From Candidatus Zixiibacteriota bacterium (GTDB lineage Bacteria > Zixibacteria > MSB-5A5 > WJJR01), in contig JAVHPP010000050.1 in NCBI GenBank assembly GCA_036170655.1, positions 1 through 49,690 of the forward strand: a stretch of 49,690 nucleotides of DNA, given 5' to 3'. This document shows positions 1 to 49,690 of this stretch, one piece after another. Each line of letters begins with the position of its first letter. The stretch's first letter is position 1. The notes beneath the pieces were generated by a model. That model did not search any database and had not been told where the DNA came from. It saw only the letters and a program-made list of their open reading frames with translations. Position numbers and translations under genes: made by a program.

Positions 1-1
1 C

Positions 2-1903
2 GCCAAGATCGCCGTCTGGGAAGATCAAGGATGGACCGCCGATGGACAGCTCACGAAGCTGATGTTTGATCGCGATGCGGTTGTGCGACGCCGCGCATCG
101 CTGGCGATCGCGCGTGTCAACGATACATTGGTGGTCGACTCCGTCCGTCTGGCGCTGCTGGAAGATTCCGATCCCCAGGTTCGGATCAACGCCGCCTTTG
201 CCATCGGTGTGTGGACATGGCACCGGGGCATCCCGGCCCTCTTGGAGGCGCTGGGCCGGGAGAAAGACCCCGAAGCGCTTGTTGGCATTATGCAAGCCTG
301 CGCGCGCAGCTACACCCGCGATGATTTCCCGAAGTTCTTTCCCTTCCTGCACCATCAGGATCCCCGGGTGCGGGCGCAGGCGATTCTGACTTTCGACATG
401 CTCAACAAGCCCGACCTCGCGGATTCGATCCTGCCGCTGCTTGCAGACAAATCTCCCGACGTTCGCTGGGCGGCTGTCTTTGCTCTTTCACACGCACATT
501 CGGATCGTGTTGTCGGGGCTTTGCTGAGCCGCTGCAATGACACATCAGCGGCCATCCGCAAGATGGCCTGCTTTGGCGTTGCCTCGTCTCCGCTGCCGGA
601 ATTGAAGGACACGATTCTGCACTGGCTAAGCGACCCTAATCCTGATGTCCGTGGCTACGTGGCCGATGCGCTCGCCAGCAATACCGACACCCTTTTTATC
701 CTCAAGGTCTTGCCGCTGCTGGACACCGAGAGGGATCCCAGCGTTCTCCAGCGCCTCGTCAATGCTGTGGGAGAGCACTGGCGCATGCAAGCGCAGCCAT
801 ATCTCCAGAGGTTGCTTCATCACGACGATCCCGGGGTTCGCGCCGCCGCCTCATCGGCGTTGTGCAGGCGTCTGGATTTCGCCTTTGCTGATTTGGTTGC
901 TCCGGTGGTTCACGATCCCAGTCCCATGGTCAAACATTCTCTGCTGGAAACCATCGATCAACTGCGGCAGTACGCGCCGCAGGATACAGCAAAGCTGTTC
1001 CCGCTGATCAGGATGCTGATGGCCGATTCTATTGCGCGCATTCGGGCGCGCGCGGTGCAAAGCTATGTTGGCTTTGGCGCGCCGGATGCCGGCGATTATC
1101 TGAACCGCCTCTACAACGATCGTGATCCCTATGCCGTGCAATTGTCCATTAATATCATCGGAGGGTTTAATCTCTCACAATATCAGGACTCGTTATACAA
1201 TCTCTACTTCAAGTACAAAGACCAATGGCGGCCGGAGATCAAGTGGGCGATCATCGCGTCCTCGGCGAATATGTCCCCGTCGGTCGAACCCACGCCCGTT
1301 CGCCGCGAACTCTTTAACATGGGGATGCTCGATCCCAATCGCCTCGTGCGCTGGTATACCATTGCCGTATGGGAGAAGTTCCGTGAGGATCACCGCCGTG
1401 AATTGGGCGTGTACAAAACGGATCTGACCCCGGAGAATGCCGGGCAGCTGTTGCATCCGTATGCGCAGAATCCCACCGTGCGGATTCAGACGACACGTGG
1501 ACCGGTCGTGCTGGAATTGCGCGCCGATCTGGCTCCGCGCGCTGTGCGCCGGTTTATCCAGATGGCAAAGGCGGGCGTCTATGACAACTGCCCGGTCAAC
1601 GATCTGCAGGCCGGCGCACTCGTGCAGACGGGTGACCGGCGCGGCGATGGGTGGGGTCTGCCGGACGAGACGATCCGCGATGAGTTTTCGCCGGAGCGGG
1701 TGGTGGCGGGATCGGTCATCTGGGTGATCAATTCACGGGACAGCGGCCATGGGATATTTGCGATCGCACTGGACCGCCTGCCTTACCTGGACTGGCGCTA
1801 CGCGACATTCGCCAGAGTGACCGATGGGCTGCAAACCGCCCGAGCCCTGACCTACATGGATTCCCTTCGCACCGTTGAAATTCTTTCTCCAGGGGCCTTG
1901 TGA
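2..1903 (+). CDS. HEAT-repeat protein with C-terminal degenerate cyclophilin-type PPIase domain (probably 5'-truncated by the window edge)
   Basis: The frame is open from base 2 through the ATG at 62. Repeated 'D.DP.VR..A..AL' HEAT units are followed by a cyclophilin-like C-terminus ('TTRGPVVLEL...AP..V..F', 'QTGDRRGDGWG', 'IRDE'). Confidence 0.85.
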   Translation, partial: AKIAVWEDQGWTADGQLTKLMFDRDAVVRRRASLAIARVNDTLVVDSVRLALLEDSDPQVRINAAFAIGVWTWHRGIPALLEALGREKDPEALVGIMQACARSYTRDDFPKFFPFLHHQDPRVRAQAILTFDMLNKPDLADSILPLLADKSPDVRWAAVFALSHAHSDRVVGALLSRCNDTSAAIRKMACFGVASSPLPELKDTILHWLSDPNPDVRGYVADALASNTDTLFILKVLPLLDTERDPSVLQRLVNAVGEHWRMQAQPYLQRLLHHDDPGVRAAASSALCRRLDFAFADLVAPVVHDPSPMVKHSLLETIDQLRQYAPQDTAKLFPLIRMLMADSIARIRARAVQSYVGFGAPDAGDYLNRLYNDRDPYAVQLSINIIGGFNLSQYQDSLYNLYFKYKDQWRPEIKWAIIASSANMSPSVEPTPVRRELFNMGMLDPNRLVRWYTIAVWEKFREDHRRELGVYKTDLTPENAGQLLHPYAQNPTVRIQTTRGPVVLELRADLAPRAVRRFIQMAKAGVYDNCPVNDLQAGALVQTGDRRGDGWGLPDETIRDEFSPERVVAGSVIWVINSRDSGHGIFAIALDRLPYLDWRYATFARVTDGLQTARALTYMDSLRTVEILSPGAL

Positions 1904-1956
1904 TAGGCGAATTGTGCGCGAGATCAGGATTCACCGGGCGATGAGGCCGACGGAAT

Positions 1957-2439
1957 ATGACGATTGAGCAGATTCCCATCATGTTCCCAGAAGGCGCCAA
2001 CATCATCCTTGGGCAGACGCACTTCATCAAGAGTGTGGAGGACCTTCACGAAGTGATGGCGACTTCGACGCCGTCCGCCAAGTTCGGACTGGCATTTTCG
2101 GAGGCGTCCGGGCCATGCCTGGTACGTTATTCCGGGAATGACGCCGCTCTGGCAAAGCAGGCCGCCGAGAATCTCATGCGTCTTGGCTGCGGCCACACAT
2201 TCTTGATCATCATGACCGATGTCTTTCCCATTCATGTCTTGAACGCGGTCAAGGCCTGTCCCGAGGTTTGCCGAGTCTTCTGTGCGACTGGCAATCCGGT
2301 GGTGGCGCTTGTCGTCCGCAGTGAGACGGGTGGAGGCGTGACGGGCGTCATCGATGGCGCTGGTCCCAAGGGAATTGAAACGACAGCCGATCAGGAGAAG
2401 CGACGGGCGTTCCTGCGCATGATCGGTCACAAGCTGTAG
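1957..2439 (+). CDS. Adenosine-specific kinase / DUF355 (TA1353-like) protein
   Basis: Family-typical motifs 'NIILGQTHFIKSVEDLHE', 'FGLAFSEASGPCLVR', 'CATGNPV' and 'GVIDG'. Confidence 0.88.
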   Translation: MTIEQIPIMFPEGANIILGQTHFIKSVEDLHEVMATSTPSAKFGLAFSEASGPCLVRYSGNDAALAKQAAENLMRLGCGHTFLIIMTDVFPIHVLNAVKACPEVCRVFCATGNPVVALVVRSETGGGVTGVIDGAGPKGIETTADQEKRRAFLRMIGHKL

Positions 2440-2535
2440 AAGAATCCGGTTCGTCTGCCCAGAGACTGAGTGCAAAGCGTACGGGTTTGTGCCGTTAAAG
2501 CACGGACTGCAGACAGAAAAGAGTTCTCGTCGCCG

Positions 2536-3372
2536 ATGCATGAATCGCTGAACCAGCCAATTCTCGCATCCCACGAAGCGGCGGATGCCAAAGAGCAGCA
2601 GCTTCTGGCGCTGCTGGGGTCGTATGGATCGGTCATCGTTGCCTATTCGGGTGGTGTCGATTCGACCTATCTGGCGGCTGTGGCCTACGAAGCGCTGGGC
2701 GGCAGGGCGCTGATCGCCACGGCCAAGTCTCCCTCGATGGCGGAGGCGGAATTCGAATTCGCTGCTTCCTTCGCCTCGAACAGGGGCTGGAATTTCCGGG
2801 TCGTGCACACGGCGGAGGTGACCGATCCCCGCTGGCTGCAAAATGATGCCAACCGTTGCTATTTCTGCAAGGCGGAGTTGTTCGTCACACTCCAGAATCT
2901 GGCGCACAGTGAAGGGTTCAAGAGCATCCTTTACGGCGCTATTCCTGAGGACCGTCTTGATGCACGGCCGGGACAGCGTGCCGCCGCCGAGTTTAGCGCT
3001 TTGGCGCCTCTGGTTACGGTGGGCATGACAAAGCCGGAGATTCGATCTCTCTCCCAGCGGCGCGGGCTTCCCAGTTGGGACAAGCCGCAGGCCGCCTGTC
3101 TCGCCTCGCGTTTTCCGACTGGTACGACCATCAGCGTTGAGGAGTTGCGCCAGGTCGACAGGGCAGAGGCCGCGTTGTCTGGCTTTGGCTTCCGCGGTCA
3201 TCGGGTGCGCCATCACGGAACGTTGGCCAGGATCGAAATCCAGAATGACGATTGGGGGAGAATCGCCGATCCTGTGGTCCGTCAGGGCATCGTGGACGCG
3301 CTGCGATCGCTTGGCTATCAGCGGGTGACATTGGATCTGGCCGGATATAAGCCCGCGGGTCTGTCGCCATGA
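2536..3372 (+). CDS. larE: ATP-dependent sulfur transferase LarE (nickel-pincer cofactor biosynthesis)
   Basis: PP-loop SGGVDS, RCYFCK, RPG and WDKPQAACLASRFP. Overlaps larB by ATGA. The start could be ATG 2536 or GTG 2470. Confidence 0.9.
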   Translation: MHESLNQPILASHEAADAKEQQLLALLGSYGSVIVAYSGGVDSTYLAAVAYEALGGRALIATAKSPSMAEAEFEFAASFASNRGWNFRVVHTAEVTDPRWLQNDANRCYFCKAELFVTLQNLAHSEGFKSILYGAIPEDRLDARPGQRAAAEFSALAPLVTVGMTKPEIRSLSQRRGLPSWDKPQAACLASRFPTGTTISVEELRQVDRAEAALSGFGFRGHRVRHHGTLARIEIQNDDWGRIADPVVRQGIVDALRSLGYQRVTLDLAGYKPAGLSP

Positions 3373-4130
3373 CCGGGGAGCCACTTGTGGATATCAAGTC
3401 CATATTGACTGAAGTCGCATCCGGCCGGATGGACGTGCGTGAAGCGGAACGGTGTTTGGCGCAGTTTGCCTCGGCCGATCTGGACTTTGCCCGTCTCGAC
3501 AACCATCGTGACTGGCGGACCGGTTTTGTCGAAGTTGTTTACTGTGCAGGCAAGACACCGGAGCAGGCGGCAGCGATCCTGACGCGCCAGGCCCAGTTGC
3601 AGAAGGCGCTTTTGGCGACGCGGGCCGATGTGTCTCATGCCGAGGTGGCGTTACGAGCCCTGCCGGATCTTGAGTATCATCCCGAAGCGAAGATTCTCCG
3701 GCGTCTCGATCCCGAACGCAAAATCGTGGCCCCGCCGATTGCGGTCGTATCCGCCGGCACGTCAGACATGGCGGTGTCCGAAGAAGCAGCGTTGACAGTC
3801 GAGACGGTGGGTCATACGGCGCTGCGTCGCTACGACGTGGGCGTCGCCGGGTTGCATCGGGTTACGGCGTTGCGAGATGAACTGAATGCTTGCGGGTGTG
3901 TCATCGTCGTTGCTGGCATGGAGGGAGCGCTGCCAGCGGTCGTCGCTGGGCTGATCTCCCGGCCGGTTGTTGCCGTGCCAACGTCGGTCGGCTATGGTGT
4001 GGCCCTTGGCGGGCTGGCTGCTCTGCTGGGGATGCTATCCTCCTGTGCCCCGGGTGTCACTGTCGTGAACATCGACAATGGTTTTGGCGCGGCGCTGGCT
4101 GCATGCCGGATCAACACGCTTCCTGTGTGA
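3369..4130 (+). CDS. larB: Nickel-pincer cofactor biosynthesis protein LarB (PurE-like)
   Basis: ARLDNHR..RTG..EVVYC.GKT, AGTSD, DVGVAGLHR, AGMEGALP, PTSVGYG and VVNIDNGFGAA. Confidence 0.95.
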   Translation: MTGEPLVDIKSILTEVASGRMDVREAERCLAQFASADLDFARLDNHRDWRTGFVEVVYCAGKTPEQAAAILTRQAQLQKALLATRADVSHAEVALRALPDLEYHPEAKILRRLDPERKIVAPPIAVVSAGTSDMAVSEEAALTVETVGHTALRRYDVGVAGLHRVTALRDELNACGCVIVVAGMEGALPAVVAGLISRPVVAVPTSVGYGVALGGLAALLGMLSSCAPGVTVVNIDNGFGAALAACRINTLPV

Positions 4131-4137
4131 GGTGCAT

Positions 4138-4485
4138 GTGAGCGGATTGGCATCGCGGACCTGCGTTCCCTGCCGAGGAGGCGTTCCTCCTCTGAATGGG
4201 GAGGCGCTCCAGCGGTTGCAGATGCAGGTTTCAGGCTGGACACTTGTCAACGATCATCATATCACCAAGAAGTTCAGATTCCCAGATTTCGCTTCGGCGC
4301 TCGCAATGGTCAACCGCATCGGCGCCATAGCCGAGGTGCAGGGTCATCACCCGGACATCTCGTTGGCATGGGGCTGTGTCGAGGTCACTCTCTGGACCCA
4401 CAAGGTCGATGGACTGACGGAGAGCGACTTCATCATGGCCGCAAAGATCGACGACGCGGTGGACAGTCCAGAGTCACGACCGTAG
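4138..4485 (+). CDS. Pterin-4a-carbinolamine dehydratase
   Basis: CVPCRGG N-terminus, GHHPDI, WTHKVDGLTESDFIMAAKID. GTG start at 4138 follows GAGG. Confidence 0.92.
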   Translation: MSGLASRTCVPCRGGVPPLNGEALQRLQMQVSGWTLVNDHHITKKFRFPDFASALAMVNRIGAIAEVQGHHPDISLAWGCVEVTLWTHKVDGLTESDFIMAAKIDDAVDSPESRP

Positions 4486-4691
4486 GCCGCGCGTCTGACA
4501 TTCTCCGCGATCTACGTTACGGAATGACCGCCCGATTATTTTCGTTTTCCGCTTGTCATAATGGTCTGTTCGTTATAGACTGCCCGTGGGACCGGTGCGT
4601 GATTGCGCCGATTGCTCAACAAGTTGACGGAGATCGTGCCGGATGTTGCTAATATAAGGATGCCGGTAATTACGTTCAGGGAGGAGAAATC

Positions 4692-5924
4692 ATGAATCGG
4701 TTGAAGCGTGTGCTGCTTTTGACCTTGGCGCTGACATTTCTGTGTCTCGTGAGCTTGCCGATGGGGGGACAAGCCCAGTTCGGCGGATTGAAGAAGCGGG
4801 TCGAGAAGAAGGTCGAGAGGAAAGCCGGCGACAAGGCGGAGGAGGCGATCGACAAAGCGGCCGACGGAGACAAGAAAGAGACCACCAAATCTGCTAAGAC
4901 AGAAAAACAGCCGGCGGCGACGGGTGAAAGCGCCTCATCGGAGCAACCGGGCGAAGGCGCCTGGGTCAACTATGACTTTGTCCCCGGTGACCGGGTGCTC
5001 TTTTTCGATGACTTCATGCGTGACGAAGTCGGCAATTTCCCGCATCGTCTGGAGTTGAACAAGGGAAACATGGAAGTGGCGGAGTGGAAGGGTACCCGCT
5101 GGCTGCGCGGTACCACGACGAGCGACTTCTTGATCCCGTTGCCGGAGTCACTCCCTGAGCGGTTCACCTTGGAGTTTGATTGCTACATACCGAGTGGTTG
5201 GCCCACCGTCGAAGTCACCTGTCTGATGTCGGACGACGAGAAATCCAACCCCGACTACGACGAGGCCTTTTTCAGCACTTACGGCAATGGTGGAGCGTCG
5301 GCTTACGCCGGGATCAGAAAGGCGCGTAGTAATGAACAACTGGCGGTGACTGAGTTGCCCGGAGAGATCGGGAGAGGGGTCATGCACTGCCAGGTCTTGG
5401 CGGATGGCAAATACATGAAAGTGTATGTCAATGGGACACGTGTGTCCAATTTCCCCAACACCAAATTTGGGCGATCCAACAAGATCCGGTTCCAGGCTTC
5501 GGCCAGACCAGACAGGTCGGCCATGTTCGCCAACTTCCGGGTGGCCGCCAGCGGCAAGAAGATCTACGATGCGCTGATGGCCAGCGGCCGTGTGGCCACA
5601 CAGGGGATTCTCTTCGATTCAGGCTCAGACCGCATCCGTCCCGAATCGACCCCGACCCTGAAAGAGATTGGCCAGATGCTGAAGGACCATGCCGATCTCA
5701 AGCTCATGATCGAAGGACACACTGATAACGTGGGCGATGATGGCTCCAACCAGATCCTGAGCGAGAAGCGCGCCAACGCCGTCCGCAGCCACCTGATAAG
5801 CCAGTACGCGATCGACGGTGCGCGACTACAAGCCAAGGGATTTGGCGAGACCAAGCCGGTCAGTTCGAACGACACCGCCGAGGGAAAGCAGAATAACCGG
5901 CGGGTCGAGTTGGTGAAGATCTGA
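4692..5924 (+). CDS. OmpA-family peptidoglycan-binding secreted protein
   Basis: Signal peptide and GGAGGAG RBS. C-terminal OmpA domain (ILFDSGS, IEGHTDN, LSEKRANAV, NRRVE). Confidence 0.92.
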   Translation: MNRLKRVLLLTLALTFLCLVSLPMGGQAQFGGLKKRVEKKVERKAGDKAEEAIDKAADGDKKETTKSAKTEKQPAATGESASSEQPGEGAWVNYDFVPGDRVLFFDDFMRDEVGNFPHRLELNKGNMEVAEWKGTRWLRGTTTSDFLIPLPESLPERFTLEFDCYIPSGWPTVEVTCLMSDDEKSNPDYDEAFFSTYGNGGASAYAGIRKARSNEQLAVTELPGEIGRGVMHCQVLADGKYMKVYVNGTRVSNFPNTKFGRSNKIRFQASARPDRSAMFANFRVAASGKKIYDALMASGRVATQGILFDSGSDRIRPESTPTLKEIGQMLKDHADLKLMIEGHTDNVGDDGSNQILSEKRANAVRSHLISQYAIDGARLQAKGFGETKPVSSNDTAEGKQNNRRVELVKI

Positions 5925-5935
5925 CGGCCTCTCAC

Positions 5936-5990
5936 TGGTGGGGCGGACACTCTTGTCTGCGCGAGATGCGCAGGAGTGTCCGCCCCGCCA
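5936..5990. repeat. REP-like inverted repeat (GTGG-type)
   Basis: TGGTGGGGCGGACACTCTTG (5936-5955) pairs with CAGGAGTGTCCGCCCCGCCA (5971-5990), right after the ompA stop. Confidence 0.6.
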
Positions 5991-6092
5991 ACAAACAAGA
6001 AGGAGTCCCTCCCTCACAAAGGAACTCCTTCCACCCCACAGTCAGCGCCCCTTCACCGCTCGTTGAGCTGACAGCTCCTTACCGGAGCTGTC
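5990..6092 (-). ncRNA. Candidate ~100-nt sigma54-dependent small RNA
   Basis: 5' hairpin GACAGCUCC-GGUAA-GGAGCUGUC. 3' 12-bp stem GAAGGAGUUCCU/AGGGACUCCUUC followed by UUGUUUGUU. A sigma54-like promoter lies immediately upstream. Confidence 0.5.
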
Positions 6093-6100
6093 GACATATA

Positions 6101-6117
6101 CATCAAGTGCCGTGCCA
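6101..6117 (-). promoter_or_regulatory. Sigma54-like -24/-12 promoter
   Basis: TGGCACG-GCAC-TTGAT versus consensus TGGCACG-N4-TTGCW, with one mismatch at -12. Confidence 0.5.
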
Positions 6118-6507
6118 AGACGTTGACGTACGGCGATTATGCTGTAATGTGTTGGATAGCAATTGGTTAAATTGTCTTCGGCTAATCTCCGGAGACGATG
6201 TATGATGTGTTAGCGCACTTTATGCGGATCGATCGACTCCACTCGCCGATATTGCAGTGATAATCGATTGGTGTCCAATGTCTTATAGTGACGCAGGGTT
6301 TGCGTGTTGGAAGCGCAAGATGCTCTTATCCGTCCGAGAGCGTGTGTCAAGAATTATGTCGAGGCTCCTATATTCGGTCTTTGTTTCGGGAAACCGCTTG
6401 AACGCTGCCACGACGAGATTCTAATTCATCATCTGTCTTCGGAACGGCACAGTTCCGAAGCATGAGTCATCGAGTCGAGGGCGAAGCCCGATGATTTTGG
6501 AGGAGAA

Positions 6508-7689
6508 ATGTTGAGAAACGTACTGATCTGCGACGGTGCCCGGACGCCATTCGGCGAGTTCTGCCAATCACTGCGTGACATCACCGCCATTGATTTGGGT
6601 GTGATTGCGGCCAAGGCGGCGATGAAGAGGGCTGGCGTGTCCCCTGACAAGATCGACCATGTTGTCATGGGGAACGCCCTGCAGACTTCGGGTGATGCTC
6701 TCTATGGCGCACGCCATGTTGGTCTGAAATCAGGCGTCCCGATTTCCAGCCCCGCTTTGACAGTCAACCGGATTTGCGGCTCCGGGTTGCAGGCGATTAT
6801 CAACGCCGCCCAGTTCATCCAGCTCGAGGAAGCCGAGATTGTCCTGGCTGGCGGAATGGAGAACCTGTCTCAGAGCCCCCATGTGATCCGGGGTGCCCGC
6901 TGGGGGCTTCCGCTGGGACAGGGAAAGATGGAAGATGCGCTGTGGGTGGCCTTGAGCGACCCCTACTGCGATCTGAGCATGGCGCTGACGACCGAGAAGC
7001 TGGCCGGGCAGTATGGTGTCACCCGCCGAGACATGGACGAGTATGCCTACCGCTCATTTCAAGCGGCGATCAATGCGCGCGGCAAGGGATGGCTGAAGGC
7101 GGAAATCGAACCGATCGAGTTGCCCGGTAGGAAAGGCGAAACAAAGATTCTCGACTATGATGAGCATATCCGCGAGACGTCGATGGAACAACTGGAACGG
7201 CTGCGTCCCGTCTTTAAGAAAGATGGCGGCGTCACGGCGGGCAATGCATCGGGCATCAACGATGGCGCCTGTGCCATCGTTGTCGCCTCCGAGAGCGCTG
7301 CGTCCAAGAATGGCCTGAAGGTTCTGGGACGGCTTGTCTCGTATGGCATCGCGGGTGTCCCCCCCGATATCATGGGGATCGGGCCGGTGGATGCGATCAA
7401 GAAAGCGCTGGCCAAGGCCAAGCTGGAGTTGAAAGATCTTGATCTGGTTGAGATCAATGAGGCCTTTGCCGGCCAGTACCTCGCCTGTGAGAAGGCGCTG
7501 GCGCTGCCACGGGAAAAGGCCAATGTCAACGGCGGCGCCATCGCGATCGGCCATCCGCTGGGTGCGTCCGGTGCACGGTTGACGCTCACGGTTCTTTATG
7601 AGATGCGCCGCCGCAGCGCGCGTTACGGCTGTGCGTCGTTGTGCATCGGCGGCGGGCAGGGAATCGCCGCGATTTACGAACGCATCTGA
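6508..7689 (+). CDS. Acetyl-CoA C-acetyltransferase (thiolase)
   Basis: NRICGSG catalytic Cys, TAGNASGINDGA, EINEAF, GHPLGASG and CIGGGQG. Confidence 0.97.
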   Translation: MLRNVLICDGARTPFGEFCQSLRDITAIDLGVIAAKAAMKRAGVSPDKIDHVVMGNALQTSGDALYGARHVGLKSGVPISSPALTVNRICGSGLQAIINAAQFIQLEEAEIVLAGGMENLSQSPHVIRGARWGLPLGQGKMEDALWVALSDPYCDLSMALTTEKLAGQYGVTRRDMDEYAYRSFQAAINARGKGWLKAEIEPIELPGRKGETKILDYDEHIRETSMEQLERLRPVFKKDGGVTAGNASGINDGACAIVVASESAASKNGLKVLGRLVSYGIAGVPPDIMGIGPVDAIKKALAKAKLELKDLDLVEINEAFAGQYLACEKALALPREKANVNGGAIAIGHPLGASGARLTLTVLYEMRRRSARYGCASLCIGGGQGIAAIYERI

Positions 7690-7700
7690 AGGGAGGAAGC

Positions 7701-8444
7701 GTGCGCGTCAACTCCGAAGGGCGGGTCTTCGACCTGCAGGAACTCCAGCAGTCGGTTGACACAGCGCTCCAGAGGCTGGCGGATCCTGAAGAAGCGGCGC
7801 GGGCGGCACGGTATTACGGTTCGGGCGGGCCTTTTCTGGGGGTTCGCATCGACGCGCTGCATCGCCTCGCCGACGATCTGGGCCTGCGTCTGCTGGGGGC
7901 TGACGACACGGGCGCTCCGATGGAATTCGCCGAGAGCCTATGGCAACGAGGCGCTCACGAGCATCGATTCCTGGCCGCGCTCCTGATCGAAATGCTGCCC
8001 AAGCCCTACAGCGAGAGTGTGTGGGTTCTCTGCGATCGCTGGCTCGACGATGCCGACACATGGGAACTTGTCGATCGGATTGCCGTGGGCATTGTCGGTG
8101 AAATGATTGCCGCTGACAGTTCTCACTTGGAAGACCTGAGACACTGGACTGCGTCCGGCAGTCTCTGGCGTCAGCGCGCAGCGATCATGGCCCTTCTGCC
8201 GCTGAATACCGATGGACGTTCCCATCCGGAGGAGACATTTGCCATCTGCGGTCCGCTCATGCTGGCCACCGAGAGCCATGTACGCCATGCGCTGGCCTGG
8301 GTCCTGCGTGAGACGGGTGCGGCAGCGCCAGATGCGACCGCCACATTCCTCCTTCCTTACAAATTCAAAGTCGTCAATAGTCTCCTGCGCGAAGCGGCAC
8401 GCAAGTTGCCCCGTCACCTCGAACGGGCCATTGTCGGTGGCTGA
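7701..8444 (+). CDS. DNA alkylation repair protein (AlkD-like, HEAT)
   Basis: FLGVR, WELVD, 'W..SGSLWRQR' and ALAWVLRE motifs. GTG start follows GGAGG. Confidence 0.82.
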   Translation: MRVNSEGRVFDLQELQQSVDTALQRLADPEEAARAARYYGSGGPFLGVRIDALHRLADDLGLRLLGADDTGAPMEFAESLWQRGAHEHRFLAALLIEMLPKPYSESVWVLCDRWLDDADTWELVDRIAVGIVGEMIAADSSHLEDLRHWTASGSLWRQRAAIMALLPLNTDGRSHPEETFAICGPLMLATESHVRHALAWVLRETGAAAPDATATFLLPYKFKVVNSLLREAARKLPRHLERAIVGG

Positions 8445-8609
8445 TCCGTTCCCGCGGACAATCATTCTTGCTTGTGTCAAATTGATTGTGACAGGATCAA
8501 TTCGGATTGCTGCCGCAACGGTGGCGCGTAATTCGTAATGAAACGTTGTGGTTGAACGAACGGCGTGCGCCCGGACATAACGCACGACCGCCACACGAGG
8601 AGTTGACCT

Positions 8610-10727
8610 ATGAGACTTTCAGCAGGATTAGACAAGATCTTCCGGCCGCAGTCGATCGCTGTCATCGGCGCGACCGACCGCAAGGGTACGATCGGGCGTG
8701 AGATTACACACAACCTCGTTTCTTATGGCTTTACGGGTAAGGTATTCCCCGTAAACCCCAGCGTACAAGTCATTCACTCGATCAAGTGTTATCCGTCGAT
8801 TCTGGACATTCCCGATGCGGTCGATCTCGCGATCATCGTGGTCCGCAAGGATCTTGTCTTGCCGGTTGTCGACGAGTGCGGGCGCAAAGGGGTTGGCGGC
8901 GTTGTGGTCATCACCTCTGGTTTCAAGGAAGTGGGTCCCGAGGGCGCGAAGCGCGAGGCGGCCGTGCTCGAACGTGTCCGTCATTATGGGATGCGGATCA
9001 TCGGTCCAAACTGCTTTGGTGTGATCAACACGCATCCCGATGTCATGATGAACGCCACTTTTTCGCGGACCGCGCCGCTCCCCGGCAAGATTGGATTCAT
9101 GTCGCAGTCGGGCGCTCTGGGGGAGGGAATCCTAAACCATGCTCGAAAGCTGGGCATCGGTTTTTCGATGTTTGCTTCGGTGGGGAACAAGGCCGATATC
9201 TCGGGGAATGCCCTCTTGGACTACTGGAAGGATGACGAGGCAACCCAGATCATTCTGCTCTATCTGGAGAGTTTCGGCGCTCCCGAGACCTTCACCAAGA
9301 TTGCCCGCGACATCACGAAGACCAAGCCGATCATCGCCGTGAAATCGGGGAAGACGACCGCCGGCGCACGCGCCACTGCGTCGCACACCGGCGCGCTTGC
9401 GGGGTACGACATCGGCGTGGATGCCCTGTTTGAACAGTGCGGTGTGCTGCGGGTCAACTCGATCGAAGAGCTTTTCGATCTGGCGAAGGCGTTTGACCAG
9501 CAGCCCGTTCCCAAGGGAAATCGTGTTGCGATTCTCACCAATGCCGGCGGGCCTGGTATCCTCGCCACCGATGCCGCGGCCAGCATCGGGCTTGATGTTG
9601 TTCATCTTGATCCCAAGACGATCAAAGCGCTCAAGGCAAACCTTCCTCCGGAAGCAGCCACGGGTAACCCGGTTGATATGATCGCATCGGCGACGCCCGC
9701 CCAGTTCGAGATGGCGCTGGACCAGTTGTCATCCGATCCGAATGTCGATGCGCTCGTCGTTGTGTTTGTGCCGCCGATCATGATCGACGAACTGGCGGTT
9801 GCCGACGCGATCATCAGCGCACGTGCACGCGCCAGCAAGCCCTACCTGACCTGTTTCATGGGTCCCGGTGAAGGTTCCGCCGGTGCGGATCGTCTCAAGG
9901 CCGCCGGGATTCCGGTGTACACATTCCCCGAAGCGATCGCCAGCACCTACGCAATGATGGTCAAGCACGCGGCATGGCAAAAGCGTCCTGCTGGGACATT
10001 TCCCCCGGTGACAGCGGGCGTTTTGGCCGCGCGCGACACCTTGACAAAGGTATCGCAGAGCGGGAGGACACTTGTTCTGGGGGGAGAGGCGCTCGACATT
10101 GTGGCCCAGAGCGGCATTCCCACCGCGCCGCTTTGGCTCGCCAAGGACTTGAATCAGGCGTTGAATCTGGCGGAATGCACCGGATACCCTGTCGTCTTGA
10201 AGCTCGAGGCGCAGGGACTTGTACACAAGACCGATATCGGCGGTGTTATGACCGACATACGCAATGACAACGAGCTGAGAAAACAATATCAAACTCTCAT
10301 GAGGCGGGCCGAAGAGAAGGGGTTGGCCGATGCGAGAGTCGTGGTTCAGGCCATGGTCAAGGGCGGTGTCGAGATGGTCTTGGGTATGGTCCGCGATCCC
10401 AAGTTCGGCCCGCTGATCATGTGCGGTTTGGGTGGTGTTTTCGTCGAAGTGATGAAAGACGTCGCCTTCAAGCTGCCGCCATTGTCAGAGGAAGACGCCC
10501 ATGAGATGATCGATCATCTCAAGGCCAAGCGGCTGCTCACGGGATACCGGGGATCGGCGCCGATAAGCCTCGATCCGCTGGTGAATGCGCTGGTCGCCCT
10601 CTCGCGGCTGGTCGAGAATTTTCCTCTCATTCAGGAACTCGATATCAACCCGTTCATGGTGTGCGCTGATGGTGCTCAGTCACGTGCAATTGATGCGCGC
10701 TTCGTGCTCTCGGGACCGGCGAGCTAG
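8610..10727 (+). CDS. Acetate/acyl-CoA ligase (ADP-forming), fused alpha/beta
   Basis: CoA-binding SIAVIGA, IIGPNCFG, SQSGA, phospho-His motif ASHTGALAG, and a C-terminal ATP-grasp (HKTDIGGV, ELDINP). Confidence 0.95.
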   Translation: MRLSAGLDKIFRPQSIAVIGATDRKGTIGREITHNLVSYGFTGKVFPVNPSVQVIHSIKCYPSILDIPDAVDLAIIVVRKDLVLPVVDECGRKGVGGVVVITSGFKEVGPEGAKREAAVLERVRHYGMRIIGPNCFGVINTHPDVMMNATFSRTAPLPGKIGFMSQSGALGEGILNHARKLGIGFSMFASVGNKADISGNALLDYWKDDEATQIILLYLESFGAPETFTKIARDITKTKPIIAVKSGKTTAGARATASHTGALAGYDIGVDALFEQCGVLRVNSIEELFDLAKAFDQQPVPKGNRVAILTNAGGPGILATDAAASIGLDVVHLDPKTIKALKANLPPEAATGNPVDMIASATPAQFEMALDQLSSDPNVDALVVVFVPPIMIDELAVADAIISARARASKPYLTCFMGPGEGSAGADRLKAAGIPVYTFPEAIASTYAMMVKHAAWQKRPAGTFPPVTAGVLAARDTLTKVSQSGRTLVLGGEALDIVAQSGIPTAPLWLAKDLNQALNLAECTGYPVVLKLEAQGLVHKTDIGGVMTDIRNDNELRKQYQTLMRRAEEKGLADARVVVQAMVKGGVEMVLGMVRDPKFGPLIMCGLGGVFVEVMKDVAFKLPPLSEEDAHEMIDHLKAKRLLTGYRGSAPISLDPLVNALVALSRLVENFPLIQELDINPFMVCADGAQSRAIDARFVLSGPAS

Positions 10728-10754
10728 ATTACAGGGCTACGCAAACGTGCCGGA

Positions 10755-10986
10755 AACTAGAAGGCCCCTCGCTCGGCGAGGGGCCTTCTGTCAAGAAAGG
10801 GGGAGAACGACCTCCGTTTACGTCTTGTAGGGCATGTGTGAAGACACTACCTGGGCCATAGAAGGCTGTTCTCCCGGGGGCTTATGGGCAATGATTCTCT
10901 GTGGAATCTGCCGCGAATCTTGTCCTCTTTGTTGTACTGCTTGTTGGATTGCCGGCTATCAGCCATGAATACCAACGTTCTCCTCA
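10755..10986 (-). ncRNA. Candidate ~230-nt structured RNA (or mRNA of a 39-aa sORF, 10847-10966)
   Basis: Lies between a sigma70-like promoter and a strong hairpin. It contains several stems whose G-U pairs form only on the minus strand. Confidence 0.42.
10759..10789 (-). terminator. 14-bp perfect stem-loop, likely intrinsic terminator (possibly bidirectional)
   Basis: AGAAGGCCCCTCGC-TCG-GCGAGGGGCCTTCT. On the minus strand it is followed by AGTTT. Confidence 0.7.
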
Positions 10987-10991
10987 CTGTC

Positions 10992-11019
10992 AATTTAGGG
11001 TGCGTCGCCGATGTGTCAA
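10992..11019 (-). promoter_or_regulatory. Sigma70-like promoter
   Basis: TTGACA (11019-11014), 16-nt spacer, TAAATT (10997-10992). Confidence 0.55.
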
Positions 11020-11156
11020 CACGTTTTGCAGAAAAAATCTGCGCGATTTGTGTTATTGTCTTTGCTATTACAGAGGCGGGCTTCCCGAGGTCGATGGTCT
11101 GGCTTTCTGTCCTCTCTCCCTTTGGAGAGACTTCCCTCTCTGTTGTAACAGTATGT

Positions 11157-11840
11157 CTATAAAAGTCTTACGTCTCGTGAATGGGTCTGCCAATAGATGA
11201 GAAAAGATCCTTCACGCCAACTGAGTTCGGCACGAGCTGACAGGAGTTGATTGGAGATCCCATCGTGCCCCCCGATATACAAGTCACTGTCTTGCAACGG
11301 GTAACGAAGCCCCTGTGAGGAAATGCCATGGGCCGCGGGCGCCGGAATCAGCGAGATGCGGTCACCTGCCTGACCAGTAATTACCAATGGTGATTCCTCG
11401 GCCAGAAACGCCCAGCCGCCCTCGTCGTGAAGAATAATGCGGACCTGCCTCCGATATTTCAGCATCAGACTGACGGCATTAACTGAGTGGTCGAGTCTGT
11501 CGCCAGTTGCTCCAACAACGTCGGCGTGAAAAAGTCCTCTGTCAAACGTCCAACGGATGGCTTTCTCCAAATCGGTGTCGTCCTGATTTGGGTCGTGATG
11601 TCGTGAACGTTCGGGAACGGCAGTCAGACGGTCCGGCGGTGCAGAGTCCATGTCCCCGATCACCACGGTCGGCGTCAGTCCGCATGACTCGACCGTGATC
11701 AAGCCCGAATCGACAGCGACGATGCAGGCAGCTGCCCCCGCGAGGACTTGAAGCCGTGAAGAACTGATCGGCAGTCCGCCGGCGACAATGAGCGCACGCG
11801 GCAGATTCGGTTCGGCATCACTGCTGTCCACGAACGCCAC
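11157..11840 (-). CDS. thiN: Thiamine diphosphokinase
   Basis: VAVDSG, IGDMDS, QDDTDLEKA, GATGDRLDH, GLRYPL and GISN. Confidence 0.93.
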   Translation of the reverse strand: MAFVDSSDAEPNLPRALIVAGGLPISSSRLQVLAGAAACIVAVDSGLITVESCGLTPTVVIGDMDSAPPDRLTAVPERSRHHDPNQDDTDLEKAIRWTFDRGLFHADVVGATGDRLDHSVNAVSLMLKYRRQVRIILHDEGGWAFLAEESPLVITGQAGDRISLIPAPAAHGISSQGLRYPLQDSDLYIGGHDGISNQLLSARAELSWREGSFLIYWQTHSRDVRLL

Positions 11841-12017
11841 ATTAGGGGATGATCTTCAGCCAAGACAAGAGCAAAAGGGAGAACGGGGCTCGCTTTCCCC
11901 TGCCGCCTCCTTCGTGTCAGTTGCCAGAAACGATCTTTGCGCTCGGCACACCCACGTTGTTTCTTCTGTATGACAACAGTGTCGGCGCATGGTCGCTGAC
12001 GGCCACGGAGGATTTCA

Positions 12018-13379
12018 ATGGAATGGCTGTTCCTGCTCATCGGTGTTCTGGTCGGCGGGGCTGCGGCGTGGTTTCTGGGCGGCGCGCAGGCTCGCGGGAG
12101 CCTCGCAATTGTCCGGCAGCAGATTGATCAGAAGGATGGCGAGATTCTCAAGCTGCGTGAACTCTACGATACAGAACGCGTCGATCACGCCGCCCTGAAA
12201 TCGAAGTTCGGGGAGAAGGAGGAAGCGTTCGCGGCGCAGAAGTTATTTGTGGAGGAGGCCGTCAAGAAACTGTCGGATACCTTCGCCGCCCTCTCCAAGG
12301 ACGCGCTCGGCAGCAACAATCAGATGTTTTTGGATCTGGCCAAGAGCACGTTGGAGACACTCGTCACCGACGCCAAGGGCGATCTTGGCAAGCGGCAGGA
12401 GGGAATCGACAACCTGCTAAAGCCACTGAATGAAGTGCTCATCCGCTACAATGATCAGGTCCAGCGGCTGGAGGAGAGCCGTCAGAAGGCGTACGGTGGT
12501 CTCGATCAGCAGCTGAAGAGTGTCGCCACGACCACTGCGTCGCTTCAGAAGGAGACCGGCAATCTGGTGCAGGCATTGCGTGCACCACAGGTTCGCGGAC
12601 GCTGGGGGGAATTGACGCTTCGAAATGCCGTTGAGTTGGCCGGGATGACCAAGTACTGCGATTTCACCGAACAGTTGTCGGTGGACACCGATTCCGGTCG
12701 GCTGCGCCCCGACATGATCGTCCACCTTCCGGGCGGTCGTGATATTGTCGTCGATGCCAAGGTGCCACTGGTTGCCTACCTCGATATGATTGCCGCCACG
12801 AATGATGACGATCGCCTTCTCCACCTGCGACGTCACGCCGGTCAGGCGCGGGAGCACATGCGCAAGCTGGCGACGAAGGAGTACTGGAACCAGTTCGAGA
12901 AGGCCCCAAATCTGGTGGTGATGTTCATTCCGGCCGAATCGTTTTTCAGCGCCGCCGCGGAGTTCGACCGGTTGCTGATTGAGGACGGCATCCGTAATAA
13001 CGTCATAGTCTCGTCGCCAACGACTCTGATTACCATCTTGCGCGGGGTTGCCATGGGATGGCGCGAGGAACAGATGACGGAGAATGCCAAGAAGATCAGT
13101 GCACTCGGAGCCGACATGTACGACCGCATCGCGACCTTCGTGAGAAACTTTTCCGCCGTGGGGACGTCTCTTGAGAAGGCGACCGAGGCGTACAACAAGT
13201 CTGTTGGCAGTCTCGAAAGCCGGGTGTTGGTCTCCGCACGCAAGTTCAAGGAGTTGGGCGCAACCACCCGTGAGGAGATCCCGGAGATCGAGCAGGTCGA
13301 GATCATTCCCCGTTCGGTCGAGGCCGACTCTTCCGCCTCCGATCAGGGAGATCTTTACCAACAGTCTCCTGAGACTTGA
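12018..13379 (+). CDS. rmuC: DNA recombination protein RmuC
   Basis: N-terminal TM helix, coiled coil, RGRWGE..L, RPDMIVHLPG, VDAKVPL, MFIPAE and SPTTL. Confidence 0.95.
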   Translation: MEWLFLLIGVLVGGAAAWFLGGAQARGSLAIVRQQIDQKDGEILKLRELYDTERVDHAALKSKFGEKEEAFAAQKLFVEEAVKKLSDTFAALSKDALGSNNQMFLDLAKSTLETLVTDAKGDLGKRQEGIDNLLKPLNEVLIRYNDQVQRLEESRQKAYGGLDQQLKSVATTTASLQKETGNLVQALRAPQVRGRWGELTLRNAVELAGMTKYCDFTEQLSVDTDSGRLRPDMIVHLPGGRDIVVDAKVPLVAYLDMIAATNDDDRLLHLRRHAGQAREHMRKLATKEYWNQFEKAPNLVVMFIPAESFFSAAAEFDRLLIEDGIRNNVIVSSPTTLITILRGVAMGWREEQMTENAKKISALGADMYDRIATFVRNFSAVGTSLEKATEAYNKSVGSLESRVLVSARKFKELGATTREEIPEIEQVEIIPRSVEADSSASDQGDLYQQSPET

Positions 13380-13397
13380 GGCAGGCAGGACAGGATC

Positions 13398-14984
13398 GTG
13401 CTGAGATTCCCAGACAGAGGTAGCTTGAAGCGAAGCATCCGACACCAGCTGCTGATCACCTGCGTGGGCGCGTTCTTGCTTTTTGATGCGGCCTCAGGGG
13501 TCAGCGACAGCGGATCACTGGCCAAGATTTCTCCCCGTGAATTGACCCGCTCACTGCCGTCGAAGTTGCTGAGTTTTCACTATGGGGCGTTTTCAGTCGG
13601 GGCGGACCAGGTTCTCGACCGTTCGATTGCCGTGGCCGAGGGCACTCTGGATCTGGGCGCCGGAAGTCTGGTGAAAGGCGAGGTCTGGGTCATCAATGGA
13701 AATCTTATTTTGGGTGGAGACGCACACATCGACGGGACCGTTCATCTCGTCAATGGCAGTCTCTTTCAATCCAAGGAATCGACAATCTCTGGGACAATTC
13801 AGCAGTACCGATGCGAATGTCGTCTGGACCAGGATCGCTACCATAAGAACAAGCAGGTCGCGTTTCGCTCAAAAGTCGATCCGAAGTCCCTGAAGCCGCG
13901 GCTGGTAGCGGGGTCGGGACCTGATACCCGGGTTGACTACTCGACGGTCTTCATTGGAGTGGCACGAGGGAACCCGGAGAACCCGCGTCCGCACTGGCGT
14001 GGCGACGCGCGTTTGATTGTGCCGTTCCGAGAGAACACGCGCGGGTTTGTGGGGTTTGACGCGGGGCTGCAGATTCCGCTGACGAAGAGAGGCACAACCC
14101 TGCATGTGGAGGGCTTCAAGAAGACCGTCACGAACGACGACTGGCAGATCACAGCAAACGAAAACTCGGCCGTGCTGATTCTCACCCACAATGATTTTCT
14201 GGATTACTATGAGCGATCCGGGGCAGCCATCGGCGTGACATTCCATCCATCGAAACCATTGTCTCTCGACGGCGGCATCTACTTTGATCATTCGCAGTCG
14301 CTGTCAACGCGCAGCGTTGCCTCTCTGGCGAACAATCGATTGCCATTGCGTGACAACCCGGCAGTGGATCGCAGTGAGATTTTTGGGACCATGTTCATAG
14401 CCAGATACGATACGCGGGATGACCCCCTGCGTCCGTCATCCGCCATATACGGACAACTGCTGATCGATGCCGGATGGAAGGTCCACCCCGGCGATTTTGA
14501 CTTCGCCACGGTGACTTTGGATCTGCGGCGGTATAATCGCCTATGGCGGGGGATCAATCTCGATATGCGTGGACGGCTTTTCACGGCAAACCGCGATCTG
14601 CCACGGCAGCGTTTTCAATCTCTGAATGGATACGGCGGCGTGAGAGGTCTGCACGACATCCCGTTCCCCGATAGGCGCGGGGACCGGCTGGCCCTGTTGT
14701 CGGCTGAGTTGCGAGTTCCGCTTCCGGCAATCCCCGTGTTCAAGATCGTTTTCACCCGCTGGGACATGCTCCTGTTCGCCGATGCGGGAATCCTGCGGTT
14801 GGAGGGCGGCTCTGCCGGTGCATTCAAATTTCTGAACACAGATCATCGCGCCTGGGGGAAATCGGTAGGCTTCGGAATATCCGGAGAGTCTTTCCTCCCC
14901 TATGTTGGTTTGTATGTGGCTCAGGATCTCGATGGTCGCAACAAACATCCGAGATTCATCATCCGCGCTGAGAGATCATTCTGA
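13398..14984 (+). CDS. Omp85/BamA-like surface-antigen beta-barrel protein with an N-terminal beta-helix-like domain
   Basis: Signal peptide, a short-repeat 'V.GEV.VINGNL.L.G.A.I.G.V' region, barrel motifs (RYDTRDDP..P, DLRRY, G.GGVRG, LFADAG) and C-terminal Phe. Confidence 0.65.
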   Translation: MLRFPDRGSLKRSIRHQLLITCVGAFLLFDAASGVSDSGSLAKISPRELTRSLPSKLLSFHYGAFSVGADQVLDRSIAVAEGTLDLGAGSLVKGEVWVINGNLILGGDAHIDGTVHLVNGSLFQSKESTISGTIQQYRCECRLDQDRYHKNKQVAFRSKVDPKSLKPRLVAGSGPDTRVDYSTVFIGVARGNPENPRPHWRGDARLIVPFRENTRGFVGFDAGLQIPLTKRGTTLHVEGFKKTVTNDDWQITANENSAVLILTHNDFLDYYERSGAAIGVTFHPSKPLSLDGGIYFDHSQSLSTRSVASLANNRLPLRDNPAVDRSEIFGTMFIARYDTRDDPLRPSSAIYGQLLIDAGWKVHPGDFDFATVTLDLRRYNRLWRGINLDMRGRLFTANRDLPRQRFQSLNGYGGVRGLHDIPFPDRRGDRLALLSAELRVPLPAIPVFKIVFTRWDMLLFADAGILRLEGGSAGAFKFLNTDHRAWGKSVGFGISGESFLPYVGLYVAQDLDGRNKHPRFIIRAERSF

Positions 14985-14990
14985 TAGCCG

Positions 14991-15926
14991 GTGACCGCAG
15001 ACATCATGACCCCGATTCTTGAGATCCGAGATTTATGCAAGACATACGGCCGTCTGCAAGCACTGCGCGGCGTCACGTTCGAGTTGCCGGGTCCCGGTAT
15101 CTACGGATTTCTCGGGCCGAACGGCGCTGGCAAGACGACGACAATCAAACTGATTGCGGGGCTGCTCAAGCCCACTGCAGGTACGATCCGGATTTGCGGT
15201 ATGGATCTTCTCGCCGATCCGGTATCTGCGTTGCGGCAGATCGGTGTCATGATGGAAACCCCGCAGTTCTATCCTCATCTGTCGGGGCGAGGCAATCTGC
15301 GAGTGCTGGCGCGTTTGTCTGGTTGTCGCGATGAAACGATGATCGATTCATTCCTTGAGCGCGTTGGGCTGTCTTCCAAGTCGGCGGAACGCGTCTCGAC
15401 TTACTCGCGGGGCATGCGGCAGCGGCTGGGGGTCGCAGCGGCCGTTCTCGGCCAACCACGGCTTGTGATTCTGGATGAACCGGCCAACGGGCTTGATCCC
15501 GCCGGCATCGTGGAAATGCGTGACTGGCTGAGGGAGATGACTTCACAGGAGGAACGTACCGTTCTTATTTCCAGCCATCAGATGGGGGAGATGGAGCGCA
15601 TTTGTGATGTCGTCACCATTATCCAGAAGGGCGCCATTGTTGCGACAGGCCGTCCGGAGGATCTGGTCAGAAACAAGAACTCGATCACTGTCCGTACACG
15701 CGCCCCGCAAGCCGCGGTGGAGACTCTACGTCGGGTGCAGGGCATCGACAAGATCGAGGTCGTTTCAGCGGATCAGGTGCGGGTCAAAACAGAATCACTG
15801 TCATCCGGGGAGATCAACCGGGTTCTTGTCCTCGGGGGTGTCGAAGTGATCGCAATCGCAAAGGAGAAAGAATCACTCGAGGACGTGTTCTTCCGTCTGA
15901 TAGGGGATAGCCGGGATGTGGCGTGA
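14991..15926 (+). CDS. ABC transporter ATP-binding protein
   Basis: GPNGAGKTT, YSRGMRQR, ILDEP and SSH. Confidence 0.96.
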   Translation: MTADIMTPILEIRDLCKTYGRLQALRGVTFELPGPGIYGFLGPNGAGKTTTIKLIAGLLKPTAGTIRICGMDLLADPVSALRQIGVMMETPQFYPHLSGRGNLRVLARLSGCRDETMIDSFLERVGLSSKSAERVSTYSRGMRQRLGVAAAVLGQPRLVILDEPANGLDPAGIVEMRDWLREMTSQEERTVLISSHQMGEMERICDVVTIIQKGAIVATGRPEDLVRNKNSITVRTRAPQAAVETLRRVQGIDKIEVVSADQVRVKTESLSSGEINRVLVLGGVEVIAIAKEKESLEDVFFRLIGDSRDVA

Positions 15927-16725
15927 TGCCTGTCGTGTCATGAGCACGGAATGGCTGAAGCTTCGCCGCTCGCGAGCGACGGCGACCGGATTGGTGGTCT
16001 ACGTTGCTGTGCTGGGTGTGCTTTACGCGGTGTACGCCATTGCTTCGCTTCGTTCGTTTGCCGGCATCAGATCGGGATTCTATGTTGCGGGTGCCGTTCT
16101 GTCCACCGCCACGACGCCACTGGCATTTGTCGCTGCAATGCTCGTGACATTCTCGATCGGACGCGAGTTCTCGCAGGGCACCATTCACAACGTCTGGGCA
16201 AGACCGCTCACAAGGCAAGGTTGGCTGCTGGGGAAGACCATTTCGGCGGCTTCCCATCTGGCTGTCTTCGGACTACTGACGCTTGTCCTTGTAATTGTTG
16301 CAGCAGGCATCCAGCTCGGGTTCTCAGATCTGATGGAGAAGGACTTTCTGATTCATACAGGGGCGGCGTTGTGGGGGCATCTCGCTCTGACCGTGTGTCT
16401 GACGTGGCTGGCGCTAAGCGCGGTCGTGGTGTTCGCAGCCGTCCCGGCGTTATCCATCGGTTCTCCGGGTGGTGCCTTCGCCGTTTCGTTGATCGCCGGT
16501 TTTATCTGTCAACTGCTCGATGGCTGGGATCCGATCAAACCGTTCCTGATCTCGACCTACCTGTCGTTGCCGTTGGACCAATTCGTTGCCATGTCAAAAG
16601 GACTGCCCCTGCCGCAGGCGTGGGGAACACTGCTCACGACCTGTCTCTTCGGTTTGGCCGCGTGGATTGCAGTTGGCTGGCTGTGGGCGTGGGTGCTTGT
16701 CCGCCGGAAAGAGGTGTTGAATTGA
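15916..16725 (+). CDS. ABC-2 type permease
   Basis: EWLKL N-terminus, 'REFSQGT...PLTR...GK' motif and about six hydrophobic segments. Confidence 0.88.
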   Translation: MWRDACRVMSTEWLKLRRSRATATGLVVYVAVLGVLYAVYAIASLRSFAGIRSGFYVAGAVLSTATTPLAFVAAMLVTFSIGREFSQGTIHNVWARPLTRQGWLLGKTISAASHLAVFGLLTLVLVIVAAGIQLGFSDLMEKDFLIHTGAALWGHLALTVCLTWLALSAVVVFAAVPALSIGSPGGAFAVSLIAGFICQLLDGWDPIKPFLISTYLSLPLDQFVAMSKGLPLPQAWGTLLTTCLFGLAAWIAVGWLWAWVLVRRKEVLN

Positions 16726-18323
16726 TGTGGGAGTCGAATTGCACCGCAGAGAGAGAGCATTCTCCTGAAAGACAGTCCCCGGCTGTGCGTTTTGTCCGGA
16801 GTGTACTGACCACACTCAGTGTGATCTGCGGAGTTGCTGTTCATCTGGCAATGGCCGGCCAGAATGACTTCTCGTTGTCAAAGCTGGCTGTGCCGGGGGA
16901 AGTCCTTGGACTCGTACCCGCCGACTTGGATGCAGACTCGCTTCAGGATCTTGTCATCTTCCATAAGAAGGGGCTCCCGCCCCAGGAGTCGCGCTGGGTC
17001 TCGGTGTTCTGGCAGGGGGCTAACGGCACATTCGGAACCGCGCCAGATCAGACTTGGGAGCTGGATACGCTCGCAACCGTGGCGGACGTCGGGAATATCG
17101 ACACTGACCCGAAGCTGGAAATCTGTTACCTGACGTCAAAGGATGTTCGGTACTACAAACTCGACGGCCGGCGCTATTCTGAACGCAATTCCGAGCTTTT
17201 CCCCTGCACAACCCTGACTGTTTTCCCATCCAGGAGCCAGTTGCCGATCGCGGATTTTGTCCGCGACTGGGATGAACGCCCAGGCGATGAGGTGGCGGTT
17301 TTCGACTTCAACGGACTTGCAATCCACCGGCCGGATCCTCACGGGCATTTCTCCCCCGGTTCAGTCATGCGCATCGATCTGCAGACGCATCTCAGAACCT
17401 CGCCTGTCGAGACCGATCGCGACCGTATCTCCGGCGTGGAGGCGTCATTCGTTTTCCCCGATATTACGATCGCCGACTACAATGGCGACAAGTCTGCTGA
17501 TATCATCGCGACGCTGGAAGACCGCTTGCAGATCTATCCGCAATCGGCGGAAGGCGTCTTCTCGCGCGAACCCGCAGCGAGCATCGCGTTCGATGTCCGA
17601 ACCGAGGAAGAGAAGCAGCAAGAAAACTCCGAGCTTCGAACCGTCGTGGCCGATCTGAACAAGGATGGCTTTGCCGACGCTGTGGTCTCCAAGATGACTG
17701 CCAAGGGGCTTTCCAGCTTCCGCAGTGTCCTGAGTATCTTCTGGGGAAGGTCCATCGGCTATGCGAAGATTCCCGATCAGGTGCTCATCTCCGAAGGGTC
17801 GGCGTCGGCAACGATGGCCATCCGCGACGTCAATGGCGACGGCTGTCTCGATCTCGTTGTGCCCTCGCTGCGTCTCTCCATTGTTGCCATCATCAGGATA
17901 TTGATCACACGCAACGTCCCCGTGACCTTCAACATCTTTCTCTGCCACGACGGTCAGCGCTATTCCGACCGGCCTGATTTCGAGAAGGAAGTGAACTTCA
18001 AGGTCGATCTGTCGGGGGAATCGGATACACAGGCGATGACGCTGGATGGCGATTTCGATGGGGACAAGATCAACGATTTTGTGCTGGCCACGGGCGACGA
18101 CGAACTATCCATCTTCCTCGGCGCTCAATCAAACGACAAGGATCTGTTCTCGCGGAAACCAGCGTCCGAAATCACTGCCGATGCGTTTGGTGACCTGATC
18201 TCGCTCGACTTGAATCACGATGGATATTCCGACATGATCCTGCATTACCCAAATACAAAGGACCGCAAGGGACTCGTAGAAGTGCTGATCAACCGGAAGA
18301 CTGTTAGCGGCGCAACGCACTGA
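16725..18323 (+). CDS. Secreted FG-GAP/VCBS repeat protein
   Basis: Multiple D.(D/N).DG..D motifs (DYNGDKSAD, DLNKDGFAD, DVNGDGCLD, DFDGDKIND, DLNHDGYSD). The ATG overlaps the permease stop (TGATG). Confidence 0.88.
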   Translation: MWESNCTAEREHSPERQSPAVRFVRSVLTTLSVICGVAVHLAMAGQNDFSLSKLAVPGEVLGLVPADLDADSLQDLVIFHKKGLPPQESRWVSVFWQGANGTFGTAPDQTWELDTLATVADVGNIDTDPKLEICYLTSKDVRYYKLDGRRYSERNSELFPCTTLTVFPSRSQLPIADFVRDWDERPGDEVAVFDFNGLAIHRPDPHGHFSPGSVMRIDLQTHLRTSPVETDRDRISGVEASFVFPDITIADYNGDKSADIIATLEDRLQIYPQSAEGVFSREPAASIAFDVRTEEEKQQENSELRTVVADLNKDGFADAVVSKMTAKGLSSFRSVLSIFWGRSIGYAKIPDQVLISEGSASATMAIRDVNGDGCLDLVVPSLRLSIVAIIRILITRNVPVTFNIFLCHDGQRYSDRPDFEKEVNFKVDLSGESDTQAMTLDGDFDGDKINDFVLATGDDELSIFLGAQSNDKDLFSRKPASEITADAFGDLISLDLNHDGYSDMILHYPNTKDRKGLVEVLINRKTVSGATH

Positions 18324-18356
18324 TTCAGTGCCCCGATGACGCTGAGTCGCCAGGGA

Positions 18357-18830
18357 TCAATGGCGCAGCCGCGCCAGCAGCAGACGCCGCTCTTCGGGGG
18401 TGGTACGCTGATCCAGAAGTGGATAGAGGAAGTTTTTCTCGCGCATGTCGTGGTGCTCGAGCAGGCGTTTCAATTCATACTCACGCTCGATCAACTGAAT
18501 GATCTTGCGCCCATCCAAGGCATCCGCCGCAGCCAGCACATCCATCAACGCCGATATCTCCTGGAGGAAGCTGCGAATCTTGTTGTGCTCGGCGAGAAAC
18601 AACTCCACTGTCCCGCCGGGTGGGAGCGGGCCGCGCGACGCGTAGAGTGTGAGCAGATGCTGTTCCTCATCGGTGGCGTGTCTGGCCAGCCCGGACGAGA
18701 ATTCCCGCCAGGATAAGACAGCGTCGTCTATCTTGCCCAGTACCATGCCGACTTGATGTTCTGCCAGCTTTCCGTCGAGGGCCCGGTGCAGATCCATAAG
18801 CACAAGAAACGATTCCTCAGATTCCGCCAT
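18357..18830 (-). CDS. Hemerythrin (HHE) domain protein
   Basis: H...H(ATD)EE...EH...HH(DMR)EK..LYP. ATG follows GGAGG. Confidence 0.85.
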   Translation of the reverse strand: MAESEESFLVLMDLHRALDGKLAEHQVGMVLGKIDDAVLSWREFSSGLARHATDEEQHLLTLYASRGPLPPGGTVELFLAEHNKIRSFLQEISALMDVLAAADALDGRKIIQLIEREYELKRLLEHHDMREKNFLYPLLDQRTTPEERRLLLARLRH

Positions 18831-19087
18831 GCACACCTCCGGTCTTCTATGTCAACGATAGCGTGGGGCGGTGTGGCTGGCAATGGCGATCTCCGTCAGG
18901 GTGTCTGATGCGGCCCCCGCATCGAAGGGCCGGGCGACACTCTCTCCTGCCGGGCACCGACCAAACACGACAAGCATGGTTCACACTCTTCATTGAAGCA
19001 GGTGGCGAAAGCGTGTGTGATAACTTGACTGACAGCGGGAAGCACAGGTAACTTGTCATCCACGGGGCTATTTACGGGAGGTCAACT

Positions 19088-20452
19088 TTGCGTGCATTGA
19101 CAGGTATTCTTGTTGTGGCGGTGTTATTGGCCGGTTGCGGCGATGAGACAACAATCAACAACTACTACCTGACTCCCAACGGCGCCATCACAGGCTGGAT
19201 TACCCCAGTCGATCCGGGGACAACGGTGATGACAGCCGACAGCGCCCATGTCGCTCTGATCGACGCCAATGGATTCTTCCTGCTCGATTCTCTCTCCCCG
19301 GGTATCTACCACATTGTTGTCCGTCCACTTCATTACTCCCGGCGTGAATTCACTGGAATTACGGTCATTGCGGCCTTGGCACAATCTTTGGGTAAGATCA
19401 AGCTGGCAACCCTGCCCTATCCGGTGTTTATGACGAAACCGGCTGACGGCGACGATTCTGTCAGTACGAATGCGTACATCTACCTGTACGCCGACGAACC
19501 GTTGAACTTGGATGATCTTGTTGCGGCCGCGTCGTTCACGCCGCCGCTGCAGGGAACGTGGCAAGGGAAGGGAGAATTCCCCAAGGAACTATTCGTCGTG
19601 ACCGCTCAACCAATTCCCGGCGTGATTCCGTCGTCACCTGGGGTCCAACCTCCTGCCGCCGAGGGGCTGTCGATGGCTGTTGGTGGAGCGTCGTATTTCT
19701 TCCAGCCATCGGAGCCGATGCGTCTCAGCACAACCTACCATGTTCGCATACCATCATCGGTGCGAACGCTGAGTGGGGATTCGCTGGAAGCACCTCTTTC
19801 ATTTCAGTTTGCCACAGAACCGCTGGGATTCACCATGCCGCATTTTGGTGAGGGAATCATGGGGGGTGTGCCTCTATGGAGCTTCAGCCTGATGATGAAC
19901 TTCAATGCGGAAGTGGACGTGGATTCTCTGGTGAAGGCCGTGTCCTTCACGCCGCCGATCGAAGGGATCTGGGTGGACGTTGGGACTGCTTATCGGGGGG
20001 TCTACTACGAGTTCCTGCCCACCATGGGTAGTCCTCTGCAGGCGCAGACGGAATACATGATGATCGTCCGCGATGACGTGGCGCTGGTCGATGACCTGCG
20101 GCTGCAAAGACCCGATACAGTCCGGTTCACGACGGAGCCCTATGGTGTCATCGACGCCTACCCGCGCAATGGCTCCCGTGTCTACAATCCATTCCACACA
20201 ATTGGTCTCAGTTTCAACGCGGAGATGGACACTTTATCGCTCCGGACGGCGTTCAGCATGTACGATGTTGCCACCGACACGGTCGTGACGGGTTTCTTCC
20301 GGTGGGCGATCGGGACACGGCGCATGGCGTTTGACATCAGTGGGGATTTGCGGACGGGCGCCGTCTACCGCTATACTCTGGGTCGCGCGGCGCAGACGGC
20401 GTCAGGACAGGCGTTGACACACGACTTCACGGCCGTTTTTGCCGTAGAATAG
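19088..20452 (+). CDS. Lipoprotein with a carboxypeptidase-regulatory-like domain and three Ig-like (Big_5-type) domains
   Basis: Lipobox LAGC with TTG start after GGAGG. Repeated 'P.DG/NG...F...(M/V)D..S...SFTPP..G.W...F.TEP' units. Confidence 0.75.
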   Translation: MRALTGILVVAVLLAGCGDETTINNYYLTPNGAITGWITPVDPGTTVMTADSAHVALIDANGFFLLDSLSPGIYHIVVRPLHYSRREFTGITVIAALAQSLGKIKLATLPYPVFMTKPADGDDSVSTNAYIYLYADEPLNLDDLVAAASFTPPLQGTWQGKGEFPKELFVVTAQPIPGVIPSSPGVQPPAAEGLSMAVGGASYFFQPSEPMRLSTTYHVRIPSSVRTLSGDSLEAPLSFQFATEPLGFTMPHFGEGIMGGVPLWSFSLMMNFNAEVDVDSLVKAVSFTPPIEGIWVDVGTAYRGVYYEFLPTMGSPLQAQTEYMMIVRDDVALVDDLRLQRPDTVRFTTEPYGVIDAYPRNGSRVYNPFHTIGLSFNAEMDTLSLRTAFSMYDVATDTVVTGFFRWAIGTRRMAFDISGDLRTGAVYRYTLGRAAQTASGQALTHDFTAVFAVE

Positions 20453-20541
20453 TGTTGCCGGGCTGATGTTCCCCCGTTCAGGAGGATGGGGAAACGAAAG
20501 CAGACGAAAACGGTCAACAAAATCACAAGGAGGATGAAACC

Positions 20542-21072
20542 ATGGAGTTGTGTGAATCGTTGAAGGCCGAACATGACGTGATTCTCCATGTCATAGATTC
20601 CATTGAAAGGGAAGCGGCGCAGGTCGAAGCCGGTGGCGACGTCAGGCACGAGTTCTTTGCCGATGCAATCGCCTTTGTCCGCGAGTTTGCCGACGGAGTG
20701 CATCATCAGAAGGAAGAAAAGATTCTCTTTCCACGGATGGTCGAGGCTGGTGTTCCCAAAGAGGGAGGACCAATCGGCGTCATGCTCTACGAGCACGATG
20801 AGGGCCGGGCCCACATCCGTGCCATGAATGCCGCGCTGCCCCAAGCCGCTGGCGATGGCGAAGCCCGTCGCGTGCTTATCCGCGAGGCGCGCGGATATGT
20901 CAGTCTCCTGCGTGCGCACATTGAGAAGGAAAACATGATCCTTTTTCCCATGGCGGATCGTGTGTTTGATCAGGCCGAGAAGAGCGCGATCCGGGAGGCA
21001 TTCACGGAGGCCGAGACCAATGACCGGCAGGTCACAGAGAAGCGACGCCAGTGGGCGGAGGCTCTGCGCTGA
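20542..21072 (+). CDS. Hemerythrin (HHE) domain protein
   Basis: EH, HHQKEE..LFP, GGPIGVMLYEH..GR and HIEKENMILFPMA. Confidence 0.92.
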   Translation: MELCESLKAEHDVILHVIDSIEREAAQVEAGGDVRHEFFADAIAFVREFADGVHHQKEEKILFPRMVEAGVPKEGGPIGVMLYEHDEGRAHIRAMNAALPQAAGDGEARRVLIREARGYVSLLRAHIEKENMILFPMADRVFDQAEKSAIREAFTEAETNDRQVTEKRRQWAEALR

Positions 21073-21248
21073 AAAAGTTCAGTTTGCGATGCCTGGCATG
21101 ACGGCTCGAACCCATGAGCAGAACACGAGACGGCATGACCGGTGCAGAGTCATTTCCATGTGGCGGTGAAGCAGCCGGAAGCACCGATGGCGGCTGGAGG
21201 ACAGCAGTCCGGCGCATCGCCGGGCTCCCTTTCTGCGGTCATCGGTCG

Positions 21249-22376
21249 TCACAGAGGCATCTCATACATGCGGTACGTCTTGTACCGCTTGTGCCCGAGG
21301 TTCTCGGCGACCCGGTTCATCATATCATTTGTTTCGAGAATCCAGGACGTCTCTGCCGCGTGATAACCTGCTGCCGGTCCGCGCAAATAGGTTTCGTGAT
21401 ACAGGAGATTGTCGATACCGCGCTTTTGGTATTCCGGGAGCACGCCCATGACCAGCACGCGCACCTGCGAGACGGTCTTCCGGACTTTCAGCAGCCACAA
21501 GAGTTTGATCAGACCAAATGGCAGCAGCCGTCCCTTGAGATGGATTAACACCTGGTTGATGTCGGGGAGCGCCAGAGAAAAACCCACGGGCTGGCCATCG
21601 ACTTCGGCAAAGTAGACCAGGCGCGGGTCCACGATCTGTTTGAGATCCTTTGCCAGGTGAAAGAACTCGGCGTCGGTCATCGGCACGAACCCCCAGTTCG
21701 GCGCCCACGCACGATCGTAGATGGATTTGACCAGCCGTACTTCATCGTCAAACCGCGTCATGTTGATCGTCCGGATTGTGGCGCCCGATCGTTCGCGGAT
21801 GCGTTCGATCAGCCGGCTGACACGATCGGGAATTGGCACAGAGTCGTGCGCGTAGTAAGCGTAGAAGTCCATGACCTTGGTCAGCCCGAAGCGCTCGGCA
21901 AATTCGAGATAGTACGGCGGGTTGTAGGTCATCATCACAACAGGAGGGCTGTCGAAGCCATCGACCAGGAACGCGATTTCGTGATTTGTTGTGAAGTTGG
22001 CCGGGCCGCGCATACGTTCCATGCCACGGTCCTTTAGCCACTGGGTGGCCTGCCTGTACAATGCCTCGGCAATGTCATAGTCTTTCTCACATTCGAAGAA
22101 GCCAAAGAATCCCGTTTTCTCGTTGTGCACCTCGTTGTGCCGGTGATACACGTGGGCTGTGATCCGCCCGACACAGCGACCGTCGCGGCGGGCGAGAAAC
22201 AACTGCACGTCGGCGTTGTCGAAGAATGGATTCTTCTTGGGATCAAAGAAGTCCCGCCGCTCGATTCGCAGGGGACAGACCCAATGCGGATCATTTGCGT
22301 AGAGGCGTTCCGGCAGGCGCAGGAAGGCCTTCTTTTCAGCGGCCGTGGTGACAGGAATGATCTCGACAGGACTCAT
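21249..22376 (-). CDS. GNAT-family N-acetyltransferase (YghO-like)
   Basis: WVCPL, VGRITA, FFGFFE, YNPPYY, NWGFVP, GVLPEYQKRG and SWILETN. Confidence 0.88.
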   Translation of the reverse strand: MSPVEIIPVTTAAEKKAFLRLPERLYANDPHWVCPLRIERRDFFDPKKNPFFDNADVQLFLARRDGRCVGRITAHVYHRHNEVHNEKTGFFGFFECEKDYDIAEALYRQATQWLKDRGMERMRGPANFTTNHEIAFLVDGFDSPPVVMMTYNPPYYLEFAERFGLTKVMDFYAYYAHDSVPIPDRVSRLIERIRERSGATIRTINMTRFDDEVRLVKSIYDRAWAPNWGFVPMTDAEFFHLAKDLKQIVDPRLVYFAEVDGQPVGFSLALPDINQVLIHLKGRLLPFGLIKLLWLLKVRKTVSQVRVLVMGVLPEYQKRGIDNLLYHETYLRGPAAGYHAAETSWILETNDMMNRVAENLGHKRYKTYRMYEMPL

Positions 22377-22496
22377 GTTGTCTTCATTGCAGAATGTTCA
22401 CGGGCACAAATCCAAGCTCATTTCCCGGCAAAACGTCATCCCACCTACGGGAAATCGGCGAAAAAAGGCAATGGGAATCGGCCGGTGTGCCTGGAT

Positions 22497-24491
22497 CTAT
22501 CCCGTGGTTTTCAGGAGCGCCGTGAGTTTCGCGGCGTCCTCTTGCAGGATGCGCATCTGTTCAGCATGATTGTGCGTCCCACGTGAGCCGTCGACTTCGA
22601 GCGCCCGAAGGTGGCGACGGATCGGTTCCAGGGCGGTCTCCCGTTCCGATGTTGTTGGTGCGGCTCCAACTTGAGCGACAAGAGAGTCGACTGTTTGCCG
22701 CAGGGACGCAAACTCCGCGAGCCATTGGCGGTGGCGGTCGGCGTATGTGTTGTCATGACAATCGGCGCACCGTTGCGATGGCGGCCGGACAATCTCGTGG
22801 TCAGGCCGCTCGTGGCAATCACGGCAGGTGGCACCCGCGGCAATCATCACGTCGGGTGTGCCCGCCGGCAGGTCATTGGATTTCGCGTTCAAGATTGCCT
22901 CTTGGGTCGTATGGCAGTATCCGCATGACCGCTCGGTCTGCGAGTGGTGGCAGGCGAGGCAGTCGCTCTTCTGCACGATGAGTTCACCGTGCCGGCGCTG
23001 GTTCGAATGGCACCGGGTGCACGTTTGCTGCGCGTTGATGAGGTGGCGTCGGTGTGAATACGTCAGCCCAAAAATCTGCGCATTGATCTCTTCGATGCCG
23101 AGGTGGCAGTTGATGCAGTTCGACGGGACAACTCCGCTTTCCCTCTGAATTTCCGTCAGCTCGTACCCCGGTTTCGCCATCTTGTAGAATTGGCCCAAGC
23201 GGCTGTAAGCGGCGTCCAACAGCCGGTCGGCGTACATGATGTTGTGAATCGGTTTGCCCTGGTGGACCATGTCATAGTTGTACTTCGCCTCGCGCAGGAG
23301 CGAGTCGGCTGCCGGAATGGCCCTCAGGTGACGGGAAACCGTAATCAGTTCGGTGGCGTCGGCCAACGCCCGTCCAACCAAATCCAGTTTATTCTGTGCG
23401 GATTTCTTCCAGTTGTCCAGAAGCCGGCCGTAGCCTTTCCCGTGGCATGATTCGCAGCTTTCGCCGGATGCAATGAACGTCTTGCCTGTGAACCCGACGC
23501 TGTCGGTCGTGGTGTGTACGATGTGGCATCCCTGACAGGAAATGCCCTTTGCGTACATGGGGTTGGGCTGGTCTGGCACACCAATCCCCCCATGACCGGT
23601 GAACAGGTCCTTCTGTGCCTCGTGGAATCCTTCGTGACAGGTTTGACACTCGGGGATCACTCTGTCCTTGAACGTCGATTTATGCTGCATGGAGAGGTGG
23701 CACTGATTGCATTCGATCTTGTGTTCCGTAATGTGCTTCGAATGCATCAGAGCTGTGCTATCGTACTGATTCAACCGTTCGCGGTCCCAGTGACACGAGT
23801 AACAGCGTTCACGCGGCACCGCGCCGTCACCGACGACCATGGTGCCATGGCATTTGACACAGTCGATCTGTCGCCGGATGACCTCCATGTGGTCGAACTT
23901 CGGTGGTTCCTGTCCGGCCACGGTAGTTGGCGGATCGTGGCAGATTGTGCAGCGGGCCTTGTTGTTCCCCTGTTCGTCGAGCTTGAAGTGGCAGATAATG
24001 CAACTGTTCTCCGTGACCGTCATGTGTTCGCCCTGCACAATCTGGGAATGACAAGATGTGCACCGGAGCTTCTTGCCTCGTCGCATCTCCACCAGGTGGG
24101 GGGTGTGGTCGAAGTTGACCTTCTTGAACATCACCCGTCCGTGCAGGAGCCGCTCCGCGTGGCAACCGGATCGCAGGCAGGACTCGTCGAAGATTTCGGC
24201 CCACGGTTTCGACCGGCGGTACGAGTTCGTCCAGTATTTCACGAGTTGATTGAGGTCGCGCAGCTTTCCCTTGACGACGTTCGAGTATCCCGGTTCATAG
24301 TGGCATTCACGGCAGGGAACGTTGTGATGTGACGATGAAGCCCAGGCATCGTAAAAGGGCTGCATGTAGTGACAGGTTGTGCAGAAATCCGACCGGTTGG
24401 TGAATTGCACGGCCCCGACAAACAGCAGTGCGGCAGCCAGCCCCGCGATCAGCGCCCCCAGTCCCGCTCGACGAATCCAAACCCTGGTCAT
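22497..24491 (-). CDS. Membrane-anchored multiheme cytochrome c with an N-terminal NapC/NirT-like domain (17 CXXCH + 1 CX4CH)
   Basis: N-terminal TM helix followed by 'T...FCTTCHYM.P.Y..W..SSH..V.C.ECH'. Motifs counted by hand. Confidence 0.9.
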   Translation of the reverse strand: MTRVWIRRAGLGALIAGLAAALLFVGAVQFTNRSDFCTTCHYMQPFYDAWASSSHHNVPCRECHYEPGYSNVVKGKLRDLNQLVKYWTNSYRRSKPWAEIFDESCLRSGCHAERLLHGRVMFKKVNFDHTPHLVEMRRGKKLRCTSCHSQIVQGEHMTVTENSCIICHFKLDEQGNNKARCTICHDPPTTVAGQEPPKFDHMEVIRRQIDCVKCHGTMVVGDGAVPRERCYSCHWDRERLNQYDSTALMHSKHITEHKIECNQCHLSMQHKSTFKDRVIPECQTCHEGFHEAQKDLFTGHGGIGVPDQPNPMYAKGISCQGCHIVHTTTDSVGFTGKTFIASGESCESCHGKGYGRLLDNWKKSAQNKLDLVGRALADATELITVSRHLRAIPAADSLLREAKYNYDMVHQGKPIHNIMYADRLLDAAYSRLGQFYKMAKPGYELTEIQRESGVVPSNCINCHLGIEEINAQIFGLTYSHRRHLINAQQTCTRCHSNQRRHGELIVQKSDCLACHHSQTERSCGYCHTTQEAILNAKSNDLPAGTPDVMIAAGATCRDCHERPDHEIVRPPSQRCADCHDNTYADRHRQWLAEFASLRQTVDSLVAQVGAAPTTSERETALEPIRRHLRALEVDGSRGTHNHAEQMRILQEDAAKLTALLKTTG

Positions 24492-24530
24492 ATTTCCGAT
24501 TCTCTTTCCAGAACGCTGATGGGTACGGTT

Positions 24531-27341
24531 TTAACGATACCCGAATACTTCCGCCCAAATGATCAGCAAAATTAGCGCCAGACCCAGTGACAGTGCTATC
24601 CCGCCAAAAACCCTCAAGCCGCGCACGACCATTGATGGCAGCGGCTCGGCCAGATGCTTATCCAGCTCGTTGGCGGCCACCAGGGCTTCGTACTCACGTG
24701 GCCGGTCGGTCTTGAACTCCTCCAGCGGCACACGTCCCGTGAAGATCACCGTGTCCATGGGGAACTTGTCCGGCCGGAAGTGCGTGTTGAAGAAATGCAC
24801 CGTGAAGATGAATCCGACCGCAAGGAGCGCCTCATCTGAGTGGATAATGGTTGCGATATTGATGAATGGACCCGGCAGGATCCGTGTAAAGAGCTCGGGA
24901 AACCACAGGAGCAGTCCGGTACAGCCGATGACCATGACGCCCCAGAAGACGGCAAAATAGTCGAATTTCTCCCAGTATGTCCACCGCCCATAGGCCGGAC
25001 GCGGGCCCAGCCCGATGAACCACTTGAAGGTGGCTATGAATTCCCGCCCGTCGGTCCGGTTTGGCAGCATAGAGGTCGGGCCAGTGAGGAATCCCTTCCA
25101 TGTTTTTCCTGCAGCGCGCTTCTGACGGATGACGTCTGCAATATGTGCACCAAAATAGAAGAAAGTGATCAACGCACAGATGCGATGGATGTATCCTGCC
25201 GATTCGAATCCCCCTAGGATGCGCGACATCCAGCGCGCCCACTCCAAGTACGAGAATTTCAACGTCATGCCGGTGAGCGCCAGCCCCAGGAAACTGACTA
25301 TGACGAGGATGTGCAGCTGACGCTGACGGCGTGTGAACCGCCGGTACTCGAGCCCGTGCGATTCGACCGCTTGCCGGCGGCGCTGCTTCATAGTCTGGAA
25401 GGCGCGTGGGAGCCACAAGATCGTATGTGCACCCGCAACGATCAGTGTGCCCACGAGCAGGGACGTCATGAACCAGAATGTGTAGAACAGCGCCGGATAC
25501 TTGCGCCGGTCGTGATGGGTGGCGTGTGTCAGATAGCCGGCGAACTGGCGATGGGAACCGGGATGACACTGGCCGCAGGTCTTGACGATATTCTGGCGGG
25601 ATAGGTGCGACCTCGGATCATCGGGGGGCAGGATGTCGTGGGACCCGTGGCAATCGTAGCACTTGGCCGCCGCCGTGTATCCCAACTTGGACACCTTGCC
25701 GTGGAATGTTTCGAAGTACGTCGCGGTGACGTCTGCGTGGCAGCGGCCGCACTGATTCATGATGCTGAGTTTGAACCCTTCGTTATCCGTGCGGGTGATC
25801 GTGTGCGATGAATGGCATTCATTGCAAACCGGAAGCGGTTTGTCTGTTTTGGCGACGGTCGGCGAATGGATACTCTGCGTGAACTGCTCGAAGATGCCGT
25901 TGTGGCAGCGCGCGCATGTTTGCGCAACATTGTTGCGGTTGACGCTGGATGCGGGATCAGTGTGCGGCAACTCATGGTGCGCCGTGTGGCAGTCCGTGCA
26001 CATAGCCGTGACCACCAGCCCGCTTTCCAGCAGTCCCTTCCCGTGAATACTTTCCACGTAGTGGCTGACGATGTTGCGCTCACTCCCCGTGTAGCGAACG
26101 GCTGCTTTGTTCCCCTCGCGATGGCATTGGCCGCACAAGTCCGGCACATGCGTGGGATAAGTAGGGGAGTGGATATCGCGGCGGGCGCGTATCCCGTGGG
26201 TTCCATGGCAATCGCGACAAATTGGCGCCATCGGATCACCACGGTCGGCCAATTTGCCGTGAGTGCTGGCTGCATAGGTCTTGACCACCTCCGCATGGCA
26301 GATGGAACAGTCGACCTTGCCGGTAATCGTGGCGCAGGGGCGCTCTGCGACGGGGCTGGCGCCGGTGTGACACTGCGCGCACGCCGTGCTGTGGTGAATG
26401 GAATTACGGACCTCGACCGTATCGATGGTCAAAGAGATCGTATCTTTGTCTCGAATGGTCGTGAGTCCCGGTTTGACATGGCATGCCATGCAGTCGCGAT
26501 CGGCCATCCCCAATTCATAAAAGATCTTTCGCACACGGTGAGGGGAATGGCAGTCGACGCATACTGGGACCTTGCCGGGCTGGCGTTTCCACAGTTCCCC
26601 GCGAATGACTTTCTGGTGAACCTGTTCAATCAGCCCGTGACACTTCTCGCACGTCTTCGGAACATTGTCGCGAGAGATGCTCGACCGTGGATCGGTGTGT
26701 GGCAGCACGTTGTGAGCCGTATGGCAGTCGGAGCATACCGCTGTGACCGTCAGCCCGCGTTTGAACAGACCCTCGCCGTGCATACTCTCGGAATAGTGTG
26801 TGAGAATACTGTCCTGAGGGATGTCATAAGTTCTTGTAACCGCGGTCCCTTCCTTGTGGCAGCGTCCGCAGACATAAGGGACATTGAATTTGGCGACACG
26901 GGACTCCGGTGATTGAACTCGCGCGATGTCATGTGACCCGTGGCAATCCCAGCACTGGGGCGCCAGTTTAACGCCAGTCTCGGCCAGCTTCCCATGCACA
27001 CTGCCTTCGTAGATGCCGGCAATGTCCTCATGGCAGGATGCACACGCCACCGGTGCAAGTTTGGTCTTGTGAGGGAAGTCTGTTCCTGACAGATCAGTGT
27101 GACATGTCACGCAATCGAGGTCACCGTGAATGGACTTGCGAAACGCATCGCGATCGACGAAGAGCGACGTTTGGTGGCCGGGACGCTCCGATTTCAAACT
27201 GGGGTCCTCGTGGCAACTCAGACAATCATCAGCGGATTGCGCGTACACGACATGGCAGGCCGCACAAGCCGTCATGGCCACGACAATCCATGTCACAATC
27301 TGTACCATCTTCGTCGAATATCGTCTCAGACCAGCGATCAT
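24531..27341 (-). CDS. CbcL-like fusion: periplasmic multiheme c domain (19 CXXCH) plus C-terminal diheme cytochrome b (FdnI/HydC-type)
   Basis: 19 CXXCH after the signal peptide, plus one CAACH inside it. The b-domain has QLH..VSF..L.LTG, IHRIC, WEKFDYFAVFWG, IHSDEALLA and VHFFN. Confidence 0.92.
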   Translation of the reverse strand: MIAGLRRYSTKMVQIVTWIVVAMTACAACHVVYAQSADDCLSCHEDPSLKSERPGHQTSLFVDRDAFRKSIHGDLDCVTCHTDLSGTDFPHKTKLAPVACASCHEDIAGIYEGSVHGKLAETGVKLAPQCWDCHGSHDIARVQSPESRVAKFNVPYVCGRCHKEGTAVTRTYDIPQDSILTHYSESMHGEGLFKRGLTVTAVCSDCHTAHNVLPHTDPRSSISRDNVPKTCEKCHGLIEQVHQKVIRGELWKRQPGKVPVCVDCHSPHRVRKIFYELGMADRDCMACHVKPGLTTIRDKDTISLTIDTVEVRNSIHHSTACAQCHTGASPVAERPCATITGKVDCSICHAEVVKTYAASTHGKLADRGDPMAPICRDCHGTHGIRARRDIHSPTYPTHVPDLCGQCHREGNKAAVRYTGSERNIVSHYVESIHGKGLLESGLVVTAMCTDCHTAHHELPHTDPASSVNRNNVAQTCARCHNGIFEQFTQSIHSPTVAKTDKPLPVCNECHSSHTITRTDNEGFKLSIMNQCGRCHADVTATYFETFHGKVSKLGYTAAAKCYDCHGSHDILPPDDPRSHLSRQNIVKTCGQCHPGSHRQFAGYLTHATHHDRRKYPALFYTFWFMTSLLVGTLIVAGAHTILWLPRAFQTMKQRRRQAVESHGLEYRRFTRRQRQLHILVIVSFLGLALTGMTLKFSYLEWARWMSRILGGFESAGYIHRICALITFFYFGAHIADVIRQKRAAGKTWKGFLTGPTSMLPNRTDGREFIATFKWFIGLGPRPAYGRWTYWEKFDYFAVFWGVMVIGCTGLLLWFPELFTRILPGPFINIATIIHSDEALLAVGFIFTVHFFNTHFRPDKFPMDTVIFTGRVPLEEFKTDRPREYEALVAANELDKHLAEPLPSMVVRGLRVFGGIALSLGLALILLIIWAEVFGYR

Positions 27342-27387
27342 GCGGGGTCATCCCATCGATGCAGGATAGCCGTGACCGTGAGACGCT

Positions 27388-29424
27388 TCATGCACGAGGT
27401 TCCGTCTCTGTCCTCTCCGGATCGGTTGTCCCGGTGGCCTGGTCTGTCGGTTGCGGGCCGGCCATTCGCCGGTACCAAGCGGGATGCTTCTCCCGGAGGA
27501 TGTGCTCTGTCATTTTGCCGTCCATCCAGGTCAGGCTCATCGGGAACTCATCGGGATGGAAGATAACAAAGAAGAAGTGCCACACGATGATTGCGAGGGT
27601 CGCCAGCCACGCCTCGTAGTAATGAACGGTCTCCGACGCAATGACCACCCAGCTTGGCATCATCCGTGTGAAGGCCTCGGGAAACCACAAGACCAGGCCG
27701 GTGGCGATCATCACGACCGTGCCCCAGACCAGTGCCCAATACTCCGCCTTCTCCGTGTAGTCGTAGCGGTCGAAGTCTGGTTTGACCGGAGACCATCCAA
27801 GATGGTGGCGTATGTTCTGCCATGCCTGCCGGACGTCCGACAGTCTTGGGATCAGATGATAGAGTTCCGTGCGTCCACGACGGGTGGCCATGAGAAACAC
27901 CACGTGGTAGGCCGCCGCCCCCGTCATGAGCATTGCCGCCACCCGATGAATGACCCCGCGGATGCCTTCGGTCAGACCAACGAAGTTCATCGGTCGCGAC
28001 CACCATGCGTCCGGGAAGCGCAGAGCGAATCCGGTGATGACCAGAATGATGAAGGACAGCGCTAACGTGATGTGCTGTATCACCATGCTGCGCGAGAAAC
28101 GTTCATAGGTGACCTGAGTGACCTCTGTTTGCCTCTTGCGGCGGATGTAGTGGAGGATGATGATCCCATTGTGCAACGCCATCCCGCCGATCAACACCAC
28201 GATGAGCGGGATATAGATCGTCTCGATGATCCCCTTTAAGCTGTCGCGCGCGCCGAGGACCGCTTCGTGCGTGTAGGAGGCCGCGAATGTTGCGGTGGCC
28301 TTCGGATGACACTTCTGGCAGGTGGCGACAATGTGTCCCGGTGCAATGGAACTGGCGGGGTTAGTCGATGGGAGAATATCGTGGGCACGGTGACAACTGA
28401 TGCAGTTGGCGGCCTTTGTGGAGCCGCGGCGGATCGCCATGCCGTGATAGGAGTCCTGATAGCTTGAGATGCGTCCGCCCTTGAGTCCGTACTTGGCGAC
28501 CAGATCACGGTTGTTGTGACATTTGGCGCAGACGTAATCCGAGAGATTCGTGACGTTCACCGGCGAGTCCGGCCCGGATGGCGCCAGAATCTCGTGCTCG
28601 CCATGGCAGTCGGTGCAATTCGGTGAGTCCGTCACGCCACCCGCGAGCGCTTGCCCATGAATTCCACGACGGTACTGCGCGTAGATCTCGCCGTGACACT
28701 GGCCACACGTTGCGGGAATGTTGTACTTATTGACCTTTGACTGCGGATCGCTTGCACGCTTCAGATCGTGCGTACCGTGACAGCTGTTGCAAGTGGCGGC
28801 GCTCAGCACGCCTTCGTTGATCCGCTGGGAATGTATCCCTCCGAGATAACGCCCGTATGCATCCACCAGACGCACATCGGTGCCCGCACCGGCTGCCAGG
28901 CGGCTGTGGCACGCCGCGCACGTGCGGGGGAGATTCTGCGGGTGGACCATCGACTGCTTGTCGCTCGCTGGGCGGATGTCGTGCGTGCCATGGCAGGAGG
29001 CGCAGGTCGGGGCCACAACGTCGCCGTGACGTTGCGCCGCCGCCTGCCCGTGCCAACTCGTCGCGAATTGCGCCGCAATGTCCTCGTGGCATGATCCGCA
29101 GTGGACCGGCGCCAGTTTCTCGGCGTGAGGGAAATCCGTGACGTTGGCCAGTTCGGAATGACAATCCACACAGGTCATGCCGCCATGTGAAGACGCAGCC
29201 AGCGTCTGCCCGGTGACGACCAGAGACTCAGCCCGACTTCCCTGATCCTCGAATAGGGAACGGTCCGCATGACAATCATCGCACGCGACACCACCAGCCA
29301 ACGCGGCTCTTGTGCACACAAACATGATCAAGAGCAGGAGTTTGCACAGATTGCCGGCCAGCCGTGTCGTGGCGGCTAAGGCTGCCCATCGCCGTGTGAT
29401 CCAGTTATCGCCTGATCGGGACAT
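27388..29424 (-). CDS. CbcL-like fusion: 11 CXXCH plus C-terminal cytochrome b
   Basis: 11 CXXCH, then QH..L..SF..L.ITG, IHRVAA, EKAEYWALVWG, VHYYEAWLA and WHFFFV. Confidence 0.92.
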   Translation of the reverse strand: MSRSGDNWITRRWAALAATTRLAGNLCKLLLLIMFVCTRAALAGGVACDDCHADRSLFEDQGSRAESLVVTGQTLAASSHGGMTCVDCHSELANVTDFPHAEKLAPVHCGSCHEDIAAQFATSWHGQAAAQRHGDVVAPTCASCHGTHDIRPASDKQSMVHPQNLPRTCAACHSRLAAGAGTDVRLVDAYGRYLGGIHSQRINEGVLSAATCNSCHGTHDLKRASDPQSKVNKYNIPATCGQCHGEIYAQYRRGIHGQALAGGVTDSPNCTDCHGEHEILAPSGPDSPVNVTNLSDYVCAKCHNNRDLVAKYGLKGGRISSYQDSYHGMAIRRGSTKAANCISCHRAHDILPSTNPASSIAPGHIVATCQKCHPKATATFAASYTHEAVLGARDSLKGIIETIYIPLIVVLIGGMALHNGIIILHYIRRKRQTEVTQVTYERFSRSMVIQHITLALSFIILVITGFALRFPDAWWSRPMNFVGLTEGIRGVIHRVAAMLMTGAAAYHVVFLMATRRGRTELYHLIPRLSDVRQAWQNIRHHLGWSPVKPDFDRYDYTEKAEYWALVWGTVVMIATGLVLWFPEAFTRMMPSWVVIASETVHYYEAWLATLAIIVWHFFFVIFHPDEFPMSLTWMDGKMTEHILREKHPAWYRRMAGPQPTDQATGTTDPERTETEPRA

Positions 29425-29552
29425 CGTTATCTCAGGGAGTCAGCCAGCCAAGACCGGCTGACCGTCAGTCTCGGAGGAGGGAACAGCCGTTCTCCGGAAG
29501 CAGGCGGTACATTCATCACGGGCCCAAATATAAGGGAGCGCCCCGGTCACAC

Positions 29553-29570
29553 ATGCGAAATAATTCACCA
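29553..29570. promoter_or_regulatory. Rex/CRP-type box
   Basis: ATGCGAAATAATTCACCA, upstream of the c/b-fusion operon. Confidence 0.45.
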
Positions 29571-29709
29571 ATTCTGTCACATTCTCTCCCTCTCCGAGAA
29601 TCCAGAGCGGTACCACACATTCAAAGCGGAAAGATTAAAGCGTCACGACACGCCATGATCGGACGTGACGACTGCACGTGACAATCCTGAGGGCAGAGAT
29701 TGAAGCGAC

Positions 29710-30834
29710 TTAGCTGCCGTTCTTGGCGTGGCACTGATCGCAGCCGTCACCCGGGATGGCGGCCGCTGGATCCCAGCGCAAGGCAAACGAATGGCTGTTC
29801 CCGTGCGCCTGATGACAGCTCAAGCAGAACACACCGTTCTTCGCCGGGTCGACAACCATGGCATCGGTGAAGTTCACCGCGCCGTCATTCACAAACCGCA
29901 GGCGCGGTGTGGCTCCGAACCCGACGCCGGCACCGGTGGCCCAGTGTGCTGGATCGGTCGTCCCGCGCACAGCGCCCTGCGCGATGTTATTAGTGGACAG
30001 GCGCTCGCTTTCATAGGAGGGATGGCGGTTGTGCCAGCCGTTGCCATCGGGGTCGGTGTAGTATTCCCCGGTGAACACGTGGTGGCAGTCGACGCACATG
30101 TTCGTGACTTCCCGCAGATTGTCCGTGTTATCGGTACCATAAGCAACATTGGACGCTTCGTAACGCTGGAGTCCCGTCGCAGTGGCCGCTTCCAAAAGGC
30201 CGAACGGAGGCTCGCCACCCGGATACGATGCCCATTGCAGATTACGCGCACGGCCATTGCCATGCGGGTTGTGGCAATCGATGCATGTGACGGAGGCCGT
30301 GGCGAAAGTCCCCCCGAAGTGGCAACGATCGCAAAGAGCCGATCCCTCAATCGACTGCCCACGATCGAGCGAGTGTCCGCGCGGGTTGCGGGTTCCGACG
30401 GCGTCAAAGAACCCGGCGGATCGCTCGGTCAGTCCGTTGACGTCGGCGCCCATCACATCAGGAATTCCTGTCTGGCCGTTGTGACAGGTGAGACACAAAT
30501 CAATCGGGTCTGGGGTCTTTAGGAGTTTCGGTCCGCCCACGAATTGCTGCGGGTATCCGCCAAATGGGTCGGGACTCAGTTCTTCCCCGATCGGGTGTTG
30601 CTTGGACTCGTGCATGACGTGGCAGTCGGAGCAACGGAGCGTGGCCCCACTGTGATACGTGCTTGTGGCGCTGGTGATACCTGATGGTGACTTGGCAGTT
30701 GCTGCGGCGGCATGAATCCGCCGTAGGGTGACGCTCCCCTGCGGGCCGGTGGCGGCCTCAATTGACGAAGAGCCAGAGGAGAGAGTCAAAAATCCACCAA
30801 GAATCACTGTTAGAAGCAAGATCAGTTTGTACAT
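29710..30834 (-). CDS. OmcS-family multiheme cytochrome c paralog with 7 CXXCH
   Basis: Signal peptide, then YH-X6-CSDCHVMH, LL..., LCLTCH, GH, an extra CDRCH, CIDCHNPHG, RNL, CVDCH, RHP, CLSCHQAH and CDQCHAK. Confidence 0.8.
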   Translation of the reverse strand: MYKLILLLTVILGGFLTLSSGSSSIEAATGPQGSVTLRRIHAAAATAKSPSGITSATSTYHSGATLRCSDCHVMHESKQHPIGEELSPDPFGGYPQQFVGGPKLLKTPDPIDLCLTCHNGQTGIPDVMGADVNGLTERSAGFFDAVGTRNPRGHSLDRGQSIEGSALCDRCHFGGTFATASVTCIDCHNPHGNGRARNLQWASYPGGEPPFGLLEAATATGLQRYEASNVAYGTDNTDNLREVTNMCVDCHHVFTGEYYTDPDGNGWHNRHPSYESERLSTNNIAQGAVRGTTDPAHWATGAGVGFGATPRLRFVNDGAVNFTDAMVVDPAKNGVFCLSCHQAHGNSHSFALRWDPAAAIPGDGCDQCHAKNGS

Positions 30835-30935
30835 GTTTCATCTCCGTCGCGGGAAGAAGCAGCGATCTGTTGCTGATGAGAGAGTGATCGTCATGCTCTG
30901 TTCTGCCTCTTGGATCATGGGCGACTTCTGTGGTG

Positions 30936-30969
30936 GAAGGGCGTCCTCGCTGTTGCGGGGGCGCCCTTC
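30936..30969. other. GC-rich hairpin between the two OmcS-family genes
   Basis: GAAGGGCGTCCTCGC-TGTT-GCGGGGGCGCCCTTC. Confidence 0.5.
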
Positions 30970-30999
30970 GCACGTCCTTTGCGAACTCTGTCAGTCCGA

Positions 31000-32037
31000 T
31001 TAGCCTTGGACATGACAGGACTTGCACAGATTACGATACTGAGAGCCGGCTCCCTGCTCGTCGATCGCCACAGTTCCCGCGGAATCTGGGTAGATCAAAC
31101 CATACGCCCGCTGGTTGCCGTGGCCTTTGTGACAGGAGAAGCACGACGGGGTCAGGTCGGCCGGAGCCGCCGCCCACGCCACGCCTTGGGTTCCCCAGTC
31201 CATGCTGGCGCTCATGACCTTGACGCGATACGGATCGCTCTTGAAATGCGTCAGGCTGGAGTGCCCGCCGCCGAGGGCGCCGATATTGGCGTCGGCCGTC
31301 GGGTGACGGAGCCACTCTTCGCCGGCCGCGCCGAGCTGGTTGCGCATATTCGCATCCGCAGACGAGCCGTGGAAGTTGGTGTGACAGGACTTGCAGAACT
31401 CGCCGTAGTACGACTTTGTCTGGTCCGGCTCGTTGAAGTCCACGTTCCCGATGTCGTAGTGATTGCCGCCGGTGGCTGTACGCTCGAACACATCAACGAC
31501 CGACGTGTCGGTGGAAACGGCGTAAGAGATGCTGGCGCCATCGTGGTACAGATTCCGGTAGGGGTTGGAGGCTCTGGCGCCACCGCGACCGTGTGCCGAG
31601 TGACAATCGATACACTCCAAACCATCAGGGTTGGTGAACGCGCCGCCCGGAGCCATTGCGGCCGATCCCAGCGTGTGCCCATCGGCCGGATAGTACGGGC
31701 CGGCGCTGGTCGTGATGTTTAACCCGCCAGCCTGACGGCCAAGCGCCGGCGCTGTTCCGCCGTTCGCTTCCATAACATCAGGAGCGAACGCTGTGTTGTC
31801 ATGACAGGTCAGGCACAGAGCATTGGGTTCGTTGCGCAGTAAAAAATTATACGGCGCCGCGCCGCCGAGGTTGGTGTAAGTTCCACCGCCGTTGGCGTTG
31901 TACCCATGTTGCATTGAGCCGTGCATGACATGGCACTCGGCACAGTTCAATGTGCCCTTGTAGTGATAATCGCCGGCCACCGCGACCGTCGCGGCGACGA
32001 ACGCCAGCGCGGCGACCAGTACTGCAACTTTCCTCAT
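31000..32037 (-). CDS. OmcS-like hexaheme cytochrome c (candidate nanowire subunit)
   Basis: Sec signal ending in AVA and six CXXCH in OmcS-like order: YH-X6-CAECHVMH, LCLTCH, GH...APGG...L.CIDCH.AHG, YRNL, CKSCH.NFH, RHP, CFSCHKGH, LCKSCH at the C-terminus. ATG 32037 follows GGAGG. Confidence 0.85.
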   Translation of the reverse strand: MRKVAVLVAALAFVAATVAVAGDYHYKGTLNCAECHVMHGSMQHGYNANGGGTYTNLGGAAPYNFLLRNEPNALCLTCHDNTAFAPDVMEANGGTAPALGRQAGGLNITTSAGPYYPADGHTLGSAAMAPGGAFTNPDGLECIDCHSAHGRGGARASNPYRNLYHDGASISYAVSTDTSVVDVFERTATGGNHYDIGNVDFNEPDQTKSYYGEFCKSCHTNFHGSSADANMRNQLGAAGEEWLRHPTADANIGALGGGHSSLTHFKSDPYRVKVMSASMDWGTQGVAWAAAPADLTPSCFSCHKGHGNQRAYGLIYPDSAGTVAIDEQGAGSQYRNLCKSCHVQG

Positions 32038-32084
32038 ACAAACCTCCTTGGGTTGATGGTGATGAACGTTAGGTTTCACACCGG

Positions 32085-33098
32085 TCATTTCTCGGTTTCT
32101 GGATCTGCGGCGACGGGTTGCGAACCGGCGCGATCGGCTTTCGCCAAAACACCCGGGAGGACATACTCCTGGACACGGCGTCCCACCCGTTCCGCGACAA
32201 AAATGTTGTCCACGCCATTGCCGCTCAGCGCCGACGGATAGCGCAAGTTTCCGGGTGCCTGTCCGTATCCGCCGATGTAGCCCAAATACTTGCCGTCGGC
32301 GGCGTAGTGCTTGACCGCCTGACGCAGGGCATCAGCCACCCAGAACGTTCCATCCTCAGCGAAGAGCAACGACGCGGGATACGAAAGGTCTGCGCCCGCG
32401 ACCTCATGTCCACCAAAGCTTACAGACAACTGGCCCGTTGGATTGTATATCCGGACTGCCGGAGTGCCCTTGTAGTCGAGCACCGCCACCCGGCCATCGG
32501 GTGCCACTGACATGCCGGTGATGCATTCAATTTTCTCGCTGGCGGCGTCAATGAAGACCTCGCAGGGACCGCCACTGGCAAGACGACGGATGACGCCGGC
32601 GCGATCACCCGCGACACTGGCATAAAGCCATCCGGCGCTGTCGACGCCCAACTTCTCAGGACGGAGTGAGATATCCTGCCATCCCGCACACACGAGGATG
32701 TCGATCTGTTCGAGGACTTCGCCACGGATGTTGAGGACGTCGATGGTCCGCGAAAAGAAATCGGTGATGAAGATCTCGCCCGCGGGAGTGATGGCGATCG
32801 CATTTGGCTCACCGGCGATGCGCTGCTTGGTCTGGGCGTCAGTGATCCAGTGAGTGAAGGAGAAACGAGGGAAGCCGGCGGAGTCGATTACATCGATGGA
32901 GTGCCGGGCGGCATCAAGCACATAAATCTCATGGGAGACAGGGTCAGGGGCCATTCCGGTGATTGATTGGAACCCGGCTGCCCCCACCGGATCGTAATAG
33001 ATGTTATTGACCATCCATGGACTGGTTTGCGCTGCCACGGGCACTGCAAGAGTGAGAGCCAAGAGCAAGGAGCCCGCGATGGCGGTCAACTTGAGCAT
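32085..33098 (-). CDS. Secreted NHL-repeat beta-propeller protein
   Basis: Signal peptide and repeated P..IA...G.IF(I/V).D units, e.g. 'GG.GQAPGNLRYP'. ATG 33098 is preferred over GTG 33143, which lies inside an operator-like box. Confidence 0.88.
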   Translation of the reverse strand: MLKLTAIAGSLLLALTLAVPVAAQTSPWMVNNIYYDPVGAAGFQSITGMAPDPVSHEIYVLDAARHSIDVIDSAGFPRFSFTHWITDAQTKQRIAGEPNAIAITPAGEIFITDFFSRTIDVLNIRGEVLEQIDILVCAGWQDISLRPEKLGVDSAGWLYASVAGDRAGVIRRLASGGPCEVFIDAASEKIECITGMSVAPDGRVAVLDYKGTPAVRIYNPTGQLSVSFGGHEVAGADLSYPASLLFAEDGTFWVADALRQAVKHYAADGKYLGYIGGYGQAPGNLRYPSALSGNGVDNIFVAERVGRRVQEYVLPGVLAKADRAGSQPVAADPETEK

Positions 33099-33127
33099 CT
33101 TCACGAGGCGCCACGGCACCGCTGATA

Positions 33128-33145
33128 TAGTGAAATTAGTCACAT
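33128..33145. promoter_or_regulatory. Rex/CRP-type box
   Basis: TAGTGAAATTAGTCACAT. Confidence 0.55.
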
Positions 33146-33184
33146 GAGTGGCGATGGCATTACGCTCCCGGTTTATTGTTCCCC

Positions 33185-33200
33185 TGCCGTTTCCATGCCA
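33185..33200 (-). promoter_or_regulatory. Sigma54-like promoter for the NHL-omcS-like unit
   Basis: TGGCATG-GAAA-CGGCA with exact GG-N10-GC spacing. An IHF-like TATCAAGTAGTGA lies at 33208-33220. Confidence 0.45.
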
Positions 33201-33214
33201 ACTTTAATATCAAG

Positions 33215-33232
33215 TAGTGATTTTTGTCACAT
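33215..33232. promoter_or_regulatory. Rex/CRP-type box
   Basis: TAGTGATTTTTGTCACAT, with the same arms as the 33128 box. Confidence 0.55.
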
Positions 33233-33402
33233 GTCGCCGTACGTGTGTCATTTTCAGCATCCGGAGTCTGTCTTCCTGTGTCTGCGCTTCAGTCTGAATG
33301 ACTAACCAATACAACGTCTGAGTATAAAACTCTTGGTGGGTTCATCACCCACGTCAACTACAATCCCTAAATTAGGCGAATGCCGAGGAAAGTCAACCAG
33401 AA

Positions 33403-33420
33403 TTGTGAATTCATTCACAC
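33403..33420. promoter_or_regulatory. Rex-consensus box
   Basis: TTGTGAATTCATTCACAC versus Rex TTGTGAA-N4-TTCACAA, one mismatch. Confidence 0.6.
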
Positions 33421-33622
33421 TTTCTGACAACTTCTGTCAAGTGTGAAGCGCAGGTCAGCGGCGAATGTAACCATGAAGATGGCATTTGACCATTCGCGTG
33501 TGCAATCTTTGCAGGTGTGCCGATGTGAACACCGAAAGTGGCCCGGTTCCAAGTCCTGAAGCAGCGGATGCGGCGATCTCACTGAATTGGTTGTATTTGC
33601 TGCCGGTGACATGAGGACAGCA

Positions 33623-34477
33623 TTACTGGTCGTGATGATCGCAGGGCAGATTTTTCAGGAAGGGCGCAATCTTTTGCACAGCATGCCGTGAGACGGCATG
33701 GGCAAGACGGGTGATGTCATGTTCAACGCCCAACCCAAAGAGCCATTCGCCGCTATTGCCGATCGCGTGAAACGTGTCCGACCACACCGTGATCCCAGTC
33801 TTGGCATCCCTGACTTGCATAGCGATGCCCGCCACGGGAACAGGTCCCGCATAAGGGTCTTCGAAGGTCTCGTAGGCGAGGATTGAGCCGAGGATAAAAT
33901 AGTCGGCAGTAAGAGACACAGCGAGCCGGGCTCGCTGGTCCTCGTCCATGAGCATCGGGACACGAATCCGCGCGCGCAGGACCGCTGATTCCACGTCTCC
34001 GGCCGGGACGAGTTCTGTTCTGCCCGACTGTGCCAGTTCGCTCTCCACAAGACGGGCGAAAACGCGCGCCCCCTCCTCCGATCCGGCCAGATTCTCGAAG
34101 GCTAGGACGGCAATGCGTGGTCGCGCGGGCACGACATGGAGAATCTGGGTGCATGTCTGTTTCGTCCCGCATGTGTCAGCAACAATCCACGACCTCGTGA
34201 TTGTGTACTGTCCCTCCATTGTGTTATCCGGTTCGCGTCTGTCCAAAAAGCTCAGCGACACGGGACCGCAGCCACCGGTGGCGACCGGTATCCAGGGACC
34301 GACGGAGTCAGTCAGATGATTGCAGGAGATCGTTGCTTCGGCAGCACACTTGATCGCCAATGTGACTTCGTTTCCATGGGCATTGGCTCGCGCGGGCAAG
34401 AGTAGCGTTGCCGCAATCAAGAGCGGGCCGGCGACGGCGATTGTTCGGGACTGTGCTCCAACCGGCATGCCAGTCAT
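33623..34477 (-). CDS. Exported protein: Cys-containing HYR-like Ig module plus CsgG/TolB-N-like domain
   Basis: Signal peptide (ANA), 'C...ATGGCG...TITRSW..AD.CG...CTQ' and then 'RIAVLAFEN...AD..ILGSI...DAKTG.TVW'. ATGA overlap with the upstream gene. Confidence 0.7.
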   Translation of the reverse strand: MTGMPVGAQSRTIAVAGPLLIAATLLLPARANAHGNEVTLAIKCAAEATISCNHLTDSVGPWIPVATGGCGPVSLSFLDRREPDNTMEGQYTITRSWIVADTCGTKQTCTQILHVVPARPRIAVLAFENLAGSEEGARVFARLVESELAQSGRTELVPAGDVESAVLRARIRVPMLMDEDQRARLAVSLTADYFILGSILAYETFEDPYAGPVPVAGIAMQVRDAKTGITVWSDTFHAIGNSGEWLFGLGVEHDITRLAHAVSRHAVQKIAPFLKNLPCDHHDQ

Positions 34478-35049
34478 CGCAAAGTCTCCAAAGCGCTCCG
34501 GCATAGCTTTGTCGTCAGTTCCGCGAGCGTGTGCGTCTCGCCAAAGGAGAATATGGGCATCTTCGGGCCGCCGCGCTCATCGATGGAAACATCCCAGACA
34601 ATCCGTCCCGTGGGCGCGTCGGCCAGTTGCAGAGAGAATGAGACGAGAGGAAACTCTTCTTGTCCCACACGTTCCATACGGTAATCCCTGACAATCCCCA
34701 GAATGATTCCGTGCGCCCCGGTTTTCTCGCCGATTGCTTTCATCGCGACACTGTCCAGCGCCGCGTCCGCGGAGAGACTCAGTTCCGTTCGCGTCTCCGC
34801 TTCCACCTTGGCCGTTTGTCCCAGAGGGACGATCTCGAATCCTTTGTGTTTCAATAACTCGGTGATGAGAATGCGTTGAACTTTCTGTCCCGCTCGCGGG
34901 TCTTCTGTCAGTGTCTGGAACTGGGCGATGGCGATCCGGCGGTAGAAGCCCATGTCTGCTTCCGGGTTGAGGTATGCGCGCGGCCCGCCGCACCCGAAAA
35001 AGAGTATTGCTGCCAATATGAGCGGGAGATGCTGTCTGTGTAGGGTCAT
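34474..35049 (-). CDS. Lipoprotein with CsgG/TolB-N (GNA1162-like) domain
   Basis: Lipobox LFFGC, 'RIAIAQF', 'IGEKTGAHGIILGIV.DY' and 'L.DAPTGRIVW'. Confidence 0.78.
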   Translation of the reverse strand: MTLHRQHLPLILAAILFFGCGGPRAYLNPEADMGFYRRIAIAQFQTLTEDPRAGQKVQRILITELLKHKGFEIVPLGQTAKVEAETRTELSLSADAALDSVAMKAIGEKTGAHGIILGIVRDYRMERVGQEEFPLVSFSLQLADAPTGRIVWDVSIDERGGPKMPIFSFGETHTLAELTTKLCRSALETLR

Positions 35050-35068
35050 GCCGGTGCTCCGTCGGTTA

Positions 35069-36727
35069 TCAGAACTGCGTCGAAAAACCCAGTCCCCAGC
35101 TTTCATGTCCCAGGCCGGCGACATCGTTCTGGTGATTGTACTGTGCAGTGACCGTCGTGCGTGTGTCCGCCCACCAGAGCAGTTCCGCCACGAAAGTCGA
35201 GGGATTCTTCCCGGTTCCTGGAACCGGCGTCACGTTGGGCGCCGTTTGTATATGGCGTGCCGAGTAGTTCATGCTGATGCTGGCAAACGACGGCCAACGA
35301 TAGGTACCGGTCATGGACCACGTGGCGACCCATTTTGTCATCAGTAGACGATTCCGCCGCAGTCCCCATGAGCCCGCGAGGCTAAAATCGGGTGAAGGCA
35401 AGTACTGGAGGTTGCCGTTGTAGCTCTCCTCCGAAATATGAATGGCGCCGATCTGAGTCGCGGTTAGCGATGCCGAATAACCGGCTTGTGCCTGCGCATT
35501 GGGCAATGGCTCCAAGCGTGCGTACGTATTCATGCTGCCTCCGTAGCGTTCCGTCTGGCGGCCGTGCTGATCGGAGAGACTGAGCTCGCTCGACCAGTCG
35601 GTGTGCCGAAAGGGGCGGCCACGCAGAGTCAGAAGATAGGCGTCGGAATATTGTCTGCCCGTTGGCGCGCCGGTATAAATGATGCGATACACGGTCGCGA
35701 ACGCTCGGATCTGTCTGTACATCCTGCCTTCCGTAGCGAGGCGAGTTTGCCAATAGTCCGTCCGGTTCCCGGGCTGATTCACGCGATCTCCGATCCGTTC
35801 AAAGTACCGCAGAACACCGAAATTGAGCGCCCGCGCCGGTGTAACAGTCACAGATGCCGACGCGAGATGATCAGCAGAGTTGTTCGAGAGAGTGTTGCGT
35901 CGAGGACCAATCGCCAGGAATCGTCCGCTGTACTGGGCGGACCAGTTGACCGCGCTGACCGGCTGCCCTGAGAGATTGGCTGTTGCCGTATGCTGGTCTT
36001 GCGCGCCTGGTGCGACGGAGCGTCTCTGACTCCACGTCCGGTCGAAATTATATCCCAGGTTGACGTGATGGCGCCAGGGGAGAGAGCGCTCGGTTGAGCC
36101 GCCCACCCGATACACTTCGAGGATTTCCGCCGGCGTCTGCTGCTGGGTGCGCATCTGCCGTGAATAGCTCGCCGAGAGAACCGACGCCCTTGGCTGCCAG
36201 CTGAGGCCGTACGAGTCCCAGCGATCACGCGAGCCCCGTCCTTCGGCCAGCGTGTCACGTAGGCGCTGCAGATCATAGGTGAAACGGGGCCATCCTAACG
36301 GTTGGGCAAACACATTTGCGCGCCAGCGGCGACTGGACTGTGCGTTCTGAACAGTTCCCGATTGCTGTCGGATGGGTTCATAGGCCAGTTGTCCGCCGTA
36401 TCCATAGCTGCTTAGCTGCAGAGCGTAGCGTGGACGAAACTCCGGCGGCTGACCGGGTCGGCCGGATCGATAGTCAAAATTGCCGATCAAACTCAACTGG
36501 TTCTTATAGAACAGCCGGTCTATGACACGAAGATAATACTGCTGCAACAAGAGACCTCCGTGGGTTTCGGCGCCAGGAGTCGTCTGGTAATCGACGCGTA
36601 CAGATCCGTTCCAAGTTTGTGCCACGCCGCGTGCGGCGCCCAGCACAAATATGCCAGGTAGGAGTAGGAGTCCCAGGCAAAGAGCAGGGGGCCGGGGAAT
36701 GGGCGGCGGAACGAGCGTGTCAGTCAC
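35069..36727 (-). CDS. Outer-membrane beta-barrel protein (porin / secretion channel candidate)
   Basis: Signal peptide (VAQ), many alternating amphipathic strands rich in Y/W/G/S/R, and C-terminal beta-signal WGLGFSTQF. Start is GTG 36727 (overlapping the upstream stop) or ATG 36748. Confidence 0.78.
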   Translation of the reverse strand: MTDTLVPPPIPRPPALCLGLLLLPGIFVLGAARGVAQTWNGSVRVDYQTTPGAETHGGLLLQQYYLRVIDRLFYKNQLSLIGNFDYRSGRPGQPPEFRPRYALQLSSYGYGGQLAYEPIRQQSGTVQNAQSSRRWRANVFAQPLGWPRFTYDLQRLRDTLAEGRGSRDRWDSYGLSWQPRASVLSASYSRQMRTQQQTPAEILEVYRVGGSTERSLPWRHHVNLGYNFDRTWSQRRSVAPGAQDQHTATANLSGQPVSAVNWSAQYSGRFLAIGPRRNTLSNNSADHLASASVTVTPARALNFGVLRYFERIGDRVNQPGNRTDYWQTRLATEGRMYRQIRAFATVYRIIYTGAPTGRQYSDAYLLTLRGRPFRHTDWSSELSLSDQHGRQTERYGGSMNTYARLEPLPNAQAQAGYSASLTATQIGAIHISEESYNGNLQYLPSPDFSLAGSWGLRRNRLLMTKWVATWSMTGTYRWPSFASISMNYSARHIQTAPNVTPVPGTGKNPSTFVAELLWWADTRTTVTAQYNHQNDVAGLGHESWGLGFSTQF

Positions 36728-37847
36728 CCCCAGATGGGTTGTGAACATTGAACCCCGTCGGAGTGGAATAATCCCGTCCGTGGCAGTCGTAGCAATGCTT
36801 CGTTTCGTAACTGCGGTGCGGATACCGGTTCGGGAGTTTGGGGGCCGTGATTCCTTCCACCGGAATTGATGGGGTCGTTTGATCCGCATAGGCGTGACAC
36901 CCCGTGCAGAATCGGCGCACTTGCGTGGAATCGGATTGGAGGTTCGTCAGTCCATACCATCCCGGCCGCTGATCGGAGATCAAGAACGCGTTGGGATGCT
37001 GACCATCGCTGCCTATGGATCCATGTGCATTGTGGCAGTCGTAGCAGGGGAGGCGGTCGCCATTTTTCACGGCGCCAGAGGTGTGTTCAGTGGCATGTCC
37101 CGCCCGGTCTGATCCGGTCACCGTGCGGCTGTAAAAATCGGCGATGCGGCGTGATTCCGGCGAGAGTGTCCCGGGTCCATTTGGGCCATGACAACTGAAG
37201 CAGAGGTCATATTCGGGTGGTGCCCCATTTGTCGTCGAGCCGCCGATCGGGCCATATTGTTTCTGCAACTGATCGTAGGGCGAGGCGCCGTCGTGGGGAT
37301 CATGGCAGTTCAGGCACGATCCACGCCCGGTCCCGTCGAGTCTGGGCATGTTGGGGCTTCCGTAATGCTTCGAGTAGGTAAGGTTTTCCCAGATGAGCCG
37401 TCCCGGCCAGCGAACGCGATTTCTCGTGCCTGTGAGTTTCTGCCCGCCGGAGTTTGCTTCGAAGTAGCCGTGATAAGTATGGACGGCTGGCAGGCGGTCC
37501 TGCTCCTGTGCCGGATATCCCGATGTGCCGCCGTCGGGACGGTTGATGTGGCATCCCTCGATCCCGTTGGTCGAGTAGCACAGCATATTGTCATTCGGCG
37601 CGAAGAGGTTCTGTACCTGGGGGGATTGATCCGCGTGCATGATGTGGCACTGCTGGCAGTCGCCGCGCGGAACGGCGGCGTCGCGCATCACGCCGCTGGT
37701 CGGCGACCCATGCGCGCCTTCATAGGGAAGATTGGGACTTGCCGCAGGAGCACTCCGCGATGACTGAACGATGACAATTGTGGCTGCGACACCCAGAAAG
37801 ATAGGTGCCAGCCTTTCCACCGTTGGGGCGAAGAGGAATCGTCTCAT
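36720..37847 (-). CDS. Secreted multiheme cytochrome c (6 CXXCH + 1 CX8CH)
   Basis: CQQCH, CYSTNGIEGCH, CLNCH, CFSCH, CYDCH, CTGCH and CYDCH, after an N-terminal hydrophobic signal. Confidence 0.88.
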   Translation of the reverse strand: MRRFLFAPTVERLAPIFLGVAATIVIVQSSRSAPAASPNLPYEGAHGSPTSGVMRDAAVPRGDCQQCHIMHADQSPQVQNLFAPNDNMLCYSTNGIEGCHINRPDGGTSGYPAQEQDRLPAVHTYHGYFEANSGGQKLTGTRNRVRWPGRLIWENLTYSKHYGSPNMPRLDGTGRGSCLNCHDPHDGASPYDQLQKQYGPIGGSTTNGAPPEYDLCFSCHGPNGPGTLSPESRRIADFYSRTVTGSDRAGHATEHTSGAVKNGDRLPCYDCHNAHGSIGSDGQHPNAFLISDQRPGWYGLTNLQSDSTQVRRFCTGCHAYADQTTPSIPVEGITAPKLPNRYPHRSYETKHCYDCHGRDYSTPTGFNVHNPSGGD

Positions 37848-37859
37848 GTTGTGGCCTGC

Positions 37860-40800
37860 CTATTTCTTCTTCTGCTCGGTTTTATGCTGCTCCGATGGAT
37901 CGTGACAACGCACGCATAACTCGCGGTTCGGTTCGCCCAGCAAAAGCGACGGATGGTCGGAGCTGTGCGGCGAGTGGCAGCCGGTGCAGATGACCGGACC
38001 GTCGCGGTTGGGATCCTTGGTGCCCTCTCCCATGGGGTGGAAGTGAGTCTTTTTCACATCGTCGTGGCACTGCTGGCAGAGTGTCATCACATCCGCTTCC
38101 GACAGCAGGAACTTGTTGTCACCCCCATGCGGTGTGTGACAGTTCGCGCAGTCTTCCGCCGCTGGGGGATGGACATTGGTGTTGGTCAACCTGATTGAGG
38201 TGTGACATGTCAGGCACACGGAGAAACCGCTCTTCTGCAAGAGGGCGGGGGTGTTCCCGGTGTGCGGCGAGTGGCACACGACACACCCGCCGCTGTCGGC
38301 GAGCGCAGGATGGGGAATCGGAGACCGGTCGATCTCGGCAAGGACTTTGGCATGGCAACGGCCGCAGAGTTCACGGTTGCCCTTGATCGCACGGCCCTGG
38401 CCCGTGGCATGGCAGACAGAACAGGTGCGCTGGGCGAACGGCGGATGCTCAACGCGTTTCAAGAGCGCGGCTGTTTCCCGTGGAGCGGAATGCGGATCAT
38501 GACAACTCACACAATCATTGACTGTGCCGCCCCCCTGATGCGATGACACCCAGCGCGGCGCTTTCGTGTCATGGCATTTCGCGCATAGTTCGACCGTGGG
38601 CGCTTTCAAGAGTGAGGGCGATGTCGATGAATGGCCGTCGTGGCAGATCAGGCAACCCTTGTCGAGGGCGGCATGGGGCCGTTCCTTCTCCAACCGGTTT
38701 TTCAGCGGCTGGTGGCATCCTAAGCAGATCTGGCGTGATGCGCTGACCAGGAGCGACGGTTCAGCGGAACCGTGCGGTGCATGGCAGTTCATGCACTGTC
38801 CATTAGCGAACGGCGCATGCAGATTGCCCGCCGGTTTGAGATCGTGACATTTCCTGCAAAGCGCGGTGGTGTCCGCCAACAGCAGTTTTTCGTTGTTCGA
38901 CGTGTGGGGATTGTGACAGGCCGTGCACTGTCCATCACGCGCTGGCGCGTGCACCGATGCCAGCTTGAGCTGCCTTTCCAAATCCTCGTGGCAATTGAGG
39001 CACACCTGTGGTTGCGGCTCGCTCAGTTTGGTGCTTCCGGGCGCATCATGGCAGACGTCGCAACTCCCCTCCGCAAAGGGAGGATGTTGCCGGGAACGGA
39101 TCAATGCCTTCTGGTCGCTTGCATGAGGATCGTGGCACGACGCACAATTGGCTGTTGAAAGATCGATTCCTCTGTGCGCTGCACTCTTGAGATCGGCGGG
39201 ATTGTGGCATGTCTGACAGATCGCGTTCGCCGCCTTCGTCAGCAGATGCTCGGCGTCTGCCTGATGCGGTGCATGACACTTGTTGCACGTGCCGTCCTTG
39301 AATGGCTTGTGTTGCACGGGCTTGTCACGCCATGCGGCCAGCTTCTCCCGATGGCAGGTCTGGCACAGACTGACCGCGGTGCTGTCAACCTTCGGATAGC
39401 GGAGAACACCGCCGACCGGAGTCTGTTCCATCTGACGGCGCGGTCCGAGGAGTTTCTTCACCGTGCTTCCATGGGGATTGTGACACCCTGTGCAGTCACC
39501 GTCTGCGAATGGCGCGTGGACTGACTTGCTCGTCCCGGCGACAGCCACATCATGGCAGCCGCCACAGAGTTCGCCGGTCTTCGCAACCAGCAATCTGGCA
39601 TTGGGGGCCTCATGCGCACCATGACACGTCAGGCAATCGTCCACCGGTGGATGCTTGACCGGCTCGGCAACCAATCGGGCGATATTCTGGTGGCACTGGA
39701 AACACAATGGCGGTCCTTCGGCACGCAAGTTGGCTTTCCCCGTGCCGGCATGCGGGTCATGACAGGCAGAACAATCCTGTTTCTTGGCGGGTTCATGTGC
39801 CACCATGCCAGGTACGTCTTTGGGCTTATGGCAACGGCCACACGTGGCTCGCGGCTCTTCTTTCAGCAGCGCCACCTGTTCGCTGGAATGAGGAACGTGG
39901 CAGTCGAGACAGGCTGCGCCTGCTGTCTTAAGGTGTTCCGACTTGGCAAACTTGTCTTTCGTGTGACACCCCAAGCAGAGCTCCTCACCGGCTTTCTTGA
40001 GCAGATGCTGGTTGGGGCTTCCGTGCGGATCATGGCACGCCTGACACTTGCCCTCGGCGACCGGTGCGTGTTTGCTCTGCGCCGCGGCGAGCTTGGCTGC
40101 GGTCATGTCTTCATGGCAGGTCTGGCATAACTCGCCGATGCCCCCCCGCAACAAGGCAGGATGGCTCGATCGATGAGCGACGTGGCATTCGTAACAATCG
40201 CCGGATTCCGCCGGAGGATGCCCAACGGCAGCCGTGAGTTTCCTGCCGATATCGTCGTGGCAACTCTTGCATCCTGTCCATGTCGAATCCGCCGGACCAA
40301 CCGCCGTGGCCGGCGGTGTGGGTTCAGCGTGGCAGGCACTGCACTTGCCCTCTCCCACAGGACGGTGGACACGGTCACCGATCAGCGACGCGCGCGTCGA
40401 ACGGTGCGGATCATGGCAGCCAATGCACTCAAGACCCGCGGTGGCCAGACCACGCTTCTGATGGTCGGCACGTGTCTTCGTTGTATTGTGGCATGTCTGG
40501 CATACGTCATCGGGCGACGCGCGCAAGAGCTTCGCCTGCGTTCCCGCATGTGGGACATGGCAGGCCATGCAGTCACGCTGGGCATAGGGCGCGTGCGGTT
40601 TTGGATGTCCGGTTGAGTCTGCCAGCGTCTGATGGCAAACAAAACAGGCGACGTCATCGTCGACGTTACGGATCAGCCCCTTGCGGTCCGACGAATGCGG
40701 ATCATGACAGGTGGTGCACAGCTCCTCCTTGACTGCCGGATGGACTTGGGGGAGGCCGGTGAGCGATGTATCAAAGTCCTGGTGGCAGCTCGTGCAGAGG

Positions 40801-41039
40801 GCCTTGCCCTTCTTTTGCAGAATCAGAGTATTGGAGAAGCCATGACGCACATGGCAGGCCTCACAGTTCTCTTTCGCCACGGGATCGTGTTTGAACCGGC
40901 GGTCGAATTTCTTTATGGATTCTTTGTGGCAGGAATAGCATGGCTTTTGCTCGGCGCGCAGCGTACCTGACCCGTCTACGACTGCCCACATGACAAGTGT
41001 CGCAACGGTCAGGACGTATATGTGTCGCAGCCGATTCAC
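37860..41039 (-). CDS. Giant periplasmic doubled-CXXCH multiheme cytochrome c (42 CXXCH)
   Basis: Tandem 'H.P...G.C..CH.PH.S....LL......LC..CH' units, with 42 CXXCH counted. GTG 41039 (after AAGGGA) gives a plausible signal peptide ending in LRA. Confidence 0.93.
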   Translation of the reverse strand: MNRLRHIYVLTVATLVMWAVVDGSGTLRAEQKPCYSCHKESIKKFDRRFKHDPVAKENCEACHVRHGFSNTLILQKKGKALCTSCHQDFDTSLTGLPQVHPAVKEELCTTCHDPHSSDRKGLIRNVDDDVACFVCHQTLADSTGHPKPHAPYAQRDCMACHVPHAGTQAKLLRASPDDVCQTCHNTTKTRADHQKRGLATAGLECIGCHDPHRSTRASLIGDRVHRPVGEGKCSACHAEPTPPATAVGPADSTWTGCKSCHDDIGRKLTAAVGHPPAESGDCYECHVAHRSSHPALLRGGIGELCQTCHEDMTAAKLAAAQSKHAPVAEGKCQACHDPHGSPNQHLLKKAGEELCLGCHTKDKFAKSEHLKTAGAACLDCHVPHSSEQVALLKEEPRATCGRCHKPKDVPGMVAHEPAKKQDCSACHDPHAGTGKANLRAEGPPLCFQCHQNIARLVAEPVKHPPVDDCLTCHGAHEAPNARLLVAKTGELCGGCHDVAVAGTSKSVHAPFADGDCTGCHNPHGSTVKKLLGPRRQMEQTPVGGVLRYPKVDSTAVSLCQTCHREKLAAWRDKPVQHKPFKDGTCNKCHAPHQADAEHLLTKAANAICQTCHNPADLKSAAHRGIDLSTANCASCHDPHASDQKALIRSRQHPPFAEGSCDVCHDAPGSTKLSEPQPQVCLNCHEDLERQLKLASVHAPARDGQCTACHNPHTSNNEKLLLADTTALCRKCHDLKPAGNLHAPFANGQCMNCHAPHGSAEPSLLVSASRQICLGCHQPLKNRLEKERPHAALDKGCLICHDGHSSTSPSLLKAPTVELCAKCHDTKAPRWVSSHQGGGTVNDCVSCHDPHSAPRETAALLKRVEHPPFAQRTCSVCHATGQGRAIKGNRELCGRCHAKVLAEIDRSPIPHPALADSGGCVVCHSPHTGNTPALLQKSGFSVCLTCHTSIRLTNTNVHPPAAEDCANCHTPHGGDNKFLLSEADVMTLCQQCHDDVKKTHFHPMGEGTKDPNRDGPVICTGCHSPHSSDHPSLLLGEPNRELCVRCHDPSEQHKTEQKKK

Positions 41040-41111
41040 CGTGTCCCTTTGCCGGGAGCCCCTCAGGCGTCCTGACCCCCGGCTGAAAGATAGGCAACGG
41101 GAGGAAAAAGC

Positions 41112-41129
41112 AAGTGAAACAATTCCCAA
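41112..41129. promoter_or_regulatory. Rex/CRP-type box
   Basis: AAGTGAAACAATTCCCAA, about 75 bp upstream of the 42-heme gene start. Confidence 0.45.
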
Positions 41130-41343
41130 AGTGACAATTTCTTGTCCTGTTTCCAAGCCCATCAACGGCTTCCGGGAAGGATGGTCATGTGGAACGCCGT
41201 CGTGTTCAATGGCAACCCATTGAGATACTGAGGGCTGGAGGTGCATTCAACATTGCCACACCCCGAGTGACGCTTCCTTTCTTTCGGAACGGGGCGCAAC
41301 TCTCTATATTCCCTTCTCGGGGAGCAGGCAACGGAGAGGAAGA

Positions 41344-43125
41344 ATGCGCGATACACTCACGGTTTTGGGACACACTTTCGGCTTATGCATTATCGTGATG
41401 CTCGTTGTCGTTCTTGGAGGATGGCGCCAGATGAGTTCCGCGGAAACACTCGACAGTTTGTTCGCCGATTATTGGGAGTTCCAGATGCGGCAGTCGCCAA
41501 TGTGGGCCACCTACCTTGGCGACCACCGGTATGACAGCCTCCTACCCGATGCCTCGTTTGCGGCCGTGCAAGCCGAGGAGAAAGCGCTTCGCGATTTTCA
41601 GTCTCGTTTGGCGGCGGTCAGGAAGGCCGGCGGAGTTGGGCACGACACGCTCAACGCCGATCTCTTTGGCCGCGAGATCGACGACCGTCTGGAAGATTTT
41701 GGCTACCGTGAGTATCTCATGCCGCTGACCCAGCAGGGGGGACCGCACATCGAGATTCCCGAACTGGTGAATTACCACCCGTTCGCAACCGTGCAAGATT
41801 GCGAGAACTACATCAGACGTTTGCATGCCATTCCCGCATATTTTGATCAGACGATGGCCAATATGCGCGAGGGCATGAGAATTCATCTGGTTCCCGCAAA
41901 GATCACTGTGGAGAAAGCGCTCCCCCAGATTGATGTCCATGTGGTCGCCGATCCGCGGCAGAGTGTGCTGGCCGAGCCGGTCGGGAAGATGGGCGCTGAT
42001 ATTCCCGATTCCGCGAAGACACGCCTGGCCGATTCCATTGTCGCGGCCATTCGTACCGATGTTGTTCCCGCGTACGCCAAGCTGGCGTTGTTTGTCCGCG
42101 GCGAATACCTGCCGGCATGCCGAGATACCGTGGGCATCCTCGCGCTACCCGATGGCAAGCAACGCTACCGGCATCTGGCGCGCCACTACACAACTACACA
42201 GCTGTCGCCGGAGATGATCTCCAACCTTGGCCAGCACGAGTTGTCGAACATTCGTGCGGAGATGCAGGAGATTATGGCCAGCGTTGGTTTCACGGGTACA
42301 TTGCGGCAGTTTGCAGACTCTCTGCGTCACGATCCCCGTTTCCATTACACGTCGGCCGAATCGCTGGTCGCGGGATTCAAGACGATTCTCAAACGGATGG
42401 ATGCGAAACTGCCGCTTCTCTTTGGGCGGCTCCCCAGGGCGTCGTACAGTTTCCGCGAGATGGAGCCGTACCGGGCCGCATCGGCGCCTGACGCGTACTA
42501 CTACAGTGCGCCGGATGACCGCTCACGACCAGCGTATTTCTACATCAACACCTACGAGCCAACAATGCGTCCTAAGTATACCATGGAGGCGCTGGCGTAC
42601 CACGAAGCCGTACCCGGGCATCACCTGCAGATCGCCATCCAGCAGGAGCTCACCGGTCTTCCCCAATTCCGCCGTCATGGTGGTTACACCGCCTTCGTCG
42701 AGGGCTGGGCTTTGTATTCGGAACAATTGCCGAAGGAAGTCGGGTTCTACGCGGACTCTTATTCGGAGTTTGGCCGTCTGACATTCGATGCCTGGCGGGC
42801 CGTGCGGCTCGTCGTCGATCCCGGAATCCATTACTTCGGATGGACACGCGAGCAGGCCATCGACTTTTTCAAGGAAAACACCGCGCTCTCCGAACTCAAT
42901 ATCATCTCCGAAGTGGAGCGGTATATTGCTTCACCGGGGCAGGCGCTCGCCTATAAGATCGGCCAACTCAAGATTCAGGAATTGCGCGCCAACGCTGAGA
43001 AGGAACTTGGTGATCGCTTCGATCGGCGCGCCTTTCACGACGAACTGCTCAGCGACGGTGCATTGCCGCTGGATCTCTTGCAGACCAAGATGGAACGCTG
43101 GCTGATGAGCGTGAAGAAGAAGTGA
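41344..43125 (+). CDS. DUF885 family protein (putative secreted metallopeptidase)
   Basis: AT.LGDHRYD, HEAVPGHHLQ, EGWALYSE, RAVRLVVD.GIH and PGQALAYKIG. Confidence 0.93.
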   Translation: MRDTLTVLGHTFGLCIIVMLVVVLGGWRQMSSAETLDSLFADYWEFQMRQSPMWATYLGDHRYDSLLPDASFAAVQAEEKALRDFQSRLAAVRKAGGVGHDTLNADLFGREIDDRLEDFGYREYLMPLTQQGGPHIEIPELVNYHPFATVQDCENYIRRLHAIPAYFDQTMANMREGMRIHLVPAKITVEKALPQIDVHVVADPRQSVLAEPVGKMGADIPDSAKTRLADSIVAAIRTDVVPAYAKLALFVRGEYLPACRDTVGILALPDGKQRYRHLARHYTTTQLSPEMISNLGQHELSNIRAEMQEIMASVGFTGTLRQFADSLRHDPRFHYTSAESLVAGFKTILKRMDAKLPLLFGRLPRASYSFREMEPYRAASAPDAYYYSAPDDRSRPAYFYINTYEPTMRPKYTMEALAYHEAVPGHHLQIAIQQELTGLPQFRRHGGYTAFVEGWALYSEQLPKEVGFYADSYSEFGRLTFDAWRAVRLVVDPGIHYFGWTREQAIDFFKENTALSELNIISEVERYIASPGQALAYKIGQLKIQELRANAEKELGDRFDRRAFHDELLSDGALPLDLLQTKMERWLMSVKKK

Positions 43126-43148
43126 ACGCAACGAGCGCAGACGGCGAG

Positions 43149-44045
43149 TTACTCTTCAAACAGCTTCTGTTCTTCTGTGTACCGGACAACAAGCTCTTCA
43201 GCGAGTTGTGTGATCACGTCCGGTGAGAGATCGAGGAACTTGGCCGACGGATGCGATACCAGATCGACCGGTGGAGAATCCTGGAATCCGTAACCCAGTG
43301 ACTTCGACAGGGCATTGGCAAAGCAGATCATGTGAGCCATGCCCGTTTCACCTTCGACGTTTGCCACACCGTCCTGAGGTCCAGCGGCCTCGTCGGGTGT
43401 ATGGTGGCGGCGTGTGACCTCGACCAGCATCGACGGGAAGTTCCAGCGACCGAGAATGGTTGCGCCGAGTTCGGGGTGTGTGAATCCCCAGTGACTCTTT
43501 TCGATCTCCAGCGCCATGTGTTCATCGCGGCTGGCCTCGATGAGAACCTGTCGGCACTCCTCGGGGAATTTCTGCAGCAAGACCAGTTTGGCAATGTCAT
43601 GTAGCAGTCCGGCGAGAAACACCTCTTCGACACGGTGCAATTCCAGATGTTGCGCCACGATGCGCGCGCCCAACGCCACGGCCAGCGAGTGTTGCCAGAG
43701 ACGCTGCTCCAGCCCGCTGTCGCCGTCACGTTTGAACATTGCGTAGGTCGAGCTGGCCACAACCAGCGACCGGATCGTGTAAAAGCCCAGGATCATGATT
43801 GATTCGTTGAGCGAGGATACGCCACGCACCCGTCCGTAAAACGGGGAATTGGACAGACGTAAGACCTTGGCTGTCAACGCCGGATCAGCGGAGAGGACAT
43901 GGGACAGTTTGTTGATTTCCGTGTTCATGTCCGTTGTCATTCTCATGACCGTCGAGAGGACTCCGGCCTGTGACGCCGGGAGTTCGCCCAGCGTTGCAAT
44001 AACCCGTTCCAACAGAATGGGTTGTGGCCGTGCCACTGCCGACAT
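43149..44045 (-). CDS. HDOD domain signalling protein
   Basis: LP, DPALTAKVLRLSNSPFYG, LWQHSLAVA, GLLHDIAKL, GFTHPELG..W.FP and HH.P. Confidence 0.92.
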   Translation of the reverse strand: MSAVARPQPILLERVIATLGELPASQAGVLSTVMRMTTDMNTEINKLSHVLSADPALTAKVLRLSNSPFYGRVRGVSSLNESIMILGFYTIRSLVVASSTYAMFKRDGDSGLEQRLWQHSLAVALGARIVAQHLELHRVEEVFLAGLLHDIAKLVLLQKFPEECRQVLIEASRDEHMALEIEKSHWGFTHPELGATILGRWNFPSMLVEVTRRHHTPDEAAGPQDGVANVEGETGMAHMICFANALSKSLGYGFQDSPPVDLVSHPSAKFLDLSPDVITQLAEELVVRYTEEQKLFEE

Positions 44046-44240
44046 TGTCGCGCCCCTTGAAGTTCTCACTTTGATTGTATCGGCGTTGTCAGGTAAGTCG
44101 TTCACGCATGAGTGCAGGAGAAGGAGAAAATTGATCAGCGTCTGGGAAAAGTCAGTTCGATTGTGCCGGGGAGTTCCTCCTGACACAGTCGTCTGGCAAT
44201 TCTCTTGCATGGACCTTCTCCATCGTTGGTTCTTGTGAAC

Positions 44241-44948
44241 ATGGCCTTTGATCGACGACCAGAGGACCTGTCGGCAGGTGCCTATGAGCCCCGTGAATCG
44301 CGGGGGCAGAATCCGGTCGCCCGCTATTTCAACAGCGTTGCCGGACGGTTTCCGTTCGCAGGGGACTCGGCGGGAGTCTTGCGCCGTGCCTTGAATGCCA
44401 TATTTCGCCGTAGTTTGCATTTGCGCTTTGACCGGGTCCTCGCACTGTGTACGCCGATCGAGGGGCGGAGTGTGCTGGATATCGGTTGCGGGACAGGCGC
44501 CTTCGCTTGCCATCTGGCTTCCGGCGGAGCCCGTCACGTGCTGGGGATCGACTTCGCCCCGGAAATGATCCGCTTGGCACAAGAACGGGCGGTAGAGACG
44601 GGTCTTGGACGACAATGCCAATTCATTGTCATGGATTTCATGGAGTTGGGTACAACCGAGCGATTCGACTTTGTCACCGCCATGGGTGTGATGGATTATA
44701 TCGCCGACCCGCCGCCGTTCGTGGCCAAGGCGCTAATGCTGGCCGACAGGTCGGCGGTTTTTAGCTTCCCGAAACGGCGTGGTTTCCTTGCGTGGCAAAG
44801 GCGCATGCGTTACGTCCGCCGCTGCCCGCTCTTCATGTACTCACGAGGAGATCTGGAGGCGCTCTTTGCCCATGCCGCTCCCGAGATGTGGGAGATCGAG
44901 TCCCTGGCACGCGACTGGCTTGTAACGGTTCAGATGAAGTCCGGTTAA
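44241..44948 (+). CDS. Class I SAM-dependent methyltransferase
   Basis: VLDIGCGTG, GIDFAPEM and FDFVTAMGVMDY. The start is uncertain. Confidence 0.88.
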   Translation: MAFDRRPEDLSAGAYEPRESRGQNPVARYFNSVAGRFPFAGDSAGVLRRALNAIFRRSLHLRFDRVLALCTPIEGRSVLDIGCGTGAFACHLASGGARHVLGIDFAPEMIRLAQERAVETGLGRQCQFIVMDFMELGTTERFDFVTAMGVMDYIADPPPFVAKALMLADRSAVFSFPKRRGFLAWQRRMRYVRRCPLFMYSRGDLEALFAHAAPEMWEIESLARDWLVTVQMKSG

Positions 44949-45022
44949 GAGTACGGTTTTCGCCAACCATTCGTATATTACCACGTAGGATGCTGTTGGA
45001 AGGCACGGTAGACTGTTCACAT

Positions 45023-45383
45023 GGGGGCGACTGGTTTCGACGGAGTCGCCAAAAGGAGGTTTGCCCGCCGAGGTTCCCATCTTCCTCGTTAAACCGTTGG
45101 GAAAAACCGAAACGCAAACGACTACTCGTATGCGCTGGCTGCCTAATACTGATTAGGTAGCTCGACTGTCGGTCAGCCCGCCCCCGGCGGACCGCTGCTC
45201 GCCGAAAATGGGGGATAGCCAGAAGCAGCGCCCGAGATCTGCTGGCGAAACTCAATCGGGATAGCTGGACCAGAAGCCTGTCGCTCGGCGTCCGGATCGG
45301 CGAATACAAAAGAACGACTACGCGGGTAGACGGCCTCTAATAGGCACTTTCGGACGGGGGTTCGATTCCCCCCGCCTCCACCA
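45023..45383 (+). ncRNA. ssrA: tmRNA, tag peptide (A)ANDYSYALAA
   Basis: 5' GGGGGCGA...TTCGAC, 3' GGTTCGATTCCCCCCGCCTCCACCA, and the tag reading frame at 45114-45146. Confidence 0.97.
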
Positions 45384-45385
45384 AT
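45355..45385 (+). repeat. att core, copy 1 (tmRNA 3' end)
   Basis: CGGGGGTTCGATTCCCCCCGCCTCCACCAAT, identical to 48224-48254. Confidence 0.9.
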
Positions 45386-45768
45386 TCGGTACATTCCGGA
45401 GACATGGTTTACACTCCCTGAGCCTAATCTTGTGATCTCACCCGCTGATCATTGGGCTCGAGTCCCCTCCGGGGACGATGATGCATACCCATGTCGCAGG
45501 CCGTGGACTCGCATGCGCTCGCAGCTCGCTCGATGGACTTGAGGCCGATTCGGAGGATAATATGCTGATCAGCATAAGATGCCGAGCTAAACCGCTGGAC
45601 CGGTAGCGGGCGATTGAGTATTCAAGAGTTAACGCGCTTTCGGCGAGCGAATCCAGGTCGTATTGTGCGGACAGAAATACAATGCCCCGTGTCTTCTGCG
45701 GATCAATCTAAGTATTGTTATCCCAATCCAACAGGCGTTGTTCAGTTAACAGCAATCCAACCAAGGAG

Positions 45769-46085
45769 ATGTCGAGGAAATACATGGTCACCTGGTCCGA
45801 ACGCCCGCAAGGCTCGGCCATCGAATACGAGAATGCACAGAAGCGAATCCTGGAGGTGTGGCGGGCCTACACGCTGCCGAGCAACTTCAAGGTCGAAATG
45901 TTCGTGATCTGCGTGGGCGACTGGGGCGGGTACATGCTGGTGGAATGCGACGATCCGACGACGGTCCACAAGGTCTGCTCGCTGCTCCCGGCGTTCACGT
46001 TCGAAGCGGGCCGGTGATTCCGGTCGACGACGCGATTCGCGTCGAACTGGAGTCGATGGCCTTCCGTGATTCGTTGAAGAAGTGA
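45769..46085 (+). pseudogene. DUF3303-like protein, frameshifted
   Basis: KYMVTWSERPQGS...GGYMLVE.DD...PAF stops at 46017. A plausible C-terminus (PVIPVDDAIRVELESMAFRDSLKK) continues in another frame, consistent with a 1-nt deletion near 46008. Confidence 0.7.
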
Positions 46086-46240
46086 TCCCAGCATCCGGGA
46101 ACGGGTCGCCCTGACAGACTTGTGTGATCGACCGGATAATGTGTGGCCCTGACGCCCTTGTGGAAATGTGCATCAGGGCCATTCGTCCGCGAACGCTTCA
46201 TGATGTATAACTCGAGAATGTGCCATAGAGGAGCGTTGAG

Positions 46241-47311
46241 ATGAATGATCGAGTTCTGGCAATGATTGTATCAGCTCTGTTCTTGATCGGCGCTGGTCAG
46301 TCTGCGTATCCACAGACATCCGGCAGTGCCGAGTCACAGAGCGTGAGCACTCCGGAGCCGCGTCCCATCCCAGACCCGTTTTTGGCGCCGGTGCATTATG
46401 AGGGACAGCTTTGCCATTGGGTGCGCGGGATTTTCGAGGATAGCAGGGGAGATCTGTGGTTCGGCACGAATCACTACGGTGTCATGCGATACGATGGCGA
46501 CACTCTGGAGTATTTTGGGGACACCAAAGGGGTTGTCGGTGGGCGGATTTCGGGAATTGCCGAGGATACTGGGGGAAATGTCTGGTTCGGCACCGATGGC
46601 GGTCTGACCAAATACGATGGGAAGTCATTTACCAGGTACTCCATAAGCGACGACAAGATTGACAATGGCGTGTGGGGATTCGCGATCGACAGAGACGGCT
46701 TGTTTTGGGTCGCCCATACAAAAGGGGTATATCAATTCGACGGGGAGGCGTTTACCTATTTCCCCATTCCCAAGGCAAGGATAAGCGACACCACATCTAT
46801 CATCTCATATGATCGGGCATCATGCATTATGCAAGACCGGAACGGAACGATGTGGTTTGGCACGGATGGATTTGGCATCTGCAAGTTCGATGGGAAGACG
46901 TTTTCTCATCTCACCACAGCCGATGGCCTTTGCGATAACAATGTGTCGTCTCTCATGGAAGACGAAGAGGGACGCATTTGGATCGGGACGATGTTTGGAG
47001 GATTGAGCCGTTACGACGGCAAGACATTCACCAACTTTACCAAAGACGGGCAAGTCGCCGGTGTCGAAGTTGGGGCTTTTTATGAAGACAAGAATGGAGA
47101 CATCTGGTTCGCCGCTGAAAACCATGGCGTCTACCGGTTCGATGGAGAATCATTCACGAATCTCTATAAAGACGCGGGTCTGGAGACGAACGGGATTCTA
47201 TCCATCCTCGAAGACAGGGAAGGACGGTTCTGGTTTGGCGGTTGGATGGGACTCTTCCGCTATGACGGGAAATCTTTTTCCCCGGTGACAAAGGATGGAC
47301 CGTGGGAGTGA
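46241..47311 (+). CDS. Secreted beta-propeller protein (Reg_prop, two-component regulator propeller repeats)
   Basis: Signal peptide and about seven 'I.ED..G.IWFGT..G(V/L).RYDG..F' repeats. Confidence 0.9.
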   Translation: MNDRVLAMIVSALFLIGAGQSAYPQTSGSAESQSVSTPEPRPIPDPFLAPVHYEGQLCHWVRGIFEDSRGDLWFGTNHYGVMRYDGDTLEYFGDTKGVVGGRISGIAEDTGGNVWFGTDGGLTKYDGKSFTRYSISDDKIDNGVWGFAIDRDGLFWVAHTKGVYQFDGEAFTYFPIPKARISDTTSIISYDRASCIMQDRNGTMWFGTDGFGICKFDGKTFSHLTTADGLCDNNVSSLMEDEEGRIWIGTMFGGLSRYDGKTFTNFTKDGQVAGVEVGAFYEDKNGDIWFAAENHGVYRFDGESFTNLYKDAGLETNGILSILEDREGRFWFGGWMGLFRYDGKSFSPVTKDGPWE

Positions 47312-47419
47312 GGGGGATTATTGCAGTCGAGGCGGCTCTGCCATTTTCTAACTACGCCGCTTGATGGAGCCGCAAATGTGTCCCGGTCGTACAGGCCACC
47401 CGAAGATCAGGAGCTAATC

Positions 47420-47827
47420 ATGGGTAGAATCATCTTGGGCGCTATCGTCGGATTTGTCGCGTGGTCCGCAATTTGGGTGGGAAGCGAGAAGGCCATGTCC
47501 GCGATTTGGCCGGATTGGTATGGCGTCCATCAAGCGGCATTCGAGAAGGCCGTTACAGAAGGCGGCGACTTCACGCCGGACACGACAATCCTCGTGATGA
47601 ACGTCATCCGCGGCTCGATCCTTGCGATTCTGTGCGGATTTCTCGCGGCGGTCATCGCCCGCGAAAACAGACGCTCGCCGCTGATCCTCGGCATACTGCT
47701 GGCCGCTTTCTGCGTAATGATCATGTCGATGTCGATGAGCTACATCCCGATCTGGTATCCGATTATTTTCACGGTCGTCATGATTCCGATGGCGATGCTG
47801 GGTGGGAAATGGAAGAGGAGCTCGTGA
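47420..47827 (+). CDS. Small integral membrane protein
   Basis: ATG after AGGAG and four hydrophobic segments. Confidence 0.75.
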   Translation: MGRIILGAIVGFVAWSAIWVGSEKAMSAIWPDWYGVHQAAFEKAVTEGGDFTPDTTILVMNVIRGSILAILCGFLAAVIARENRRSPLILGILLAAFCVMIMSMSMSYIPIWYPIIFTVVMIPMAMLGGKWKRSS

Positions 47828-47941
47828 CCGATCCGCAAGCCGTGGGTGCACGGCTTCAATTCCATGGTCCGTTCCTGCCAACTTTTACAAACGATTCACC
47901 GTCGAGGCGATAGAGCCCCAACTATCCACCTGCCCACAGTT

Positions 47942-48025
47942 CGTAGGGTGCGTACGCTCTTTGTACGCACCGTTCTTCCGGGCCATGCAAACAGCGGTGC
48001 GTGCAGAAAGCGCACGCACCCTACG
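47942..48025. repeat. GTAG-family REP doublet (REPIN-like)
   Basis: CGTAGGGTGCGTACGCTCTTTGTACGCACCG (47942-47972) and an inverted copy at 47995-48025 with four differences. Confidence 0.75.
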
Positions 48026-48170
48026 GATTACTGACGGGAAACACTTGGTTGAAGAAGGATTCTGACACGATTCACCGAGGGGCAGTCCGTGTCCGACAGC
48101 ACATGAACTCCCGATGTTAGTACTGCAGGTAAAGTGTAGTTTCGTCAGCGATCAGAGTGGGAGGCAGAAA

Positions 48171-48254
48171 GTGGTCACAATTTGGCCACAGCACGACTTA
48201 AGCCTATGTCCCGTAACGCAAATCGGGGGTTCGATTCCCCCCGCCTCCACCAAT
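48171..48254 (+). repeat. att copy 2: arm-like sites plus tmRNA 3'-end core
   Basis: GTGGTCACAATTTGGCCACA at 48171 and the core at 48224-48254. The whole block recurs 1370 bp downstream. Confidence 0.88.
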
Positions 48255-48439
48255 ACAATTCATTGTACCTCAATATGTTACGGGGCGGATGGGGGCTTGT
48301 CCCCCTCGTTGCCCCCGCCTATCGTTCAATCTCATGGAATAACGCGCAATAATTCTGGTCACGATTTGGCCACACCTATCGATGCGCGGTGATCCGTGGC
48401 CTAATGGACTCTCCTCTGTGAATTGGCTTGACAGTCGTA

Positions 48440-48471
48440 CTCATTTTGAGATCAATTGATCTCAAGATGAG
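48440..48471. promoter_or_regulatory. Autoregulatory operator palindrome of the TA operon
   Basis: Perfect 20-bp TTGAGATCAATTGATCTCAA (48446-48465) inside CTCAT...ATGAG. TTGACA at 48428-48433. Confidence 0.7.
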
Positions 48472-49090
48472 ATCAACGAGTTCATCGCAAAGACCGAAGC
48501 GAACGGCAGGCGAGATCCTCTTCTCCAAGATTCGGAGGCAGCTTCTCACGACGTTCCTGTCTGCTCCTGACCGCCGCTTGTATTTTCGCGAGATTGCTCG
48601 GCTTGTCCGAGGATCACCTGGCACCGTACAGCGCGAGTTGGCTGCGCTCACCCAAGCCGGGGTTCTCAGATCGGAACTCGTCGGCCGTCAACGCTATTAC
48701 TCCGCCGATGGCGAGTGCCCCATCTTCCCCGAGCTTCGTGCCATCGTCGCGAAGACCTTCGGCATCGCCGATACTCTTCGGGTCGCGCTACATCCGCAAT
48801 CGCGCAAGATCAAGATCGCCTTTGTCTACGGGTCAATCGCCTCAGAGACTCAGACAGGACGCAGTGACGTTGACGTTATGGTCGTTGGCAGTGTGAAGCT
48901 GCGCGAGCTGGCTTCTGCTTTGGAGAGGACTGAGCACGTGCTGGGCAGGCCGGTCAATCCATCGGTGTTCTCGCAAAAGGAGTTTGTCGAGAAGATTCAA
49001 AGGAAGAACCACTTCGTGCTCAGCGTGCTGGCTTCAGACAAGATCTTCCTCATCGGGGGTCCGGATGACATTGGCCGACTGGCTGAATAG
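48467..49090 (+). CDS. wHTH plus minimal nucleotidyltransferase (MNT) antitoxin
   Basis: LFSK.R..LL, YFREIAR...GTVQREL..L helix-turn-helix, and AFVYGSIA......SDVDVMVVG. Confidence 0.88.
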   Translation: MRSTSSSQRPKRTAGEILFSKIRRQLLTTFLSAPDRRLYFREIARLVRGSPGTVQRELAALTQAGVLRSELVGRQRYYSADGECPIFPELRAIVAKTFGIADTLRVALHPQSRKIKIAFVYGSIASETQTGRSDVDVMVVGSVKLRELASALERTEHVLGRPVNPSVFSQKEFVEKIQRKNHFVLSVLASDKIFLIGGPDDIGRLAE

Positions 49091-49505
49091 CGGCTGGCTG
49101 AAGACTCACACAACCAGCGCTGCCGAGGTGGAGACTCTCCTCGAGAAAGTCGAACGCGACATTGCGGAAGCCGGGAAATTCGAGATTTCCGCAGACTGGC
49201 GGCTCGCCATCGCATACAACGCCTGTCTCGGCTGTGCCACGGTTGCTCTGCGCGCCAGCGGATACCGCGCACCTGAAGGCGACGGCCATCATTACCGCAC
49301 AATCGAGTCCTTGAGATTCACTCTGAAACCAGCTGCCGGCCTGATCCCTACCCTCCACGCATTTCGGAAGAAACGGAGCATCGTCAGTTACGACGCAGCC
49401 GGCACGGTCTCGGAGACCGAGGTAACCGAAGTGCTGAAACTCGCTCGTGAGCTTGTGAAGCGACTGCAGGACTGGCTCAGAGCGCAGCATCCTGAACTGC
49501 TATAG
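49065..49505 (+). CDS. HEPN-domain toxin
   Basis: Overlaps the MNT gene. Has AYNA, L.ASGYR, GHH and RKKRS..SYD (R-X4-Y HEPN-type motif). Confidence 0.78.
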   Translation: MTLADWLNSGWLKTHTTSAAEVETLLEKVERDIAEAGKFEISADWRLAIAYNACLGCATVALRASGYRAPEGDGHHYRTIESLRFTLKPAAGLIPTLHAFRKKRSIVSYDAAGTVSETEVTEVLKLARELVKRLQDWLRAQHPELL

Positions 49506-49540
49506 ACCCAGCGACCGCCTTGGCCATCTGTGTGCAAAAA

Positions 49541-49619
49541 GTGGTCACAATTTGGCCACAGTACCATCTAACCCCATGTCCTGTATCGCGAATTGGGGGT
49601 TCGATTCCCCCCGCCTCCA
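49541..49619 (+). repeat. att copy 3: arm-like sites plus tmRNA 3'-end core
   Basis: GTGGTCACAATTTGGCCACA at 49541 and GGGGGTTCGATTCCCCCCGCCTCCA at 49595-49619. Confidence 0.88.
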
Positions 49620-49628
49620 TTCTGTGTC

Positions 49629-49656
49629 GCTCGGCGGCGCAAAGCGCCGCCTGAGC
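49629..49656 (+). terminator. GC-rich hairpin after the last att (possibly the displaced native ssrA downstream hairpin)
   Basis: GCTC-GGCGGCGC-AAA-GCGCCGCC-T-GAGC. There is no clear U-tract. Confidence 0.45.
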
Positions 49657-49690
49657 TATGCAGAATGCCCTTCGAAGCAAACAGCGCCTT

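What the first reader, a model, noticed from the sequence alone, without database searches (positions are those of the whole stretch)
22497..41039. Single-locus quinol-to-nanowire electron conduit (108 CXXCH) in an apparently non-Geobacter host
Seen: 11 co-oriented genes that could cover every envelope layer. Inner membrane: two c/b fusions and a NapC-type protein. Periplasm: a 42-heme and a 6(+1)-heme cytochrome. Outer membrane: a beta-barrel and two CsgG/TolB-N-like proteins. Exterior: an NHL propeller and two OmcS-family cytochromes. Established: OmcS polymerises into conductive filaments in Geobacter sulfurreducens, whose omcS region also encodes NHL proteins, lipoproteins, a barrel and large multiheme cytochromes. 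CbcL is a low-potential quinol-oxidising c/b fusion and, to my recollection, is encoded elsewhere in that genome. Inference: here quinol oxidation, periplasmic wiring, export and filament genes are linked in one locus and share operator-like boxes, in a lineage that may not be known for nanowires.
Basis: partly seen in the sequence, partly recalled or inferred. Interest (0 to 1): 0.92.

Follow-up and report, generated by a model that had tools for sequence, protein, structure and literature searches.

The report
Zixibacterial OmcS-type cytochrome wire locus
An uncultured Zixibacteria genome carries a relative of the Geobacter gene cluster for conductive cytochrome "nanowires", here beside membrane cytochromes that could feed it electrons and behind an NADH-sensing repressor site; the core system is known, and this packaging and control look new.

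Summary
The host is Ca. Zixiibacteriota by RpoB, not Desulfuromonadia. The hexaheme 31000-32037 has the OmcS fold (6EF8, Z 12.8, the only chain at Z≥8).

The outer eight genes are a relative of the published Geobacter omcS/osc cluster and its SEEP-SRB/OetABI counterpart. This scan already reported such clusters on other Zixibacteria and Eisenbacteria DNA.

Three additions:
(1) The 42-heme protein is a seamless fusion of the known 26- and 16-heme pair.
(2) The operator boxes are Rex sites: upstream of the NHL or OmcS-like gene in 28 of 62 related loci (permuted motifs: mean 0.19). The host has rex; no Crp was found.
(3) Two CbcL-like c/b fusions and an NrfH-like 17-heme protein adjoin the cluster.

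That adjacency is not generally conserved. It occurs in 3 of 12 class genomes holding both modules, all one genus, and 32 of 44 genomes with the c/b fusion gave no OmcS-like match. The locus looks like three transcription units, not one operon.

Best reading: an NADH-induced electron-export chain from quinol to a surface cytochrome. Polymerisation, direction and expression are not shown. New variant of a known kind.

The parts
22497..24491 (-). 17-heme (+1 CX4CH) membrane-anchored cytochrome c with an NrfH/NapC-like N-terminus (CXXCHXM first heme); candidate quinol oxidase with a long periplasmic heme chain
   Evidence: 2J7A_C E 1.3e-6, residues 11-65 only; one N-terminal hydrophobic helix
24531..27341 (-). 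20-heme cytochrome c fused to an FdnI-type cytochrome b domain (CbcL-like architecture)
   Evidence: PF01292 30.5 bits, cut-off 30.1; b-heme His conserved
27388..29424 (-). 11-heme cytochrome c fused to an FdnI-type cytochrome b domain (CbcL-like architecture); paralogue of the 20-heme gene (30% identity)
   Evidence: (1KQF_C E 3.4e-7; four heme-b His align)
29553..29570 (.). weak Rex-like box (3 mismatches) upstream of the inner-membrane unit
   Evidence: a 3-mismatch box at the same place in L005 and L042; 0 of 4 loci at 2 mismatches or fewer
29710..30834 (-). secreted 7-heme OmcS-family cytochrome; OmcS-type H-x6-CXXCH-x-M-H start plus one inserted CXXCH
   Evidence: profile vs 6EF8 E 1.2e-7
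31000..32037 (-). secreted hexaheme OmcS-family cytochrome; best candidate filament subunit
   Evidence: E 4.4e-11; Foldseek E 2e-5; Z 12.8, 253 aligned, rmsd 3.8; mature His16 in 119 of 120
32085..33098 (-). secreted NHL beta-propeller (alternative GTG start at 33143)
   Evidence: a homologue lies in 71 of 78 related loci
33128..33145 (.). second, weaker Rex-like box (3 mismatches) near the NHL start
   Evidence: similar paired boxes in L005, L042, L011, L018
33403..33420 (.). Rex operator (1 mismatch), overlapping a sigma70-like site
   Evidence: host rex gene
33623..34477 (-). LpoB/CsgG-like secreted protein with an extra N-terminal HYR_4C-like domain
34474..35049 (-). LpoB/CsgG-like lipoprotein (lipobox-like cysteine seen in the sequence)
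35069..36727 (-). outer-membrane beta-barrel: 28 strands with short loops in the model, C-terminal Phe; likely GTG start overlaps the stop of the upstream cytochrome
   Evidence: MtrB ranks first but is tied with other barrels
36720..37847 (-). 6(+1 CX8CH)-heme secreted cytochrome, a distant OmcS-family paralogue directly upstream of the barrel
   Evidence: 6EF8 E 0.0028; HHalign 97.8%
37860..41039 (-). 42-heme exported cytochrome; fusion of a 26-heme and a 16-heme protein
41112..41129 (.). weak Rex-like box (3 mismatches) upstream of the 42-heme gene
   Evidence: 0 of 40 related loci at 2 mismatches or fewer

Best explanation
This is a Zixibacterial variant of the omcS/osc cytochrome-export cluster, used to pass respiratory electrons out of the cell. 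Shown here by computation: gene content, OmcS fold, barrel fold, b-heme ligands, 26+16 fusion, Rex gene and boxes. Inferred steps: (1) the two c/b fusions and the NrfH-like protein oxidise menaquinol and load long periplasmic heme chains; (2) the 42-heme chain carries electrons across the periplasm in place of small triheme shuttles, none of which was found in this assembly; (3) the barrel and the two CsgG-like proteins export and anchor the OmcS-like cytochromes, with the NHL propeller as helper; (4) the hexaheme, perhaps with the 7-heme paralogue, polymerises through an inter-subunit His-heme bond and reaches solid acceptors such as Fe(III) or Mn(IV) oxides, humics or partner cells; (5) Rex releases the NHL/OmcS-like unit when NADH builds up, that is, when soluble acceptors run short. 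The inner-membrane genes are a separate, reusable module that sits next to the cluster in this genus.
For: OmcS is the only multiheme chain hit by the family profile (E 4.4e-11) and the only chain at Z≥8 of 48,161. The first 16 mature residues match OmcS in register, and His16 is kept in 119 of 120 homologues (that His16 is the inter-subunit ligand is recalled). Companion genes travel with it: NHL 71, lipoprotein 60, 42-heme or its halves 53 of 78 loci. Bridging loci L032, L056 and L081 carry the split 26(25)+16-heme pair plus a PPIase-like gene, the core described for SEEP-SRB1 and Geobacter. Rex boxes lie upstream of the NHL or hexaheme gene in 28 of 62 loci against 0.015 expected and a permuted-motif maximum of 3; rex is present, and no Crp HTH was found. 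The c/b fusions keep the FdnI heme-b His. In 2 of 9 inspected genome regions (L133, L135) they sit by MtrAB-like genes instead, and a c/b fusion directly follows the 42-heme gene in 2 of 5 further genomes tested.
Against: Only OmcS itself is known to form a wire, and OmcS-like hexahemes are prone to mis-assignment (PMC12977616 passages). Identity to OmcS is 19-22%, TM-score 0.47/0.39, and the protein is 85 residues shorter. Adjacency of inner and outer modules is seen in 3 of 12 class genomes with both; 2 have them about 58-59 kb apart and 7 on different contigs; 32 of 44 genomes with the 20-heme fusion gave no hexaheme match. The two titled loci with the full layout have near-identical RpoB, so they are not independent. 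Boxes before the inner unit and the 42-heme gene are weak (0 of 4 and 0 of 40 at 2 mismatches or fewer). Skennerton 2017 reports that the 26/16-heme homologues were not expressed during metal respiration in four cultured species, and another paper states OmcS is not required for Fe(III) oxide reduction. The PPIase-like gene is missing from this locus.
Confidence: 0.55

Rival explanations
1. Same outer cluster, but no long filament: the barrel holds a cytochrome as a porin-cytochrome conduit (OetABI or MtrAB style), and the OmcS-like proteins stay as surface monomers or short oligomers acting as terminal reductases.
For: The barrel's top fold match in both searches is MtrB. A multiheme gene directly precedes the barrel in the related loci inspected. 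Murali 2023 reads the homologous cassette as a porin-cytochrome conduit. The OmcS paralogues OmcT, OmcJ and GSU2501 are not known to polymerise.
Against: The MtrB match is tied with unrelated barrels (Z 15.7 against 15.2; 8-9% identity). His16 is nearly invariant in the hexaheme family. The osc genes are reported to serve OmcS folding and secretion (second-hand).
Confidence: 0.22
2. The conduit runs inward: it takes electrons from Fe(II) minerals or partner cells into the quinone pool, to be spent on oxygen through the host's heme-copper oxidase.
For: The homologous operon is proposed for electron uptake in the sulfate-reducing partners of ANME archaea. The host has a COX1 gene and ACIII-like and bc-like clusters (by inspection). 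Zixibacteria MAGs are reported with both iron oxidation and reduction genes.
Against: Rex derepresses genes when NADH is in excess (established knowledge, recalled), which fits a sink rather than a source. CbcL-type and NrfH-type proteins are characterised as quinol oxidases (for CbcL; NrfH entry title).
Confidence: 0.13
3. The inner-membrane trio is only a neighbour: a general quinol-oxidising module placed beside the osc-like cluster by a recent rearrangement, feeding other acceptors such as the MtrAB-like pairs elsewhere in the genome. This is compatible with the outer module still making filaments.
For: Adjacency is confined to one genus. Elsewhere the module sits with ImcH-like, bc-like, NrfCD-like or MtrAB-like genes, or alone. 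It has its own upstream spacer. The genome has other barrel-plus-multiheme pairs on C59 and C78.
Against: Looser links recur in other lineages: a c/b fusion right behind the 42-heme gene in L058 and L059, the 17-heme homologue convergent on the cluster in G086, and an 11-heme fusion 5-7 kb away in L021, L049 and L072. This assembly offers few other quinol-oxidising multiheme donors and no small triheme.
Confidence: 0.35

Closest known systems
omcS / omcS-companion (osc) cluster of Geobacter sulfurreducens, GSU2505-GSU2493 (Shen et al. 2025, Cell Chem Biol 32:239; not readable here, known second-hand from PMC13194489 and PMC12977616 passages)
   Same: Several OmcS-family hexahemes plus a conserved downstream block tied to maturation and secretion, including a 26-heme cytochrome (GSU2495) and a second large cytochrome (GSU2494). 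OmcS fold confirmed against 6EF8.
   Different: Host phylum; 26- and 16-heme proteins fused into one 42-heme chain; reversed block order; no PPIase-like gene and only one NHL gene in the locus; subunit about 322 against 407 residues; Rex boxes; inner-membrane cytochromes adjacent. Gene-by-gene orthology to Osc proteins was not tested because the Geobacter sequences were not obtained.
SEEP-SRB1 / HotSeep-1 cytochrome operon, OetABI cassette (Skennerton 2017 PMC5539420; Murali 2023 PMC10553843)
   Same: Propeller, 26-heme and 16-heme cytochromes, outer-membrane barrel, OmcS-like extracellular cytochromes.
   Different: There the 26- and 16-heme genes are separate, a PPIase is core, and electron uptake is proposed. 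In the passages read, the distribution is given for Desulfobacterota, Thermodesulfobacterales and Anaeromyxobacter.
CbcL (GSU0274) of G. sulfurreducens
   Same: Periplasmic multiheme c domain fused to a membrane cytochrome b domain; the 9-heme c domain and low-potential role are from PMC13591261 passages, the FdnI-type b domain of CbcL is recalled.
   Different: 11 and 20 hemes instead of 9; two paralogues in tandem; no direct alignment to CbcL was possible.
NrfH / NapC quinol dehydrogenases (PDB 2J7A)
   Same: N-terminal membrane anchor and first two hemes, with the CXXCHXM motif.
   Different: Similarity covers residues 11-65 only; 15 further CXXCH motifs follow.
MtrAB porin-cytochrome complex (PDB 6R2Q)
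   Same: Large open barrel encoded right after a multiheme cytochrome; top fold match.
   Different: 8-9% identity, match tied with other barrels; the upstream cytochrome is OmcS-like, not a decaheme MtrA.

Membership tests
OmcS-family cytochrome (31000-32037) | Six CXXCH hemes, exported protein | tested here: met
   6 motifs and a signal peptide
OmcS-family cytochrome (31000-32037) | OmcS fold and colinear sequence similarity | tested here: met
   profile E 4.4e-11; Foldseek E 2e-5; Z 12.8 over 253 residues, next hit 5.3
OmcS-family cytochrome (31000-32037) | N-terminal His in register with OmcS His16 (inter-subunit ligand; residue number recalled) | tested here: met
   register seen; conserved in 119 of 120; inter-subunit ligation of heme 5 described in PMC7096707 passage
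OmcS nanowire | Polymerises into a conductive filament | not testable with these tools
   needs cryo-EM or biochemistry; paralogues of OmcS are not known to form wires
osc / SEEP-SRB1 operon | 26-heme and 16-heme cytochromes | tested here: met
   present as one fused chain; split homologues map to residues 1-664 and about 670-1050
osc / SEEP-SRB1 operon | Six-bladed NHL propeller | tested here: met
   PF01436; the blade count was not modelled
osc / SEEP-SRB1 operon | PPIase chaperone gene within the cluster | tested here: not met
   PPIase-like genes lie in 5 of 78 related loci (L030, L032, L052, L056, L081); host matches lie on contigs C68, C92 and C131, none on this contig
osc / OetABI | Outer-membrane barrel with associated lipoproteins | tested here: met
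   28-strand model, two LpoB/CsgG-like genes
osc cluster | Gene-by-gene orthology to GSU2500-GSU2493 | not tested
CbcL | Multiheme c domain fused to an FdnI-type b domain with heme-b His ligands | tested here: met
   four His in 18-19 of 19 aligned homologues
CbcL | Nine c hemes | tested here: not met
   11 and 20; so CbcL-like, not filed as CbcL
CbcL | Low-potential quinol oxidation | not testable with these tools
   needs redox titration or complementation
NapC/NrfH | Full tetraheme NapC domain over family cut-off | tested here: inconclusive
   PF03264 31.4 bits against cut-off 24.1 but only profile positions 13-100 of 174; TIGR03153 47 bits against 134
Rex regulon | rex gene in the host | tested here: met
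   NF003993 250.7 bits against cut-off 217
Rex regulon | Conserved palindromic Rex box upstream (consensus recalled) | tested here: met
   NHL/hexaheme unit: 28 of 62 loci, permuted controls max 3; weak for the other two units
Rex regulon | NADH-sensitive binding | not testable with these tools
   needs a gel-shift assay

The most novel reading that the evidence does not exclude
In this Zixibacterial genus one 18.5-kb locus encodes a complete hard-wired path from menaquinol to an extracellular OmcS-type filament. A single 42-heme chain replaces diffusing periplasmic shuttles, and the path is switched on directly by the NADH/NAD+ ratio through Rex. That would be a minimal, transplantable nanowire circuit in a phylum far from Geobacter, and it would show how nanowires get charged from the inner membrane.
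Probability: 0.3. Interest if true: 0.8.

Novelty: new variant of a known kind. Interest (0 to 1): 0.5.

Why it matters
How OmcS-type filaments receive electrons from the inner membrane, and what the 26- and 16-heme osc cytochromes do, are open questions. The fusion says those two proteins work as one continuous chain, probably in one compartment. The neighbouring c/b fusions name candidate donors that can be tested. A conserved Rex box gives a concrete, testable regulatory rule and argues for electron export under acceptor limitation. About one in six sampled genomes of the phylum carry the 42-heme gene (40 of 251), so OmcS-type conduits may matter for metal and carbon cycling by uncultured subsurface bacteria. 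The core machinery, though, is already described.

Tried and rejected
Complex prediction of the barrel with the 6(+1)-heme protein gave no verdict (score 0.00); it is not used as evidence either way. No RNA holder was listed for 29700-37800, so expression is untested. A single-sequence PDB search with the hexaheme missed OmcS; only the family profile found it. No OmcS-, Osc- or CbcL-named model was hit in Pfam or NCBIfam. The repeat search returned mainly heme-motif codon repeats and no operator. Promoter and terminator scans were not clearly above shuffles. In the window alone, 4 Rex-like matches at up to 3 mismatches is within chance (9 of 100 shuffles); support comes from cross-genome conservation. 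A Crp/Fnr reading of the box was considered because the consensus overlaps; it is disfavoured since PF13545 was not found in the assembly, which does not prove absence. No bd oxidase was found. Shen 2025 and Wang 2019 were not held. A supplement search of PMC10553843 (12 of 17 files) gave no heme counts for OetA or OetB, so I could not map them to the 26- and 16-heme halves. The RpoB tree is the quick version; the careful search did not finish. Rejected: host is Desulfuromonadia; locus is an assembly chimera; locus is one operon conserved across the phylum; categorically new system.
Full report
OBSERVATION. Eleven genes run on the minus strand from 41039 to 22497. In transcription order they encode: a 42-heme cytochrome; a 6(+1)-heme cytochrome; a barrel; two LpoB/CsgG-like proteins; then, after a long spacer, an NHL propeller, a hexaheme and a 7-heme cytochrome; then, after about 285 bp, an 11-heme and a 20-heme c/b fusion and a 17-heme membrane-anchored protein. 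A contig from a second study spans 27238-41267 (run X5), so the join of inner and outer modules is not an assembly artefact. The five runs holding the DNA are titled groundwater (4 runs, one study, one possibly the source) and hot spring (1 run).

HOST. RpoB is 90%, 89%, 86% and 82% identical to genomes titled Ca. Zixiibacteriota (those of L042, L013, L007, L004) and 55% to the one titled Deltaproteobacteria (24 genomes). In a quick tree of 22 rows the host lies inside a fully supported clade holding all 7 Zixiibacteriota-titled rows. Four rows titled Ignavibacteria fall in the same clade and are probably mistitled. The host is therefore not Desulfuromonadia.

OMCS FOLD. A single-sequence search missed OmcS. 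A profile of 120 homologues hit it at E 4.4e-11, with no other multiheme chain. The AlphaFold model (pLDDT 85) matched 6EF8 by Foldseek at E 2e-5, TM 0.47/0.39, and by VIA-align at Z 12.8 over 253 residues, next hit 5.3. The mature N-terminus is in register with OmcS residues 1-16, and His16 is kept in 119 of 120 rows. A review passage states that heme 5 of OmcS is ligated by a His of the next subunit (PMC7096707); that this is His16 is recalled. The 7-heme protein is a second family member (E 1.2e-7). The 6(+1)-heme protein is a third, more distant one (HHalign 97.8%; E 0.0028). [quoted passage not shown]

OUTER MODULE. The barrel models as 28 strands with short loops, pLDDT 92.9. MtrB ranks first in both fold searches but is tied with other barrels, so the fold does not decide between a secretion pore and a porin-cytochrome. 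Among 78 loci fetched around hexaheme homologues (best 80 of 158 matches), BLAST found the NHL gene in 71, one lipoprotein-like gene in 60, the other in 47, the 42-heme gene or its halves in 53, the 6(+1)-heme gene in 37, the barrel in 30 and the 7-heme gene in 17; many loci are cut short. Record titles include Zixiibacteriota, Eisenbacteria, Krumholzibacteria, Gemmatimonadota, Acidobacteriota and Armatimonadota. The 42-heme gene was found in 40 of 251 genomes of the phylum sample.

THE FUSION. Twenty-seven ORFs in those loci carry 40 or more motifs. In L032, L056 and L081 the gene is split into 26 (25) and 16 hemes, which map best to residues 1-664 and about 670-1050 of the window protein, exactly at heme 26|27. 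The spacing across the join is 19-28 residues in the 26 proteins with exactly 42 motifs, like the spacing elsewhere in the chain. Those three loci also hold a PPIase-like gene, giving the four-gene core of the SEEP-SRB1 operon: propeller, 26-heme, 16-heme, PPIase (PMC5539420 passages). GSU2495 has 26 hemes and lies in the block linked to OmcS maturation and secretion; oscI and oscJ are GSU2495 and GSU2494 (PMC13194489). So the outer module is a relative of a known system. This locus lacks the PPIase-like gene and a small secreted protein found in many relatives.

INNER MODULE. Both c/b fusions keep the four His that align with the FdnI heme-b ligands (18-19 of 19 homologues). The 17-heme protein starts like NrfH, over residues 11-65 only. 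In a class sample of 121 genomes including the host, 22 matched the hexaheme, 26 the 17-heme protein and 44 the 20-heme fusion. By my count from those tables 12 have both hexaheme and 20-heme fusion: adjacent in 3 (G000, G083, G101; one genus), 58-59 kb apart in 2 (G053, G061), on different contigs in 7. Among the 78 loci the full layout appears in 2 (L005, L042), whose RpoB are nearly identical. These sets come from one collection and overlap, so the counts are not additive. In nine regions printed from other genomes the module sits with ImcH-like, bc-like, NrfCD-like or MtrAB-like genes, or alone (named by inspection, one further fetched region was not printed). Looser links recur: a c/b fusion directly behind the 42-heme gene in 2 of 5 genomes tested, both chosen because the start of that gene was already visible; the 17-heme homologue convergent on the cluster in G086; an 11-heme fusion 5-7 kb off in L021, L049 and L072. 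The single-locus layout is thus real but local.

REGULATION. The best is 33403-33420, 1 mismatch, overlapping a sigma70-like site. The host has rex with a box at its own start; another of the 9 genome sites at 2 mismatches or fewer lies before the ATP synthase operon. No Crp HTH was found. A box at 2 mismatches or fewer lies upstream of the NHL or hexaheme gene in 28 of 62 loci; the background expectation is 0.015 per locus and about 100 permuted palindromes gave mean 0.19, maximum 3. Related genomes are not independent, but the box occurs across several titled lineages. Upstream of the 42-heme gene it was 0 of 40 and of the 11-heme gene 0 of 4, so co-regulation of all three units is only suggested by 3-mismatch boxes.

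MECHANISM. Most likely, quinol is oxidised by the c/b fusions and the NrfH-like protein; electrons pass along the 42-heme chain to the outer membrane; the barrel and lipoproteins export and hold the OmcS-like cytochromes; the hexaheme forms a filament; and Rex lifts repression when NADH accumulates. No small triheme shuttle was found in the assembly (184 contigs, 100% by markers). The host also has a heme-copper oxidase and cytochrome c assembly genes, so this would be an alternative to oxygen. Components are shown; every electron-transfer step, the filament and the direction are inferred. Against: homologues of the 26/16-heme pair were reported not expressed during metal respiration, OmcS is reported dispensable for Fe(III) oxide reduction, and the homologous cassette is read as an uptake conduit in syntrophic sulfate reducers (PMC10553843 passages).

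LITERATURE SEEN. Passages only: PMC8478452, PMC13194489, PMC12307469, PMC10954620, PMC10553843 (12 of 17 supplements searched), PMC3495685, PMC13591261, PMC12133095, PMC9769843, PMC5539420, PMC12977616, PMC7096707. Abstract and introduction: PMC13712944. Not seen: Shen 2025 and Wang 2019. Searches listed no title on an omcS/osc cluster in Zixibacteria; I read passages of only two of the listed papers. One search found no paper joining Rex with multiheme extracellular electron transfer. Shen 2025 calls the machinery widespread in its title, and its survey and supplements, which I could not see, may already include this phylum. Six earlier notes of this scan reached the osc reading on other genomes, after I had formed it; they are not independent support.

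VERDICT. Real, and a new variant of a known kind. The distinctive points are the 42-heme fusion, the Rex box and the genus-level joining with quinol-oxidising cytochromes. Interest 0.5.

Noticed in passing
window 27388-29424 and 24531-27341 (b domains; residues 418 and 507 of the 11-heme protein): Two extra His in or next to membrane helices are invariant in 19 of 19 aligned c/b fusions, beyond the four FdnI-type ligands; they could bind a third b heme or the quinol.
   Followed up: partly
window 33623-34477: This LpoB/CsgG-like protein carries an N-terminal four-cysteine HYR-like domain (PF23237, under cut-off) and a non-lipoprotein signal; more distant relatives align mainly to its C-terminal part.
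   Followed up: no
L024:15187-15783 and about 30 other loci: A small secreted protein of about 150-165 aa lies just before the 42-heme gene in many relatives; no match in the host genome (best E 0.12). It may stand in for the chaperone.
   Followed up: partly
L042:17110-18380, L005:20384-20935, L130:559-3356: In close relatives the 17-heme gene is followed by a small multiheme gene and, in L042 and L130, a 4Fe-4S protein (with an NrfD-like gene in L130); in this window a GNAT acetyltransferase (21249-22376) follows instead.
   Followed up: partly
L133:15224-17793, L135:13590-16338: The 20-heme c/b fusion lies two or three genes from a decaheme-plus-barrel (MtrAB-like) pair in two other genomes of the class.
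   Followed up: no
L010, L035, L036, L071: Hexaheme homologues (53-60% identity) with few or none of the companion genes nearby; some are second copies in genomes that have the full cluster elsewhere.
   Followed up: no
L011:12320-14605, L136:228-2447: A large membrane protein that looks like a cytochrome c assembly protein flanks the cluster in these relatives (by inspection, not scanned).
   Followed up: no
G000 contigs C59, C78, C145, C49, C48: Other respiratory clusters in the host: barrel-plus-multiheme pairs (14 and 9 hemes; a partial one), an ACIII-like cluster, a bc-like cluster with an 8-heme protein, and a heme-copper oxidase.
   Followed up: partly
genomes of L011, L018, L023, L033, L040, L041: Record titles disagree with RpoB placement: four 'Ignavibacteria' fall among Zixiibacteriota, a 'Bacteroidota' with Eisenbacteria, a 'Fibrobacteraceae' with Krumholzibacteriota.
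   Followed up: partly
window 19088-21072: A Big_5 Ig-like lipoprotein and a hemerythrin gene on the plus strand converge on the end of the locus.
   Followed up: no
window 48428-49090: An ORF that looks like an HTH-nucleotidyltransferase near the contig end, with lower GC; possibly part of an MNT-HEPN pair (by inspection only).
   Followed up: no
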